Of a DNA stretch of 64,000 nt, positions 1-64,000 are shown piece by piece (positions within the stretch are counted from its first letter, which is position 1; every line of letters starts with the position of its first letter). The stretch is taken from contig NC_043001.1 in the NCBI RefSeq assembly GCF_006345805.1, positions 88,598,001-88,662,000 on the forward strand. Reading direction: 5' to 3'. This DNA comes from Octopus sinensis. Taxonomy: Eukaryota. Below the pieces are notes generated by a model. It was not told where the DNA came from, searched no databases, and worked only from the letters and a program-made list of their open reading frames with translations. The position numbers were made by a program, and so were the translations under genes.

Positions 1-190
1 CTACATAGTCTCAGGTTCAGTCCCACTGTGGGGCACTTTTACTGTTATTTTAATGTCTTGGTTGACAGAAACTGAAAGAAGTTCATCAAGTGTGGGTGTG
101 CTTGCGTCTCTTTGTTTTGATATCTTGTGATATTTGTAAATGAGTAACCATACAAGTGATGTTTTTCATTCCTAATCCTCTTTGAAAACA
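1..190 (+). mobile_element. tRNA-derived SINE (cephalopod type), 5' part cut by the window edge
   Basis: ggttcagtcccactg...gacagaaactgaaagaag body, shared with copies at about 17985, 32866 (minus), 39160 and 60885. Confidence 0.65.
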
Positions 191-1991
191 TGTTTGGCCA
201 TGAGGAAATATTAAGAGACCTTACTTGGAAAATTATCTTACTTGTAGGTTGGTGACAAGCAATAAAAAAAATCTTCCTCATCAAATTCCTGCTTACCAAT
301 GCAACCATGCATACGTATACACACATGTTAATGTGTGTATATATATATATAATTTATGTAATATAATCATATTATCACCATCATTGTATTAACATCACAT
401 CACTTTTCTATGTTTTACATTGGTAAGCTGAAATTTGAAGCAGATTTTCTACTGCTGGATGCTCATCATGTTGCCAATCTGTTTTCCCAACAAGGTAATA
501 TTTTCACCACGCCCAGATATTTCCACTGTATGTGTTTGTAAATATATATAGGTATACAGAGACAAAACATAGTTTCTATAACCTTTGTGCATGTAATTTA
601 CATTATCTGTGCACAATAGTGATTTAGGTACAGAGAATGTTAAATAGATTTGTTGAAAATAAGTACATGATTCATAAACTCATATGATATATGTTTAAAT
701 TAATTTAATATTTTCAAGAATGTGGTATATATGTGTATATATTTAATGATTAAAAAATTTCCATTTCTATACACCTAGACCATTAAACATTGAGAAGAAA
801 TAGAGAAGATTATATAATAACTGGAACCAATTTAGGCATAAATCCAGCTATGAATAATACTTATATATTTCTTTCTTGGCTAAAGAATTAATCAAAAGAT
901 GATAACGATGATGTATGTGTGGTGGGTTATGATTATATATGTATATAACTATGAATGTGTGTATACTTATATATATGTTATGTACAAACACACAAAAACT
1001 ACAGTGACTTAATGGCTTCTCAGCAGCAACTCAAGTTTCATGTTTAGGCAAAATATCTTATTTTGTTTGAAATAAAGCTTAGTCATTTTATTCAACCATC
1101 AGGCATTTCCAGAGAATTTCAAACATGAGCGACAGTAATTTATAAGCAATTGTGAGTAAATGCACTTGCTGTGAGAGTATGAAAATTTATGTAAAGGTTG
1201 AATTTGGGTAAGTCGGTGAAATCCCTTGGACTGTTAAGGATTATGGCTATATATTTTCTTTGTATTGGTTACTAGCATCTGTCTCTTTGATATCTAAAAG
1301 ATTTTGGTAGACTATTAGGCATAGTTCCTGGGATTGTTCTTAGTAGTAGTGTATGTATTCTTGGGTGTTGATGTGAGGTCAAGAGTAGAATTTTAGGGAT
1401 GGCCTTCCCCCTATAGCTATCCAAAAGTCAATAAGTGGCCAAAACATACACCACTGACATAATTTATCCCTAAAATTATACCACCACACCATTTATATAC
1501 AGATGTATTGTACTGACAAACCTTTACTAGATGATGATAATAATTAGCTTTAGTGCTGTAAGTTATTAACTCCTATATCTACTTATATTTAACTCATGAG
1601 TGCATTTTTTTTTATCTACATCTCTAACCTTTCTATTCTCTATAAGCACTATCATTATCTTCTGACATAAAAAATGTATCCCAATACTCTGTACCTATTG
1701 ATGCGTTCACTAATTTTCTCCATCCCTCTCTCTTTCTCTCTCTCTCTCAGTATAGATGTCTCTAGACTTCACCACTGTCTTCACTTCCGTAATAATGTAC
1801 ACCTAAGACCCTACAATCAACTGACTTACAGATCATTCCCACCATACCTGTCCAAACCCTACATTTCCACAAACACATGACTAAGAACCGTTTCTTATCA
1901 TATCACCTGGCATAAAGCCACCTCCCTCAATACTTAATACCCTTCTCATTTGAGGCACTTTATTTTGTGATTTATGTCGTAACTTCACTTG

Positions 1992-2176
1992 TACTGGTGT
2001 CATGTGAAAAGCAAGCATTCAGTACACTCTGTAAAGTGGTTGGCATTAGAAAGAGCATCCAGCCATAGAATCCATGCTTCAATAGACATCTGAGCTTGTC
2101 AAGTCCTCTATCTCACTGGTTCCTGTTGAACTTTCCAACCCATGCCAACATGGAAAATTAATGTTAAATGATGATT
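1992..2176 (+). mobile_element. RTE-type LINE 3' tail (5'-truncated copy)
   Basis: gtggttggcattagaaagagcatccagcc...ccaacccatgccaacatggaa...gttaaatgatgat. The same tail follows RT-coding sequence at 14665-15190. Confidence 0.7.
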
Positions 2177-2221
2177 ATCCAAATTCTCTCAGAATCCTCT
2201 CGAATTCTCTCAGAACTCTCT

Positions 2222-2449
2222 TTGGCAATATACCGTACTTATGTAGACCTATCAAGCCAAGTCAGTGGCACGTAAAAACACCCACTACACTCTCGGAGTA
2301 GTTAGTGTTAGGAAGGGTATCCAGCTGTAGAAACCATGCAAAATCAGACTGGAACCTGATTCAGCTCTCTGGCTTACCAGTTTTCAGTCAAACCATCCAA
2401 CCCATGCCAGCATGGAAAAACGAACATTAAATGATGATGATGATGATGA
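2222..2449 (+). mobile_element. RTE-type LINE 3' tail, second tandem copy
   Basis: ggaagggtatccagctgtagaaacc...ccatccaacccatgccagcatggaa...ttaaatgatgatgatgatgat. Confidence 0.7.
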
Positions 2450-2525
2450 ATTCTTTTTCAGAAACAGGACTACTCCTGTAAGAGTCATTAATTTAATAAA
2501 TTAATGCACACACACATATATATAG

Positions 2526-2790
2526 TGAAGGTGCATAGCTTAGTGGTATCCAGTTCATGATCACAAGATAACACATTGTATCCTAAAGCAAGACACCTTA
2601 TTTCACTGGATGGCAAAAATGAGCTGTACTTGTATTTTAAAAGACCAGCCTTGTCACATTCTGTGTCACACTGGATCTCTCTGAGAATTACATGAAGGGT
2701 ATCCATATTTGTGGAGGGCTCAGCCACTTGCATGTTAATTTCTCAAGCAGACTGTTCCATTGATTGTCATTGTAAGTGATGAATCACAAG
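2526..2790 (+). mobile_element. tRNA-head SINE (second family)
   Basis: The head gaaggtgcatagcttagtgg resembles a tRNA A-box. The same head occurs reversed at 54105-54121. Confidence 0.5.
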
Positions 2791-3158
2791 CAAATGTAAT
2801 TAAAAGTTCCCATTGCAGCTAATTGGTTCTAGGTTCGATTGCATAACTTAAGTAAGTTCCTTTTAATATAGCCTTGTGGAACATGTGAGACTGAAACTAC
2901 AGAATTCCAGTGTATGTGTGTATGTTTATTATGTACAAAAATATGTATGTGTGCATAGATAGATAGATGGATGGACGGACAGACAGACACATTTTTATAT
3001 GCCCATGTTTATGTTTGCACTGCTCTAAAATTTTTCCATGTTTAGGTTCTATACCTTACTGTTTTTATTGCACTAAGTTATAGAGGCTAAGTCATTTGAT
3101 AAATAGATATCACTGGAGGAAATGCTAGGCTCAGTATAGTAACTAGAATTTTGAAAGA

Positions 3159-3269
3159 ATGTGTGTGTGCGTACATGCATGCATACGCATGTGTGTGCAT
3201 ACGCATGTGTGTGCATACGCATGTGTGTGCATACGCATGTGTGTGCATACGCATGTGTGTGTGTGTGCA
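3159..3269. repeat. 16-bp minisatellite (GCATACGCATGTGTGT)x5 within a 111-nt purine/pyrimidine-alternating tract
   Basis: Units start at 3181, 3197, 3213, 3229 and 3245. Confidence 0.9.
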
Positions 3270-3984
3270 GGTTTGGTGGCTTGCCCATTTAACTACTGGC
3301 ACAGGCACACATCTATACAATTAATTTAGTTGCTTGATGAGGAGGGTTATTTTGGACACTCTACTGGATGAAATACATGATCAGCAATTTAATTAAAGCC
3401 TCTATTTCTTATGAGTATATGGAAATATTTGCTTAAGATAAGCAAAGGGCATTCCAATTTCTTTGTCCTCTATAAGCACTCTGTGAGTTGGATTTGACGA
3501 AATGAAGAAGCAAACACATGTACACACATCTCTTCAGTCTCCATTTCAAACAGACACACATTGCATTCTTTTTCAGATTCTCTGTCACTTTCTCTTTCTT
3601 TCTTTCCTGCACACACACACACACACACACACTTCTTTCACATTTTCGCCTCTACACAAACATGCACACATAGACACATAATCACACACATTGAACAAAC
3701 AACTGACAGCCAATCTAATACTCTCCATATGTTTTCCCAGTATCCTTTAGAAAAGACTTTGCTACCATTATTTCTCCGTCACATCAAAAAAAGACATTCA
3801 TTGTTATTACTTGTGTTCTTCAACTGTTGTCATTTCAACTATAACAAACAAATATAACCCAACATGATGTGATAGCACTTTCAGTTATGTCAGTAGCCTT
3901 CCATCAAATCCAAATATGTGTTCACATTTACTTTTTGAAACTACAAATGAGGTATGTGGGTATATGTAAGTGTGTGTGTGTGTA

Positions 3985-4053
<69 letters not shown>

Positions 4054-4120
4054 CATGATAGATCGTTAGCCACTACACACATTTTTTTTTCTCCTTTTTT
4101 TCTCTCCTTGTTTTTTCTGT

Positions 4121-4162
4121 GTCCCTTTCTGTAGAAGAGCATAGGCTCGAAATGTAAAAGAC
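4121..4162 (+). ncRNA. Degenerate Penelope-type minimal hammerhead-ribozyme-like motif
   Basis: CTGTAGAA-GAGC(atag)GCTC-GAAATGTA with a ttt c/g aaa stem I. Two core positions deviate from CUGANGA/GAAAC. Confidence 0.4.
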
Positions 4163-4334
4163 TTTATCTATTCCTGAGTGTTATACTAATACATCTGATT
4201 GTTTTGTACACCACCTGTCTTCGTCTTTTGTTTTTTTCGTAAACTCTCCCTATATATATATTTAGAGAGAGAGAGACACATATACATACGTGCAAGCACA
4301 CAATGCCCATGTATATGTAATGTATATACATATA

Positions 4335-5199
4335 CAGGGTGCGGTGAATAAACTGTTGTCTAAACTACACAAAAATGAAAATAACGCATCTCATTTTAAC
4401 AGATATATTTGCCAAAATTACATAAAGATATCTTGAAATACTAAACAGTAAATTTATTCAATAAAATCACCATTGGCTTCAACCATGGCCTCCAAACGAC
4501 TTCAGAATCTCCTACAACTCTTCTGGGCAGTTTCCTTAAGTTGGTGAATGCTGTTGGTGAATCCTTTCCTTCAGTTCATCTTTGGTGTTACAAGGAGTTT
4601 TGTTGGTCTCTTGCGCATTTGCGCCCCACACATAATAATCAAGGGAGTTGGAGTCTGAGAGTTAAGTGGCCAGATGCTAGGGGTGATGTGGTCGTAGAAA
4701 TTGTCTGTCAGCTATGACTGGGTTTTCCTGCTTGTGTGACGTGGTGCAGAGTCCTGTTGCCAGACATAGTCTTCCAGCAGCCACCTTCTTCACCCAGGGC
4801 AGCATTATCTCTTTCAGGCACTTGATGTAGGCCTCCATGTTGAGTCTGAGGCTGTGCGGGAAGATGAATGGAGGCATAATGTCACCATCACTAGTGATTA
4901 CTCCAAAAACTATGATGTTCACTGGATGTTTGATTTTTGCCACTCTTGGTACATGTCCTCAGATTGACACCCAAATACTCTGAAATATTTGTATTGGAGC
5001 TTCTTGTGTGAATGACAAGCAGTACAACATATCATTTCCAAATTTCTGGCCGAGTGAATTGCACCATGATGCTGTTTTTCTCACAGACTGTGCCCAACTG
5101 ACCCTACTATAGTGTTTAGTCAACAAAATCAAAAACAAAAAACTGTGCTTGTGCGAAATTAAAAATATAAGGTGATGACAATTTACCCATTGCACCCTG
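4335..5199 (-). mobile_element. Internally deleted Tc1/mariner element, maT (DD37D) family
   Basis: CAGGGTGC... terminal inverted repeats (about 21/28 match) with TA on both sides. The minus-strand remnant reads KHPVNIIVFGVITSDGDIMPP, then frameshifted YVWQQDSAPRHTSRKTQ...WPLNS..LDYYVWG, with 37 residues between the last two Asp. Confidence 0.85.
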
Positions 5200-5215
5200 T
5201 ATATATAAAATAAAA

Positions 5216-5284
<69 letters not shown>

Positions 5285-5589
5285 TACATATATGTATATG
5301 TAGTATACATATATGTAATATACATACATAAACACATACACATGCCAATTTGGTGTGTGTGTGCATGCGTGCGAAAACATGTCACCAAGTGGTTAATTGG
5401 CTCATGATCATAAGGTCAACTGGAAGTAGTACCAGCCGAGGGCTGATACAGTATTCTCTTCCTTCTGTTGTCACATCCTGAATCTTCTACAGTATGTGGT
5501 GGGGCCGGGTGAGAGGACCAAGAGGGTATATGTTTCTGCTCATGATAACATAGGCACTCATTTGCAAATGATTCCTAAGATTTATATAT

Positions 5590-6110
5590 TATCATCATCA
5601 TTGAATATCTGCTTTCCATGTTGATATTTGTTGGATGGTTTGAGAGGAGCTGGCCAGCCAGGAAGCTGTCCAGACACCAATTTCTGTTGTAGCATGGTTT
5701 CTACGGCCAGATGCCCTTCCTAATACCAACCACTTTACAGAGTGTGCTGGGTGCTTTTTCCTTTCCACTGGCATGGGTACATTTATCCAAAGCACAAGTG
5801 CATTTTACATGGCACCAGCACCTGTAGAGGACATGTCTATATGTATGGATGATTGCAATTTTATTTAGCTTGATACATCTTCCCAAGTACAGCAAATCCC
5901 CACAACTTCTGGTCCCTTGTCATTTCCTCAGAGAGGCCCAGCATTTGAAGATCCTTTCTCACCATTTTGTCCCACATCTTCCTGGGTCTACCCCTTCTAC
6001 AGCTTCCCTCCACAAATAGAGATCAGCACTTTACACAGCTGTCCTTGTCCATATGCATTTCATAAGCAAACCAGCGCAATTTTCTCTCTTGCACACATTC
6101 CATGCCTTCA
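5590..6110 (-). mobile_element. RTE-type LINE 3' fragment
   Basis: Minus strand reads KLRWF...MDKDSCVK..VEGSCRRGRPRKMWDKMVRKDLQMLGLSEEMTRDQKLW, followed by the family 3' tail. Confidence 0.8.
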
Positions 6111-6473
6111 TCATCATTTTTCAGCCACTTTCCTTGTAGATAGAGATTGGACAAGTTGGAGTCAGCTCAATTTCAGTTGTATCATTAACCTAGATAGTTT
6201 GAAGGACCACATCTCATGAGTTTAATTTTTGGCATGGGTTTTGCAGCTGGATACCCCTACAAATGTCAACCAATTTACAGTGTGTACTGGATGCATATTT
6301 CCAAGGGTGCAGTGCTACAGAGGTAGCCAAGTCTGTAACATGACCAAAGAGACCTCTTGATCCTATATTATATGTTTGCATGCCAACCTCTCTACAAATT
6401 TAGACACATGAATAATAGTTGCAAGTCATGAGAAGAGTGTAAGGAGTATTCAGTGTTCTGTGACAAGTATGTA

Positions 6474-6527
<54 letters not shown>

Positions 6528-7026
6528 CATACACATACACCCACTCACTCACATACACACATTTTTGATGTATTTGATATATAACATTGTATTTTCATTT
6601 GTCATTTTGTGTCTGTCCATGTACATTACAGAAGCATTGTTTTACAACTAGATGCTTTTCATGTTGCTAGACATTAGTTGTTTCTCAAGTAAGTTATCTG
6701 TAATTCCACACATTTGCATAGATGCAGAACTAGAAGAAATGCCACTACTCATAACTCTACAACGTTTGGAGAAGTGCATATGAAAACAAACATGCAGATA
6801 CATATATTTGCATGCACATACATGCATACATATATATGTGTGTTTATGCATTCATTTATATATACATATATATATATATATTTATGTATATAATTTCAAA
6901 ATGAATAATAAAAGGGTAAAATTAATTAATTAATCAATCAATTAATTCATAAAGGAATTTTTAACTCCTATTTCAAAATTCGGTATGTGGTGAAGCAATT
7001 AGCTGACCCTAATTATAATATATATA

Positions 7027-7062
<36 letters not shown>

Positions 7063-7222
7063 TGATGATATAAGCATGTGTGTGTACATATACATATATA
7101 TGTATATATATGTAATAATAAATATTAGGGAATAAATCCAAATTTACAGGGATAAATCAGATTTAGGATTGAATCCAATTTTATAGTAAAATATAATATA
7201 ATATTAATTAGAGACAAAACCA

Positions 7223-10200
7223 CTCATGAGCTGTGGCCATGCTGGAGCACCGCCATTTGGTGTTGCTACATGGTTTTACTTCACGAAAGCTTTTTAGCAA
7301 CTGCCATTTGGTGCATGAGAGAGTTCGATGCAGCTGCCCTCATCTGCATCTCCTGCCGTGAAGTTGGTTCATCTGGGATACCTGACAGGAAGAGATCCAG
7401 TTTCATTTTAAAGACATCTGCATCCACCCCATGCAGGTCTCTTAGGTTCTTCGGGAGGATATTGAAGAGCATGGGCCTCGGAAGCCCAGGCTATCACAGT
7501 ATCTTGTCCTACATCTTGATGGCAAATTTGGAGTCCTAGGCACCACGCAGTGGCGCCCAGTTCTGGCATTTGTGTAACTCTCGATGCCAAAGTTTGGGAC
7601 AAGTCTCTCCAGGATCTTCCAGATGTATATTATGGCATATCTTTCTCGCCTACGCTCCAAGGAATATAGTTTTGATCTCTTGAGTCTTTCCCAGTAGCTT
7701 ATATTCTGCATAGAGGCTATCTTCTTCGTGTCGCTACGTTGGATCGCCTCAAGTTCTGTGATCAACTTGACACTGGATGGTGACCATAACTGAGAGCAAT
7801 AATCAAAGTGGCTTAGGACAAGTGTCCTCCAGAGGACCATCATGGTTTCTTGTTCTTTTGTTCTAAAGGTTCTGAGAATCCATCCGGCCAGTCGTCTACA
7901 TTTCATTGCCAATTTAGCAACATGTACACGAAAGGTTGCGTCATCACTCATGTCACGCACTGATTGTGCCTCTGGGATTGCAATTCCTCCGGGTCCAGTG
8001 TATTCATTGGATATTGCATTTAGTTTTGCATGCTGATAGTATAAAGCTTGAAACTTTTCAGCATTGAACTGCATGCTATTCTTTTCAGCCCACTTGTATA
8101 TTTTGTCCAGCTCACATTGCAGGCGTTTAGTGTCCTCAGGGTTCTGTATTGCCTGTGAAACTTTTGTATCATCTGCATAACTTGTGATCGTGGCTCTCTG
8201 CGTGGCTGAGGGCATGTTTGAGAGGGCCATTATGAACAGTAGTGGTCCCAAAACAGTGCCCTGCGGAACACCGCTCACTATTTGCGTGTTAATGGAAGTG
8301 GCCCCATTGGCTACTACCACCTGACTTCTATCTTTCAGAAAGTCATGAAGCCATTCTCCCAGTTTTCCAACTATGTTGAGATCACACAGTTTGTGACATA
8401 TCATTCCATGATCGACTTTATCAAAGGCCTTTGCAAAGTCGAGATATATGACTTCCACATTTGAGTGGTTGAGCAGTCGTTTCAGCACCCAGTCATAGTG
8501 TTGTAGGAGCTGAGTTAAGCAGCTTCTCCCTGGTCGGAAACCATGTTGGGTGTCAGGCAGCAAGTCATTTTCTTCAAGGAAGGTGATCAGTTTCCTTCTG
8601 ACTATTCGTTCCATGACCTTGCTGATGTGTGAGGTCAGAGAGATAGGTCTGTAGTTCTTGGCCTCCGCTCTGCTACCTCCTTTATGAATAGGGCATATTT
8701 TACCTTCCTTCAGTTTTCTTGGAAGTTTGCCAGCTGCAAGGAAGCTCTGAAAGAGGAACTGCAGTGGTCTTGCTAGGACTCTCTTACATACTTTTAGGAG
8801 GATTGCCGGGAATCCATCGGGGCCAGTAGCTGAGTCTGTTTTCATTTCATCTATAGCCTTTATTACATCGTCTTCCTTTATATCGATGTAATTTATCGTC
8901 GCCGCCTCTGATTTTATATCTGCAGTGGTAAAGAAGTCAGTTGGATTGGTGATTTGGAAATGCCCAAGGGGTGGAGTGAAAACACTCTTGAATTGCTCAT
9001 TCAGTATTTCACTTACCCTCATTTGTTTTCCTGTGAGTGTGCCATCCTTTTCAAGGGGTGGCCCTATCCTACAGTGCACCGTAGCTGTTTCTTTGGCATA
9101 CCTGTAGAAAGCTCTGGGGTTAGATTTTATGTTGTCTATAGCCCAGGCTTCTTTGTCTGCTCTTTCCTTTTCATGGGAGAGTTGCAGACATTTTTCAATT
9201 TCCAACAGTTTTATTTTCAGGCGGGACTTTTCACTTCTTTCAATTTGTTTGTTTAGGCAATTTGAAATTTTTGTACGTCGTCTCATTAAAATTTTCCTCT
9301 CTCTGGGGATTTTGTTCTTGTGTACAGTGGCCTTTCTCTCTGGGACACATTTGTAGCATATGGCTTGCATTACAGACATGAATTGTTGAAGTTTCACGTC
9401 GATGTCTGGCGAGGAGAGACATTCAGGCCAGTTTTGTTTTAGGATCTCTTTCTCAATTTGTTTCCAGTTTGCCTTATGGAAGTTCAAGCTGGAAAGATTC
9501 TGAGGGTTTCTTGTAGGCTGCATGTCCATGCTTTCCTTTGACCCGTACATGGTCAGCTCTACCATGTTGTGATCTGAGAGTAGTGTCGGTGTCACTTTCA
9601 TATTATGGATGTGATCCATATTATTTGTGAAGCAGAGATCCAGTGTGTTACCTGCCCTGGTTGGTTGGAGTATTACTTGCTCCATGTACAGGGTGTTGAT
9701 GAGGTTCAGGAGGGACCTCGCCTGTCCTCGTTCACATCTTGTCATTCCTGGGAGAGAAAGGCCCTCGGGCCATCTGACATTGGGTAGATTGAAGTCTCCC
9801 ATAAGAAGTACACTTATGTGTTGTTCTAATGTGATTAGAACTTCTATTTTTATAAGGCAGTCTTCAAACTTGCCTACATGGCTTGGGGCATCTGGAGGGC
9901 GATATGTAGCACACACAAATACATCAAGTTGCCTTATATGTACAATTAGTGTGTCACACACCGAGTTTGAGTATGACAAAAGGACCTGGGGTGTGAGGTC
10001 CTCACGGATGTACATAGCAACTCCTCCATGACTCCTTTCTTTTCTGTCGGTCCGTAGTACAACATACTGTGGTATGTGTAATTCCGCATCTGCTATGTCC
10101 GGTTTCAGGTGCGTTTCCGTAAGTGCTATGCATAAGGCTTGATTGCATGCAACAAAGTCTCTCAAGAACGGGATTTTTGTCCTGTTACTGAGTGTTTGCA

Positions 10201-10330
10201 GTCCTCTGATGTTCAGTAGGAGCATCGAGGTGAGGTGTATGTTGTTGCCGGCGGTATCCACCTTGGGTCTGTTTGCTGTGGTGGTCTTGTATATTGTGGG
10301 TAGTCCCATCTGCGAGCTTGGGTTTGAATA
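7223..10330 (-). mobile_element. CR1-clade LINE, ORF2 nearly complete, 5'-truncated (no ORF1), antisense in a CaMKII intron
   Basis: APE endonuclease motifs (NIRGL, LTETHL, GGVAMY, YRPP, GDFNLP, LDLCFTN, SDHN) and RT motifs (GPDG, NYRPISLTS, QHGFRPGRSC, LDFAKAFDKVDH, GVPQGTVLGPLLF, YADD). Confidence 0.95.
7281..10309 (-). pseudogene. CR1 ORF2 (APE endonuclease + reverse transcriptase) with a C-terminal frameshift
   Basis: Open for 955 codons from ATG 10309 to 7442. The true C-terminus (LFNILPKNLRDLHG...) continues in another frame to 7281 after an apparent 1-nt loss near 7471. VRDMSDD lacks the usual LGV-containing residues. Confidence 0.85.
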
Positions 10331-10332
10331 TA

Positions 10333-10374
<42 letters not shown>

Positions 10375-10385
10375 CACACACCCAC

Positions 10386-10665
10386 CTCCTCAACTTACGA
10401 CAATCTGCACTTACGACCACAAAAAATAAATAAATTTAAAAAATCAATTTTTGGACGTTGGGCAGCTGTGCATACAATAATTATCGCAGCATCTGGCAAC
10501 ATAGCTTCCCTCAGACCCAGACATTCTCTGCCTACCACTGTCTCTCAGTCACTTTCAAGTATGAATGAAAATAGTGTTGAATAATACAAATCGGACTTAT
10601 GATCAGATTGACTTACGACCTGTCAGTCGGAACAGAACTCAGTCATAAGTCAAGGAGAAACTGTA
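10386..10665. mobile_element. Tigger/pogo-like MITE
   Basis: Left ctcctcaacttacgac versus the reverse complement of right gtcataagtcaaggag (13/16). The right end is ...aaactgTA, and there are internal acttacga repeats. Confidence 0.65.
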
Positions 10666-10699
10666 TATACACACACACACACACACATATATATATACT

Positions 10700-10753
<54 letters not shown>

Positions 10754-10800
10754 AAAATGCACACATTTTATATATATATATACAAACATGTACACATGTT

Positions 10801-10845
<45 letters not shown>

Positions 10846-10879
10846 AATGACTAACAACAGATGGATAATATGTCAATCC

Positions 10880-10957
10880 ACTTCAGCTGTTTCCAGCGAA
10901 CTTTTAATTGATTAATGGAGACATTACATCATTAGAAAAACCATTTTCATCAGGCAA
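10880..10957 (-). ncRNA. Degenerate hammerhead-like motif (CCTGATGAAAATGGTTT...GAAACAGCTGA)
   Basis: Same family as 36845-36990. The cleavage triplet is mutated (GAA instead of GUH). Confidence 0.35.
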
Positions 10958-11288
10958 ATACATGAATCACAGCATTCAAAATCACTCAAATGCCAACAGC
11001 TTGTGTCACTTCATGTTTCTATGACCATTGTTGGTCATTGAATGAATTTATTAATTCAGTTTGGTAGTATTATAGGAGAAAATAACATGATGTCAGGTGG
11101 GGTAGTGGAGTAACAGAGATTTATAGCAGTGAAGGAGGTTAGAGAATGAGGTACGGGAGGAATCAGATAGCAAAGCATCTCATCACTACAACTAAGATAG
11201 AGTTAATTTCTTTTATCTTTTATTTCTATTCAACAATAGGTTTTGGTGCTAAGTACAAAGTAAGGTCACCCAGTTATTTATTTATATA

Positions 11289-11812
11289 CTGTAAATCTTC
11301 GAGTATAGTCCGCCCTTGAGTATAATATGCAGGGGATTTTTAGGGGGCTGTACCTCTGAAAAACCTAAACCTTGTGTATAATACACACCCCTTCTCTAAC
11401 TTGAGTTGTGTGTAATTAAGCCAGCAGCACCTAGTCGAACAAACACTTCCGCACATGCATAATACAATAATGGTGATGTTCTTAACTGTTATATGGGAAT
11501 GTAAATATGTTTGCAAATTGTCTTTGTTGCATGTTATTGTGTTCTGAATACTTTTATTTTAATAAATATTGCTTACTGCAAGTTATGGATGATTCTTTAA
11601 GACTTCATTGCTTTCAGGCTTAGTTTAAGGTATTTTCGCGCCCCCTACATCACAAAATATGTCTGAATAAACATTACCGGACAGCAAATAGAGACTCAGA
11701 CATTGCTTAGAAAATAATTTTCATTTTTAACCTGATATATAGTATGCACTAGGGATTTTGACCTTTATATTTTGGGGGGGGAAAAATGCGGATTATACTC
11801 GAGAATTTACAG
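11289..11812. mobile_element. pogo-family MITE (about 524 bp)
   Basis: Terminal inverted repeats ctgtaaatcttcgagtatagtccgc and gcggattatactcgagaatttacag (23/27 including flank). TA on the left side. Confidence 0.8.
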
Positions 11813-12374
11813 TTTTCTATATGCCCCATTAAAGCTGGAAAGGCTGCAGAAGAGAGGTAATAAGCCTAAGATGCACTGGTAGCAGGGAGGGTATCAAATA
11901 AGAAGAGTGGTCATCATATCAATAATTAAATAGATAAATGAGTATGCAATAAAAAAGTATATGAAAGCAAATGGATAATAATAAAAATGATATAATTTCT
12001 CTACTAATCAATTATAAATTCATTGGAAACAGCAGTAGTTGATTGACACATTATCCATCTGTTGTTATTTATTATTCACCTCACTCAGAATCTGCTCCTT
12101 GCATAGATCCAAAGTATATTATGGACTGTACACTTAGTGTAATGTGCATTCTCTGATTAGCCTCAGGGCTCATGATTAACTCAGTAAGGTACAATTAATC
12201 ATATACATAACCTGAATATCTTTCTGCCTATACTTTGGCACCTGTATATGTAGCTCTCTATTTTTTCTTTTGTCCTTTTTTTTGTTGCATACACATTTTA
12301 TTTTTCAACCCAACCCAGTGTCTTACCATTTAAGTGCCTGATTCACTCAAATCCTGATCTATTATGTATATATA

Positions 12375-13635
12375 TCAGGTTGAGTAAAAAGTAAGCAACG
12401 TTTTGAACCATGAAGAATTTGTACTGGATGTTTGCAAAGTTTTTAATTCTTTTTAAACAATTTTTTGCAATTGTCTGATAATACAAATATAGACTCGCCC
12501 AAATGCATCAATAAACTAACATTGATATTTTTTTCACCGCTGTTACAATCATCTGAAATAGAATTGTCTAAGCGCGATATTCAAACAATTTTTCTATTCA
12601 ACTTCAAAAAAGGAATGTAAAGCAGCTGAAACTGCTCACAATATCAATGAAACATTTGGTGAGGAAATGACCAGTGAGTGGTCAGCTCAAAAATGGTTTA
12701 AACGATTTCACCAAGAAGACCTAAGCCTTGGAAGATTGTAAGCATAGTGGACGCCCATCTCTCATTGATGGCAGTCAATTAAAGACCATCATTGAGAAAG
12801 ATCCATGTAAAACCACTCGAGAACAGGCAAAGAAAATTGCCTGCAACCATGTGCATGTGATTGGAAAATCTCAACAAAGGAGTACCATACTATTTTAATG
12901 AAAATTAGAAAATGTGCAGATATGAAATTTGCTCCTCACTTCTTTTCCGTAACGAGACCAATCCATTTCTCGATCGTATTGTAACTTGTGATGAAAAGGG
13001 GATTCTGTACAATAATAAAAATCATTCTTCACAGTGGTTAGACCAAAAGGAAGCACCGAGAACCTTCCCTAAACCCGAGCTCTTCAAAAAGAAGGTTATG
13101 GTGACTGTTTGGTGGTGTACTGCTGAACTCGTCCGCCATAACTTCTTAAAATTTGGAAAAACCATTACTGCAGAAACATATTGCCATGAAGTTGCCAAAA
13201 TGAATGGAAAACTGCTACTCCTCCATTCAAGACTGGTCAACAGAAGAGAGCCAATCATTCTTCGTGACAATGCTCCACCGCATGTTTCACTAATGACACT
13301 CCAAAAGTTGAGGGAACTTGGCTACAAAGTTCTTCCCCACCCAGCTTATTCCCCAGGCCTTTCTCCTGCTGACTGCCACTTTTTCAAGTACCTTGATGGT
13401 TTCCTGTGAGAGAAGGAGTTCAAAAATCAAACTGATGCTGAAAGTACATTCAAAAGTTCGTCAGCTCCAGAACTCCTGATTTTTATATTACCAGAACAAA
13501 CATACTTGTAACTCATTGGCAAAAATGTGTTGATTGTAATGGTACTTATTTTGATGAAGAAAACTTCCGCATTACTGAAATATATTGTGATGAATTTCAT
13601 GTTTCAAAACCTTGCTTACTTTTTACACAGTCTGA
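12375..13635 (+). mobile_element. Near-full-length mariner (D,D34D; Hsmar1/cecropia-like), frameshifted transposase
   Basis: TIRs TCAGGTTGAGTAAAAAGTAAGCAACGTTTTGAA (31/35 including TA) with TA on both sides. Remnants KAAETAHNINETFG...WFKRF, RIVTCDEK, KKVMVTVWW, LRDNAPPH, HPAYSPGLSPAD. Confidence 0.92.
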
Positions 13636-13981
13636 TATTTGCATGTGTGTGTGTGTGTGTGTGTGTGTATCATTCACTTGTTCATTCATTTCTTTTTACA
13701 TATTTTCTATGCTAGAATAGTTTACCCAAACATCTACTATTACAGCTTAGTTTTATAGCCAGATACCCTTCTTGACAGCAACCCTTACCTTCTTCTTGAG
13801 TTCGAGATAGCTTATTCCACATGACTTTAAAATCACACAGCAAGCAGGTGATTCTATCAACTTGAGAAATGTTAGCATTCAAAGACTGTAACTATAAGTG
13901 AGAATAGATGTAAGCAAACACACAAACATAGAAGCCTGTATACACACACGTGCACATTATAAGTGTCTGTGTATGTAAATG

Positions 13982-14034
<53 letters not shown>

Positions 14035-14664
14035 CTTTTATATGTGTGTGATATAGATATACATTTTTTATATGTGATGTGCATATACACACACACACAC
14101 ACACATATATATATTGTGTGTCTGTGTGTGTATATATATATATATGTATGTATGTATGTAAACTGCATATGTATTTGTTATATATGTGTATGTAATCCCT
14201 ATAGGTTTGGGGTGACTATAGTCTTGTGAGTGGATCTAGTAAATAAAAACTTGAAGCTCATCATATATATGTGTGCATGTTTATGTGTATGCTTGTCTTG
14301 ACACATGATGGTTGTAAGCAAGCACTTATAATCATACAAATCTTGTTGTTCATTCCTGTCTTCCATGAAAAACACACCTAGTCAAGGGTATATATTATCT
14401 TGTTTGGAAGCAGTTTGGTGACAGGTATGGCATCCATCAGTAAAGAGTCTGGAATAGTGGGATTAAAATGGTGATAATGATATCTATTTATATATATATA
14501 TATATATATACATATATATATAACTCAACCAACTTTCACACTGATCAAAAGGGATAAACATCCCTCTGTTAAACTTCCATTAATGTTATATCGCCTGAAG
14601 AAATGAATCCATAAAGATGATCTACCTCATGTCTATGCTTACTACAGACTACACTCTAATCATA

Positions 14665-15190
14665 TGGTCATGTGTTGCATATGGATGAGGACAGCTGTGT
14701 GAAGGAGTGTTACACCCTAACAGTGGAGGGAACCTGTTGAAGAATTAGACCCAGGAAGACATGGGATTAGGTGGCAAAGTACCACCTTTGAATGTTGGGC
14801 CTCACAGAAGCAATGACAAGCAACCGTGACCTTTGGAGATATGCTGTGCTTGAGGAGACCTGGCAAGCCAAGTGAGATCATATCTGTGGCCGATGCCAGT
14901 GTCACATAACTGGCTCATTTAAAAGCACCTTTCAATCATTGGGCAAGATATCATGCTTGTGAAGGTCTGTTGAACCAAATGAAATCATAGTCATGGTCGA
15001 TGCCAGTGTCATGTAAAAAGCACCCACTACATTCTCAGAGTGTTTGGTGATAGGAAGGGCATCCAGCTGTAGAAACCTTGCCAAATTAGATTGGAGCCTG
15101 GTACAGCCTCCCAGCTTGCCAGTCCTCATTCAAACCATCCAACCCATGCCAACATGGAAAGTGGGCATTAAATGACAATGATGATGATGA
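14665..15190 (+). mobile_element. RTE-type LINE 3' fragment with 3' UTR
   Basis: GHVLHMDEDSCVKECYTLTVEGTC..RPRKTWD...MLGLTEAMTSNRDLWRYAVLEET, then the family tail ending in (ATG)n. Confidence 0.85.
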
Positions 15191-15220
15191 TATATATATA
15201 TATACACACACACACACACT

Positions 15221-15545
15221 GGCATGCCTCAACTTACATTGGTAATTGGTTCCAAGACATGTGACTTGACTAAAAAGCCTGAAGTAACCTAATGAAACAT
15301 TTTTTAAAATTTACTAACAAATATCTGTTTCAGTAAAACGTTTTCACACGTATTTTGTTAGATTTTCTACTTCAGTATTGGTTTTTAGGTAATTAAAAAA
15401 TTCTAATGCTTTTAAATATGTTCACTGACACTGATATAAAATCAAATAAATTGAATGAAATTTAGGTTTATTTTTGCCATTGATTTCTTGAAAAATGATG
15501 TAAAGTCAAAAAAAAAAATATGACCCAAAACAGTTTAAGTTGAGC
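15221..15545. mobile_element. Possible Tigger-like MITE ending about 40 nt upstream of the CaMKII acceptor
   Basis: Left ggcatgcctcaacttac and right gtttaagttgag are partially inverted and resemble the 10386 element. Confidence 0.35.
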
Positions 15546-15586
15546 TGAAAATTCTTTAATGTAAATTTATCTCTTGTATCTTCTAG

Positions 15587-15709
15587 TATCCTTCACCAGA
15601 ATGGGACACTGTGACCCCAGAGGCAAAGAATCTCATCAACAGTATGCTGACTGTGAACCCTGCCAAAAGGATCACCGCATCTGAGGCTCTGAAACATCCT
15701 TGGATCTGT
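15587..15709 (+). CDS. CaMKII: CaMKII exon, end of kinase domain: [41 protein letters not shown]
   Basis: ttctag acceptor, 123 nt, phase 0-0, GTAAGT donor. The peptide is diagnostic for CaMKII. Confidence 0.97.
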
Positions 15710-17560
15710 GTAAGTACTTCGCTTCATTTATTTAGTGGAAAGAAATGTGTTGTGATATTCCTGTGTCTGAAAGTTCATCAAATACTTATTATTCAAATAC
15801 TTAATCTTCTAATGATATTTATTGAAAGTTTAACATTGTCTAACAATTTGTCAAACCAATAACTGTTGCTACATTTGTACCTTGCAATAAAACTACATTA
15901 TAAATAGTATTAGATGATACATTTGATCTACATGTAAATGGATACTACATTAAGATGCAGTTTAATGTATAACTAGCTGATAAATATGTTGGTGCCTTGA
16001 AAGATTAGTAAATGACCACTTTGTAATTGTTCTGTTGACCAAATCTATTACGCCACTGCACACACTAATATCAGTTAAAATATATTTGCTTACATATCTA
16101 GAACTATAATATTGTATGATTTACAGAAGAATCTTTATTGTATCTTGTGAAAGTTCTTCTCACTCCATCAATATTTTAATAACAAATATGTGATGTATCA
16201 TTCCACTGTCATTATATATTGATTGATTTTTTTTACCTCCTGGCTTGCCTTCTATATCAAATAATATTCTGATATTCCATGGCTTGCCATCTTAAGATCA
16301 AGGCTTAGGATTTCTTTAATAACTTTTCCACTCCTCTGCCTTGTTTGTTAAAATCCTTGAAGGTATATAAGCTATATTTGACATGGCAAATAAGTAAAAT
16401 AATAATTATTCACAGTAGGAAATGTACAAATCTAATGTAAGCTTTCACTAGATAGCAAACTTTTGCTAAAATCTCTCTCTCAGTTATTACACAACCAAAC
16501 CCAAGATACTTTCATGTGAACATTTTCATTGTGTTCATAATTCATTTATACTACATACAGTATCAGCTTTGTGGCAATTCTTACCCCGGTAGAGATTATG
16601 AATATTCCTGTTGGGCAAATTCTATTTTGGAATAAATAACATTCATGTTATTTCAGAGAAGATTGATAGCAAATGTCCATCATAAATCAGTAACACAAGC
16701 TGGAATGAGTATCATGCTAAGATTGTATTTCATATTCCCTTCACAAGACAATATTTTCTTCAGGTCTCTGACTAGCAGCAACATGACATTATCTTTCAAT
16801 TTGATGAAGTGGAATGTTTAAATAGCAAAGACACACACAAAAAAAAAAATCTTCCCTGCCAGTCCCCTACTCAAAACATAAAATATTGTTTCTCAGATAC
16901 TTGAATTCACAATATTCAACATAGATCTGCAATATAAATCATCTTTATTGCGCTTCTTTTAACACTTAAACAATATTGGGAGTTCTGTAACAATTCCTAC
17001 TAATACTTCTACTACTACATATAATTAGTGTAACTGTAAATCTTATTTGTTAAACTTTCCATAGTGTTCAACTGTAGCAGAAGTGTAATGACTACAACTA
17101 CATATATATTACTGTATATCATATTCATATATACCTACCTATTAGAACTCCGAGTTACTAATGTGTGTATGGAATTCATAAAAGAGCTCTTTCAAAACAA
17201 TGACTAAGCTCAACAAATTTGAGCTCTGTCCACCTTGTTCTCTATGTAATTTTGCTTGCTGAACTTCACTAAAACTATCTATATAAACTCTGTACATCAG
17301 TCTTCCCCTCTTTTGGGGCTTTTGGTATCAGTGTTAGTGACCCAGCATCAGCCTGACACAAGAAAGCCATCAATAGGAAGAAGAATATCAAACTGTGTGC
17401 ATGTGTATATATAACCATATGTAGGTGGTGGATAACAGCTTGTCTTTCAAACATGGTATATTAAGAATTTGAGTCTTTTAGTTTGATGTTCTTTATTAAT
17501 AATTTTTTGTATCATTAATTTTTAAAAAATGTTAAAACCTATTCATGTTTTTAATATCAT

Positions 17561-17594
<34 letters not shown>

Positions 17595-17984
17595 CTATTT
17601 TTAAACCATTGTCCTCAATATGATGCTACAGATACTTTCTCACTGAAAGATTTAATGACAATGTTACACAGCTGATTAATTTTAAATCTCAGAACCAGCT
17701 TCAAATATAAAAGCTGAAGTCATTTTATGGGTTTTAAACGAACTTCTTACAATTCCTAGATGTGAGATTTTATGTGTTTAATGTCCATGTAGAAATTGCA
17801 GGGAGGTGCAATGTAGCATTTGGTTTTACATGTTTGTTTACAATTAAGAGAGTGGCAATTGGACATATTGTCACAATGCTCACATACCAAAAAGTCAACA
17901 TTTATGCTTTATTACTGGTGACTCTTGCTGACTTTGTCCATCTAAGTAGAAATAGGTGTCATAGAGGTATACAGGCATGTATAG

Positions 17985-18250
17985 GTGTAGGCATGACTGA
18001 GTGGTAAGAAGTTAACTTCCCAGCCACATGGTTCCAGGCTCAGTCCCACTGCATGGCACCTTGGGTCTTCTACTATTGCCTCGAGCCAATCCCGCACCAC
18101 CACCATTGTTTGACAACCGATGATGGTGTATTTATGACCCTGTAATTTAGTGGTTTGGCAAAATAAACTGATAGAATAAGTACTAGGCTTACAAAGAATA
18201 TGTCCTGGGGTTGATTTATTCAACTAAAACCCTGGCCGCAGTCAAGTGAC
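17985..18250 (+). mobile_element. tRNA-derived SINE
   Basis: ggcatgactgagtggtaagaag...ggctcagtcccactgcatggcaccttggg...ctactattgcc. Confidence 0.65.
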
Positions 18251-18777
18251 TGAAATATGTAAAAGAGTAAAAGAATCTACCTAACTATAAATAGCTACAG
18301 AGAGAAATGTTAGAAAGTCCGTCTAGCTATAAATAGATATTGTAGAAAATACAAACCACTTCATAGTAAATAAGTACCATATGGAGGTTAAGCCCACTTA
18401 ATTATAAATGAAAAGCATGCAGAGGTGCAAGCCATCCAGCTATAAATAGGCACCATAGGATGGCAGAGCTTGCTCCAGTGACCAGTGAGAGTAGTATGTA
18501 ACTAATATCAATACTGCACATCATTAGCTTGTATTGCTGGATTAAAATGCATCTGTTGAAGGGAAATGGGATTTCATTAGTAATGTTATTAAACATATGC
18601 ACTCATACAAACAATTAAATTTCAAGTTACACCACTCTGAGTCTTCCAGTCAAAGTTAACAAAATATACAGTAATTTAAATTCATTTTTTTTTTTTTTGA
18701 AATTTGTGGGTGAAAGTTGTTTTTTTTCTGCTCATCATATTCTGATGTGAACTATCTTCTTTTTATTCTTTCCACAG

Positions 18778-18861
18778 CAACGAGAGCGTGTTGCTGCTGC
18801 TGTACACCGACAAGAAACTGTAGATTGTTTGAAGAAATTCAATGCCAGGAGAAAACTAAAA
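18778..18861 (+). CDS. CaMKII: CaMKII autoinhibitory exon with the T286-equivalent: [28 protein letters not shown]
   Basis: tccacag acceptor, 84 nt, phase 0-0, GTAAGT donor. The Thr codon ACT is at 18817-18819. Confidence 0.97.
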
Positions 18862-21800
18862 GTAAGTATTTTACTATTTTCTTTTTATTCTGTCCAAGTC
18901 AGTATATCCAGATCCATCTGTATACCTGTCTGTGTCAATCTCATACAGTTGCTTTTATTCAATTCCTCGAATACCATTCTGCTGATCAGAGTGCATCTGC
19001 CCAAATGTATCTGTATACCTTCATACAGTTTATGCATCAGTCTCATACTATTGGTTTCATACAGTATCTCATATGTCCTAACACTTAAAACAAAGTACAA
19101 AGCTAATCTATCCTGATTTATCTCTGTACTTGGGTATGTCCATATGATACCATCAGTTTCATACATTTGTATGTCTGTGTATTTTCTTATACTTTGTAAT
19201 TATGAAGTCAGACTATCCAGGTATATATGACTGCCTCAGTAGTATGCTTGTTAGTCTCTTATCACTGGTTCCATACTGTTCCTCTATTTGTTGTTCCATT
19301 CAGTATTTATAATGTAAGAATTTTTATAGCTTAGTTTGTAGGACACTTGAGAATATAGTGAGAGCATGATATATATTCTATTTTCACATTTACAATTTGG
19401 TGCTAATTATGTAAAATGAGCAAATTCTATGTAAAAACAAAATACTGACAACTTCTCATTCCAATTCTAAATGACATCTATGATTCTGCATCTCATTCTA
19501 AAAACTCTCAACATTACTTCAGATTGAGAATGTGTGTGTTTGTGCATGCACATATGGATCTGTTCATATATATATATTTGTGTTTATGTACATGATACAT
19601 TCGTGATGTTTTCACAAGCATTTATTATGCACACAACTCTTTCATTTACACGTACATATATATATAATTCTGTCCAACCCATGCTAGCATGGAAAGCAGA
19701 CGTTAAACGATGATGATGATGATGATATGTCAGATACAGGATACTTTTCCATTAATAATGGTTAAACTGAAGACATAGGGTAAAATTGAATAATTTTACT
19801 CAAGTATAACAAATGATATTCATTTTATCAATTTAGTAATGTGAACAGACTGTTCAGTTGGGTTAGAATTCAATCCAGTTCAGAACTGAATACACTCAAT
19901 TACTTGTGTCAGTTTGTGTCCTGTTCTAACATTATCATTGATCTGAAATGAAACTTGATATACAAAACTAGACAAATTTGATATGCAAAATCTCTGCGAA
20001 TTCCTGGTACTTTTTATAACATTTCTACTGTGTGGAGGAATCTAAACTCAATAATATGCTACAGTTTATTTGCATCTACATGCAGTTATTGAGTTTGTTA
20101 TACATACACATCTATACACACACACACACAGTGGAGAGAAATAATCATAGAGACACCAAAGGAGAAGAAAGAAGTGTAGGAGGGGAGAGTAAGTGAAAGA
20201 GTAATTATGGGAGGAGTTATAAAAATGAGTATGTTTTGATTTTATATTAATGTAATAAATAGTTTTCTTTGAAAATTAATATTCATTTCATCCTTTTGTA
20301 TAAGCACTTTCCCCTGTCTCTTGCGCTATTCGCTTAGTACCTTGAGGGGTCACCTAGACACATTGACCTTACTATTTATCTGTTTGCATGTAGCTTGTAC
20401 AACTTGCTCTGCCTCACTTTCTTCTTTCATACTCAAATCCTTAACTGCTAACTTAAAACCACTCCCTTCTTGAATTTGATAGTCTGTGTGTGTGTGTGTT
20501 CCAAAGGATGGTAGTTTTATATAGAAGCAGACAATGTGATATATATGCCTCAGTATCACAACTACCAACCTCTGAGCTCTGTCCAGGCTATAAATCTCAC
20601 CATACTTGAACTGTCAAGAAAGGAATCAGCCCAGACTTAGAACATGAAGCTAGTATTTAAATCACCAGTGTAACAACAAAGTCTACTATCTGAAGTAGAT
20701 GTTTTGCTACCAGATGCTCTTCTGTTACCAAACCTCATCTGTTTTTCAAGCAAGGTGAAATATTCTTCTAGTCCAGATATGTTTTATTCATGGAAGATTA
20801 GAAACAAAGGACACCATTCATATAATAGGGATGATTGTTGAATGCACTCAGTAGCTAGAGATGCATGCCTGCACAAGCAACAGAATTCTTTTTGTTTCTG
20901 TCTACCAGATCTTCTCAGAAGGCTTTAGTTGGTTTGGAGTTAAGGTAGAAGACATTTTCCCAAAGTGCCACATTGTGGGACCAAACCAGAAACCATGTGT
21001 TTATATATATTATATATAATGCATTGCATCACACAGACACCACTAGATGGATATCATACCAAACTGTTGAGGTTTTTCTACTTGAATTTTAGCAGTAGCT
21101 TAATAAGAAAAAGTAAATCCTGCTGAAATTGCTTTTCTAGACATGATGTTCAAGGACTGTTATAAAGTAGTTAAGTATAAATTAATTCAGTGCTTCATGC
21201 AGACAGTTATCAGCTTTGGTTTATCAGTTAAGTTCACTTGAACTTTGTGTCACACTGTGATAAGAACATTGGCTCTCTGTTACCAACACTCACCTTGCAC
21301 AGTAAAGCTATTTCGCTGTCTGTAAAGCTTTACTCAAATCCTTGAGAGTTTACATAAGGTAAAATTGCTTAATTTTCGTTTGGCGTAGTTATATAGTTGT
21401 TGTTCAAGTTTAGTTCCTTCTACATTCTCAAAGCAAAAAAGAAAAAAATGTCTAATTCTTGTTTCAGACCACAAGGTTTATGTAGATAATAACGTGTATA
21501 CATTTAGATTTAACTACTAATACACATCTACAGTATTTCTACTGCTTTTATTTTTTTGTATACTATAATCGAATACATGGCATGTGTCGTGTAGAAAAGT
21601 TTTTAAAGTTCTGTATACAGTTTTGCTACGTATGTTTCTTTCTAATATTTGCTAAATAGTATTGTAGGTGAACATAGCACATATGTTTCACTTGTAATAT
21701 TTGAAATAGTATTCTAGCATACTGTATACTAGCATATTTTATAGTATAATGATATATTATTGCTTGATTTATATTGTAGGTATATATGTTTAGATTGTAA

Positions 21801-22140
21801 TACTTCTGCGCAATTTCTTTCTTTTTTTTTTACATTACTTTGAAGCATAATATTCTAGATCATAAATGAAAACGTAATATACTATGAGTCACCAAAAAAA
21901 AGACTATATGCTGTTGCTTAACCTGCAAGAAATAGCAGCCAAATACCTCTCACATCCCACTTTATTATCTTAAAAAAGAAAGATTACATTGAATAGACTG
22001 TCTGTAAAAATAGTGGATGGTCATGGCAAGGATGTCTTTGATCATGAAGATATTGGATCCATACTGATGCAGGGCTCATCAGCAGCAACAGTAGCATAAT
22101 TCTGCACAATACATACATAATACATACATGTATATATATG

Positions 22141-22186
<46 letters not shown>

Positions 22187-22570
22187 TTGCCAGATTCCTG
22201 ATGTGTAATAGTGTATTGAAACAGATATTATTTTATTTCAGGTTGACATATTTTTCTGTGCACTAGTGTGTGTGCATGCATTTATTTGGCAAGAATAAAA
22301 AAGAACATCCCAAAATATAACTATAACTATATATATATTATATGTGTGTGTGTATGTATATATATGTGTGTGTGTATGTATATATATTTGTATGTATATA
22401 TATATACACACACACATGTGTGTGTGTATTTCCCTCACAAGAAAATGTTTTTTTTAAAAAAAATGGCTCACGTTTCATCTCTCACTCATGCGTACAACAT
22501 CTGCCTTGCTTATATCACATCTGCTCAGTACATGTAACATCTGCTTGATACATACCACATGTGTTGTATA

Positions 22571-22607
<37 letters not shown>

Positions 22608-24352
22608 TGCATCTGACCATCTGGTTTCAGTTGTGTCCAATATGCAAGATTATTATAAGACTTTAACATTTTTGTAGTTTTACTCCTATACAGAAGAACA
22701 TTTATAAGGCTAGTGCATCTATTTCATCATCATTACTCAAAGAATTTACTACAGTTATTTATTAATTTTTTAAAATTTCTTAATTACTTTGACTTAATTT
22801 TATAGGAACATGTAAAATTACTGGGTTGGGATAACAAATGTGACTTATGGTATAAATGATAACCAGCTGCTTAATATGTTTTTAGAACTTTAAAAATGGT
22901 TTTCCATTAATGACGAGGGAGACATTGAAAATAGAATGTCAGGAGTAAATCTGTTTTAAAATGCATTAGATTTTTTTCTATTATCCATTTCTTTGGTTAG
23001 TTCTAACACATGGAACAAGAAGTCATACCTATTCAAAAAAATACATATTAGTGTCTGAGGAAGTATTAATACCGAGAGGTAATATTTATTGCCACTTAAA
23101 ACAATGAAGGAAGGTCGAAATCATGTATCTGGTGGTCTGGCACTCGAAATGGCAGGGATATGTTTCCCTGCTAGCTATATAAACAAGTGTGCATTTTACA
23201 CCAAAAACCAATATAAGAGTTTCTCTCATGGTATCTACCACAGTTTAGCTTTGTTCTATCAAAACATCCACGTTTAATTGGCAATAAATATTACCTTTAA
23301 AGTCATGCCATAAGTTAAATTTTACATGAGAACTTTATAATCACTCAGGGTTATAACTTCTACCAGATATATACTTTTGTCATTTTCATTATCTATATGG
23401 AGTTAGGAAGGATATCCAACCATCAACATGAATGATGATGACAGCTTGCATTTAAGAAGACAAAAATGCTACTAGCAGGAGTGCATGATATTATTGTTGT
23501 TTGGTCCCAAGTCTACTTTGATCGAGTTGATCTATGAGCAAAAGTGTACCTGTCTTGACAGACTCATCTTTTAGTCAGACATCACAAGACTAAATTTTCC
23601 AGTGTACCCTGCCTTTAATACATTAAGGTGTGATTTAAGTGAGATTTTGCAGCTATGTCTTCATTATTACCTATGCCCTTTCTTTGCAAAAGTTTGGGAT
23701 TTTCTCCCTCCCATATCTTTCCTATTGGTGTTGACTTACAGAAGCTCAAGAGTAGCATCAATGACATCAATTTCACTTATCTAAGAGAACCTTCAAAGGC
23801 CATCCTTCAGACTCAGATAGTTAGAAAATTGGTTCAAGCATATATTATTGTCATTACAAGTTATGTTCAATGAGATTTCAGTGTTCCCTTACTGTTATAC
23901 TGGCTGCTTCACTTACTCCTATCTTATATCATGTAGAGACATGTATATTGCAATGTAATACAGCAGCTTTATGGAATGGCATAGCCATTTAATTTTCCAA
24001 GGTTCAACAACCTCAACATGCTGCACTGCTTCTGGACTGTCCCAACACTGAAAATATATGTGTATTCTAACACAACTCAATCAGCTCAACTCTAATTCTA
24101 TCCCCAATACAGTATAAACATTTTTGAAGATACAGATATATTGCTGACTCATAACGAAATTTACTGATTATCTATATTCCAATATTTTATCTCTTATACT
24201 GGCTACAAAATTTACTTTTCTGTTGATGGTAAACCTTTTCATCTGACACTACATAAATACATTTTATATTGCCAGACCAAAGACTTCCATACAGTTATTC
24301 AAGAATCAGTTGATCAACAGTGTTTATCATTTCTCTTTCTCTCACTTTGCAG

Positions 24353-24395
24353 GGTGTTATTCTTACCACTATGCTGGCAACCAGAAACTTCTCCA
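24353..24395 (+). CDS. CaMKII: CaMKII CaM-binding exon: GVILTTMLATRNFS + 1 nt
   Basis: Pyrimidine tract plus ttgcag, 43 nt, GTAAGT donor. Ends in phase 1, as canonical CaMKII genes do before the variable linker. Confidence 0.95.
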
Positions 24396-25204
24396 GTAAG
24401 TCCCATTCTATGTGTTTATAATTTTTTCCTCAACTATCATTTCTCTGATCTGAATTTCTTTCTTTCTTGGGCACTAATGAACATGTTATACATGGAAAGT
24501 TTACATGCACAACTATATATTGTTTATGGGACCTTGAAACTGGAAACAAAATATACCACCATATCAATTCATATATGATTTGATTACTAAATATATCATG
24601 GTTCCTTTTAAATACCTTATTAGAGTTGTAATGTTCCATTTATCTTTTTGTTTTAAATTATGTTTCATCCTATTTGATTCTTATATAATCAGCTTAGAGT
24701 CCTACACTGTAAAGAAAACCAGGCTTTCCTTTCTGCAAGTCAGTGGAAGTTTGAAGTGAGAATTAATCTTCACATAAAATGGAACCTCACATTCTTAGAA
24801 AGTTCCTTCTCTCACTGGGAACTGGTCTGTTCTACTAAGAATCTGTTGTGTATTATAATACTCAATTCTTAATCTGTGTTAACAATATTTACTAAACAGA
24901 AATACACTCTGCCCTAACATTAATATTAATGTAAGTGTCTGCAATTATTACAAAATATTTAACTTATCAGCTGGAGTGATTTTTCAGTAAGTGTGTGACA
25001 AATACTTTTAAAAATCTTATCTTATAACCCTGCTGTAGAAAGAATTTTTTTTTATGCCGTTAAGTTATTAAATACATTTATGGTAGCAGGACCATTAATT
25101 GACTGTCTGTTCTCTTCCATTGAACATTAGTTCAATGTCATATCGGAAAATGCATGCTAATTTACATATATGTCATTCTTTGTTGCTTTCTTTGTGTGGT
25201 ATAG

Positions 25205-25213
25205 TAAACAAAG
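25205..25213 (+). CDS. CaMKII: Candidate 9-nt CaMKII linker microexon (I-N-K)
   Basis: tag|TAAACAAAG|GTAAGT, phase 1-1. About 70 nt AG-free upstream, with TGCATG, a CTAAT branch-like motif and a TGC-containing U tract. Confidence 0.5.
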
Positions 25214-25313
25214 GTAAGTCCAAATAGTGTGATAACTATATCAAGCATTTCACCTTGGCTTTTCCAATTTTCCTTTTTTTTTGTTTTTGTTGTTGTTTTT
25301 CCTGTAGTTTCAG

Positions 25314-25336
25314 GCTATCACACATTAACAGACTGA
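25314..25336 (+). CDS. Candidate short terminal exon (G/S-YHTLTD-stop)
   Basis: A long U tract ends in tandem acceptors cctgtag/tttcag, 6 nt apart and in the same phase. The phase-1 reading stops at 25334-25336. Confidence 0.25.
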
Positions 25337-28220
25337 GCTTAGAGTTAAGGGCATTTGAGCAGTGACAGAACAACTGTGCTAGAGTTTGATGCTGTGTTAT
25401 TATCCCTTGCCCTGCTCAACAAGACACTGCTTTTGTAAGATTAGAAGAGAAATGCAGCAATTTTACAGTACCTGAAGTCAGTGTGTAGTGAAATGATTGA
25501 TGGACATCAGTTATTGGACATCTTTATAGTAGTCATACCATAATTGAAACTCTTTTCTGGTGATTGTTGTCAATGTTAGATTCTGGCACAGTGGAGCTGG
25601 TCTGATTTATAATTATATATTGTTCTATATTTGTCTGTTGAATTGCTAATACTGAATGTTGTAAGTTTTGAAACTAAACAATCTGTCAATCAGTCAAACT
25701 TAAGATGCATATGACATTTCTACCAGTACTGAAAAACACTGCCAAATGCTATAATGGAGATGTTCTTAGCTATCCAGCGCTTGATCACAATGACCATTTG
25801 TGGTTTCTTCTAAGAATTTCTTATACAAATCTGCTTTTTCAGTATTAAAGAAGTATTTATCAAATTCACATTGATATCTTTACTGAAATTATTGACAGTG
25901 CCAATATGACTGACGATGTGATGTGACCAAATTCTTGTAACAGGATTCTTTATGTGTTACACTTTACCATGTTAACAATTAGAGGTCTGTAATTATATAA
26001 TACCAACCTTAGCATTGGTGAGATGATTGATAACCTTTTTACACAATTTCTGTTCAGTTTAGACTGCAGTATCTTGGTGATAACTATTCCTCCTAGAACC
26101 AGATATTATTTTAGCAGCAGACCTCGAAAATGTTATAAAGTAGGGTCAGCTATCATTATGCTAGCATCTACTCAGGAAAACATTATCCAAAAGTCTGTTT
26201 TATACCCTTTTGGATCACAAAACTTCTGCAACTGTTTCTTTCTTCAGCTTTGCTCTTCTCTGAGACCTGTTGAATTAGTTGTGTCTGTTCTCTCCAGTGT
26301 AATATAGTAATGGCAGATCAGGAAAGATAGTTTCACAGTCTTTTTGATACCTCTTAGTATTCCCATTCAAGTGACCAGCCAACAGGATTGTATATGTTGA
26401 CCATACAGGTAACTGAAAATTTGTCATTATGACTATAAGTTCATTTATTATTGCCTGTGTTGAGTATGAACATATACCCTGATAACTAACCTGATATGAA
26501 GTTCCTTAGAGAAGAATATCATCTCATAACTATATTTATGTCAATGCCTCTAATTAAAGCTTTACTTAGAAACCTGATTTTGGGGGTAAATATTAAATAA
26601 AACAGAAAATCCTTGCTAAATATCTGAGGATGATCTTGAATACTCCAGAGTGTTGCAAAAGTATGCTACTAAACTTCTAACCATTCATAGACAAGGATTT
26701 TCAGTCAGTTATGGTCTGTTTAATTCCTTTAAAAGAAAGATCCAGTATTTCAGTCATTCCTACTAAAAGAATTTGTTATCTCAAATTATTTTTGGATTAT
26801 ACTTTGGTTGAGGCCATACTTGATTAAGATTTTACATTGCTGTACTGTCAATCTCTCAACTCACTTAGTCAGCTTTAACTTCACTTTTCATTAGAAAAAT
26901 CTCTACTGTAGCTTCACTTGCAAAATATACATATACCTACCTTTTGCCACAAATATCATTGCCCTAATTGCCTCTGATGCCTTTTGTTTACGTTCTCAAT
27001 TATTTCAGTTTGATTTCCTAAATGTTGGCTGTTGCTTTTTACCAATGGTTTCTATTTTATATTTAATACTACTTCTATCATGTCTATCTTATTTGAGAGG
27101 AATTGACTTGACTCTTTGTTTATATAATAAACAATACAATATCAAATGTGTAAATTAACGAGCTACCTGTTTTTTTTTCTTTTCTTTTTCTTTTCTTTAT
27201 CTTTCATCCTTGTTAGGAACAGTGTTTGAGACAACTATGTCTCTAACAATTTTTTGTATAATTCTTTCCGAAATTCTAAATCACTGACTTCATGTCCTGT
27301 AGTATAACTAATGTTTCTAACATAAAGCAGCATGATAGCAAAATTAATTCATTAGCTGGTCAGAATTGAAGCTTAGCTATTGCTACGGTCTTCCCAAGAT
27401 TTTTTTTTTAAGACAAAGAAATCTCATTTGGCCTATAATTAATTTTTATAGAATAAAACTATTAAATTACATAAAAAATACTTATGGCAGTTCCCTTAGA
27501 TGAAAGATAGTATGTGTATAATAAACATAAAAATATTTTTTCTATGAGAATTCCCTACTTATTTTATTGTTTTCTTTCACTTGCCTGGTATTTCTATAGC
27601 CATACTAGTATGGACAGGATGGATTTTTAGGGGATGGGGAGCAGTTTTTCTATAGCTCACCAATGAACCACTCAGCAATGAAGTAGACATGGAACCTCTC
27701 ACTAGTCAGTTAGACTGAAGCAAGCAGAATTTATATATCCTAGCTTCACAAAAACAGTGGTTGTATTCATTAGATGTTAACTACAAGTAATTAGTAGTCT
27801 GTTGTGTTATTCTAGCTGTCTATTTTAAAATATAAGCTGGCATTTTTCAATCACCAGAAGGAAATGATGAATTAATGAGAAATAAATTTATTTTGGCTTT
27901 TGCACTAAAATCACAAAAGTTAATTTCACCAGTTTCTACCATTATCTTCTGCTTGTATTTCATTAAAGTCTGTTTTTGGTGACAAATATTTTCAGATTTC
28001 TTTTTGTTTTTGCAATGACACTTGTTTGTCTTGCTATTTGAGCAACAACTAGCCTAACTTCAATGGTAAAGTTTTTAACCTGCTCCTCTTTTATTTGACC
28101 AACAGACTACATGCTACTTAGCACCAGCAACAGTTATGTCAGTTGATCAGCACTAACATGATATATAAATATATAAATAGTAATAAACACCAACATTATA
28201 TATACATATATATATACACA

Positions 28221-28284
<64 letters not shown>

Positions 28285-28411
28285 TTTATTGATAAAGCTG
28301 CAGAAACATTACAAAAACTGTTTCATGTTCCCATTTGTTGGACAGTTTTGGTTCAGAACATGAAACTCTGAGTAACAGTTTTTGTGATATCTTTGCAGCT
28401 TTATTAATAAA
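28285..28411. repeat. Imperfect foldback hairpin (arms about 45-55 nt)
   Basis: tttattgataaagctgca..acaaaaactgtt..tcatgttc is mirrored by gaacatga..aacagtttttgt..tgcagctttattaataaa. Confidence 0.85.
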
Positions 28412-30925
28412 GCATATTACTCTATTTCCTGTATTCGAATGCTATTTTTTCCACCTTGTTTCACATTTATGTGCTTTCCTTGGTATACATACCTACATAT
28501 ATATATATATATATGTATATATAAGATAACATCAATAGGATATACATGCTAGTTTGCCTTTCCAACATATGTATCGACAAAGTTTTGATAATATAGAAAC
28601 ACTTTAAACAGCCCTTCATAGAAATATAATTAAGGAAGAGTTAACAGTAGTTCCTAACAATATATTAATGCAGATAATGTTAAGAAATTCTGACCTTAAC
28701 TGCCATTGTGATCACTTAATTTCCATTTTAACTCCATGTGTGGGCTGGTGTGTATATGTGTGAGGGGGTCTGAATAACATTTACTAACAACATGAGACTG
28801 TTTTGTTATGATTGCTATTGATTTGACACTCTATCTTAAACTAGTGTTTTCTTTCTTTTGTGTTTTTCTTAATTTGACATAAATTTCTTCATAATAACTT
28901 GTCTGTTCAATTTTACAGTTCCTCCATCAAATATAATTGGTTTACTCTTCATTGTGATGGAAATGTTTTCAACCACCCACAAACATAGACACACATAATT
29001 TTATCTTCAGCTTATTTGTCACAGAACACCTGTAAACATTGATACTATTTTCAGTAAAGTTTCAAGAAAATTTTAGTTAAAATTATGCTGAATATTTATT
29101 GTAAATCATCGTCTTGATATTGGAGATGTGCGATTGAATAGACAGTTCTATTAATTTATCATATATAGTTGTTTTGCTCTTGAATAATTTAGACTTGTTT
29201 GCATTTTGAGTTATCACTCATCTAATCTATGCTAATCAAAAGGAGGTAATTAGGTCAGAGAAAAATTTGATTAAGGATAATTTAATTTATTTAGTCCACT
29301 GAAATATTCTTTCTGTTGTTTGAATTATAAAGAGATCTGTTCTTCTGGCCGTGACCTTTGCGCCAATATGATTGCAGCTGACATCATGTAACTCTTCTCA
29401 GATGCCCTGCTACATGTCTTGTTTTTCAGACTCAGACTAAGTACACCCAATAAGCATTGTATTGCACTTTTATCATTTTCCTGGGGTCTGTAAAATGGCT
29501 ATGGCTTCTATATTATTGTGGTGAAATAATTCACATTAGAAATGATTCCAGTAAAACAGCAACTTTATAAGTCAACAAGGGTGCTATATGGTCCCTCAAC
29601 CAGCTAGAAATAAAAGCCAAATCTTCCTTAAGCACACAAAACATTATGTAGTCCTTGATACATTTATATATAAATAAAGGATGAGATGGTTGCTGCTAGG
29701 ATACCTTTTATGGTAGGTCTCCTGGATCTGCTGAATTAGTATTAAACAAAAGCAATTACAGTTACTTGAAACTGTCTGTGTAGCTATTGGAATTCTCAAA
29801 ATTATCCAACCTCTTTACATGAGAAGAAACTGGATGTCAATATAGAACAAAATTTTGTTTTTAAGAATTATAGACAACTTTGGTGAAATGAATATTTGTT
29901 TTCTTTTCTCTGAGTAACTAAGGATGTAGTTATCTACATAGAAATAACTACAATCATTATGGATTGAATGAAAAATATATGGTGTGAAATTTATAGAAAA
30001 TTATGGTTTCCTTGGCTGGATAACAAATATTAGGTTATGGAAATATTCTATAATTGATGAAAATGATAATTTTTCTGATTATTTCTAAACTAGGGATAAT
30101 ATCTTTATCTACTAGGCCACTGGTGCATGTACTTAGTGGATAAGGACATTATTTAAGAAATGAGGATCTTAGTTTAAATCAAGTCTCGGATAGAGTTTAG
30201 AGATCCAGGAATAAGATATTTGATGATAATGGTTAAATCATGATATAGGTATAAATATTGTAAAGATGAGGTTAATAGTCCAGAGAATTATAATCTTAAT
30301 TACAACCCATTTCAGTCATTTAGACATTCTTTAAATGAATTAACTGAATATTTACAAATCATCAAATTATATTAATTAAAATATACCATATAGCTCAAGC
30401 TTGTCAGATTTTAAAAAATGGATGCAAGCCAGTTAAATCCAACTGTATCATCACAGCTGTTTAAGAAATACCTTGCATTACAAAATATTGTAGAACAGAG
30501 CAGCTAATTACATCCAGTTAGCATATCTTTTGTTACACTAATAATAGTTTTGAACTTAGATATTTAGTTATGTCTGTTGATATTTCAGTAAACCCTAACC
30601 AGACTCTTATATTATACTGTTCCAATACTGCAACAATCACATGAGTATATTAGCTGTTACTTAAATTCTATGAAGTATGTCACTAAAATTTATTTAACAT
30701 ATAACATCTCCTTTTGTTAGTATTCTTATTTTGGTGAGTGATGTTTAAGTCTTTTGCAATCTAGCTAACCTTGACCACCTTTTGTGGATATAGTGTGTAA
30801 GGGTTGCGTTTAAGTTTAATTTCACTGAGAACTTTAATTATTAGCATCTGACTTTCTTTTCGTTTTCTTCAAACTGAGATTGTTTTACTTAAATATTTTA
30901 GTTACCTGATATTTGCCACTTGTTG

Positions 30926-30970
30926 TTACTACTACTACTACTGCTACTACTACTACTACTACTTCTACTA
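30926..30970. repeat. (CTA)n microsatellite
   Basis: Direct reading. It explains the poly-Leu ORF. Confidence 0.95.
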
Positions 30971-31237
30971 CTGTTTCCTGAGCCTCTCTTAATTTCTATT
31001 TTTTTATTGTATTTTAAATGTAATGTCTCTATAACTTGTTTAGATAATTCAGTTCTGTACAGTGACTTGTCAACTGTTTTCTCCTATCTCAATTATTTAA
31101 TTTCCACAAAAATCTACTATATGGCATGTTACATACTGAAACATTACAAACTAATACATTTCTTTTCAAATATTCTGCACTTCTTTAAATATCAACATTT
31201 CAATAAAAAGCAAAAACATGTTACTGTGAACATATGC

Positions 31238-31270
<33 letters not shown>

Positions 31271-31506
31271 TATATATATATAATAATGTTCAGCATGTTA
31301 TTGTTAAATATCTTAAATTTCTTACAAAATAATTTGTCTTCTCTGTAAATTAATCTGTTGATAATAAGCTGTCACTCTGAAAAGATATTTTCATTTAAAG
31401 TTTCATGCAATTTTATTTCCCTGTTCTCAATGTAATCTGTACTCTTCATCAGTTTTAAGATAGGTTTCATTGTGTGCGCATACATATACATACATACATA
31501 CATATA

Positions 31507-31548
<42 letters not shown>

Positions 31549-32419
31549 TAGATAGATAGATAGATATATATATATATAGATGTTATGTAATTAGAGATAT
31601 CTTTTCAAACTCTATGCTCTTTTCTAGTACCGTCACCTTGAAATGATTTCTCAGCTTTGCAACTGTCTTATACCAATATTATATATATATTTTTTTGTAG
31701 TAAATATACCTGATATACAGAATAACTCTGATTAACAAATGCATTAATAAGAAAAAATAATTTCTAAATTTAAAAGAATGAATTATTAATTTAACAATTT
31801 AAATTTCAATTAATTCTGCCATATTTGTTTTCATTAAAATCAATCTTTCCTAATTTCATAATATTTACATTTTAATAACTTATTTCCAGAGTGTGACCTA
31901 ACATGTTTTAAAATTAAAACGTCATTCACTTTGCTTAACCTTTAGTATTCTAAACAACTGCCTACACCAACAATGCTATATTATTATTGATATTAATTCT
32001 GCAGTAGTTGTAAACACTCAAATCTGACTACTTTACAAATACATACGACTCTGGGAGGTGAAAATTCAGTTTATATTTCATTGACAGCATGGTTTGTCAT
32101 AAGTAGTACAGCATAAACATGTCAACCATAGTTGCTTGGAGCATGCTTAAAAGTTAATTTACCTTTATTTGAGATTCCATACAGAATATACAATTCAGCA
32201 AAAAGGTGTCATTTTGTTGGCTTCTTAAATTATGTAACTGAAAACACCCTCTAAAAATTTATTTACAGTATTTTTTAATAACAGAAGGTTCTGTAAGCTT
32301 TATTAGGTAAACCACCAATCACTTATTTTTGAAATTGTTTAAATAAATCAAGTACAAAGAGTGTGTGTGTGTGTGCACATGTGTATGGATGGAGATATAG
32401 ATATGTCTGTATATATGTA

Positions 32420-32478
<59 letters not shown>

Positions 32479-33598
32479 TCACACACATGTATACATCTCT
32501 CTCCCTCTGTGTATATGTGTGTATATATATATATATACATATATATATATGATGTGTGCGTGTGTATTTTTATATGTATTCATTCATTTTTAGGTTTGTT
32601 TTTCTATGCTAGCATGGGTTACAGGAATATATTATTAAGGCATTATTTTATAGCTGGATGTTCTTCCATTTATTTACCCATACTTCTCTCACAAGTATGT
32701 GATATCATATTCTACACATCTTGAAAGGTACTAAACCAGTGTACAACCTGTTGACAGGGAAAATGACAATTATGTTACCACCCACGGAAGTGCAAGTATA
32801 AACAAACACATAGGCATATACATGTTCGCACGCGCGCACACACACACATATAATCACATATATATGATGGGCTTCTTTCAGTTTCTGTTTGCCAAATCCA
32901 TTGAGAAAGCCTTGGTCAGCTTGGGGTTATGCTAGAAAGCACCTGCTTGAGCTGTTGAACAGTTGGGCTGAATCTGAAATCATTGAACCTCTTAACCACA
33001 CCTGTAACTATTATATGTCTATATATATTTTTATTATTTTTAATCATCAGAAAGTTCCAAAAGTGACTTGACAACCAAAGGTTTCGTCTCATGCCCTTGA
33101 GTCACTTTTAGCCCTTGTGTGACTTTTGTAAGTTTCTGCTGATTAAAAATGATACACACACACACATATAGCAAAGGGATAGAGATTTAGGAAATCTAAG
33201 TGAGTATCTCAGTTAGCACTCCATGTGAAATCCAATCTAACAGAATGTATAGGAAGGAAAATTAGAATTAGTATTTCATTTATCCAAAAGATGCATACAA
33301 ATTTGAAATCCAAGGAAATATACTAATTATGAGATTGGTGCATCCCTCACAGACTGTAAACATAGACAAAAGAATACAAATGACAGTATCACATTTATTA
33401 ACCAGTTACAACCATTTCAATAATTAGTGATATTGTTACATCAATCAACATGCTAGTTTATGCAAATAAAGAACATTTGTGTAAAACTATACAAATATTA
33501 AATGAAATTTTCCACATATCATTTCAGAAGCATTTGTATGTGTTTGTGTATAGAGATAGATACACACACACATATGTGTTTGTGTGTGTGTGTGTGTA

Positions 33599-33645
<47 letters not shown>

Positions 33646-34430
33646 TATTACATTATGAGCATTTCAACCCCATAGGCTTCTTTTTGTGTATGTGCTAGTG
33701 TAGTTTTCTGATATTTAATCAATATGATGGCTGAACCTTTAAGCAAAAAAGTGAAGATATCCTTTCCAAAACTATCTCTTAAGCCTTTAACATCCAGATT
33801 AATTTATCAAATGTAATGCTTATTTATTCACATTTTAAAAAATTAATCATGTGCCACCTTGTATGTTCAAGATTTTGAAGATGTAATCTTTTATGTTTAG
33901 AATGACATTGTAAGGTAGGTGAGAGAGGCTGGATCTGGCCAGTTTGAACAAAAACAGGTAGAGCATTTGGGACAGATATAGCCAGTTTAAAAGCTAAAGA
34001 ATTAAAGCAAAGTATTATCATAATAATGTACTTCTACCAAAATATTAAAGTATCTAAGAACAAAATAAATAAAGCAGATCGCTTGTATCAGGTTAACAGA
34101 AATATTTTTGATTTTGTTAAATGAAATATAGTTAACTATCATATTCTACAACTCCTAAGATAACACAGACCATAACCTCCCCTAACTCAACCAAAGTATA
34201 TAAAAATAATAGTATTAAACCTTGGGAAAATTCCAGTAGTGCCTATAAATCTGAATGTAATTGTCTTATCACTTCCAACTGCTTGAAAAAAATATAGTAG
34301 TTTACCAAGGCAATGTAACCCAAGCTCTTCAAATAAGGTGTATATTGACCTACCTCATGGCAAATTAAAGTCTCAATACAGCCAATATCTTTATTCATCA
34401 GAGTAAAATGATGCAACTGTTAATAATAAT

Positions 34431-34890
34431 GATAATCCTTTCTACTATAGGCACAGGGCCTGAAATTTTGGGGGAGGGAACTAGTCAGTTACATCGACCC
34501 CAGTATTTCACTGGTATTTAATTTATCAATCCCGAAAGGATCGCAAGCATAGTCAACCTTGGCAAAATTTGTACTCAGAATGTAGTGACAGACGAAATAC
34601 TGCTAAGCATTTTGGCTGGCATGCTAACAATTCTACAAGCTTGCTGCCTTTATAATAATAATAATAATGATAATAATAATAATAATAATAGCTATTATTT
34701 CTAATATGAGCACAAGGCTAGCATTTCAACATGAGCTAGCTAATACTATTGACCCCAGGATTTGACTGGTACTTTATTGATCACAAAATGATGAAGGACA
34801 ATGCTTTTGAAATCATCACTCAGAACATATACAATAATGAATCTTTTCCATTGTCCTAATGATTCTGCCGTTTTGCTGCCTTAATAATAG
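34431..34890 (-). mobile_element. Two head-to-tail SINE copies joined through (TAA)n tails
   Basis: The reverse complement of ctgagttcaaat...tttcatcctttcggg..gataaattaa.taccag...tactggggtcgatgta..gact...ggccttgtgcctatagtagaaaggattatt is seen twice. Confidence 0.75.
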
Positions 34891-36296
34891 TAATGTGTTA
34901 ATGATTCTAGTGGTGATCAGAGCACTGGGCTGCATATTGGACATTTTTAAGGACTAGGTAAATAAAATCAGAACTGCTGCAAAGAGAGCACTTCTTGGTA
35001 CAGTAAGGATATTAGGGAAAGTCTTGTCTATGTAAGGCACAGGAGAGGAAGCAGTAAAGGACCTTTGTCAATTTGTTGACTGCCACTTAACTGAAATGTC
35101 TGAACCATTTAGCATCTAAGTTGCTCTGAAATTTACAAAAATGAAACTAATAAAATAATGGCAACAAAAAAGATATCTATGCTCATATTAAATATAAATT
35201 TATTGGCACTCATATCAAGTATTATTGTTGTACAATGGTATTCTATATAATGATGTACTGTATGTTAAGATGCTGCAGTACAGTGCTCTGTGGTATGCTG
35301 ATTAGATTAACCTCCTGGATTTTGATAGAATTTATAATTCAGCTAAGTTCAGTAAATTGCATGCTTGCAAGCTGGTACTATCTCAGATTTTTAAAATTAA
35401 AACGTACTTTTGCTAAGAGGATATATGATGCTTCTTCTAAACATGAAATATATTGTATTCCTGGTGTAGCCATAGCTAGAATTTTCCACTGGAGGTTGTA
35501 TTCTATATTAGTTTCTTTCAAGTGCAGAGATTGCTTGATATCTCACTTGTATTATTCTGTATTCTTCTATTACAGCTCTCCTTAAAGTATTAATTTACTA
35601 TCATTATTACTGTTGATAAAACCAGAGATATTGTGCAAAATCTACATAAACTTTCTTTTCCCTTACAAATATAGTCATAGCTACCATCAATGTTATCATT
35701 ATTATCATATTAATCTAACTGAGCAAACAGAATACCTTATAAGGTAGGCATTACTCTTAAATAAAACCGATATACGATTAATTCAATCCACCTATTAGGC
35801 CACATAAAGATAAAAAAATCATATACATCATTTCTAATTAAAGATTCAATTGATTAGAGTGTAGTTACTTCCCTTCAGCCATGTTTGAAATGCATTGCAT
35901 AGATAGCCATTTTGACCTGATACAATTGATCTAATTTCTATGTACTTTATTCTTAACATTCTTATAGATGCACATTATTATAATAAAACTTCTCTTTTAA
36001 GAGACAGTATTGGTTGTGGGCATTTTACTTTGAGGCTGAGGAGGTCAGCTATCGTACAATATAAATATACAAAAATAATTCCTTGAATCACATGTTATTC
36101 TTGATAAAATTACAACGTTGAAATGAACATACTGTAACATCTTGAATACAAAACCTGAAAATCTACATTTGCTTCATATATTGAGTAGTAAAGTTGCAAG
36201 AAATCTACTTCAGTTGAGCCTATCAACAAAGACCAAATGCATGTCTATTTCTTTATATGTGTGTGTGTGTGTCTGTGTGCATGTATTGCTTTATAT

Positions 36297-36665
36297 GTTC
36301 CAGCCCAAAGGCTGTGGCAATGCTAGGTCACTGCCATTAACATCATCATTTCAAAAGCTATTCTCATGTGGTTAGCTTGTGATGAATTACTAAGTTTGAT
36401 ATTGCTGCCCACATTTCAGTTTCTTGCTGTGATATAGGCTCATTTGGGATCTTCAAGTGCAGAAGGTCATGGTGCTTCTTGAAAGCTTCTATCTCCATTC
36501 CATGTAGATCCCCTGGGTTCTTTGACCGGATATTAAACAATTGTTGGCTCTTGAATACCAAGCTATTGTGCAGTACTTGGCCCTTACTCTAGATGGAGTG
36601 GTGAGGATCTTTGTACACTGTAGTAACATCCTGTTTGGGGTTTGGTATAAGTCTTGATGCCAAAG
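36297..36665 (-). mobile_element. Old 3' fragment of the same CR1 family as 7223-10330
   Basis: QQLFNIRSKNPGDLHGMEIEAFKK..IPNEPISQQE aligns with LFNILPKNLRDLHGVDADVFK..IPDEPTSRQE. The 3' UTR gctgtggc.atgct.g..cac.gcc is shared. Confidence 0.8.
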
Positions 36666-36844
36666 TGTGTATGTATATATATGCTCACAGGTGTGTATGT
36701 ATACATACAGATAGATAGATACATACATACATATGTACATATGTAGATACATACATACATAGATATGTACGTACATACATACATACGAATGCATGTATAT
36801 TTAGAATAGTGAAAAGGCAAAGATTTCAGAGATGCATCATTTCA

Positions 36845-36990
36845 TTCTAAATTCTACAGCTGTTTCAGCAGCAAAATCACAAACATCATTCATATAGTTA
36901 CATCATTACTATATAGAATCAATAATAAATATATAAAAGTACATAATTTATTTAAATGTATTGTATAAACCATTTCATCAGGGATTAAGA
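36845..36990 (-). ncRNA. Hammerhead-like motif with intact CUGAUGA and GAAAC-agct-GUA, expanded or degenerate stem II
   Basis: Minus strand: tcttaatcc-CTGATGA-aatgg...(about 105 nt)...GAAACAGCTGTA-gaatttaga. Stem I pairs at 7 of 9 positions. Confidence 0.4.
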
Positions 36991-37024
36991 ATGAAATATA
37001 TATTTTAATTTTAGATATTTCGTT

Positions 37025-37147
37025 TTTCTCTCCTGATGGAATATCTTGTTTATCAATTTTGAATTAAGGATGTATTTGTTATATCTTAAGTAATATATGA
37101 TCGATGATATTTTATATGTTTGTCATTGAAACAGCTGTAGAGTGAAA
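37025..37147 (+). ncRNA. Hammerhead-like motif (type I topology) on the CaMKII sense strand
   Basis: Stem I tttctctc/gagtgaaa (7/8), core CTGATGG (A9 to G), insert of about 88 nt, then GAAAC-AGCT-GTA. Confidence 0.4.
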
Positions 37148-37385
37148 TTATAAAAGAATCTATGTAATTTTTGCTTCTTCCTCTTTTGAACTTGTTGCTC
37201 CGGACATTCATTTTAGCCAATTTTTATATATATGTGAATACATTCCACTTATGGGTATTGCATTATAATAATAAACTGGGTTAACAATAGATTAATAAGT
37301 GGGCTCTTAAATTCAGTAAATATATTTTATAGCACTTAGGCACTATTTTGATATATTAGTTATATATTATCACATATATATTTGC

Positions 37386-37437
<52 letters not shown>

Positions 37438-37501
37438 ATGTATTTACCTATAAATGGCCATTTACATATGTATATAATTGTGTATGTATATGTACCTATC
37501 T

Positions 37502-37549
<48 letters not shown>

Positions 37550-37559
37550 ATACACACGC

Positions 37560-37760
37560 ATATTTAATGTTCTTGTTTCTCCATGCTGGCATTAGTTGGA
37601 TGGTTCAACAGGATCTGATGGGTTAGAGGACTATGTTGAACTCCAGCATCTGCTTTGACATAATTTCTATGGCTGAATGTACTTTCTAATGCCAACTATT
37701 CTACAATATGCACTGGATGTGTTTTTCATGGCACCATCACAAGTTAGGTCACCAAGTAAG
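37560..37760 (-). mobile_element. RTE-type 3' tail
   Basis: tttaatgttcttgtttctccatgctggcattagttggatgg... is the reverse complement of the family tail. Confidence 0.65.
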
Positions 37761-38382
37761 TTGCAAGACATGAACTCTCAACAATGTTGGGGTGCAGTAT
37801 TAATTGTTGAGAGACTGAAGTTAAATTGAAGGACAGGATCAGGTGTCTAACTGTACAGGAGTTGCGTAGCTACACATCACTAGAAAGGGAGAAAGGATGG
37901 GGGAGATGAAATGCCAGGGTGTCCCCTCAATGTGCAAGAAGGTGGATAAAGAGAATAGGGAGAGAGAATCAAGAACCAAGGATAGCTGCATTGGTAGGTT
38001 TATGAGAGTGACAGATAGTAGAGATTAGAATGGAAGAGAATTTGGTGAATGGCGAGCATCGGTGAAAGCATGGTCAGTGGTGAATCTCAGTATAGGTGAG
38101 GGTAAAAGAAACAGGAATGGGTCAGAGAGAAGCAGATGAATTAGGGGCAATACATAAAAGGGAGAGAGCTACAGTACAATAAAAGAGTTGATGTGAAATA
38201 GGAAGATCAGGTGAGGCATAGTGAGATGTATGTACATATATGTGCATGTTTATAAATTTCTCTATGTATGTATTATAAGGAGTGATGTAGCCAAGTCATT
38301 AGAACACCAGATAGATAGCCTTCTTGTAATCCTCATGCTAAGTTCAATACCTGGTGTAATCAATTTTACCTTTTGTGGAGTT

Positions 38383-38386
<4 letters not shown>

Positions 38387-38448
<62 letters not shown>

Positions 38449-38449
38449 T
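38387..38449. repeat. (CT)n microsatellite
   Basis: Direct reading. Confidence 0.95.
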
Positions 38450-38699
38450 CAAATTGGCTGTGTCAGTCAGTCCTGGAAAGGAGAATGTAATTATATGACT
38501 ACATAAAATGTTGAGAGCCTAGGTTAAGATTTATACTTCTGTCCATGTAAGTGTCCCTGCATGCACATATCTCTACATATATGTATATGCAGTTTCATAA
38601 ACATTTGTTTGTGTGTACAAGCAAGAAAGTTTATATACAAAGATTTTGCATATTCAAAGTTATGCAAAATTCAGCTTTCCACCTTTATCTGACAGCAGG

Positions 38700-39030
38700 T
38701 TGTAGAAAATGTGAACAGTAGATTTGGCTAAGCAGGTGCTGTATTCCAGCATATGCACCAAATCTTGCCAATAATAAGTATCTGTACTGAATAAATTGTG
38801 CAATGGTTTTGCTAATTTCTCCATATTTCAATGGAAAAGGACAATGTGCCAGCCAATAAGCAAACAGGGAATGCATTGACAGGGCCACTGTGAGATGTTA
38901 AATGAAAGAGCCAAAACAACCAGTACTGGACATGCTAGGAAGATTTCAGATGTGTGAGGACCGGTTAGAAGATTGTGGAAGAACTGCAGCAGATTGACCA
39001 TACTAGGAGAAGCCTGATGTATTATGAATT
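38700..39030 (+). mobile_element. Highly decayed non-LTR RT C-terminal fragment (RTE-like)
   Basis: RFG*AGAVFQHMHQIL..SI and KTTSTGHARKISDV resemble the RIGKAxAVF..L.KIW and ETW....LD.F motifs of RTE RTs. Confidence 0.4.
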
Positions 39031-39159
39031 TCAATGTAGGAGGATCTAAATTTAAGTCAAATGTCTTCGTAATATGTATATAGTTATATGTGAGTGCAAC
39101 GTACATATATATATGTTAATATATGTATGTATTTGTGTGTGTATGTACATTATTATTAA

Positions 39160-39570
39160 GGTACAGCTGTGACTGTGGTTAAGAGTTCCCTTCCCAATCA
39201 TGTGGCTTTGAATTCAATCCCATTGCATGGTACTTTGGGCATGGATCTTCTGCTATAGCCCCAAGCCAATCAAGGCTTTGTGAGTAGATGTGGCAGACGG
39301 AAACTGAAAGAAGTGAACCACATGTGTGTTTGTATGTGTGAGTGTGTGTGTGCATATCTTTATCTGTGTTTATTTACATTTGCACTTCTTCAAAAGCTGT
39401 AAGCAGTGATGTCATTTCTCCATGTGTGCTGCCTTTGCACCTTCAAATAAGAGATTGTTTCCTTGAAAATCCTCTAAGGGCTAGCAACAGGAAGAGCATC
39501 CAGCTATAAAACATTAACTCCATATTATGTTCATCTCACACATACAAGCATGGAAAAACAGATGTAAAAA
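39160..39570 (+). mobile_element. tRNA-derived SINE with an RTE-type tail
   Basis: gtgactgtggttaagag...ttcaatcccattgcatggtactttgggc...gacggaaactgaaagaag...ggaagagcatccagcta. Confidence 0.7.
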
Positions 39571-40701
39571 TAAACAAAGAAAAAATATATATGAATGCAT
39601 ATCATTTCCTCAATTCCTCTATCCTTATCTGCAACATTGATTCAGATTTTGAATCTCAATGTGTCAATGTGACATTTCTTCTTTCATCAAGAATACCTTC
39701 AATTGGTTGTGGACTCTACACTCTACCATGCTCAGGTCATCAACTACTCTATCCCACCCCTACTCTCAATGTGCACCTACAGACCAGATTCCGTTTCCTT
39801 CCCTTTCTACTTGTCCACTCTTCTATTGTATAACACATGTATCCATAACTTCTAAATACTACTCTCTGACTCTTACAACTGCTCTGATCTTTCTTACACC
39901 ACTTCTTTAAGACAGATTCAAACCTTGGCAAGACCTCAGCTAATTATAAGTCCCATGGCACTTGTCCATACACAGTCAAGCACTTTTAAATGCATTCACC
40001 TGTTATTTCTACAGTTATCACTGCCCTTAAGTCACAGTACCACCTCACACAAAGCTTCTGCTGCACATCTGTCAGTGTGATATACTGCATCATCTACAAT
40101 CTTTAGGGTACTTTTTACACAAGCAAATCAAACCATTGCTTTGCTATTCGCTTTTGCACACACATTCAGTTTCCTACTATATATCTCAGGTCAACTCATA
40201 ACCACACACTTCAGTACAACAGACCAATCTATGATCCACTTATCAGTCTATGACATCTCTACACACAACGGAGCCACAAAGTCAAAGAAATATGAAAGGA
40301 ACAATTCTTATTCAAACTTAGAACCCTGGCACTGGTGGGTTTGTATGAATCCCTTATCCATATATAACCTGCCCACTGAACTGCCTTTCTACCATAATCT
40401 TACCACCAATCCTACTCCTAATTTTACATACCCATCAACTTTAGAAATAAGTCTCCTTTCTTTCCCCTTTCACTCTCTTCCTTTCTTCCCTTGTCTATTT
40501 CTATTCCCTTCTCTGACTACCTACACCTTGTACTCTTCCCCCCCCCCACCATCTATTTTGCACTTAAATCTCCCCATCTGACATCTCTTTATCCTATCCT
40601 TATCATTACACACTGAGTTCACAATCATGAAGCATCTCTGATGACACCTTTAATGAAACAACTGTGGCCATGTTGTGAGAGTATGAATAAATTGATATTA
40701 T

Positions 40702-40744
<43 letters not shown>

Positions 40745-41296
40745 GTGTGGTGTCCTTGTGCCTGGATTTATGGTTGAATAGGTAACTGTATAGTAATGTA
40801 ACCAATTTTCTATTGAACACTCTGTACTTTGTTATGCCATGTTTGTTTAGTGTAGTGTGTGTGAAAATAAACACAATGTTTATCGACCTTTAAGCTGAGT
40901 TTCTTTCACAAGCATGTTCAGATTGTGATTTAAAATCATTCTAGCTGTTAATCAGTAGTCTTATCTTTACTATTGTCTCTCTCACTCATTAGTTCATACC
41001 TCTTATTAGTTATCCTCATACTTTACAGCATCTTAAAACATTAATTTTGATACATTTCACCTTTTGTATTAGATTCACAGTCCTCAAGTGGCCAACCTCA
41101 TCATTATGAAACCTCTCATGCCATTTTCCCTATCAAAATGCAAAATATGTGAAGCTTTGAGACTTCATATAGCACCCTTAGCCATTGTATACTTCAGCAC
41201 TACTCTTAGTTACCAGTTTGCAACCTTGTGGGAACATATATCTCTATTCTAGTCTATTTTCTCTTAAATCTTGTTTATTTATGTCATTGTTGATAG

Positions 41297-42222
41297 ACTC
41301 TAGTGAAAGTAGTTTGGAAGATTTGAATGAACAAAGAACATTGGACAAATATGGAGAAGATCAAGCACCAGCTCGGCCTCAACCTTCCGCTCCTCCATTA
41401 AATTACTCGGATACAGCTTCAACACCATCTCCCAGTTTGGTTTCCAGGCCACATCGTAGAGCTCCAATGAGAGCAAAACCAATTGATCTACCTGAGGAAT
41501 CACCTACGTTCCATACCACCCCTCCATATCAGCCAGAGCAAACTTCAAAGAAAACAGGCATGAACAAACTTCACCGTCCCTTTGAAGTACCTGTTTTTAA
41601 TGACAGAGGCATTGGTTTGCCCAAATTGCAACCAGTAACTATGGTAGCTAAACCAAATGCCCAGTTTTCTCCACATCGCTTCAAAACAAGTTCTGATGTC
41701 CAAATCACTAATTATGCTTCCAACTTACCTTTCTTAAGATCAACACCAAGTCATAGTAAGCTAGGATTTAAAGATCTACATGAACTTCAACCTCAGTATT
41801 CCTATGATCAAATGAAATATTTCCCAGGTGGCCAAAATCAAAGACAACACTACATGCAATCTCCTCAATATTCACCTGTGAACCCTAAGACTCGTTTTGA
41901 ACAGTTTTATGATAGATCCTCTGAGTATGCTGTTCTTCATTCAGTACCTATGCCACAGCCAGCAAGTATATATGGTAGTATTTCAATGCCATCTTTGTGT
42001 GATATTGACCCTTTGGTGCCAGTGTCATATGTCAGGGATCCCAGATATGCACATACTCAGTCCCACTTTTTAAACAGAAAACACAATACTCATTTAGCAC
42101 CTGGTTGCAATCAAATGTCAGCATCTGACTACAATCTCCACAACATCTCAGATAATGTTGGTTTTGAAAACCTGTTCTCAACACCTATGTATGGAGCACC
42201 TCAAGCACATCGGAGATTTTAA
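41297..42222 (+). CDS. Large S/P/Q/Y-rich coding exon (308 aa to stop), probable alternative CaMKII linker or terminal exon
   Basis: 926 nt open reading frame in repeat-free, GC-elevated sequence. The acceptor ttgatag|AC opens in phase 1, matching exon 24353-24395. An internal phase-1 donor ATA|GTAAGC lies after 41755. Membership in CaMKII is inferred. Confidence 0.7.
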
Positions 42223-42999
42223 CTCTGATACACTGATTTCTTATCGCTTGCTATCATCATCCTCACAACTAGCTTCTTTCTTCTGACTGATGTTCAAATG
42301 GTACAGTTAATCCTCAATGAATAGAAAGAGACAGCAGACCTGCTTTTGGTTCCCAATTGGAAGTTAGTGTTCTAATGATGCTAGAAGAGGCATCAAAGTC
42401 TCAACGTTGAATTTTTTCTTATCCTTACTAAGCAAAGCTTCAGTGAAAGATTACAGAACCAGTAGCATATCAGACAAAATATCTGTGTAGTGTTCAGTTT
42501 TGCCTTTTGATTTAATCAACTCTATGCAATGAGGGTTGATTAAATCAAACACACTATCCTCCAGTATTTCTGCTATTGTGGCAAAATTAGAAATTATTAT
42601 TAGGATTATCTACTATAGAATCAAAGAAGCTACCAAGGAGCTGAGAAAGATACCAGAATCTAAAAGAACTAATGACCATCTGTGTTAACAGACCTCTGTT
42701 CAGTAAAGTTCACAAAATACCTGAAATCTTAGAATTCTCTTCTATCTATATCATCATAACATATTTTTAAACTTTATCCATGAGCTGATTCAGTATCATT
42801 GTTTCAGTTCTCAAAGAGGGAAAAACTATTTTTAGAAAAGTAGAAACAGTGTAGTTAAAATATGTTCCATCTCTAAAGGTGGGGTTAATAGTCCAAAAAA
42901 TTATGATCATATTAACTATAACTCAACTCTGTCACTTAAACTTTGGATGGTATGCAGTCTTATTTCAGTCCCTGATAAACATCATCATCATTATTGTTC

Positions 43000-43005
<6 letters not shown>

Positions 43006-43046
<41 letters not shown>

Positions 43047-43084
43047 CATTATTACTATTACTATTATTATTATTATTATTATTA
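43006..43084. repeat. (TAT)n microsatellite
   Basis: Direct reading. Confidence 0.95.
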
Positions 43085-43172
43085 ATTTTGGATGTTCATC
43101 AGGGCATCTATTTTGATGTCTAAAAAGTGGCATGTTAAGAACTCTGTCAGTTTTTCTGTTCTGTTGTTGCAG

Positions 43173-43226
43173 GTCTCAAATATGCCTTACATACAACTTC
43201 ATACAGTGCTCTGATATATCTCCATA
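43173..43226 (+). CDS. Candidate 54-nt phase 1-1 cassette exon (G/S-LKYALHTTSYSALIYLH)
   Basis: tttttctgttctgttgttgcag acceptor, ATA|GTAACA donor, frame-preserving. No homology recognised. Confidence 0.25.
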
Positions 43227-43680
43227 GTAACAAGATCAATACTTATGTAGAATTAGAATTCATTCAACAACTATTTATCCATTTTCAAAGACAACCATTT
43301 AAAAATAAAAATCACACTCCCACATGCACACACTAAAATAATGACTATAACAAGCTTGTATCCATACTTGAGTTAATTTATGTTGCTGTTGTCATTCTTC
43401 TAGTTAACAATGAATGCATTACCTGAGGAATAAAATCAACAAACTGATTTATAGTCTTGTGTAACTATGGATGCAGAGTTGTCATAAAAATTCAGGATGA
43501 GCCCCCATTGTTGCACTCTTTTATCCATCCTTTTATATTCTTGTTATATCCTAACAAGAACCTAGTTATTAACCTTGTGTAACCATTTATAAGTTCTTTA
43601 TAATTGAAGTTCTTTTCTATTAATCATAGTTGCAGTGTTTTTCTTTTTTTTTTATATTGGGTTTGTTTGCTTTTAAACAG

Positions 43681-43727
43681 AATATGGCACAAGCTTAATT
43701 ACCCAAGATTTATGGGAGACTGTTTAG
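43681..43727 (+). CDS. Candidate terminal exon (K/E-YGTSLITQDLWETV-stop)
   Basis: A long U tract plus ttttaaacag acceptor. The phase-1 reading ends at TAG 43725-43727, and AATAAA plus a GU-rich element lie about 240 nt downstream. Confidence 0.35.
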
Positions 43728-43966
43728 AAGTTTGAATTTAACCACTACATCCTATACTACACTTACATACGCATGTGGAAATATATTAATATATGGCATG
43801 TTTGGCTAAATACATGACAAAGTCTATTGACCAGTTTAATGTTCAGCTCATCTGATTGTCTGATGTCTCTCACCAGGTCAAAATTGTAAACAGCTCAACA
43901 TTAAAGTGGTTCATTGACTTTCCAGTTATGCATTCTAAAACATATGCAAAAAAGAATTTCATTCCT

Positions 43967-43997
43967 AATAAATCGTATTTTTGTGTTTGTGCGTGTA
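43967..43997 (+). terminator. Candidate polyadenylation signal with a downstream GU-rich element
   Basis: AATAAA at 43967-43972 followed by tttttgtgtttgtgcgtgt. Confidence 0.35.
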
Positions 43998-45089
43998 TTT
44001 ACATACATATATATATATGCTTGCATATCAATCTATCTAATCTATCCACACATACCCATATACATACACACACAAATATAAAAATAGAAATTTTTGCAAA
44101 TGTTTACACTTGCAGAGAGAGAACAATTAACAACAGAGTTAAGTGAGATTGAACTCATATCTCATGGTTTATCTACAGAGTATTCTTCACTATTCATTCT
44201 CTTCCTAAATTTATACTTATGTATTTACATTTCAAAATCATTCATCAACAACTTTCAGTTTGGTTTCCTTAATATGAGCCATGGGAAAAGGAAATATTTT
44301 GCATTTGACTGTGGTTCTCTTTACAAATATTTAGTGTGGAGATAGCTTCTCGTCCACAAAGATGTACTGAAACAAATTGGTGAGGCATTTATGAATTGAC
44401 TTAGATGACATATGAGTGTGTGTGTGTGGTCAGTCCCACCAACCACTACTGTTTATCATTATACCTTTCTTTCTCCATCACTCTGTCCCTCTCTTTTATT
44501 ATGACATCTGTGTAACAAAGGAAAGCCTCGGAAATGTGTTCAATACTTACTACTCCTTTGTGGATTATCATAATTTTCTCACCCTCATTTTGCAGTTCAT
44601 TGACATCTCCCACTCACTCAGTCACTCTCTCTTACCATTGCTGATCTTTGCTGCTACCCATAAGTTGCTCTCTCACTTATGACCACCCATTTTTATTGCT
44701 ATCCTTCAATCCTTCATTCTCCTTTATTCTATGTCATCCCCTGTCACTCTTTGTTGACATGCATCAATCTCCCTCTGTTTATCACATTGTCTCTTCTTAA
44801 CATGGAGCTACCTGTCATGGTTTTCCATTACTCAATCACCTTGTTCTTACCACTCTGTCTCCTTTCATCACTCATTCTTATCCTCTTTTTTCTATTTACA
44901 CTCTTGGTCATGTTTGCTCTGAGCAAACAGAGATAACTTGTCTTGCAAGAGACAAAGGAACCTCTTTAGTGCTGATTCCCTGATAAAATATATCCAGTAC
45001 ACTCTGTAAAGTGCTTGGCAAATGAACAGAGATAATGTAGAGTGGAGAGGGCTCTTTGAACTTTCTGGAAAGCTGACAACCACCCTAGT

Positions 45090-45280
45090 GCTGGTACCAT
45101 GTGAAAATGAATGCAGTGCATTCTGGAAAGTGATTGGTGTTGAAAAGGGCATCCAGCCACAGAAACTGAATAAGCAAGGTGTGGTCCTGTAACCCATCTA
45201 GAAGTGTACCTCCAAATTAGAACTGATATGGATCATGACAACCCATCAGATCTATGTCAGTTTGAAAATGTTGATGATAT
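45090..45280 (+). mobile_element. RTE-type 3' tail
   Basis: gtgattggtgttgaaaagggcatccagccacagaaac...aaaatgttgatgat. Confidence 0.6.
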
Positions 45281-46136
45281 ATACACACATCTATGGTGGA
45301 TATTGTTGGTAGAGGTGGGAAACTCATGGTAAACCATGGGAAACTATGATTGTCACAGCTCCATTTTCCGTCCCTGTAATGTCATGACTGGGCTTGCAAA
45401 TGGATTTATCATAGTGGGTATAACCAAGAGATTTTGTATTTTTATACAAAATCTCTTGGTTTTCCTGCTTGGCTTCTCCTTAAATTGTTCTCTTTCTCGC
45501 ATACTTGTGTATTCATTGTATATTATTCTTACTTAGCATTTTGATACACACAAAGACATACATACTTGCACATGTGCACACACATGTGTGTATAATATAT
45601 ATATATATGTAAGAGAATGACTGTGAAAAAATATTCAAGGGTGTTTGCTGCATGAAAATTTGTGAGTAAAGTGGACACTAGCATCCTTGATATAGTAAGC
45701 CAAGAAATTTTAATTAATCAAAATTACAATCTCAGCCATGAGAATGATTGTTTTCCAAATGGCTAATTTCGGTCATAAAATGCCAGAGGAGAACAAGCAA
45801 TGAATCTTAATTAATTAAAATTTTAATTAGATATGAAAAGGAATGGGAAGTGAACCTGATATAATATATATATATATATAACACAAAAGAAATTACTATA
45901 TATGTAAAATATGTATGTATATATACACTCACATGCACAGGTGTTAAATCCTCTTTAAATAATATATAAACTGGAAGATTACAATTTTTAACTCACAAAC
46001 TATACAAGGTGTGTATAATTACTATTTGCTTCCTGAAACAAACCCATTTGTACAAAAAGGTAAATTAATCTGTAAACATAGTTTTTATATGGATTTATAT
46101 TCTTCTTTTCATTTTCTACAATTGTTTGTACTCCTT

Positions 46137-46330
46137 TGGCAGAATCAGTAGAGCATCGGACAAAATGGCTCTACATTTGGAGTTCAAATTCCACTAAGGT
46201 CAACCTTGCCTTTCATCCCTCTAGAGGTTGATAAAATAAAGTACCAGTCTGTACTGGGGTCAGTTTTATTGACTAGCCCTTTCAAATTTCTAGCCTTGTG
46301 TCTATGTGTCTATGTTAGAAACAATTTATA
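46137..46330 (+). mobile_element. SINE (same family as 34431-34890, opposite orientation)
   Basis: ggcagaatcagtagagcatcggacaaaatg...gagttcaaattccactaaggtcaaccttgcctttcatcc...taaagtaccagtctgtactggggtc. Confidence 0.75.
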
Positions 46331-47642
46331 TTATTATCATCATTATTATTATTATTACTGTTGTATTATTTTTTGTAATGATTTCTTTATTTTTTAATTG
46401 CACAAATAAATTTTTAATCTCTTTGATATCACAATTATACATTCTCTTGTTTTAGATTTTTGTTAAAATGATTCTTGATGGGAGAAGCAAAACTCATTTA
46501 AGTGTGGGGCAGGGGGGGATGACACAACAAGCAAAAGGAAACGGAAAGGAAAAGATACTTCAACTCTTCTTTTCAGGTAGTGAGATAAATTATAGTCATT
46601 AACTGACTCATAATTATGAAACATCCACTGAATTTACAGTTCAGACACACATGCACTGCTTCTATCATATTTACCTATAATATAGGAATATATATTCCTG
46701 CTTATATATATATATTACCTGGAGGATTTGTGTGTATGAGCAATGGATTCTAGAAAAATAATGATTTCTTCTATTATTCCAAAATTTTGAGGATAGTTCA
46801 AAGATGACATACAAAAGTAAAACAACAAATAAAAAACAGTGAGCAACTTGCATCAAGTAAAAGACTGGAATTAACAATAATAGTAAAGACACAATAATAA
46901 AGAGACTACAAAAATAAAAAGTAAGAGTAAATTGAAATAACAATATAATAAGAGAAGGATCCCAAGGATACATGGGGCAACCTCATAGGACACCCGAAAC
47001 ATAACCCTGGATTACCAAAGGCAAGTCCCTTCTCCCAGTTCTTGCTGCATTGTTAGAGTACACCAAATTTAGGCATTTACATGCACCTTTCATAAGACAT
47101 ATTGGAAGGAAACACCTCCCATTCTACTTTCACTTTCTTTCTAAAGCAGAACTTGAATGACTTGATGAGACTTTGAACTAAGGAAAAAGCTCTGCCTATA
47201 AATGTTTAAATTGTACCCCACCACCACACACACACACACACACAACATCCTTTATCATAGTTATCAGGTAATGCAAGACTACTATTCATTCTTCCTTACC
47301 AAAGAAGGGCAGTGGATCAGTCTTCACAGCATGCTCACTGATAGCCAGATCTGCCCTGCAATTTAAATCCACAAAGCAGTAATGCATGAACTCTGAATGT
47401 GTGCTGGACGGTTTATTTATCTACTCATTTATAATTTTTTTATTATAATTAATATCATAATTATTATATGTTAAAGTAGCACTAGAAGCCATTATTATCA
47501 TTATTATTTTATCTATTCTATGCTAGAGTTACCTTTTATTAGCAGGAAGTGTAGTTACAACCACCGCAGTTATTGATTAAAACATCTAGAAGATTTGTAA
47601 TGCAAATGTACATATTAGTGTGCATGTGTACTTTTGCTATTT

Positions 47643-47670
47643 TCTCTCTTTCTCTCTCTCTCTCTTTCTC

Positions 47671-47738
<68 letters not shown>
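47643..47738. repeat. (CT)n microsatellite
   Basis: Direct reading. It explains the poly-ER ORF. Confidence 0.95.
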
Positions 47739-47740
<2 letters not shown>

Positions 47741-47900
47741 ATCTATTATATTTACACATATATTTCTAAATTTCACTTCAATATGACATAAAATCTGTTT
47801 TCTATTTTGAATATCTATTTCCTCTGTAATTGAAATTGTTGTCTGCCATTGTTAACGAGATTTTCTTAATTATTATTTTCTGTTTTGTCATTAAAAAAAG

Positions 47901-47909
47901 GGGTGAAAG
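47901..47909 (+). CDS. CaMKII: Candidate 9-nt CaMKII linker microexon (G-V-K)
   Basis: aag|GGGTGAAAG|GTTAGT. Phase 1-1 gives (G/R)VK, like the canonical DGVKES linker. The A-run before the acceptor is atypical. Confidence 0.4.
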
Positions 47910-47993
47910 GTTAGTAACCTACATTTTTCCTTCTGCATGCCTGAGCTTGCTCTAAATAATACATACTGAAGCCAAAATATGGCATTAACTTTT

Positions 47994-48037
<44 letters not shown>

Positions 48038-49639
48038 TTGTATATACATACTTGTATGTATGTATGTGTGTATATATATATATATATATATTTAAATATA
48101 TATATATATATATTAACACCAGACACGGAAAGGAAGAAATGGGTCTGTTTCTCTTTCACTTGCTTGTTTAATGAAGTAAGAAGGGCATAGACAGTGGGAG
48201 ACAGTTTGTAACCAACAGGTAGAATATTTGAAACTTCTATCACGGATGGTTTTAGAGGTCATCCTACAAGCTGCTAAATGACTTATTCAGAGAATTAATG
48301 TCAGTAATGTGACCTCAGCAAGTTCAAAATTTAAATCTTCAGCAACTCTGACAGTACTTTATTTAATAATAGTCATAATTTTTATTCAATAATAATGGTA
48401 ATAGTTTCTCCCTTATCATACTAATGACTCCCCACAGTTCTTAATTTATTTGTAGAAACGCTACTAGTTCCTTGACAGTCAACGTTTACAAACAGATTCT
48501 AAGTACTACTGAATAGAACAATCAAGACAGAAGTTTGTCACTTAGATTCCAGATTAGGTTCACAGTTTTGTGAAGAGAGGAATAACAAGTGGAAGGTGAC
48601 TAACTCCAGTTAGGTACAACACTTGAGTTCGTTTATCATTTATCATTGTCAGTGCTAAATTATAGAATATTAGTGAACAGTTTACAGAATAAGGATCCTC
48701 TGCTTACTGGCTCCAGTGGTAACTGCTATTTGTTGGCTAGCTCCAACACAGTATTCAAAGAATTGTTACTGTCTGGCTTCAGTAAGATAAGGGAAGTAAT
48801 ATGGTCTTATTTGTATGCAAATTTCTTCCAACCAACATCTGGAGAATAAATAACCTGGCTGATAAAGCTGCATGATATTTGAACTAAGATATAACTTTCT
48901 ACTTATAAACCGATAGAATAGACCTGGTTTAATACATCTAAATTATTAAAGAACAAAAAAAAAAACTTCCTAAAATCTGCATTCATGAGATTTTTATCAA
49001 TATGGATGCTGATTATGTGACTTTATTAAAGCAGTCATCCTAAAACCACTTCAATATTTGCTTTATTTTTATTTATAATTATTCATTTGTTTAATTTTAT
49101 TAATTATCTACCAGGTATATTCTATTACTGCATGACAATCTGTTGATCTAAATATGAATCTAAGGGATCAAAGAGAGAAACACATAACACATATGATGAA
49201 GAAGAGAGCGAGCTCAAGTTGAGACAGGATTTGTTTTACTGATATCAGTTGTAGCTGTAGCTGTTGTTGTCATCGTTGTTGCTGTTGTTGTTGGTCAGCT
49301 CTGCTTCAGTAGACCTCTAGTGAACTGGAAGATAATAATGAATCATTTGACCAACAATCTAGTTATGGTTATCTCATCTTCAGTATAGAACTTAATGTTA
49401 AAATAAGACAATATCTGTTTTTAGAAAAGTAAAAGTTTTACAAATTTTCCAAAGTTTTTGTGTAAAACAAAAGTGTTGAGGAACTGAAAGTGAAGAAATT
49501 GAAAAAATTAAAGAAATCTGTTCCAACCCCTTCTCTCATTTTTTAACCCTTTCATAACTCAGCTTAAAGGCTGCCTTCGCTACTATAGACTCACACCTTC
49601 AAAGGGGATCTTAGTTTTACAGGCTACATAGAAACTACA

Positions 49640-49830
49640 TTTGTACTGGTGCTGTAGAAAAGCACCCAGAACACTGTAAAGAGGTTTTGAATTAGGAAGG
49701 GCATCCAGCCATAGAAATCATGCCAAAGCAAGACATTGAAGCACAATGCAGTCCGCTGACCCGTTGGATCTTGTCAAACAATCCAACCCTTTGCATTGGA
49801 AGATGGATATTAAAAGTTGATGATCATCAT
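49640..49830 (+). mobile_element. RTE-type 3' tail
   Basis: ttaggaagggcatccagccatagaaatc...caatccaaccc...gatgatcatcat. Confidence 0.65.
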
Positions 49831-50645
49831 CATAAATAAAAATTAATTGAAAAAGAGACTAAAACACACATTACAGTAATGTTAGAGGTTATATAGTGTA
49901 ACTGCTGCATTTTACAGGCCATGTTATTATGTAGCAGTTCCATTTGTGGGTTATTCAACCTCTCTCTTAATGATGGTAAGAATTTTATTGAGAGAGATTT
50001 GGCCTTTACACTGAGCTTGTCAATTAACCAAGTCACTGGACATGCTTATGGCAGCCACTCTTTTGTTTTTTAAGTTTGTTGGGAGTTATTGTTTAACTCC
50101 ATATTAAACCTGACCCAGCAGATTCATGCAGCAAGGCATTTCAATCACGACCACTTCAGGTTTTATTCATTTAGTATTTCTGATGTATGTTATTCAGTGT
50201 GTCCTTCCTTTTTTTAAGGTGTAGGACATAGTATAAGGGAGATTTGGCTCTTATTTCTAGCAGGTTGAATAACTACATTGAGGATCCCTTATTGACTTGG
50301 TCTTATAAAGAGTTTGTTGAGGAAAATTCCCATATTACATGTGACTAAATAACTTCATGAAGGTTTTCTCATACGGTTTGCATAGTTGTTTCACTGACCT
50401 TTAACAACTGTTAGAGTATCCTAGATTTAATTAGTACATTCTTAAGTAAGTATTATATATTTAGCACAGCAATTGCAGAAATAAATACTTTTGAAATTGA
50501 TTCCATGATTTTTTTTTTTTATCTAATATTCAGCTTAGCTATCACATTTATGAAGAGAAATTTAAATATCATTATCTCTAAGAAATATTTTCAAATAGCT
50601 AATTTCTCTACAGAAATATATCCTTTCTTTGAAGAATTTTTTAAC

Positions 50646-50686
<41 letters not shown>

Positions 50687-50904
50687 GAGAGAGAGAGTGT
50701 GAGCCTAATTTTTGAAATGTCAAAATCTTAGACATATCAAAGATTTTTTTTTATCTATTTTACCTTTGAGAAAGGGTTGATCCTTTTGGTTTGGGATTGT
50801 ACTTTTACTTCTTTCACTAACATTCTCTTATCCACCTTTTCATTCTTTTTCTATTCTTTATACTTCTTTCTATCTTTCTATGTATACAATTTATACATAC
50901 ATAC

Positions 50905-50979
<75 letters not shown>

Positions 50980-51599
50980 GTTTTCTCAAATTGAAACCAA
51001 CTCCCAAAGTATTGTTATTATGTGGGTTCTTTAGTATGTTTTGTGTGTGTATTCATTTTCTAACCCTAAATGACTTGACATCAATGTATGTGCCACAACC
51101 TGTAATCATAAGTAGAATGTGACAAAGAAACCACATGAAGTTAATGCATTTTTAAAAACATTTATTGTCAGTTGCTTTAACATTTCATAGTCCCCACTTC
51201 AAGTTGACTTAGCTTATTAGATTAGTGCCCCAAGTATCTCCTGAACTTCAGTATAAATATGAGTAAAAACCTACACATGGCAGTCATTCATATGTTCTTC
51301 CAGTTTCATCCAGATTTTGTTGAAATTGATAACAGATATCCCATGCCTAACCCAGATGAAATAATTGTCTTATTGTTTAAACCAACTATCGTTTCTGAGC
51401 CTGCAAACCTAGAATTAAAAGTATCCCAATTATGACTTTTTCAGGCACACTATAAATGTGTCATTCCTTTTATATATTATAAAGTGTGATTTGAGGGCTG
51501 CTATCTCAAGCAAGTTGGGTGACTGCATGGAAAATCCATCATTACATCAGCAAATAAAATGTATTTCGATTTGAATGCCAATTATCTACCCAATTATCT

Positions 51600-51950
51600 G
51601 CAACTGAAGCTGCAAACCTTTTAAATCTGACCATATAGCAACTTATAAAAAAAATGACACAAGGGTAGTTTTACATGAATGTTCTGTTCTGGATGATGTC
51701 CAAGCTTTACTTGTACTGCAAACTTGTGCAGTTCTACCATTGTCTGATCTTTAACCCTTTTTTTACAAACCCACCTGAGTCTATGATACAAATTTCCTGT
51801 TTTAAAGTCATCTAAATTAAAATCTTCCATTAGAATTTCATCTTAAACTATTTTCCAAATATCAGCTTAATAATGAGTTATTTCTCTAAATTATTCATTA
51901 TTTTCAAAATTATTTGAAACAAAGACAGTGTATTTCAACCACAATATGAT
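51600..51950 (-). mobile_element. Possible decayed mariner transposase N-terminal fragment
   Basis: Minus-strand EDFNLDDFKTG resembles mariner GDFSLEDEPRSG, with decayed HTH-like sequence upstream. Confidence 0.3.
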
Positions 51951-52224
51951 TACAAAAGAGTTAATGTTACAATATTACTTTTATCACTTTTTTCACATGG
52001 CATTATATTTTGTTATATTATAATTTATTATATTATGTCATTATTATTATTATACCTCTCTTAAACTAGCAACTATGATTTTGTGTTGTAATGGTATTGT
52101 CAAAATATATTGATATATCAAAACATATGTATCAAGATATATGTTATATCATTATTGAATAAAAAAAAATAAGCAAACAAGTAAGAAAATAAACCTTACA
52201 GCATTTAAATAAGTTACTGTTGTT

Positions 52225-53320
52225 AAGGTAGTGGAGTGGCATACATGAGTGGAGTACCAAGCAAAAAAGCTTTATGATACTTTTTGCACTTGGAATTCAA
52301 ATCCCTCAATTGATGATTTCATTTCTTCACTTTTGTTCTGATAATATACTGACATCATTTCTATATTCCATACATCCCACACCTTACAAATTGATAGGCA
52401 TCAGCAAATGTTAGAAATTATTGTAGTTGTTGTGGTGATATAGTGCAGCAGTTTTATTTCATTGCTAAAGCCACTTTACTATACTCATGCTGTTGGGAAA
52501 TGCATAACTATCACAACATAGATCTTTCTGAAGAGTCAGAACTAGGACTATGGTATTTTGTTGCAGCCCTTTTACAGTCTGAGTTCAAATCTTGCTAGCA
52601 TCAACTTTGCCTTTCTGCTTTCCGAGGTTGATGAAATAAAGTACCAGCCAAATATTGTGGCCAATAGCATTGACTAATCCCCTCCACTCAAAATTACTGG
52701 CCTTCTGCTTAAATTAGAGACAATTATTACTATTGTAAAGGTGGTAAATTAGCTAACGTATTAGAGCACTGCAGCATTTCTTCTGGCTATGTATATTCTG
52801 AATTCAAATGTACTGAATTGAACATCATTTTTTCATCTTTTCAAAATTGATAAAAATAAAGTGTAAGTCATGAAGTCAGTATACCTGGCTGTTCTCTCTC
52901 CACAAATTTGTGACCTTGTACCTAAATTATATATTATTATGATTAGGGTTGTGGATTAGCAGAACCATTAGTGTTGGTAAAAATACTTTGCAATATTTGT
53001 TCCAGCTCTTTATGTTCTGAGTTCAGATCTGCCATGGTCACTTTGTCTTTCATCCTTTCCATAGAAATAAAGAACCAGTCAAGTACTGGAGTTAATGGTG
53101 TCAACTATTCCTTCCCCCGCAAAATTGCTGGCCTTGTGCCTAAATTACAGAGAATTATTCTTAACAACAGGAAGGCAATGAGCAGACAGGATCCTTAATG
53201 CATTGGACAAAATTTTTGTGCAACATTTCCTCCAGTCAAGTACTGGGGTTGATGTAATTGACTTGCCCACTTCCCTCAGAATTGCTGGCTTTGTGCCAAA
53301 ATTAGTAACAGTTATTATAA
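52225..53320 (+). mobile_element. Array of about five same-orientation SINE copies
   Basis: The repeated block (ct)gagttcaaat...tttcatc..tt...gataa.ataaagtaccag...tactgg...ggccttgtgcctaaatta..attatt starts near 52225, 52540, 52737, 52945 and 53170. Confidence 0.75.
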
Positions 53321-54082
53321 ACATCAGAATTACTTGAAAGTGAACAAATCAGATTTTAATAAAATTTTGTGTTTTTAAAATTAACTTTCATTACTGCCTT
53401 TTGGATTTTTCTCATCAAATCTGACTCCACTTCTACCCCTCTTCCCTCTCTCCTCTTTCTTGCTCTCCCTCTTCTGAAAAGGGAATAAAATTACATGATT
53501 TTTTTGTGGTTTATTTTGGATTGATTTTTGTTCCTTCACCACTCCCCACACAAAATGCCAAGTATTTTTAACAGTTGATTTTGTGTGGTTGTACCTTCTG
53601 TGCTATTCTCTGTGACTGGTTAGAACTGCTTCCAATTTGGCATTTGTATAAAGCATGCCAATCGCCATTTCTCACTGGAGAGTTTTACTTCCTTCACTTT
53701 AGAACTCTCTCAACATTTAGTTCTTTCACTCACATCAACGCTGGCTTTTCAGCAAGTTCTCTTGATGAACCAGCGGGCTGAACAAACAATGTCACCTTCT
53801 TGGAGGCATTTTCACACACCCTACTAGCACTGCCGTCGCCTCCATGTTGTTTCATTTTGGATCAACCATCTGTACTGGAAGAAGATTTAATTTAGCTAAG
53901 CATCGCATGCTCAACTACTAGACACACTTACAGACTACTAAAAGTGGTGACCGTTTGGCTAAACTCTGAATGGGATGCTGGTCCATTACAGGGTTATCTT
54001 ACCAGCTATTGGTGAAATTCATTTGAGTTGAGTAGACTGGAGCCACATGAAATAAAGTGTTTTGCTCAAAAGCTTGAAGCAC

Positions 54083-54121
54083 TGAAGGTGCATGGCCTAA
54101 CTACTAGGCCATGCACCTTCA
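54083..54121. repeat. Perfect 17-bp hairpin with a 5-nt loop at the head of a minus-strand SINE
   Basis: TGAAGGTGCATGGCCTA-actac-TAGGCCATGCACCTTCA. Confidence 0.95.
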
Positions 54122-54771
54122 CCCACCAGTATCAAAGGCCCTGTAAAAATGTTATGAGCACTTACCCATCTTTCTCTGAATAAACTGTAAATATATAGCC
54201 TCTTAGTATGAATATTATTTTTATGACAGAATTAGTAGCGCTTTCTGGATTCAACATGTGGTGTTTAGTTTCTCTTCTTAGGTTCTGAATTCAAATACAG
54301 TTCATATGGGCTTCCCCTTTTAAATTTAACTTCACTTCACTTTACCGTTGTGAACATATACTCTGAGCTGCAACCTTTTTTTTCTCCTACATTTTTTTTT
54401 TTTTACTAATAAAGTCATTTGCTAAAGGTCAGTATTTTATTCATGTGTATATTTAATTCTCAGTTACCAACCTATAAGTTAAAATATGATTTTCCCAATT
54501 AACCTGGCTAGCAGAAATTCTCTTTGAAACACTAAACATCCATTCCACCCTGACTTTCCAATCCTTAAGACCACTGACACTGGAATTGATCCAAGTTAAG
54601 AAATAGTCCTACAGATATATTGTGTTTTGTGATAGGACTAATGTTAACTAACCAGTGCATCCAAACCATTGTCATAATACTATAATACATGTCTTCCTTT
54701 AGATTTTTTAGATTTTGTTATTGTTAAATTGTTCCCCTTTTTTGCTCTCCAAATTGGGGTGTTTTTATTAT

Positions 54772-54811
<40 letters not shown>

Positions 54812-55271
54812 GATGTTTTTCTGTATTTTTAATCAAAAATGCATACATATCTGTGTGTATGTATGCATACATACATACACGTGTGTGTATGTATATCTAT
54901 ATCTATTTATATATATATCTATCTATCTATATATATATATATGCCTAGTACAATATTTTTCACCACTGAGTAGGTGTAGTAAGACTTCATCGTGCTCATT
55001 CCTTTCACCAGTTTAAAGACCGGATCCTTTCCATTTGGCATTGTCTGTCTTGTCTAAATTTATTTTTTATCAGCTGATCTTAATGGAATTATCTCCTTTT
55101 TCTTTTTCTTTTTTACATTTTAAACACTCTTAGAAGGAGATTTTTGTCTACTAATTGGCCTGGATGATCTCAGTTGATCAACACACTATTACATAATAAA
55201 ATAACATTACTACTAAAATAACTATTAACAAAAACTGTGAGTGTGTATGTGTGTGTGTGTGCATATGTACA

Positions 55272-55309
<38 letters not shown>

Positions 55310-58300
55310 TGTACATGTATATTTCATATGCGTGTATGTGTGGATATATATATATATTTCAACTGTTTCAAGTTCTGATTCACACTGTGTTGTATATAAA
55401 ATATTGTTTAATTAATGACATTCCAACGAAAGCAAATGCAGAAAAATTAAGATGTCTACAACTGTGGTCACATAATTTATGACGGCTGTATATTTATGGT
55501 CACTACTGTATGCGATTGATTGGGGAAACAATTAGGGTACATCTTTTTTTATGTGTGGCCAACAAACCATAAGACCTTCTATCAGGAAACTCCCTCCCTC
55601 TTCTTTGCACTCATCATAAAGGGCTTACATTATTTCACCCCACCTAGGCTTTGTTCTATTTAAATTTCATTTCTACTGATTCATGGTCTGTTATGCATAA
55701 AACACACACACAAATGTATTTATTTGTATTGGATATATGTGCAAGCACTTATATACATGCATACATGTTTATAATTTAAGGCATATACATATAAAGATAC
55801 AATTGTGTGTGTACACATATATCCATCTATCTGTTTATATATGTGTATAATGTTGGTAGTTCAGCCATCAGATTTGATGATGACCTAGCAACTTCAAAAA
55901 AAAAAAAAAACAGGTAAAAAGAAAAAGAGAATGAATGAAAAGGTTATAAAATGATACCTATAGTTATGTTCATCTATTGGTGATCATTGAGGACAACATT
56001 TCAGCCATATGGCACCTCAACAGAAGATGCAACCATGTGGGGAACAGAGAATTACACCTGCTTCCACTTACACTACAGCTTTTCTGTGTGTCTAGAGCTA
56101 AGGAAGTTGTGGGATTTTATCATGATAGATGTGTGATACCCCCACTGCTGCCATAAAAGGTCCACCATCAGTGGCTCTGAGAAGTTTCAACTATCACTAA
56201 TCAATGAAGACTGCAACTAACTACACAGCTTATCAACAAAGAATGCAGTCATAGAATGGGGGAAGGTGGGAAGGGTTGTTGGCAGAAAACCTTGACTGCT
56301 CCTCTTTACACAACACCTTCCTTGTACCTGAAACTAAGGATCTATGGTATTTCATTATTACAAATGTGCTGAGCACTCCAACCACTACCACGAGACCTCT
56401 TACTATGTATCAGTTTATTATGTACTATACATACTGAACTTGCTAGACACAAGTGCTAAACTAGCGCGTGACCGAATATAATGATCATTGGCAACTAAAC
56501 TGGCATTTGCACCAAGCTTGCTTGGTAAGAAAGATGACTTGTGATATCCTGCCGAATGAAAAGCAAGACTTGTCAAAGGCAAATGAATCTAAAGGAGGTA
56601 AAGGCTGTACAGTAATGTCTACATATATACATCAAATATTTGTGTGTATTTAGTAGCATGTTTTCATTTATTGACCAAATGAAGCATAAAAGAAATAAGT
56701 AACATTCATGGTTTTGAAGTTGGTGACCGCAGGCCTATAGGAGAAACTGTTGCAAGTGGTAACATACTATCATATTGGGTTAGAAGCCATGATGCAGGGC
56801 ATACAACTGGAATGATACTTTATAGCCTGGATATGCATCAAATTACACGGCTCTGTAAGGTTTGAAGATCCTTGTAGTCACTTTGTCAATCTACTACCTC
56901 ACATAAAAGTTCAGTTGTCTTGGTTTTATCTTAACCACTGAGCAAATTGTATAAGAATGAGAGAGTCTGATGGGCATGCAGCTCTTTCTCACTTTCAAAA
57001 GCATTGCACTAACCTAGTATTTGTGTCTAGTGAGGAAAACTGTGTGGTGCATGCATGCCCTCACACACATCATATTGAGTCAAATCTTGAGCTCTGTATA
57101 CTGATCAACTGATCAGTAGACTTTAGCTGTTCAGAGATGTCTGTTGACTCAGTTAATTTTCTTTTGTTTAATATCCACTTCTCACTGGAAATTTCCATCA
57201 CATACTCTTTCTCTCTCTCTGACCTGCATGCACACTCATACATACACAGACAGACACACACATGTCTACATCCTCACTTTTACCCCCTCTCTGTTGCTCT
57301 CTCTTTATATCTATGTGTCTACTGAAATTTCTCCCTTTCTTACACACTCTGTGTGTGTGTGTCTCTCTCTTTCTTGCTCTCTCACACATTGTCTTACTAG
57401 AGGTCTTCCTGTCTTATTAATTATATTATTGTTTACCTACCAACCTATTATCTATTTTGTGTGAGTGTCTATTTATCTCCACTTGTCCAACAACTAATCT
57501 CTCTACTTAAATGTGTCCCTCTCTGTCTCTTTCTTCTATCTGCCTCTCTCTCTTTATTCCCCACCACCAACCAACACCTATGAAACAAGTACTATATGAA
57601 GAATCTAGCTCTACCCATATTAACAAATTTCATAAGGCACCCCTCCTAGACTTTCTACCTATTCTACACCTATGCTGTTATGTTTCATCCCCTAGGGAGT
57701 ACACAACAGGTTAGTAACAATGGCCAGTCACAAGGAACACCACCTCCCACACCCAGCTTTACTGCTGCAGGTAATTATTCTATTCTCCTTTATATCTCTA
57801 CAACTAATACCCTACATTTGCACTTGTTTCTACCATCAATTACACCACCTTTACTAATAACAAATACTAAGGATAACTATGGAATCAGTTTGCTCTTTTG
57901 TATTTAGTTTGTTTGAAATATATATATATGAAGATTTTTGGTTGTTTTTTGTTGTGTTTATATTTACTCATGTTTTTATCAAAGAGTAACATTTTGATAA
58001 AAAGTGTAGTTCTGTATTACCTCTTGGTAAGTGGGATAAGAGATGTAAGCTATCATCATCACCATCATCATCATTGTCATTAGTGCTGTTGTTTATGTTT
58101 GAGTTTTTCCTGTAATGGCTGATATTGAACAGTAACCCTCTATATAATACACCTTCTCGCCATCTTATCAACTTTCATCATTCTAGGTCTCACCTATTTT
58201 CTTAATTTGAAGTCCTCTTTGGTCTTCATCTGTCACAAATTCTTTTCATGTCCACCTGGACTACATTTTCATCCACCCAGCATCCTCCAGTTACATTAAT

Positions 58301-60884
58301 TGCCCACTGTATGAGTTTAAGAATCTTTTTCATCTATATATGCTAATATTCTGAGCCCAGGAGTTTTCTCTTCTCTCTTCTACTTAGATTTCATGAATTA
58401 TCATTGTACATTTAACTGGCCATATTTACTTTGTTCCTCTACAGTAGCTGTAAATATTATACGTTCAATATCCATGTCTCACTGCTATACATTATTACTC
58501 CCTTTACACACATTACATATTATACACACATATAATCTGCTAAATTCCTTGCCTTGTGTCTCACTACCATACAATCTGAAAGATCATACCTGCTTCACTG
58601 CCATCACATATGCCATCATACATCTTACACACATATCTTAAAAATGAAGAATAATACATCAGATAATGTAGTCCTAAGTGAACTATGTCCAAATAAAAGA
58701 TAGAATCTCAATGATCATGATTGAAACATCTTTGATCATAAGTCTAGATCAAATTTAAATAACAGCACATCACAAACACACTACATATAATACATTATAT
58801 GCGCAGCCCCTAAAACCAGATTCACTGTTGTCTTAGTTTTCTATATCCCACCAGTGGGTTGTTGCTCTGGAGAAATTTAGTGAATGCAATGTTATTACTT
58901 CTGGCATCAATAAAGCTTTTGACGACATCTGCTCCTCTTGAGCTCCACTCACATCTCATCTCTTAAAATGGTAGCTTCTTATCAAATCACACTCACATCT
59001 ATTGACAAAGCACTTTCTCTACCTCACTCTATCAATTTTGCATCCCTTAGGTTCATTATGTTCCCTCCACTCTCTTAACACATCAATGACCTACTTGTCA
59101 TCACATTTACCATCACCTGCCCTTGCACAGCTGATACTACACTTCATTCTTCCCTAATCATTCCTAATTATGCATCAGCCACATACAACCTAGATACCAC
59201 ATATCAAAATCCATACCGATTCCATAAATAGTGACCTCAAATCAATCTCTAAAAGGAAATGCCAATCTTGTTTCATTTAACTATGAAGTACCACAGATGG
59301 TACTCATTACTCTATACTTTTCTGTAAACATGTAGCATGCAACTAGAGCCATCACAATCTCTCCATATGATGATCCATACTATCATTGAGGATCACTCCT
59401 GACAAGAGCACATTGTTAACATACCAAGGGCTGTATCACCACAAGTGGCCCTATGCTTCAGAGCCCATGTGATCTCTACTCAGTTATATGCAACCCCTTC
59501 ATCTCTCCCCTTCTCAACATATTGTTGTGTCCAAACACATCCTAATGCTAACCCCTCAATGACCACTATGTCTGTCCAGTGTTCCTCCAGAAGATTGTCC
59601 TTTGGAACTCACTCCTTGTCTTTCACACAGGTGTTAACTTGCTATGGTTCAGAAGGAACATTAATGGCATCAATCTCGGTAGTTTATGAGAACCCATGAA
59701 GGACATGAACATGCACACACACACACACACTCTAGAGCAAGCAAGTAAAAAGAAATTTTTTTTTAATGTTTCACTATTACATGTTACACCTATTGTATAC
59801 ATCACATTCACTGTCCATCTTTCAATACCATACATCTTCACATTTCATACAACCGGCCATGTAATGATCATCAAAATATGTTTCATCTTTGTCAAACCCA
59901 ATCTTAAAAGTAATTACCTCATGCAGATAACATTACCAACATTATTGTCAGCTATATATCAAGGTAACAAATCACTGCTAGTTTGGTATCTCAGTAACAA
60001 TGTCATCATTATTACTGCTAGCTAGATATCAATATATCAATGTCATCATCATACCACCACCATCATTGCCAGTTAAATATCAGGGTATTAATATCCACTC
60101 ATTTGATGGTCTTCCTTTTATAACTGCTGTTAACTGCTCTATCATACAATTACAGCATGGTGTTTATTTGACCACGGGCACAATAGAACACTAATTACAG
60201 GATATAAACTACCGACCTTCCAATACCCTAACACCTCAGCAATCCAGATCTCTTAAGTTACCAATGATAACCAGAGAATCTGCTGTCATATAATCAGCAA
60301 TTAACAAAAAAGAAAAACACTCTTCTATTACTACTTCTTGACTTCTGTTCAGTACACTTTATATATTTAATCGATTCTGCAAAGTTCATGCGTTGCCTGT
60401 CATCCATGTTTATCTGTTTTTACACTTTATATTTTACTACAGCTTCTTCTGTATAGATAAGATGAACAGGCTTATTATAGCAACTCAGTCAATAAATCAT
60501 CTTTCTTATATCTTCCTATAACTTATCACTGTTGTGCTTAATGCATTTTAAACACTGCAACAGCACGTATACAATCAGTCTACACAGTTATTTCTGATTG
60601 ACCTATTCATATTGACCACATCCAGCAGTGTGTCTGTGTGTGTAGTGTATATGTCTGTATGTGTGTATAAATTAGCTATTATGGAAACAGTTAAAATTTT
60701 AAATATAAATTATATATGATATTTACAAGCACTCCTAAAAACAAATAAAAAGGAGAACTACTTGTTACCCACCTGCAGTTGATATCCTAACAGAGTGGAT
60801 AACCTTGTTTTCTTTTTTACAATTTTAATCAGTGCTCATAACCATTATTTGCGTGTGTATGTGTTTGTAGGCTATATAGGCACA

Positions 60885-61260
60885 GATATAGCTTTGTGGT
60901 TAAGAAGTTTGCTTACCAGCTATATAGCTTTAGGTTCAGCCCTGCTGCATGACATCCTGGGCAAATGTCTTCTGCTATAACCCCCATTGAAAAGACCTAC
61001 TGTGGGTTTGTGTGTATATATGCACATATGTGTTTGTTTGAATTTGTATCTCTCAAACAGTTACTCAGCTACTAGCAGTGATGTTGTCCTTTATTTTTAC
61101 AAATCTGCTGGCTTTGCAGTTTCAAAGACAAGTGAAATAAGAGATCCCTTCCATGTAAAGTAGGTAAAGGTTAGTGATAGGAAGGTTATTCACCTATGAA
61201 ACAATGCCTCATTACTGTAATCATTTAACCCATTCCAGAATGGAAAGACAAATGTGAAAA
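60885..61260 (+). mobile_element. tRNA-derived SINE with an RTE-type tail
   Basis: gctttgtggttaagaagtttgctt...ggttcagccctgctgcatgacatcctgggcaaatgtcttctgctata...ggttagtgataggaagg. Confidence 0.7.
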
Positions 61261-64000
61261 CAAATATATTTAGATAACCTTAATCTTTGGGTAGGACTGT
61301 GTGCATACTTGTGTGTACTTTACAGAATACAGTGATTTTGAATAGTCTTTGTATGTAGCATCAAATTTACACTTTAAAGCTTTTGTTTGAAAGTTAGATA
61401 AAATAAGTAGTTATTTGTGTGTGAATATGTGTATACATTACATACATAGCTGTACCTTTCCATTTATACATAGTGTGTGTAAAGAGGTAGTAAACATGTA
61501 TTAACTGTAGTAATTTAATTGTTAGTGTTTTTCTCCTATGCTGTCATTATGTCAAATTACTGGTTTTAACTCCTGTATTTATTGCACCATTTCATAGTAG
61601 ATTACCCTTCATTAACTTTACTGGCAATCAACTTCAGCTAGTTAAGTGGCTTGTGTCAGAGCTATGAGCAGGTTTCAAGAGAGGTTTTTACTCCAGGTGT
61701 TATGTGTACACAGACATAACTTTCTGAAACTATTTGAAATGCAAATTGTTTAGCAAAGTGAAGTAAAATTGTTAGTATGTTGGTGTTTTCTAAAATTAGT
61801 TCTTGTTTTGATTTGTTTAATAGTTAATTAAGCATATGAAGGTTATTTATCAGTGTTGTACCACCTAAGAGCATTCAGTATCCTGCTATAGTTATGAAAT
61901 CTGATCAGTATAAAACCATGAACAGAACTATATTCTTTTATCCTATAATGTCAAGATTCTACTTTAGGATTTGATTGATGAGATGAGTTGGATGTTTCAT
62001 TAACATATAATCTCCATTTCACCATTTATAATATACAATCCAAGGACCAATACAAAGTCTAAGTCTGTTTCTAAAATTTCAACATCTTGTAGCTAACTTG
62101 ATAGAAGCACACAAGATTATCCACGATCTTTCCAACAACAGCTCTAGCCACTTTTCTCTGTTCAATACCTTTTATTACCTGTAAACATGCTCATAAAATC
62201 AAAAAACAGCATAGCATACAGACTTTCAGAAACCATTTTTCATACTCACAATTGCAGAAGCTTGAAATAAACTGTGTTGGTCGTTAGATGTCTTGACATT
62301 GTATCCTTCAAAAATTCTAAGCTTCCCCAAATTTGCCAATATCAGTCCTGATGTACCCTTTCTTGTTTATGGCTCATTTTCTGTTCATTTTTCTGAATTT
62401 TTTGTTGTATTTTGTTCTGTGCATGTGTAGTTTTGGCTATCAATTTTGTTTGTCTTTACTTAATGCTGCTTTCTGTTCCTCTTTCACCCTTTTCTGATTA
62501 ACTGTAGTGTACCAGAGCAGTGTATACAATAAGCTCATTATTATAATAAATCATGTTTGTTGATCATTAGCTTAATTTATGAAATGGGAGAGCAGTTTTA
62601 ATACTTGATTTCTTGTACAAATAATTTGATTTTTTTTTAACAATGCTTTATTTTTTTTGATTTAATCATTATCATCATTATCATCATCATTTTAATATCT
62701 GCTTTTCCATGCTTGCATGGATTGGACAATGCATGGTTCATTGACCTTTTGACATTTCAACTTTATTGAATTCTTTGTTTCTCTAAAAGCTTCTTTTCCA
62801 CATAATTATCATTTTATTAACTACCAAATTATAATGTAACGTTGTTTATATTTTTATCTGATTATTAATGAGAGGCTTTAGTGACTGAGTTTCTACTACC
62901 TAGATAGTTTCGATGATGGATGGACCTTATTGGATCATTAGCCTTAGCTATAATTTAGTTGGATAAATGATATCTCAAGTCATTCTTTTTACTTCCAATA
63001 TAATCTATACAATTTGTTGTTTTATTTTTACCACTAAAGACTGACTTTTTTTGTTTGATTCATTATTTCTGATTTGATTCATTCTTTCAACATATTCTCC
63101 CACCCTTACTAATGTATATATATAATTGCAGTGTTATTCTTTCTCTCCACATCACTCCAAACGTCATTACAATGGATTATAAAACTACACATTTGTGTAG
63201 CATTATATTTTATTTTATCAAAGAAGTAACTTACCTCAGATTTTATGTTTAGAATACTTTTTATGCTGTCTTGAATACATTGTTAGAACGATGTTCTGAC
63301 TAAACTTGAAATACATCTCATAATTGATTAGTAATTCATGAACAACTACTATTGACTTTTTGATGGCAGTGGTGGAATGGTGTTGTTGTTGTTGGTAGTG
63401 GTGGTGTTTAGCCTTAGATCAGCCATAATTGAGCAGAACTATGATCAAAGGTGTTCCAGCTGTCTTCGTGTGTCAGGGACTTATCCTTCTTTATTTAAGA
63501 CATTGCAATTCAAGGGATACTTGGCTGCTGTTCCTAACACAGGCTGCCACCATATCTTTGATAATATTTATAGTGTATACTTATGCTAGGGCCTAAATAG
63601 GTTAGCTACGCTGGCCCATGCTGTTCTACAGCTGCTTCCCTTCACATTTACAGCAATTACCCATTGTACAATTGACACTTGGTCGGTCAATAATACAGTT
63701 ACTATGATTTATATACACCTGGTTAATGTAATCACACAAAAAACGGCATTTATTTCATTTCCACAAAGCAATTTATCACAGTTTTAAATGATCAATGGTT
63801 TTGTATCTGTGCTAGGATATAGTAAAAGTCAGCCATTGAAGAGTACAGTTGCCACTGCTAACCCGACTAGTAAGAATGATCTTACCCAAGTATTATTGAG
63901 ATAAAGCAATGGAGTTGATTACAACATTGCAAGATAAGCATATATCAGACATTAATTAAAAAGCTTCATCTAGAAATCTTTGTTGGTTATGGAAATGCTG

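Follow-up and report, generated by a model that had tools for sequence, protein, structure and literature searches.

The window analysed here is a stretch of 64,000 nucleotides from Octopus sinensis (contig NC_043001.1, positions 88,598,001 to 88,662,000). It represents the middle of the CaMKII gene, which lies on the + strand. The RefSeq range of this gene spans 412 kb and extends far past the window, and introns longer than 15 kb are usual in it. In the window lie exons for the last part of the kinase domain, for the autoinhibitory segment with its RQET threonine, and for the CaM-binding segment; the TT pair is present as well. The features discussed below are as follows, with a slash marking each splice border.

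15587..15709, + strand: CaMKII exon for the last part of the kinase domain; 123 nt, 41 residues, located by tblastn, borders tctag/TAT...TGT/gtaagt
18778..18861, + strand: CaMKII autoinhibitory-segment exon with the T286-equivalent threonine; 84 nt, 28 residues, located by tblastn
24353..24395, + strand: CaM-binding exon; 43 nt, GVILTTMLATRNFS plus 1 nt, donor gtaagt, located by sequence and tblastn
25205..25213, + strand: INK microexon TAAACAAAG; 9 nt, phase 1 to phase 1, flanks ...gtgtggtatag/ and /gtaagtcc
25314..25337, + strand: candidate acceptor with a stop after 7 codons; chance level, used by 0 of 39 isoforms
41297..42222, + strand: coding part of the predicted alternative last exon; acceptor ttgttgatag/AC, 308 codons, D/N-SSESSLEDLNEQ...APQAHRRF, TAA at 42220-42222
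42223..43450, + strand: putative 3'UTR of the alternative last exon, of inferred extent; AATAAA at 43304 and 43429, ATTAAA at 42539
43681..43728, + strand: candidate acceptor with a stop after 15 codons; chance level, used by 0 of 39 isoforms
47901..47909, + strand: GVK microexon GGGTGAAAG; 9 nt, flanks aaaaag/ and /gttagt
57696..57770, + strand: canonical linker exon GSTQQVSNNGQSQGTPPPTPSFTAA (GSTQQ...FTAA); 75 nt, phase 1 to phase 1, flanks cccctag/ and /gtaatt

O. sinensis CaMKII isoforms match the first three exons (15587-15709, 18778-18861 and 24353-24395) with 100% identity. Since the CaM-binding exon encodes GVILTTMLATRNFS and one further base, it ends in phase 1, as the original prediction had said. 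Many database fragments continue past this exon with a tail of the form “RNFSSKS...”. These tails were considered as a linker exon and rejected, for they are a read-through of the conserved donor A/GTAAGTCC; the same read-through in the window gives RNFS-SKSHSMCL and then a stop. A protein search with an 83-residue query returned short fragments only, and no full-length CaMKII.

Three linker exons follow in the window. The INK microexon was sought with the regular expression AG-TH AAY AAR G-GT, which matched two sites, 25205-25213 and 29572-29580. The second was discarded, as it has no pyrimidine tract and its donor reads gtgcta. The string RNFSINK occurs in 19 of the 39 octopus CaMKII isoforms that were retrieved. 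The next microexon, 47901..47909, is the sole match to its own expression in 24396-64000. It encodes G-V-K, or R-V-K if spliced straight to 24395, and both INKGVK and RVK junctions are seen among hub-containing octopus isoforms. The third exon, 57696..57770, is used in the hub-containing isoforms X1, X4, X28 and X39. All 25 of its residues are identical to an O. sinensis isoform in tblastn, where the aligned segment extends into the intron, with 86.7% identity overall (E 9e-12).

The hub makes the CaMKII holoenzyme and is the basis of its memory-like autonomy. In the octopus its sequence is RKQEIIKLTEQLIAA...HRSGSLQAVSSK. It is carried, as PF08332, by a 680-residue product of the same gene, and its C-terminus ends 38 of the 39 retrieved isoforms. 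No hub exon was found in the window by tblastn, either with a human CAMK2D query (word size 2, E<=100) or with the O. sinensis linker and hub. Likewise, a profile built on 32 distinct mollusc hub sequences found nothing above noise in the six window frames, its best E-value being 3.8 (hmmsearch --max). The original prediction that no hub exon lies between the CaM-binding exon and the window end thus holds for the whole window.

The same prediction placed the hub exons beyond the window, and this is supported. Besides the 412-kb gene range and the hub-ended isoforms, 111 kb of the CaMKII gene follow the tail reading frame in Octopus bimaculoides, compared with 22 kb in the window. The position of the hub exons is in this way bounded rather than placed by coordinate, and they would be expected some 90-150 kb or less past the end of the window. 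Hub-containing transcripts run through the window region, since the linker exons 47901-47909 and 57696-57770 lie downstream in it. A stretch of 39.6 kb with no hub exon, to which the original prediction gave weight, is ordinary for a 412-kb gene with introns of more than 15 kb and is no evidence in itself. Nor is this stretch as empty as it had been pictured, for 25205-25213, 47901-47909 and 57696-57770 are canonical linker exons inside it.

The original prediction rested further on at least three phase-1 acceptors that lead to stops. All three are present: 25314 (tttcag/GC), 41297 (gatag/AC) and 43681 (aaacag/AA). However, a phase-1 acceptor reaching a stop is a chance-level observation. The region 24396-64000 contains 2009 AG dinucleotides, every one of which leads to a stop, after a median of 12 codons, and 147 of its sites are comparably good acceptor-like sequences. 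The sites at 25314 and 43681 are no better than chance, and the 3'UTR belonging to the 41297 exon may include 43681. Only 41297 is exceptional. It opens onto 308 codons, and 2e-4 such stretches are expected by chance in the region. The length of this frame did not figure in the original prediction.

The acceptor at 41297 is in frame with an upstream phase-1 donor, where “a” or “g” joined to AC gives Asn or Asp. The frame behind it matches, with 100% identity, the C-terminus of XP_036358779.1, annotated as “CaMKII isoform X11” and 626 residues long. This protein consists of the kinase, the regulatory segment and ...RNFS-INK-DSSESSLEDLNEQ...HRRF, ending in ...APQAHRRF without a hub. The stretch across its kinase-to-tail junction is ...NFSINKDSSESS..., and the junction passes via the 9-nt INK microexon and not straight from 24395. 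Its accession falls within the run XP_036358768-96 of the gene's other retrieved isoforms, of which it is the only one of 39 with this tail. XP_036358779.1 is a computational (Gnomon) model. Look-ups of the exact sequences of the window frame and of X11 in a contig index gave no match. The hub-less product is therefore already in RefSeq as a prediction, and the sequence itself is not new.

We consider it somewhat more probable than its negation that 41297 is the acceptor of an alternative last exon of CaMKII, giving a hub-less kinase with a disordered tail. Of the monomeric kinases with new tails that had been proposed, this one, the RefSeq isoform X11, is the one that survives. In the O. bimaculoides annotation the same reading frame is a separate nested gene, so the splice is still a predicted one. 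For the putative 3'UTR, both AATAAA hexamers (43304 and 43429) are kept in O. bimaculoides, although such hexamers are frequent in AT-rich DNA. The nearest hexamer, ATTAAA at 42539, is not conserved and is thus unlikely to be a poly(A) signal.

The frame was also compared between octopods. Counted from an ATG that precedes the acceptor by 16 nt, at 41281, it keeps the same length of 313 codons, with no indels, in O. bimaculoides and a third octopod. The acceptor AG and its upstream tract are likewise conserved in the three species. At the indel rate of the flanks, the frame should have gathered about 7 indels; 0 are observed. Similarly, none of 87 neutral changes created a stop, which has a probability of 0.028, with about 3.5 stops expected. 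Synonymous changes are in excess (p=0.044; omega ~0.66). The substitution rate within the frame, 3.8% and 8.0%, is no lower than the 2.5% and 7.7% of the upstream flank, so the constraint appears to act mainly on the reading frame and weakly on the residues. In O. bimaculoides, by contrast, two neighbouring + strand frames that served as controls (40141-40581 and 43856-44146) are broken. Nucleotide identity was rejected as a sign of constraint, because the window and O. bimaculoides share 94-98% across ungapped intron too, and it does not discriminate. The BLAST figure of ~91% identity is an effect of gaps.

The tail itself is rich in Pro, Ser, Gln and Tyr, octopod-specific and predicted to be disordered. 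In the AlphaFold2 model its mean pLDDT is 42.5, and secondary structure is absent. At E<=1 it matches no Pfam domain, ARID among them. Among 1.84 billion representative proteins, a profile search turned up no homolog outside octopods; the frame of the third octopod was its only match. A relationship between the start of the tail, SSESSLEDLNEQ, and the conserved linker exon ESTDSSATLEDEDTK was considered and rejected, as 38% of shuffled tails attain their score of 21 in local alignment.

Another model for this reading frame is an independent nested gene. Here the frame would have its own start inside a CaMKII intron, on the same strand, and would code from ATG 41281 for a disordered protein of 313 residues, while X11 would be a chimeric model. 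O. bimaculoides is annotated in this way: RefSeq lists there a single-exon gene of 313 residues, XP_052823880.1, which begins at this ATG and lies within a 343-kb CaMKII gene. It is the orthologous frame, with 92% protein identity and the same position in the CaMKII gene, annotated as a stand-alone protein. Its name, “trithorax group protein osa-like”, was set aside, because the protein has no ARID or other Pfam domain and no homolog beyond octopods. The conservation of the ATG and of all 313 codons in three species fits such a gene as well. So does the surrounding DNA, where the block 40200-43000 is near gap-free against O. bimaculoides (at most 1% per 200-nt window), which means that conservation reaches upstream of the acceptor.

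Three Logan contigs point the same way. They contain the frame and follow the genomic sequence without a splice for up to 570 nt on the upstream side of the acceptor. They come from runs SRR11869384, SRR11869390 and SRR11869391. However, the contigs end in microsatellites or poly-T and may therefore simply be genomic DNA. Further points speak against a nested gene. On a reading of the sequence, ATG 41281 has a poor start context, with T at -3 and T at +4, and it sits within the upstream tract of the acceptor. The O. sinensis annotation shows no nested gene inside the CaMKII range and joins the frame to CaMKII, and the frame fits a phase-1 splice. Taken as the whole explanation, a nested gene seems unlikely, though it deserves serious attention. 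A nested gene and an alternative last exon could also both be true.

A less probable explanation, which we regard as distinctly improbable, is that the frame is non-functional or barely functional intronic sequence, open by chance for a short evolutionary time or occasionally exonised. Both the fusion and the separate protein would then be biologically irrelevant. The lack of relatives outside octopods among the 1.84 billion proteins fits such a model, as do the absence of a Pfam domain and the low pLDDT with no secondary structure. An omega only marginally below 1 and a nucleotide identity no higher than in the flanks agree with it too. It is harder to reconcile with a chance expectation of 2e-4 for such a frame, and with a frame that stayed open and free of indels in three species against about 7 indels and 3.5 stops expected. 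Neighbouring frames decayed over the same period, and two independent NCBI annotations call the frame coding. Finally, a family of monomeric kinases made from several phase-1 terminal exons (25314, 41297, 43681 and others) is hardly credible, because, although an AG follows a pyrimidine-rich tract at all three acceptors, those at 25314 and 43681 open only 7 and 15 codons where chance alone gives a median of 12-14, the region holds 147 equally good sites, and neither of the two tails occurs in any retrieved isoform.

The alternative last exon can be compared with known systems. In canonical CaMKII linker splicing, as in vertebrate alpha, beta, gamma and delta and in insects and molluscs, variation likewise sets in right behind the CaM-binding exon, which is 43 nt long and ends in phase 1. 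Octopus CaMKII has at least 39 predicted isoforms of this construction. Canonical cassette exons keep phase 1 and rejoin the hub, whereas the exon at 41297 ends the protein.

An example of a terminal exon in this region is exon 17.5 of mouse Camk2d (NM_001293666), described in 2025. Situated between linker exon 17 and exon 18, this alternative last exon is polyadenylated and is chosen in place of the normal one, the two being mutually exclusive. It is used mainly in the olfactory bulb, and its use is backed by RT-PCR and long reads (PMC12060085). Like it, the octopus exon is long and terminal, sits ahead of the hub exons within the linker region, has its own stop, and is predicted to give a kinase and regulatory segment without a hub. 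The mouse exon follows a conserved linker exon, whereas the octopus exon follows the CaM-binding exon and a 9-nt microexon. The octopus tail is a lineage-specific, conserved open frame of 308 residues, not a short read-through, and in contrast to exon 17.5 it is a gene-model prediction only. The likeness is one of exon architecture.

Hub-less kinases have also been made in the laboratory. Lacking the hub, a CaMKII 1-316 construct is a monomer and does not co-cluster with holoenzymes (PMC5882894), and engineered monomeric 1-316 truncations are described elsewhere as well (PMC12236485). Their breakpoint, just past the CaM-binding segment, is nearly that of octopus X11, and from this similarity X11 would be expected to be monomeric. 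Such constructs have no tail, whereas X11 is predicted to carry a natural disordered extension of 308 residues.

If 41297 is indeed an alternative last exon, the following mechanism may be proposed. After the CaM-binding exon, the transcript would enter the heavily alternatively spliced linker region of a single gene of about 412 kb. Most transcripts would use the linker exons at 25205 (INK), 47901 (GVK) and 57696 (GSTQQ...), and further exons past the window, to reach the hub. In a minority, the donor of the INK microexon at 25213, or possibly the one at 24395, would be joined to the rather weak acceptor at 41297. Translation would continue for 308 codons to the TAA at 42220, and cleavage and polyadenylation of the mRNA would presumably follow within the next 1.2 kb or so.

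The resulting protein of 626 residues would lose none of the kinase domain and would also retain the autoinhibitory segment, including its RQET threonine, as well as the TT and CaM-binding sites. The octopod-specific tail, rich in Pro, Ser, Gln and Tyr, would replace the linker and the hub. Because it has no hub, X11 should not join dodecameric holoenzymes and should therefore act as a monomeric Ca2+/CaM-dependent kinase. Such a kinase would be without efficient inter-subunit autophosphorylation of the T286 type. The tail probably supplies localisation or partner binding.

To our knowledge, natural hub-less CaMKII isoforms are rare and little studied. The scope of the present case is limited by the fact that X11 is already a RefSeq prediction and that a hub-free stretch of 39.6 kb is normal for a gene of 412 kb. 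The full account is that an octopod-specific coding sequence without detectable relatives was born in the CaMKII linker intron, and that it serves as an alternative last exon giving a natural monomeric CaMKII with a disordered targeting tail of 308 residues, while it may also be expressed alone. This can be offered only tentatively, as an account that is more likely wrong than right. If true, a conserved hub-less isoform would represent a natural experiment on monomeric CaMKII in a large invertebrate brain. Likewise, a taxonomically restricted coding exon would have been grafted onto an ancient kinase, and the birth of a gene would have been captured by a highly conserved signalling gene of the nervous system.

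Three CaMKII exons and three canonical linker exons lie in the window, as listed here.

CaMKII exons in the window (window positions)
15587-15709, + strand: CaMKII exon, YPSPEWDT...HPWIC, 123 nt
18778-18861, + strand: CaMKII exon, 28 residues, 84 nt
24353-24395, + strand: CaM-binding exon, GVILTTMLATRNFS plus one base, 43 nt, ending in phase 1 at donor gtaagt
25205-25213, + strand: 9-nt microexon TAAACAAAG between tatag and gtaagt, I-N-K; canonical linker exon of hub-containing isoforms
47901-47909, + strand: 9-nt microexon GGGTGAAAG between aaaaag and gttagt, G-V-K (R-V-K if spliced directly from 24395); canonical linker exon of hub-containing isoforms
57696-57770, + strand: 75-nt exon GSTQQVSNNGQSQGTPPPTPSFTAA; canonical linker exon, 25/25 residues identical to an O. 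sinensis isoform

The first three have the sizes of vertebrate CaMKII exons (123, 84 and 43 nt), and each is 100% identical to predicted O. sinensis CaMKII isoforms. Together with the equally identical tail described below, this assigns the window to O. sinensis or a near-identical genome. No CaMKII exon was found by tblastn with human CAMK2D between the window start and 15587, a distance of 15.5 kb, so introns of more than 15 kb are normal for this gene. The gene is annotated over 412 kb in O. sinensis and over 343 kb in O. bimaculoides. A CaMKII intron also contains a non-LTR (LINE-type) retrotransposon with an intact 992-aa ORF (7442..10420, - strand), which has endonuclease/exonuclease/phosphatase and reverse transcriptase domains (Pfam RVT_1, 3e-30). 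The same intron holds a transposon fragment, a 165-aa ORF (12912..13409, + strand) with a partial mariner-type Transposase_1 DDE domain (9e-21).

The original prediction that no hub exon follows up to the window end is borne out. None was found in the window by tblastn with a human CAMK2D sequence (word size 2, E<=100), by tblastn with octopus linker plus hub, or by hmmsearch --max, run on all six-frame fragments with a profile of 32 distinct mollusc hub sequences. That profile reached a best E-value of 3.8, and its weak matches were mostly on the wrong strand. The hub C-terminus HRSGSLQAVSSK ends 38 of the 39 retrieved octopus CaMKII isoforms. Since the canonical linker exons lie inside this stretch, hub-containing transcripts traverse the region and exit the window. 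The 39.6 kb without a hub exon, presented as noteworthy, is ordinary for a gene of this length that holds canonical linker exons there. In the O. bimaculoides assembly (CM046605.1), the site of the GVK microexon is taken up by a 618-N gap (16342..16959 of the stretch L001, window ~47740..47990), and the (TC)n and (TA)n microsatellites on either side of it are those of the window. The exon is thus not annotatable from that assembly.

Acceptor 41297 (ttgttgatag/AC) opens a frame of 308 codons, here called the tail, which closes at the stop TAA 42220-42222. At the + strand stop triplet frequency of 0.060, only 2e-4 open stretches of such length are expected in the region. Past the tail the gene continues for 111 kb in O. 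bimaculoides; in the window only 22 kb follows the tail.

A protein search with the tail matched two clusters. The first contains O. bimaculoides XP_052823880.1 (313 aa, 92% identical), whose name, "trithorax group protein osa-like", is unsupported; the second is a third octopod's 313-aa ORF, carried by three Logan contigs and 84% identical. The other member of the first cluster is the O. sinensis protein XP_036358779.1 (626 aa), to which the tail is 100% identical. This protein has a complete kinase domain and regulatory segment, followed by ...RNFS-INK-DSSESSLEDLNEQ...APQAHRRF. In window terms, the CaM-binding exon is joined to the INK microexon and then to the 41297 exon, and the hub is absent. 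Its accession falls within the run XP_036358768-96 of the gene's other retrieved isoforms. The hub-less kinase with a new tail that had been proposed for 41297 is therefore already a RefSeq gene model, isoform X11.

The most likely mechanism, which we consider modestly probable, is an alternative last exon that competes with splicing to the downstream linker exons. The fairly weak acceptor 41297 would be spliced into, and cleavage and polyadenylation would then yield the 626-aa protein. This product would keep its catalytic domain intact, together with the RQET threonine of the autoinhibitory segment and the CaM-binding and TT sites, but would have no hub. CaMKII 1-316, which lacks the hub, is a monomer and shows no co-assembly (PMC5882894). 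On that basis the octopus product would be expected to be a Ca2+/CaM-dependent kinase that is monomeric and lacks efficient autophosphorylation between subunits. For the disordered tail, a role in localisation or partner binding would be the most plausible. Among putative poly(A) signals 3' of the tail stop, ATTAAA 42539 is not conserved; AATAAA 43304 and 43429 are, like most surrounding sequence.

Another model is that the tail ORF is an independent nested gene, which is rather unlikely and in any case compatible with an alternative last exon. Here the NCBI annotations differ: O. sinensis has CaMKII isoform X11, whereas in O. bimaculoides the ORF stands as a single-exon gene of its own within CaMKII. 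This nested gene starts at a conserved ATG, window 41281, which precedes the acceptor by 16 nt. The three Logan contigs stay colinear with genomic sequence for up to 570 nt before the acceptor, and their ends are microsatellites or poly-T; they are uninformative on splicing and may derive from genomic DNA.

That the tail ORF is functionless is improbable. Its length is identical in O. bimaculoides and the third octopod, with zero indels. Between the window and the third octopod the flanks show 10 indel events in ~1.26 kb, a density at which ~7 would be expected in the 926 nt of the ORF. When the 87 lineage-assigned substitutions were placed randomly with the flank substitution spectrum, the probability of creating no stop was 0.028. 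Synonymous changes make up 30 of the 87, against 25.7% expected (p=0.044; omega ~0.66), and dN/dS (Nei-Gojobori) is 0.46-0.61. The acceptor AG is conserved across the three species, as is the sequence around it. As a control, the + strand ORFs 40141-40581 (146 aa) and 43856-44146 (96 aa), which lie on either side of the tail exon where the DNA is C-rich and of low complexity, were rejected as coding, since frameshifts and stops break both in O. bimaculoides. On the other side, substitutions are no rarer within the tail ORF than in the flank upstream of it, and the window and O. bimaculoides share 94-98% identity in ungapped intron as well. Judged from these alignments, constraint is thus clear on the reading frame and weak on individual residues, as would be expected of a disordered region or a young gene.

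No Pfam family was found in the tail at E<=1, and a profile run against 1.84 billion representative proteins returned nothing beyond the octopod ORF. From a shallow alignment of three sequences, AlphaFold2 predicted no secondary structure, at a mean pLDDT of 42.5. Pro makes up 12% of the tail, Ser 11% and Gln 7%, and several PxxP motifs and a single RxxT site occur in it. A resemblance of its start to the conserved linker exon ESTDSSATLEDEDTK was dropped, as 38% of shuffles score equally well.

Between the window and O. bimaculoides, a 2.8-kb block (40200..43000) has at most 1% gaps per 200-nt window; farther along the intron, many such windows have several per cent or more. The block takes in ~1.1 kb upstream of the 41297 acceptor, a part that may have a regulatory role, such as that of a promoter or in the control of splicing.

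A multi-exon system of terminal exons, as first proposed, is very hard to credit. A phase-1 acceptor leading to a stop describes every AG in 24396-64000: the 2009 AG dinucleotides there run into a stop in that phase after a median of 12 codons, and the 147 with a good pyrimidine tract after a median of 14. Acceptors 25314 and 43681 reach a stop after 7 and 15 codons, and their tails occur in 0 of the 39 retrieved isoforms. Both are at chance level, which leaves 41297, with its conserved 308-codon coding exon, from the three predicted.

Many of the short "CaMKII" entries in the database, from a range of animals (among P0001-P0046), and the partial cephalopod entry P0254, read RNFS-SKS and then unrelated sequence. 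These tails were rejected as isoforms because SKS is the translated conserved donor A/GTAAGTCC, and they are gene-caller read-through into the intron. In the window, such read-through (24392..24420) gives SKSHSMCL and then a stop.

Octopus isoforms also vary outside the window. A kinase-domain segment reads MQQILESVNYCHHHGIVH in P0249 and IQQILEGVNHCHQNSIIH in P0252 and P0160; it looks like a mutually exclusive exon pair, at the position of mouse Camk2d exons 6A and 6B (PMC12060085). A 37-aa hub insert, AKYCHRDTISKNDGILEYCIPRTPTIVEQGKFPADNP, lies between FHKFYFDH and VLSKNSK in most of the ten octopus isoforms examined full-length, and is missing from a 478-aa isoform. An alternative exon within the oligomerisation domain could itself change holoenzyme assembly.

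Among documented cases, mouse Camk2d exon 17.5 comes closest to the octopus exon. This alternative last exon of 2.7 kb is polyadenylated, lies between linker exon 17 and exon 18 and carries a stop of its own; it and the normal last exon exclude each other, and it is used chiefly in olfactory bulb (PMC12060085). On paper the octopus exon works in the same mode. Unlike exon 17.5, it comes almost straight after the CaM-binding exon, contributes a long reading frame that is conserved and lineage-specific, and is a predicted exon. No octopus CaMKII isoform of this hub-less, alternative-last-exon kind was found in the literature. The hub-less octopus isoform, already in RefSeq as X11, is not new as a sequence, and it has a precedent in mouse. 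One of the three flagged sites, 41297, is a real, conserved coding exon, and it would yield a hub-less CaMKII.

Follow-up and report, generated by a model that had tools for sequence, protein, structure and literature searches.

At the level of gene organization, the window analysed here, a stretch of 64,000 nucleotides from Octopus sinensis (NCBI RefSeq assembly GCF_006345805.1, contig NC_043001.1, positions 88,598,001 to 88,662,000 of the forward strand), is part of the octopus's single CaMKII gene. Mapping of the CaMKII exons by tblastn, with the human and octopus proteins as queries, placed all of them on the + strand with canonical splice sites. The last kinase exon (YPSPEW...HPWIC) occupies positions 15587..15709 of the window in phase 0-0, with the boundaries tctAG|TAT and TGT|gtaagt. 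It is followed by the autoinhibitory exon at 18778..18861 (QRERV...RRKLK), which carries the Thr286-equivalent and in which the calmodulin site begins, and by the calmodulin-site exon GVILTTMLATRNFS at 24353..24395, where the regulatory segment ends in phase 1 (...TTC TCC A|gtaagt). The variable linker begins with the 9-nt microexon TAAACAAAG (I-N-K) at 25205..25213, whose donor is used by the RefSeq isoform X11 and whose INK residues are also present in the CaMKII of gastropods and bivalves. Further downstream lie a second 9-nt microexon, GGGTGAAAG (G-V-K, or R-V-K when it follows the exon ending at 24395), at 47901..47909 and a 75-nt linker cassette exon, (G)STQQVSNNGQSQGTPPPTPSFTAA (STQQ..FTAA), at 57696..57770, which matches isoform X39 at 100% in tblastn. 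These three linker exons are all in phase 1-1, as is every exon mapped from 24395 onward. No hub exon was found by tblastn within the window, and further linker exons (GRSLVAKKNDGIKESTDSSATLEDEDTK and others) are also located outside it. CaMKII splicing normally changes the linker alone.

In the long intron between the INK (25205-25213) and GVK (47901-47909) microexons, inside the variable-linker region, lies a giant exon whose coding part spans 41297..42222 on the + strand and comprises 308 codons, the first completed by an upstream G, plus a TAA at 42220-42222. Its acceptor AG is found at 41295-41296 after a T-rich tract, the first exon base is 41297, and the exon is in phase 1, its first two bases completing the interrupted codon. 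The product starts with (D)SSESSLEDLNEQ, whose initial letters read (D)SSESSLED, and ends with AHRRF and the stop. As the donors at 24395 and 25213 are both in phase 1, either of them reads in frame into 41297, and the in-frame TAA at 42220 that follows this phase-1 3' splice site gives the segment the structure of an alternative last exon. Because it is followed by further linker exons of CaMKII and the window is devoid of hub exons, the giant exon constitutes an internal terminal exon of the gene. The 3' splice site 41296/41297 is weak and similar to those of the alternative microexons, its tract being 0.63 pyrimidine as compared with 0.58-0.68 for these microexons and 0.79-0.89 for the constitutive exons.

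A preliminary description of this DNA, made from its letters alone, had reported at 41297-42222 a stop-free and repeat-free frame of 926 nt, ending in RRF and a stop and placed behind an acceptor whose phase 1 matches the linker, and had judged an open reading frame of this length improbable by chance. All these statements were borne out: the frame runs uninterrupted to HRRF and the TAA at 42220-42222, and its phase is that of every mapped linker exon. The entire stop-free run that spans the giant exon extends from 41182 to 42219 and contains 346 codons, more than any of 200 block shuffles preserving the local base composition (median 133, 95th percentile 178, maximum 238). Given this excess over all shuffles, the run cannot be attributed to chance in AT-rich DNA. 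Among the open frames of the window it ranks second, exceeded only by that of a LINE retrotransposon located on the opposite strand. Neither tandem nor inverted repeats were detected in the giant exon, its sole direct repeat is weak and 18 nt long, and the sequence is single-copy both in the window and in the locus of Octopus bimaculoides. On these grounds, an origin of the giant exon from a repeat or a transposon was rejected.

Relatives of the tail encoded by this exon were sought by comparing its 308 residues with 5.8 billion protein clusters in a word-indexed search, which returned two clusters holding three proteins. The first is the O. sinensis protein itself, the second an O. bimaculoides protein of 313 aa that is 92% identical, and the third an unnamed protein of 313 aa, 84-85% identical, found on three Logan contigs. 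An alignment was built from the window, the O. bimaculoides locus and this third octopod (contigs from SRR11869384/90/91, the only other contigs with the open reading frame). In all three species the 942-nt frame (313 codons) has equal length and an identical stop, with no indel and no internal stop. With respect to O. bimaculoides, the 7074 nt of flank contain 47 indel events, from which 6.3 would be expected within the frame (P0 = 0.002); with respect to the third species, 9 events in 861 nt of flank give an expectation of 9.8 (P0 = 5e-5, or about 0.001 in a conditional test). When about 92 neutral substitutions, 61% of them transitions, were simulated along the tree of the three species, all frames stayed free of stops with P = 0.03. 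The complete lack of indels and stops in three octopods indicates that the frame is maintained and, as far as these alignments can tell, the giant exon is a genuine octopod-restricted coding exon. A neighbouring open run of 166 codons (40081-40578) is not indel-free, unlike the giant-exon frame, and it was rejected as an additional exon on account of its 10 gap columns against O. bimaculoides.

Maintenance of the frame is not accompanied by a comparable preservation of the sequence that it encodes. Of the two comparisons proposed in the preliminary description, the one on conservation of the frame succeeded within octopods, where it is open in the three species, and protein searches yielded no homologues outside them; the one on dN/dS gave Nei-Gojobori values of 0.46-0.61, yet the amino-acid differences fall only 0.4-1.7 SD under the neutral expectation. 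When transition bias was simulated, the observed and expected differences for the three pairs were 48 versus 51.4+/-3.7, 24 versus 25.0 and 46 versus 52.5. Codon positions 2 and 3 have changed about equally, and the divergence of the frame is 3.7% versus 4.8% for the surrounding intron. The tail sequence is thus barely constrained, with an amino-acid change close to neutral. Conservation is patchy: a single position varies among the N-terminal 42 residues, which include the invariant motif RPQPSAP (RxxPxxP), and several C-terminal blocks are fixed. Selection appears to act on the length of the tail and on a small number of motifs, and not on the sequence as such.

The same data bear on the idea that the giant exon is an idle by-product, that is, a stretch of intron open by chance that is occasionally spliced or polyadenylated and yields no protein of consequence. 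The near-neutral substitutions with no excess at third positions and a divergence barely below that of the intron are what such a by-product would display. In the same direction point the results of a HMMER profile search, in which the tail had no relatives outside the octopod cluster among 1.84 billion representative proteins, and of a survey of a 15-billion-protein collection, which held no tail-bearing protein from transcript assemblies of O. sinensis, O. vulgaris or O. bimaculoides. Against it stand the run of 346 codons, equalled in 0 of 200 shuffles, the accumulation of those 92 or so substitutions without a stop (P = 0.03) or an indel (P = 0.002 and 5e-5), and a length of 313 codons and a stop position shared by all three species. 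Taken with both sets of observations, an idle by-product is improbable.

Upstream of the exon, conservation is stronger than within it. The conserved block at 40757..41296 on the + strand, which takes in both the T-rich tract and the acceptor AG (41295-41296), could be either an intronic regulator or the promoter and 5'UTR of a nested transcript. Between 40834 and 41233 it is 97-99% identical to O. bimaculoides, as compared with about 95% for the intron, and no other part of the locus is as conserved; over the 400 nt that precede the acceptor, conservation surpasses that of the open reading frame itself. An RNA family was rejected as an explanation of this conservation, as no Rfam match was obtained in 38000-46000. 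A strongly conserved intronic flank, together with a weak and regulated-looking acceptor and a location inside the gene with an in-frame stop, is also what one would expect from a poison or regulatory exon, whose inclusion would end the CaMKII mRNA early and lower the amount of hub-containing enzyme, the tail being irrelevant. Nevertheless, an exon of this kind would tolerate early stops and frameshifts, and none has occurred in three species, which makes this possibility a very improbable one.

Regarding the nature of the tail, the preliminary description had called its product rich in S, P, Q and Y with many SP/TP sites, and had proposed a prediction of disorder. The composition was confirmed (P 12.3%, S 11.4%, Q 6.8%, Y 5.2%, with no Trp, 2 Cys and 9 SP/TP sites), and AlphaFold2, run on a shallow alignment of three sequences, predicted almost no secondary structure, with pLDDT averaging 42.6. 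The tail has a GRAVY of -0.89, and the charge-hydropathy boundary places it with disordered sequences. Altogether, the tail is predicted to be disordered and compositionally biased. It does not deserve the term "low-complexity" that had been applied to it, since its entropy is 4.07 bits and its lowest 40-aa window reaches 3.28. The suggested likeness of its initial DSSESSLED to the canonical ESTESS..TIED was not upheld either: local alignment of the tail with the canonical octopus linker ESTDSSATLEDED scores 21, a value reached or exceeded by 99% of shuffled tails. This protein score falls below the shuffle median, and for that reason it was rejected that the giant exon descends from the canonical exon encoding ESTDSSATLEDED, whose DNA lies outside the window. 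No Pfam family, including the hub PF08332, was matched in the tail at E <= 10, and the JGI metagenome and metatranscriptome contigs contained no match to it.

At the annotation level, the same frame has received two different treatments. In O. sinensis, XP_036358779.1 / A0A7E6ETW6 ("CaMKII delta chain isoform X11", 626 aa) is a predicted fusion that reads ...LKGVILTTMLATRNFS-INK-DSSESSLEDL...AHRRF and, around the junction, ...NFSINKDSSESS (...ATRNFS + INK + tail). Its junction is exactly 25213>41297 and its tail matches the translation of the window at every residue (100%), so that this entry is the same object as the one described here, although it is a computer prediction only. Residues 1-318 of this protein are 100% identical to the hub-bearing octopus isoforms, which carry PF00069. 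The fusion's fully tryptic junction peptide, after the K of INK, is DSSESSLEDLNEQR. Of the two donors that the preliminary description had named for the giant exon, it is 25213 that is found in XP_036358779.1, and the direct junction 24395>41297 is used by no isoform in the protein collection. In O. bimaculoides, on the other hand, the orthologous frame occupies the same site of the CaMKII gene, whose 615-aa product has both the kinase domain and the hub, but it is annotated as a separate single-exon gene, XP_052823880.1 / A0A0L8GXN8 ("trithorax group protein osa-like"). This 313-aa protein starts with MSLLIESSESS at an ATG equivalent to window position 41281, 16 nt before the acceptor. The tail is absent from the CaMKII isoforms retrieved for O. 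bimaculoides and from all proteins recovered for O. vulgaris. The RefSeq records of O. sinensis and O. bimaculoides are at odds, and one of the two must be in error or incomplete. An Osa/ARID1 identity of the O. bimaculoides product was rejected, since it contains zero Pfam families (no ARID and no BAF250) and has no homologue outside octopods; the "osa-like" name is an artefact of composition.

The O. bimaculoides annotation is, in fact, the case that had been put forward as contrary to a CaMKII tail: a nested gene initiated at ATG 41281. It exists as a model in that species, while O. sinensis RefSeq has the fusion instead. Transcription of such a stand-alone gene would start in the block 40757-41280, and its start codon (41281..41283, + strand, inside the polypyrimidine tract and conserved in three species) would open a disordered protein of 313 aa (MSLLID...HRRF) with the N-terminal peptide (M)SLLIDSSESSLEDLNEQR, unrelated to CaMKII activity, the splice-site appearance of its 5' end being incidental or rarely used. 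XP_052823880.1 and A0A0L8GXN8 are exactly this model, called as a gene of its own inside the CaMKII locus, and RefSeq and the 2015 annotation of O. bimaculoides arrived at it independently. Moreover, the ATG and the MSLLI that follows are invariant in the three species, and the upstream 400-540 nt, conserved at least as much as the open reading frame, would fit a promoter or a 5'UTR. The ATG lies, however, only 16 nt before a conserved AG and in a T-rich tract, where conservation is expected regardless of its use, and its context is weak, with T at -3 and T at +4. If the 5'UTR were long, 10 further ATGs would be found in the 525 nt upstream. In addition, a nested gene would reduce the phase agreement with all linker exons to a 1-in-3 coincidence and leave aside the joining of the exon to CaMKII in the O. 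sinensis RefSeq, and the name given to its product is baseless, no Pfam match having been found.

The three Logan contigs could also be read in favour of a nested gene, for they are unspliced across the acceptor and collinear with the genome up to about 650 nt upstream of it. Nonetheless, they are identical across runs, several of their ends consist of (TG)n or T17 runs, and they resemble genomic assemblies, so their reads may be genomic. In consequence of this collinearity, identity and repeat ends, the contigs (SRR11869384/90/91) were rejected as evidence of transcription and were used only as a third species. Weighing the points on both sides, a stand-alone nested gene is rather unlikely, though well within consideration. 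Splicing is favoured by the phase match, the conserved AG and tract, the O. sinensis model and the poor context of ATG 41281. It is important to remark that a spliced isoform and a nested gene are not mutually exclusive.

NCBI Gnomon is not known to issue extra isoforms for introns that lack alignment support, and it is on this account that we lean, by a modest degree, towards the giant exon being an alternative last exon, the product of which would be a monomeric CaMKII with a P/S-rich, disordered tail in place of the hub. Attachment of the exon to CaMKII is plausible and has already been modelled. The preliminary description had likewise proposed a CaMKII tail that replaces the hub, and this proposal is in line with the linker position, the phase, the X11 model, the frame kept open in three octopods and the predicted disorder; the 313-aa nested gene modelled in O. 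bimaculoides stands against it. With respect to the domains involved, the last kinase exon is in the window and PF00069 is located in the N-terminal part shared with the other isoforms. The regulatory segment is likewise retained, its exons at 18778-18861 and 24353-24395 lying upstream of the junction. The fusion has no hub (PF08332), a domain that all the listed best-hit CaMKII proteins of molluscs and other invertebrates carry with the exception of a 319-aa annelid entry.

The role of CaMKII as a molecular memory device is usually tied to its hub, which underlies the formation of 12-14-mers, inter-subunit autophosphorylation of Thr286, subunit exchange and multivalent docking, and a CaMKII monomer performs Thr286 trans-autophosphorylation poorly. 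We infer that the junction of the alternative last exon is used in vivo, that the corresponding protein is produced and that it behaves as follows. The INK donor (25213) would be joined to the weak 3' splice site 41296/41297, and translation would proceed from an intact kinase domain and a complete regulatory segment into 308 octopod-specific residues up to the stop at 42220, so that the hub exons beyond the window would never be reached. The product would be the 626-aa kinase modelled as X11, which would be unable to enter the 12-14-mer holoenzyme without PF08332. Residues 1-315 would be retained, including the kinase domain, the Thr286-equivalent in HRQETVDC, the calmodulin site and the TT of Thr305/306. 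Such a monomer, comparable in behaviour to the 1-316 laboratory construct, would still be activated by Ca2+/calmodulin, with poor inter-subunit autophosphorylation of Thr286 and no multivalent binding. The location of the kinase would then be set by the tail, where the likely docking elements would be the N-terminal 42 residues with RPQPSAP and the several C-terminal blocks.

A kinase of this kind would be expected to operate in the same mode as CaMKI and CaMKIV, which, judging from general CaMK biology, combine one kinase domain with an autoinhibitory/calmodulin segment and form no oligomer. These enzymes differ in that they belong to another gene family and are activated by the upstream CaMKK, whereas CaMKII needs trans-autophosphorylation of Thr286. 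Other counterparts are the engineered CaMKII monomers. The 1-316 construct "completely lacks the association domain" (PMC5882894), and hub-less CaMKII monomers have been studied in PMC12236485. Constructs such as 1-316 share with the octopus fusion the break after the regulatory segment and the missing hub, but they are artificial and lack the 308 extra residues. In mammals, CaMKII splicing outside the linker is uncommon, the exceptions being alphaKAP, which arises from an internal promoter and loses the kinase while keeping the hub, and CaMKII betaH/beta-eH, in which the hub is partly missing (PMC5882894). The octopus fusion resembles alphaKAP and betaH in being a product of a CaMKII gene that would alter holoenzyme assembly and not just linker length. 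It differs from both because alphaKAP keeps the hub and betaH loses part of it, whereas in the fusion the whole hub would be replaced. If real, it would add a further form to the known alternative processing of CaMKII. The fusion is already predicted in databases and is not described in the literature, no mention of a hub-less CaMKII from octopus or other cephalopods, or of these accession numbers, having been found in the searchable literature.

Should the alternative last exon be confirmed, its natural hub-less isoform would amount to a natural experiment on monomeric CaMKII in a group noted for complex learning, and the exon would provide a clean case of a lineage-specific coding exon born in an intron, with its frame kept and its sequence drifting. 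If the giant exon is instead a nested gene, it would encode an orphan octopod protein, and the O. sinensis isoform model would need correction. A more far-reaching proposal, which we regard as speculative and unlikely to hold in full, is that octopods have evolved de novo from an intron a monomeric calmodulin-gated kinase whose tail directs it to partners or condensates inaccessible to the dodecamer. According to this proposal, RPQPSAP and the C-terminal blocks would dock the kinase, thereby providing a second, holoenzyme-independent mode of CaMKII in the nervous system.

Downstream of the stop codon, the presumed 3'UTR of the giant exon was provisionally taken as 42223..43003 on the + strand. 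It contains a hairpin with an 18-bp stem at 42506-42549. An ATTAAA at 42539 is not conserved. AATAAA hexamers occur further on at 43304, 43429 and 43967, and O. bimaculoides has retained all three, as it has most of the flank.

The NCBI annotations of the giant exon frame (308 codons, window 41297-42222, plus strand) conflict between sister species. In O. sinensis the frame is annotated as part of CaMKII isoform X11, a RefSeq model in which upstream CaMKII exons are joined to the giant exon, whereas at the O. bimaculoides locus (CM046605.1:106645201-106666142) it is annotated as a separate 'osa-like' gene. At least one of these two records is due for curation. Directly 5' of the giant exon acceptor lies a conserved block (window 40834-41233, plus strand) that is nearly devoid of indels relative to O. 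bimaculoides and displays 97-99% identity to it, a level above both that of the giant exon's own reading frame (96.3%) and the intron average of about 95%. This block, for which no Rfam match was found, could constitute a regulator of splicing or polyadenylation, or else the promoter or 5'UTR of a nested transcript. Adjoining it on the 5' side, a C/T-rich run on the plus strand remains free of stops for 166 codons (window 40081-40578) in a region with a GC skew of about -0.30. This run was considered as coding sequence, but it is probably non-coding, because it carries indels relative to O. bimaculoides (10 gap columns).

On the 3' side, a perfect hairpin with an 18-bp stem (window 42506-42549, plus strand, about -21 kcal/mol) is located 285 nt beyond the giant exon stop, within the presumed 3'UTR. 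O. bimaculoides keeps this hairpin with a G-U change, and its counterpart in the third octopod is less stable (-13.7). It is possible that it forms a double-stranded RNA element involved in editing or regulation.

The CaMKII linker also includes two 9-nt microexons of phase 1-1 on the plus strand, INK (window 25205-25213) and GVK/RVK (window 47901-47909). The INK insert is shared by gastropod and bivalve CaMKII proteins, where it follows TRNFS, and the INK microexon is therefore old. Judging from sequence, a 12-nt segment at the very 5' end of the giant exon (window 41297-41308, plus strand), directly followed by GTAGTT (AAA|gtagtt, phase 1), could in principle be used as a 'DSSE' microexon joined to linker exons farther downstream; it is absent from all octopus isoforms that were retrieved.

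Only one open frame in the whole window exceeds the giant exon in length. It spans 997 codons on the minus strand (window 7445-10435), antisense within a CaMKII intron, and its product combines an apurinic-type endonuclease with a reverse transcriptase (Pfam Exo_endo_phos, Exo_endo_phos_2 and RVT_1); it represents a non-LTR (LINE) retrotransposon that looks intact. Finally, two microsatellites flank the giant exon region, (AC)11(AT)10 just 5' of the conserved block (window 40702-40744) and (TTA)27 about 780 nt 3' of the stop (window 43004-43084), and each lies close to points where the third octopod's Logan contigs are interrupted.
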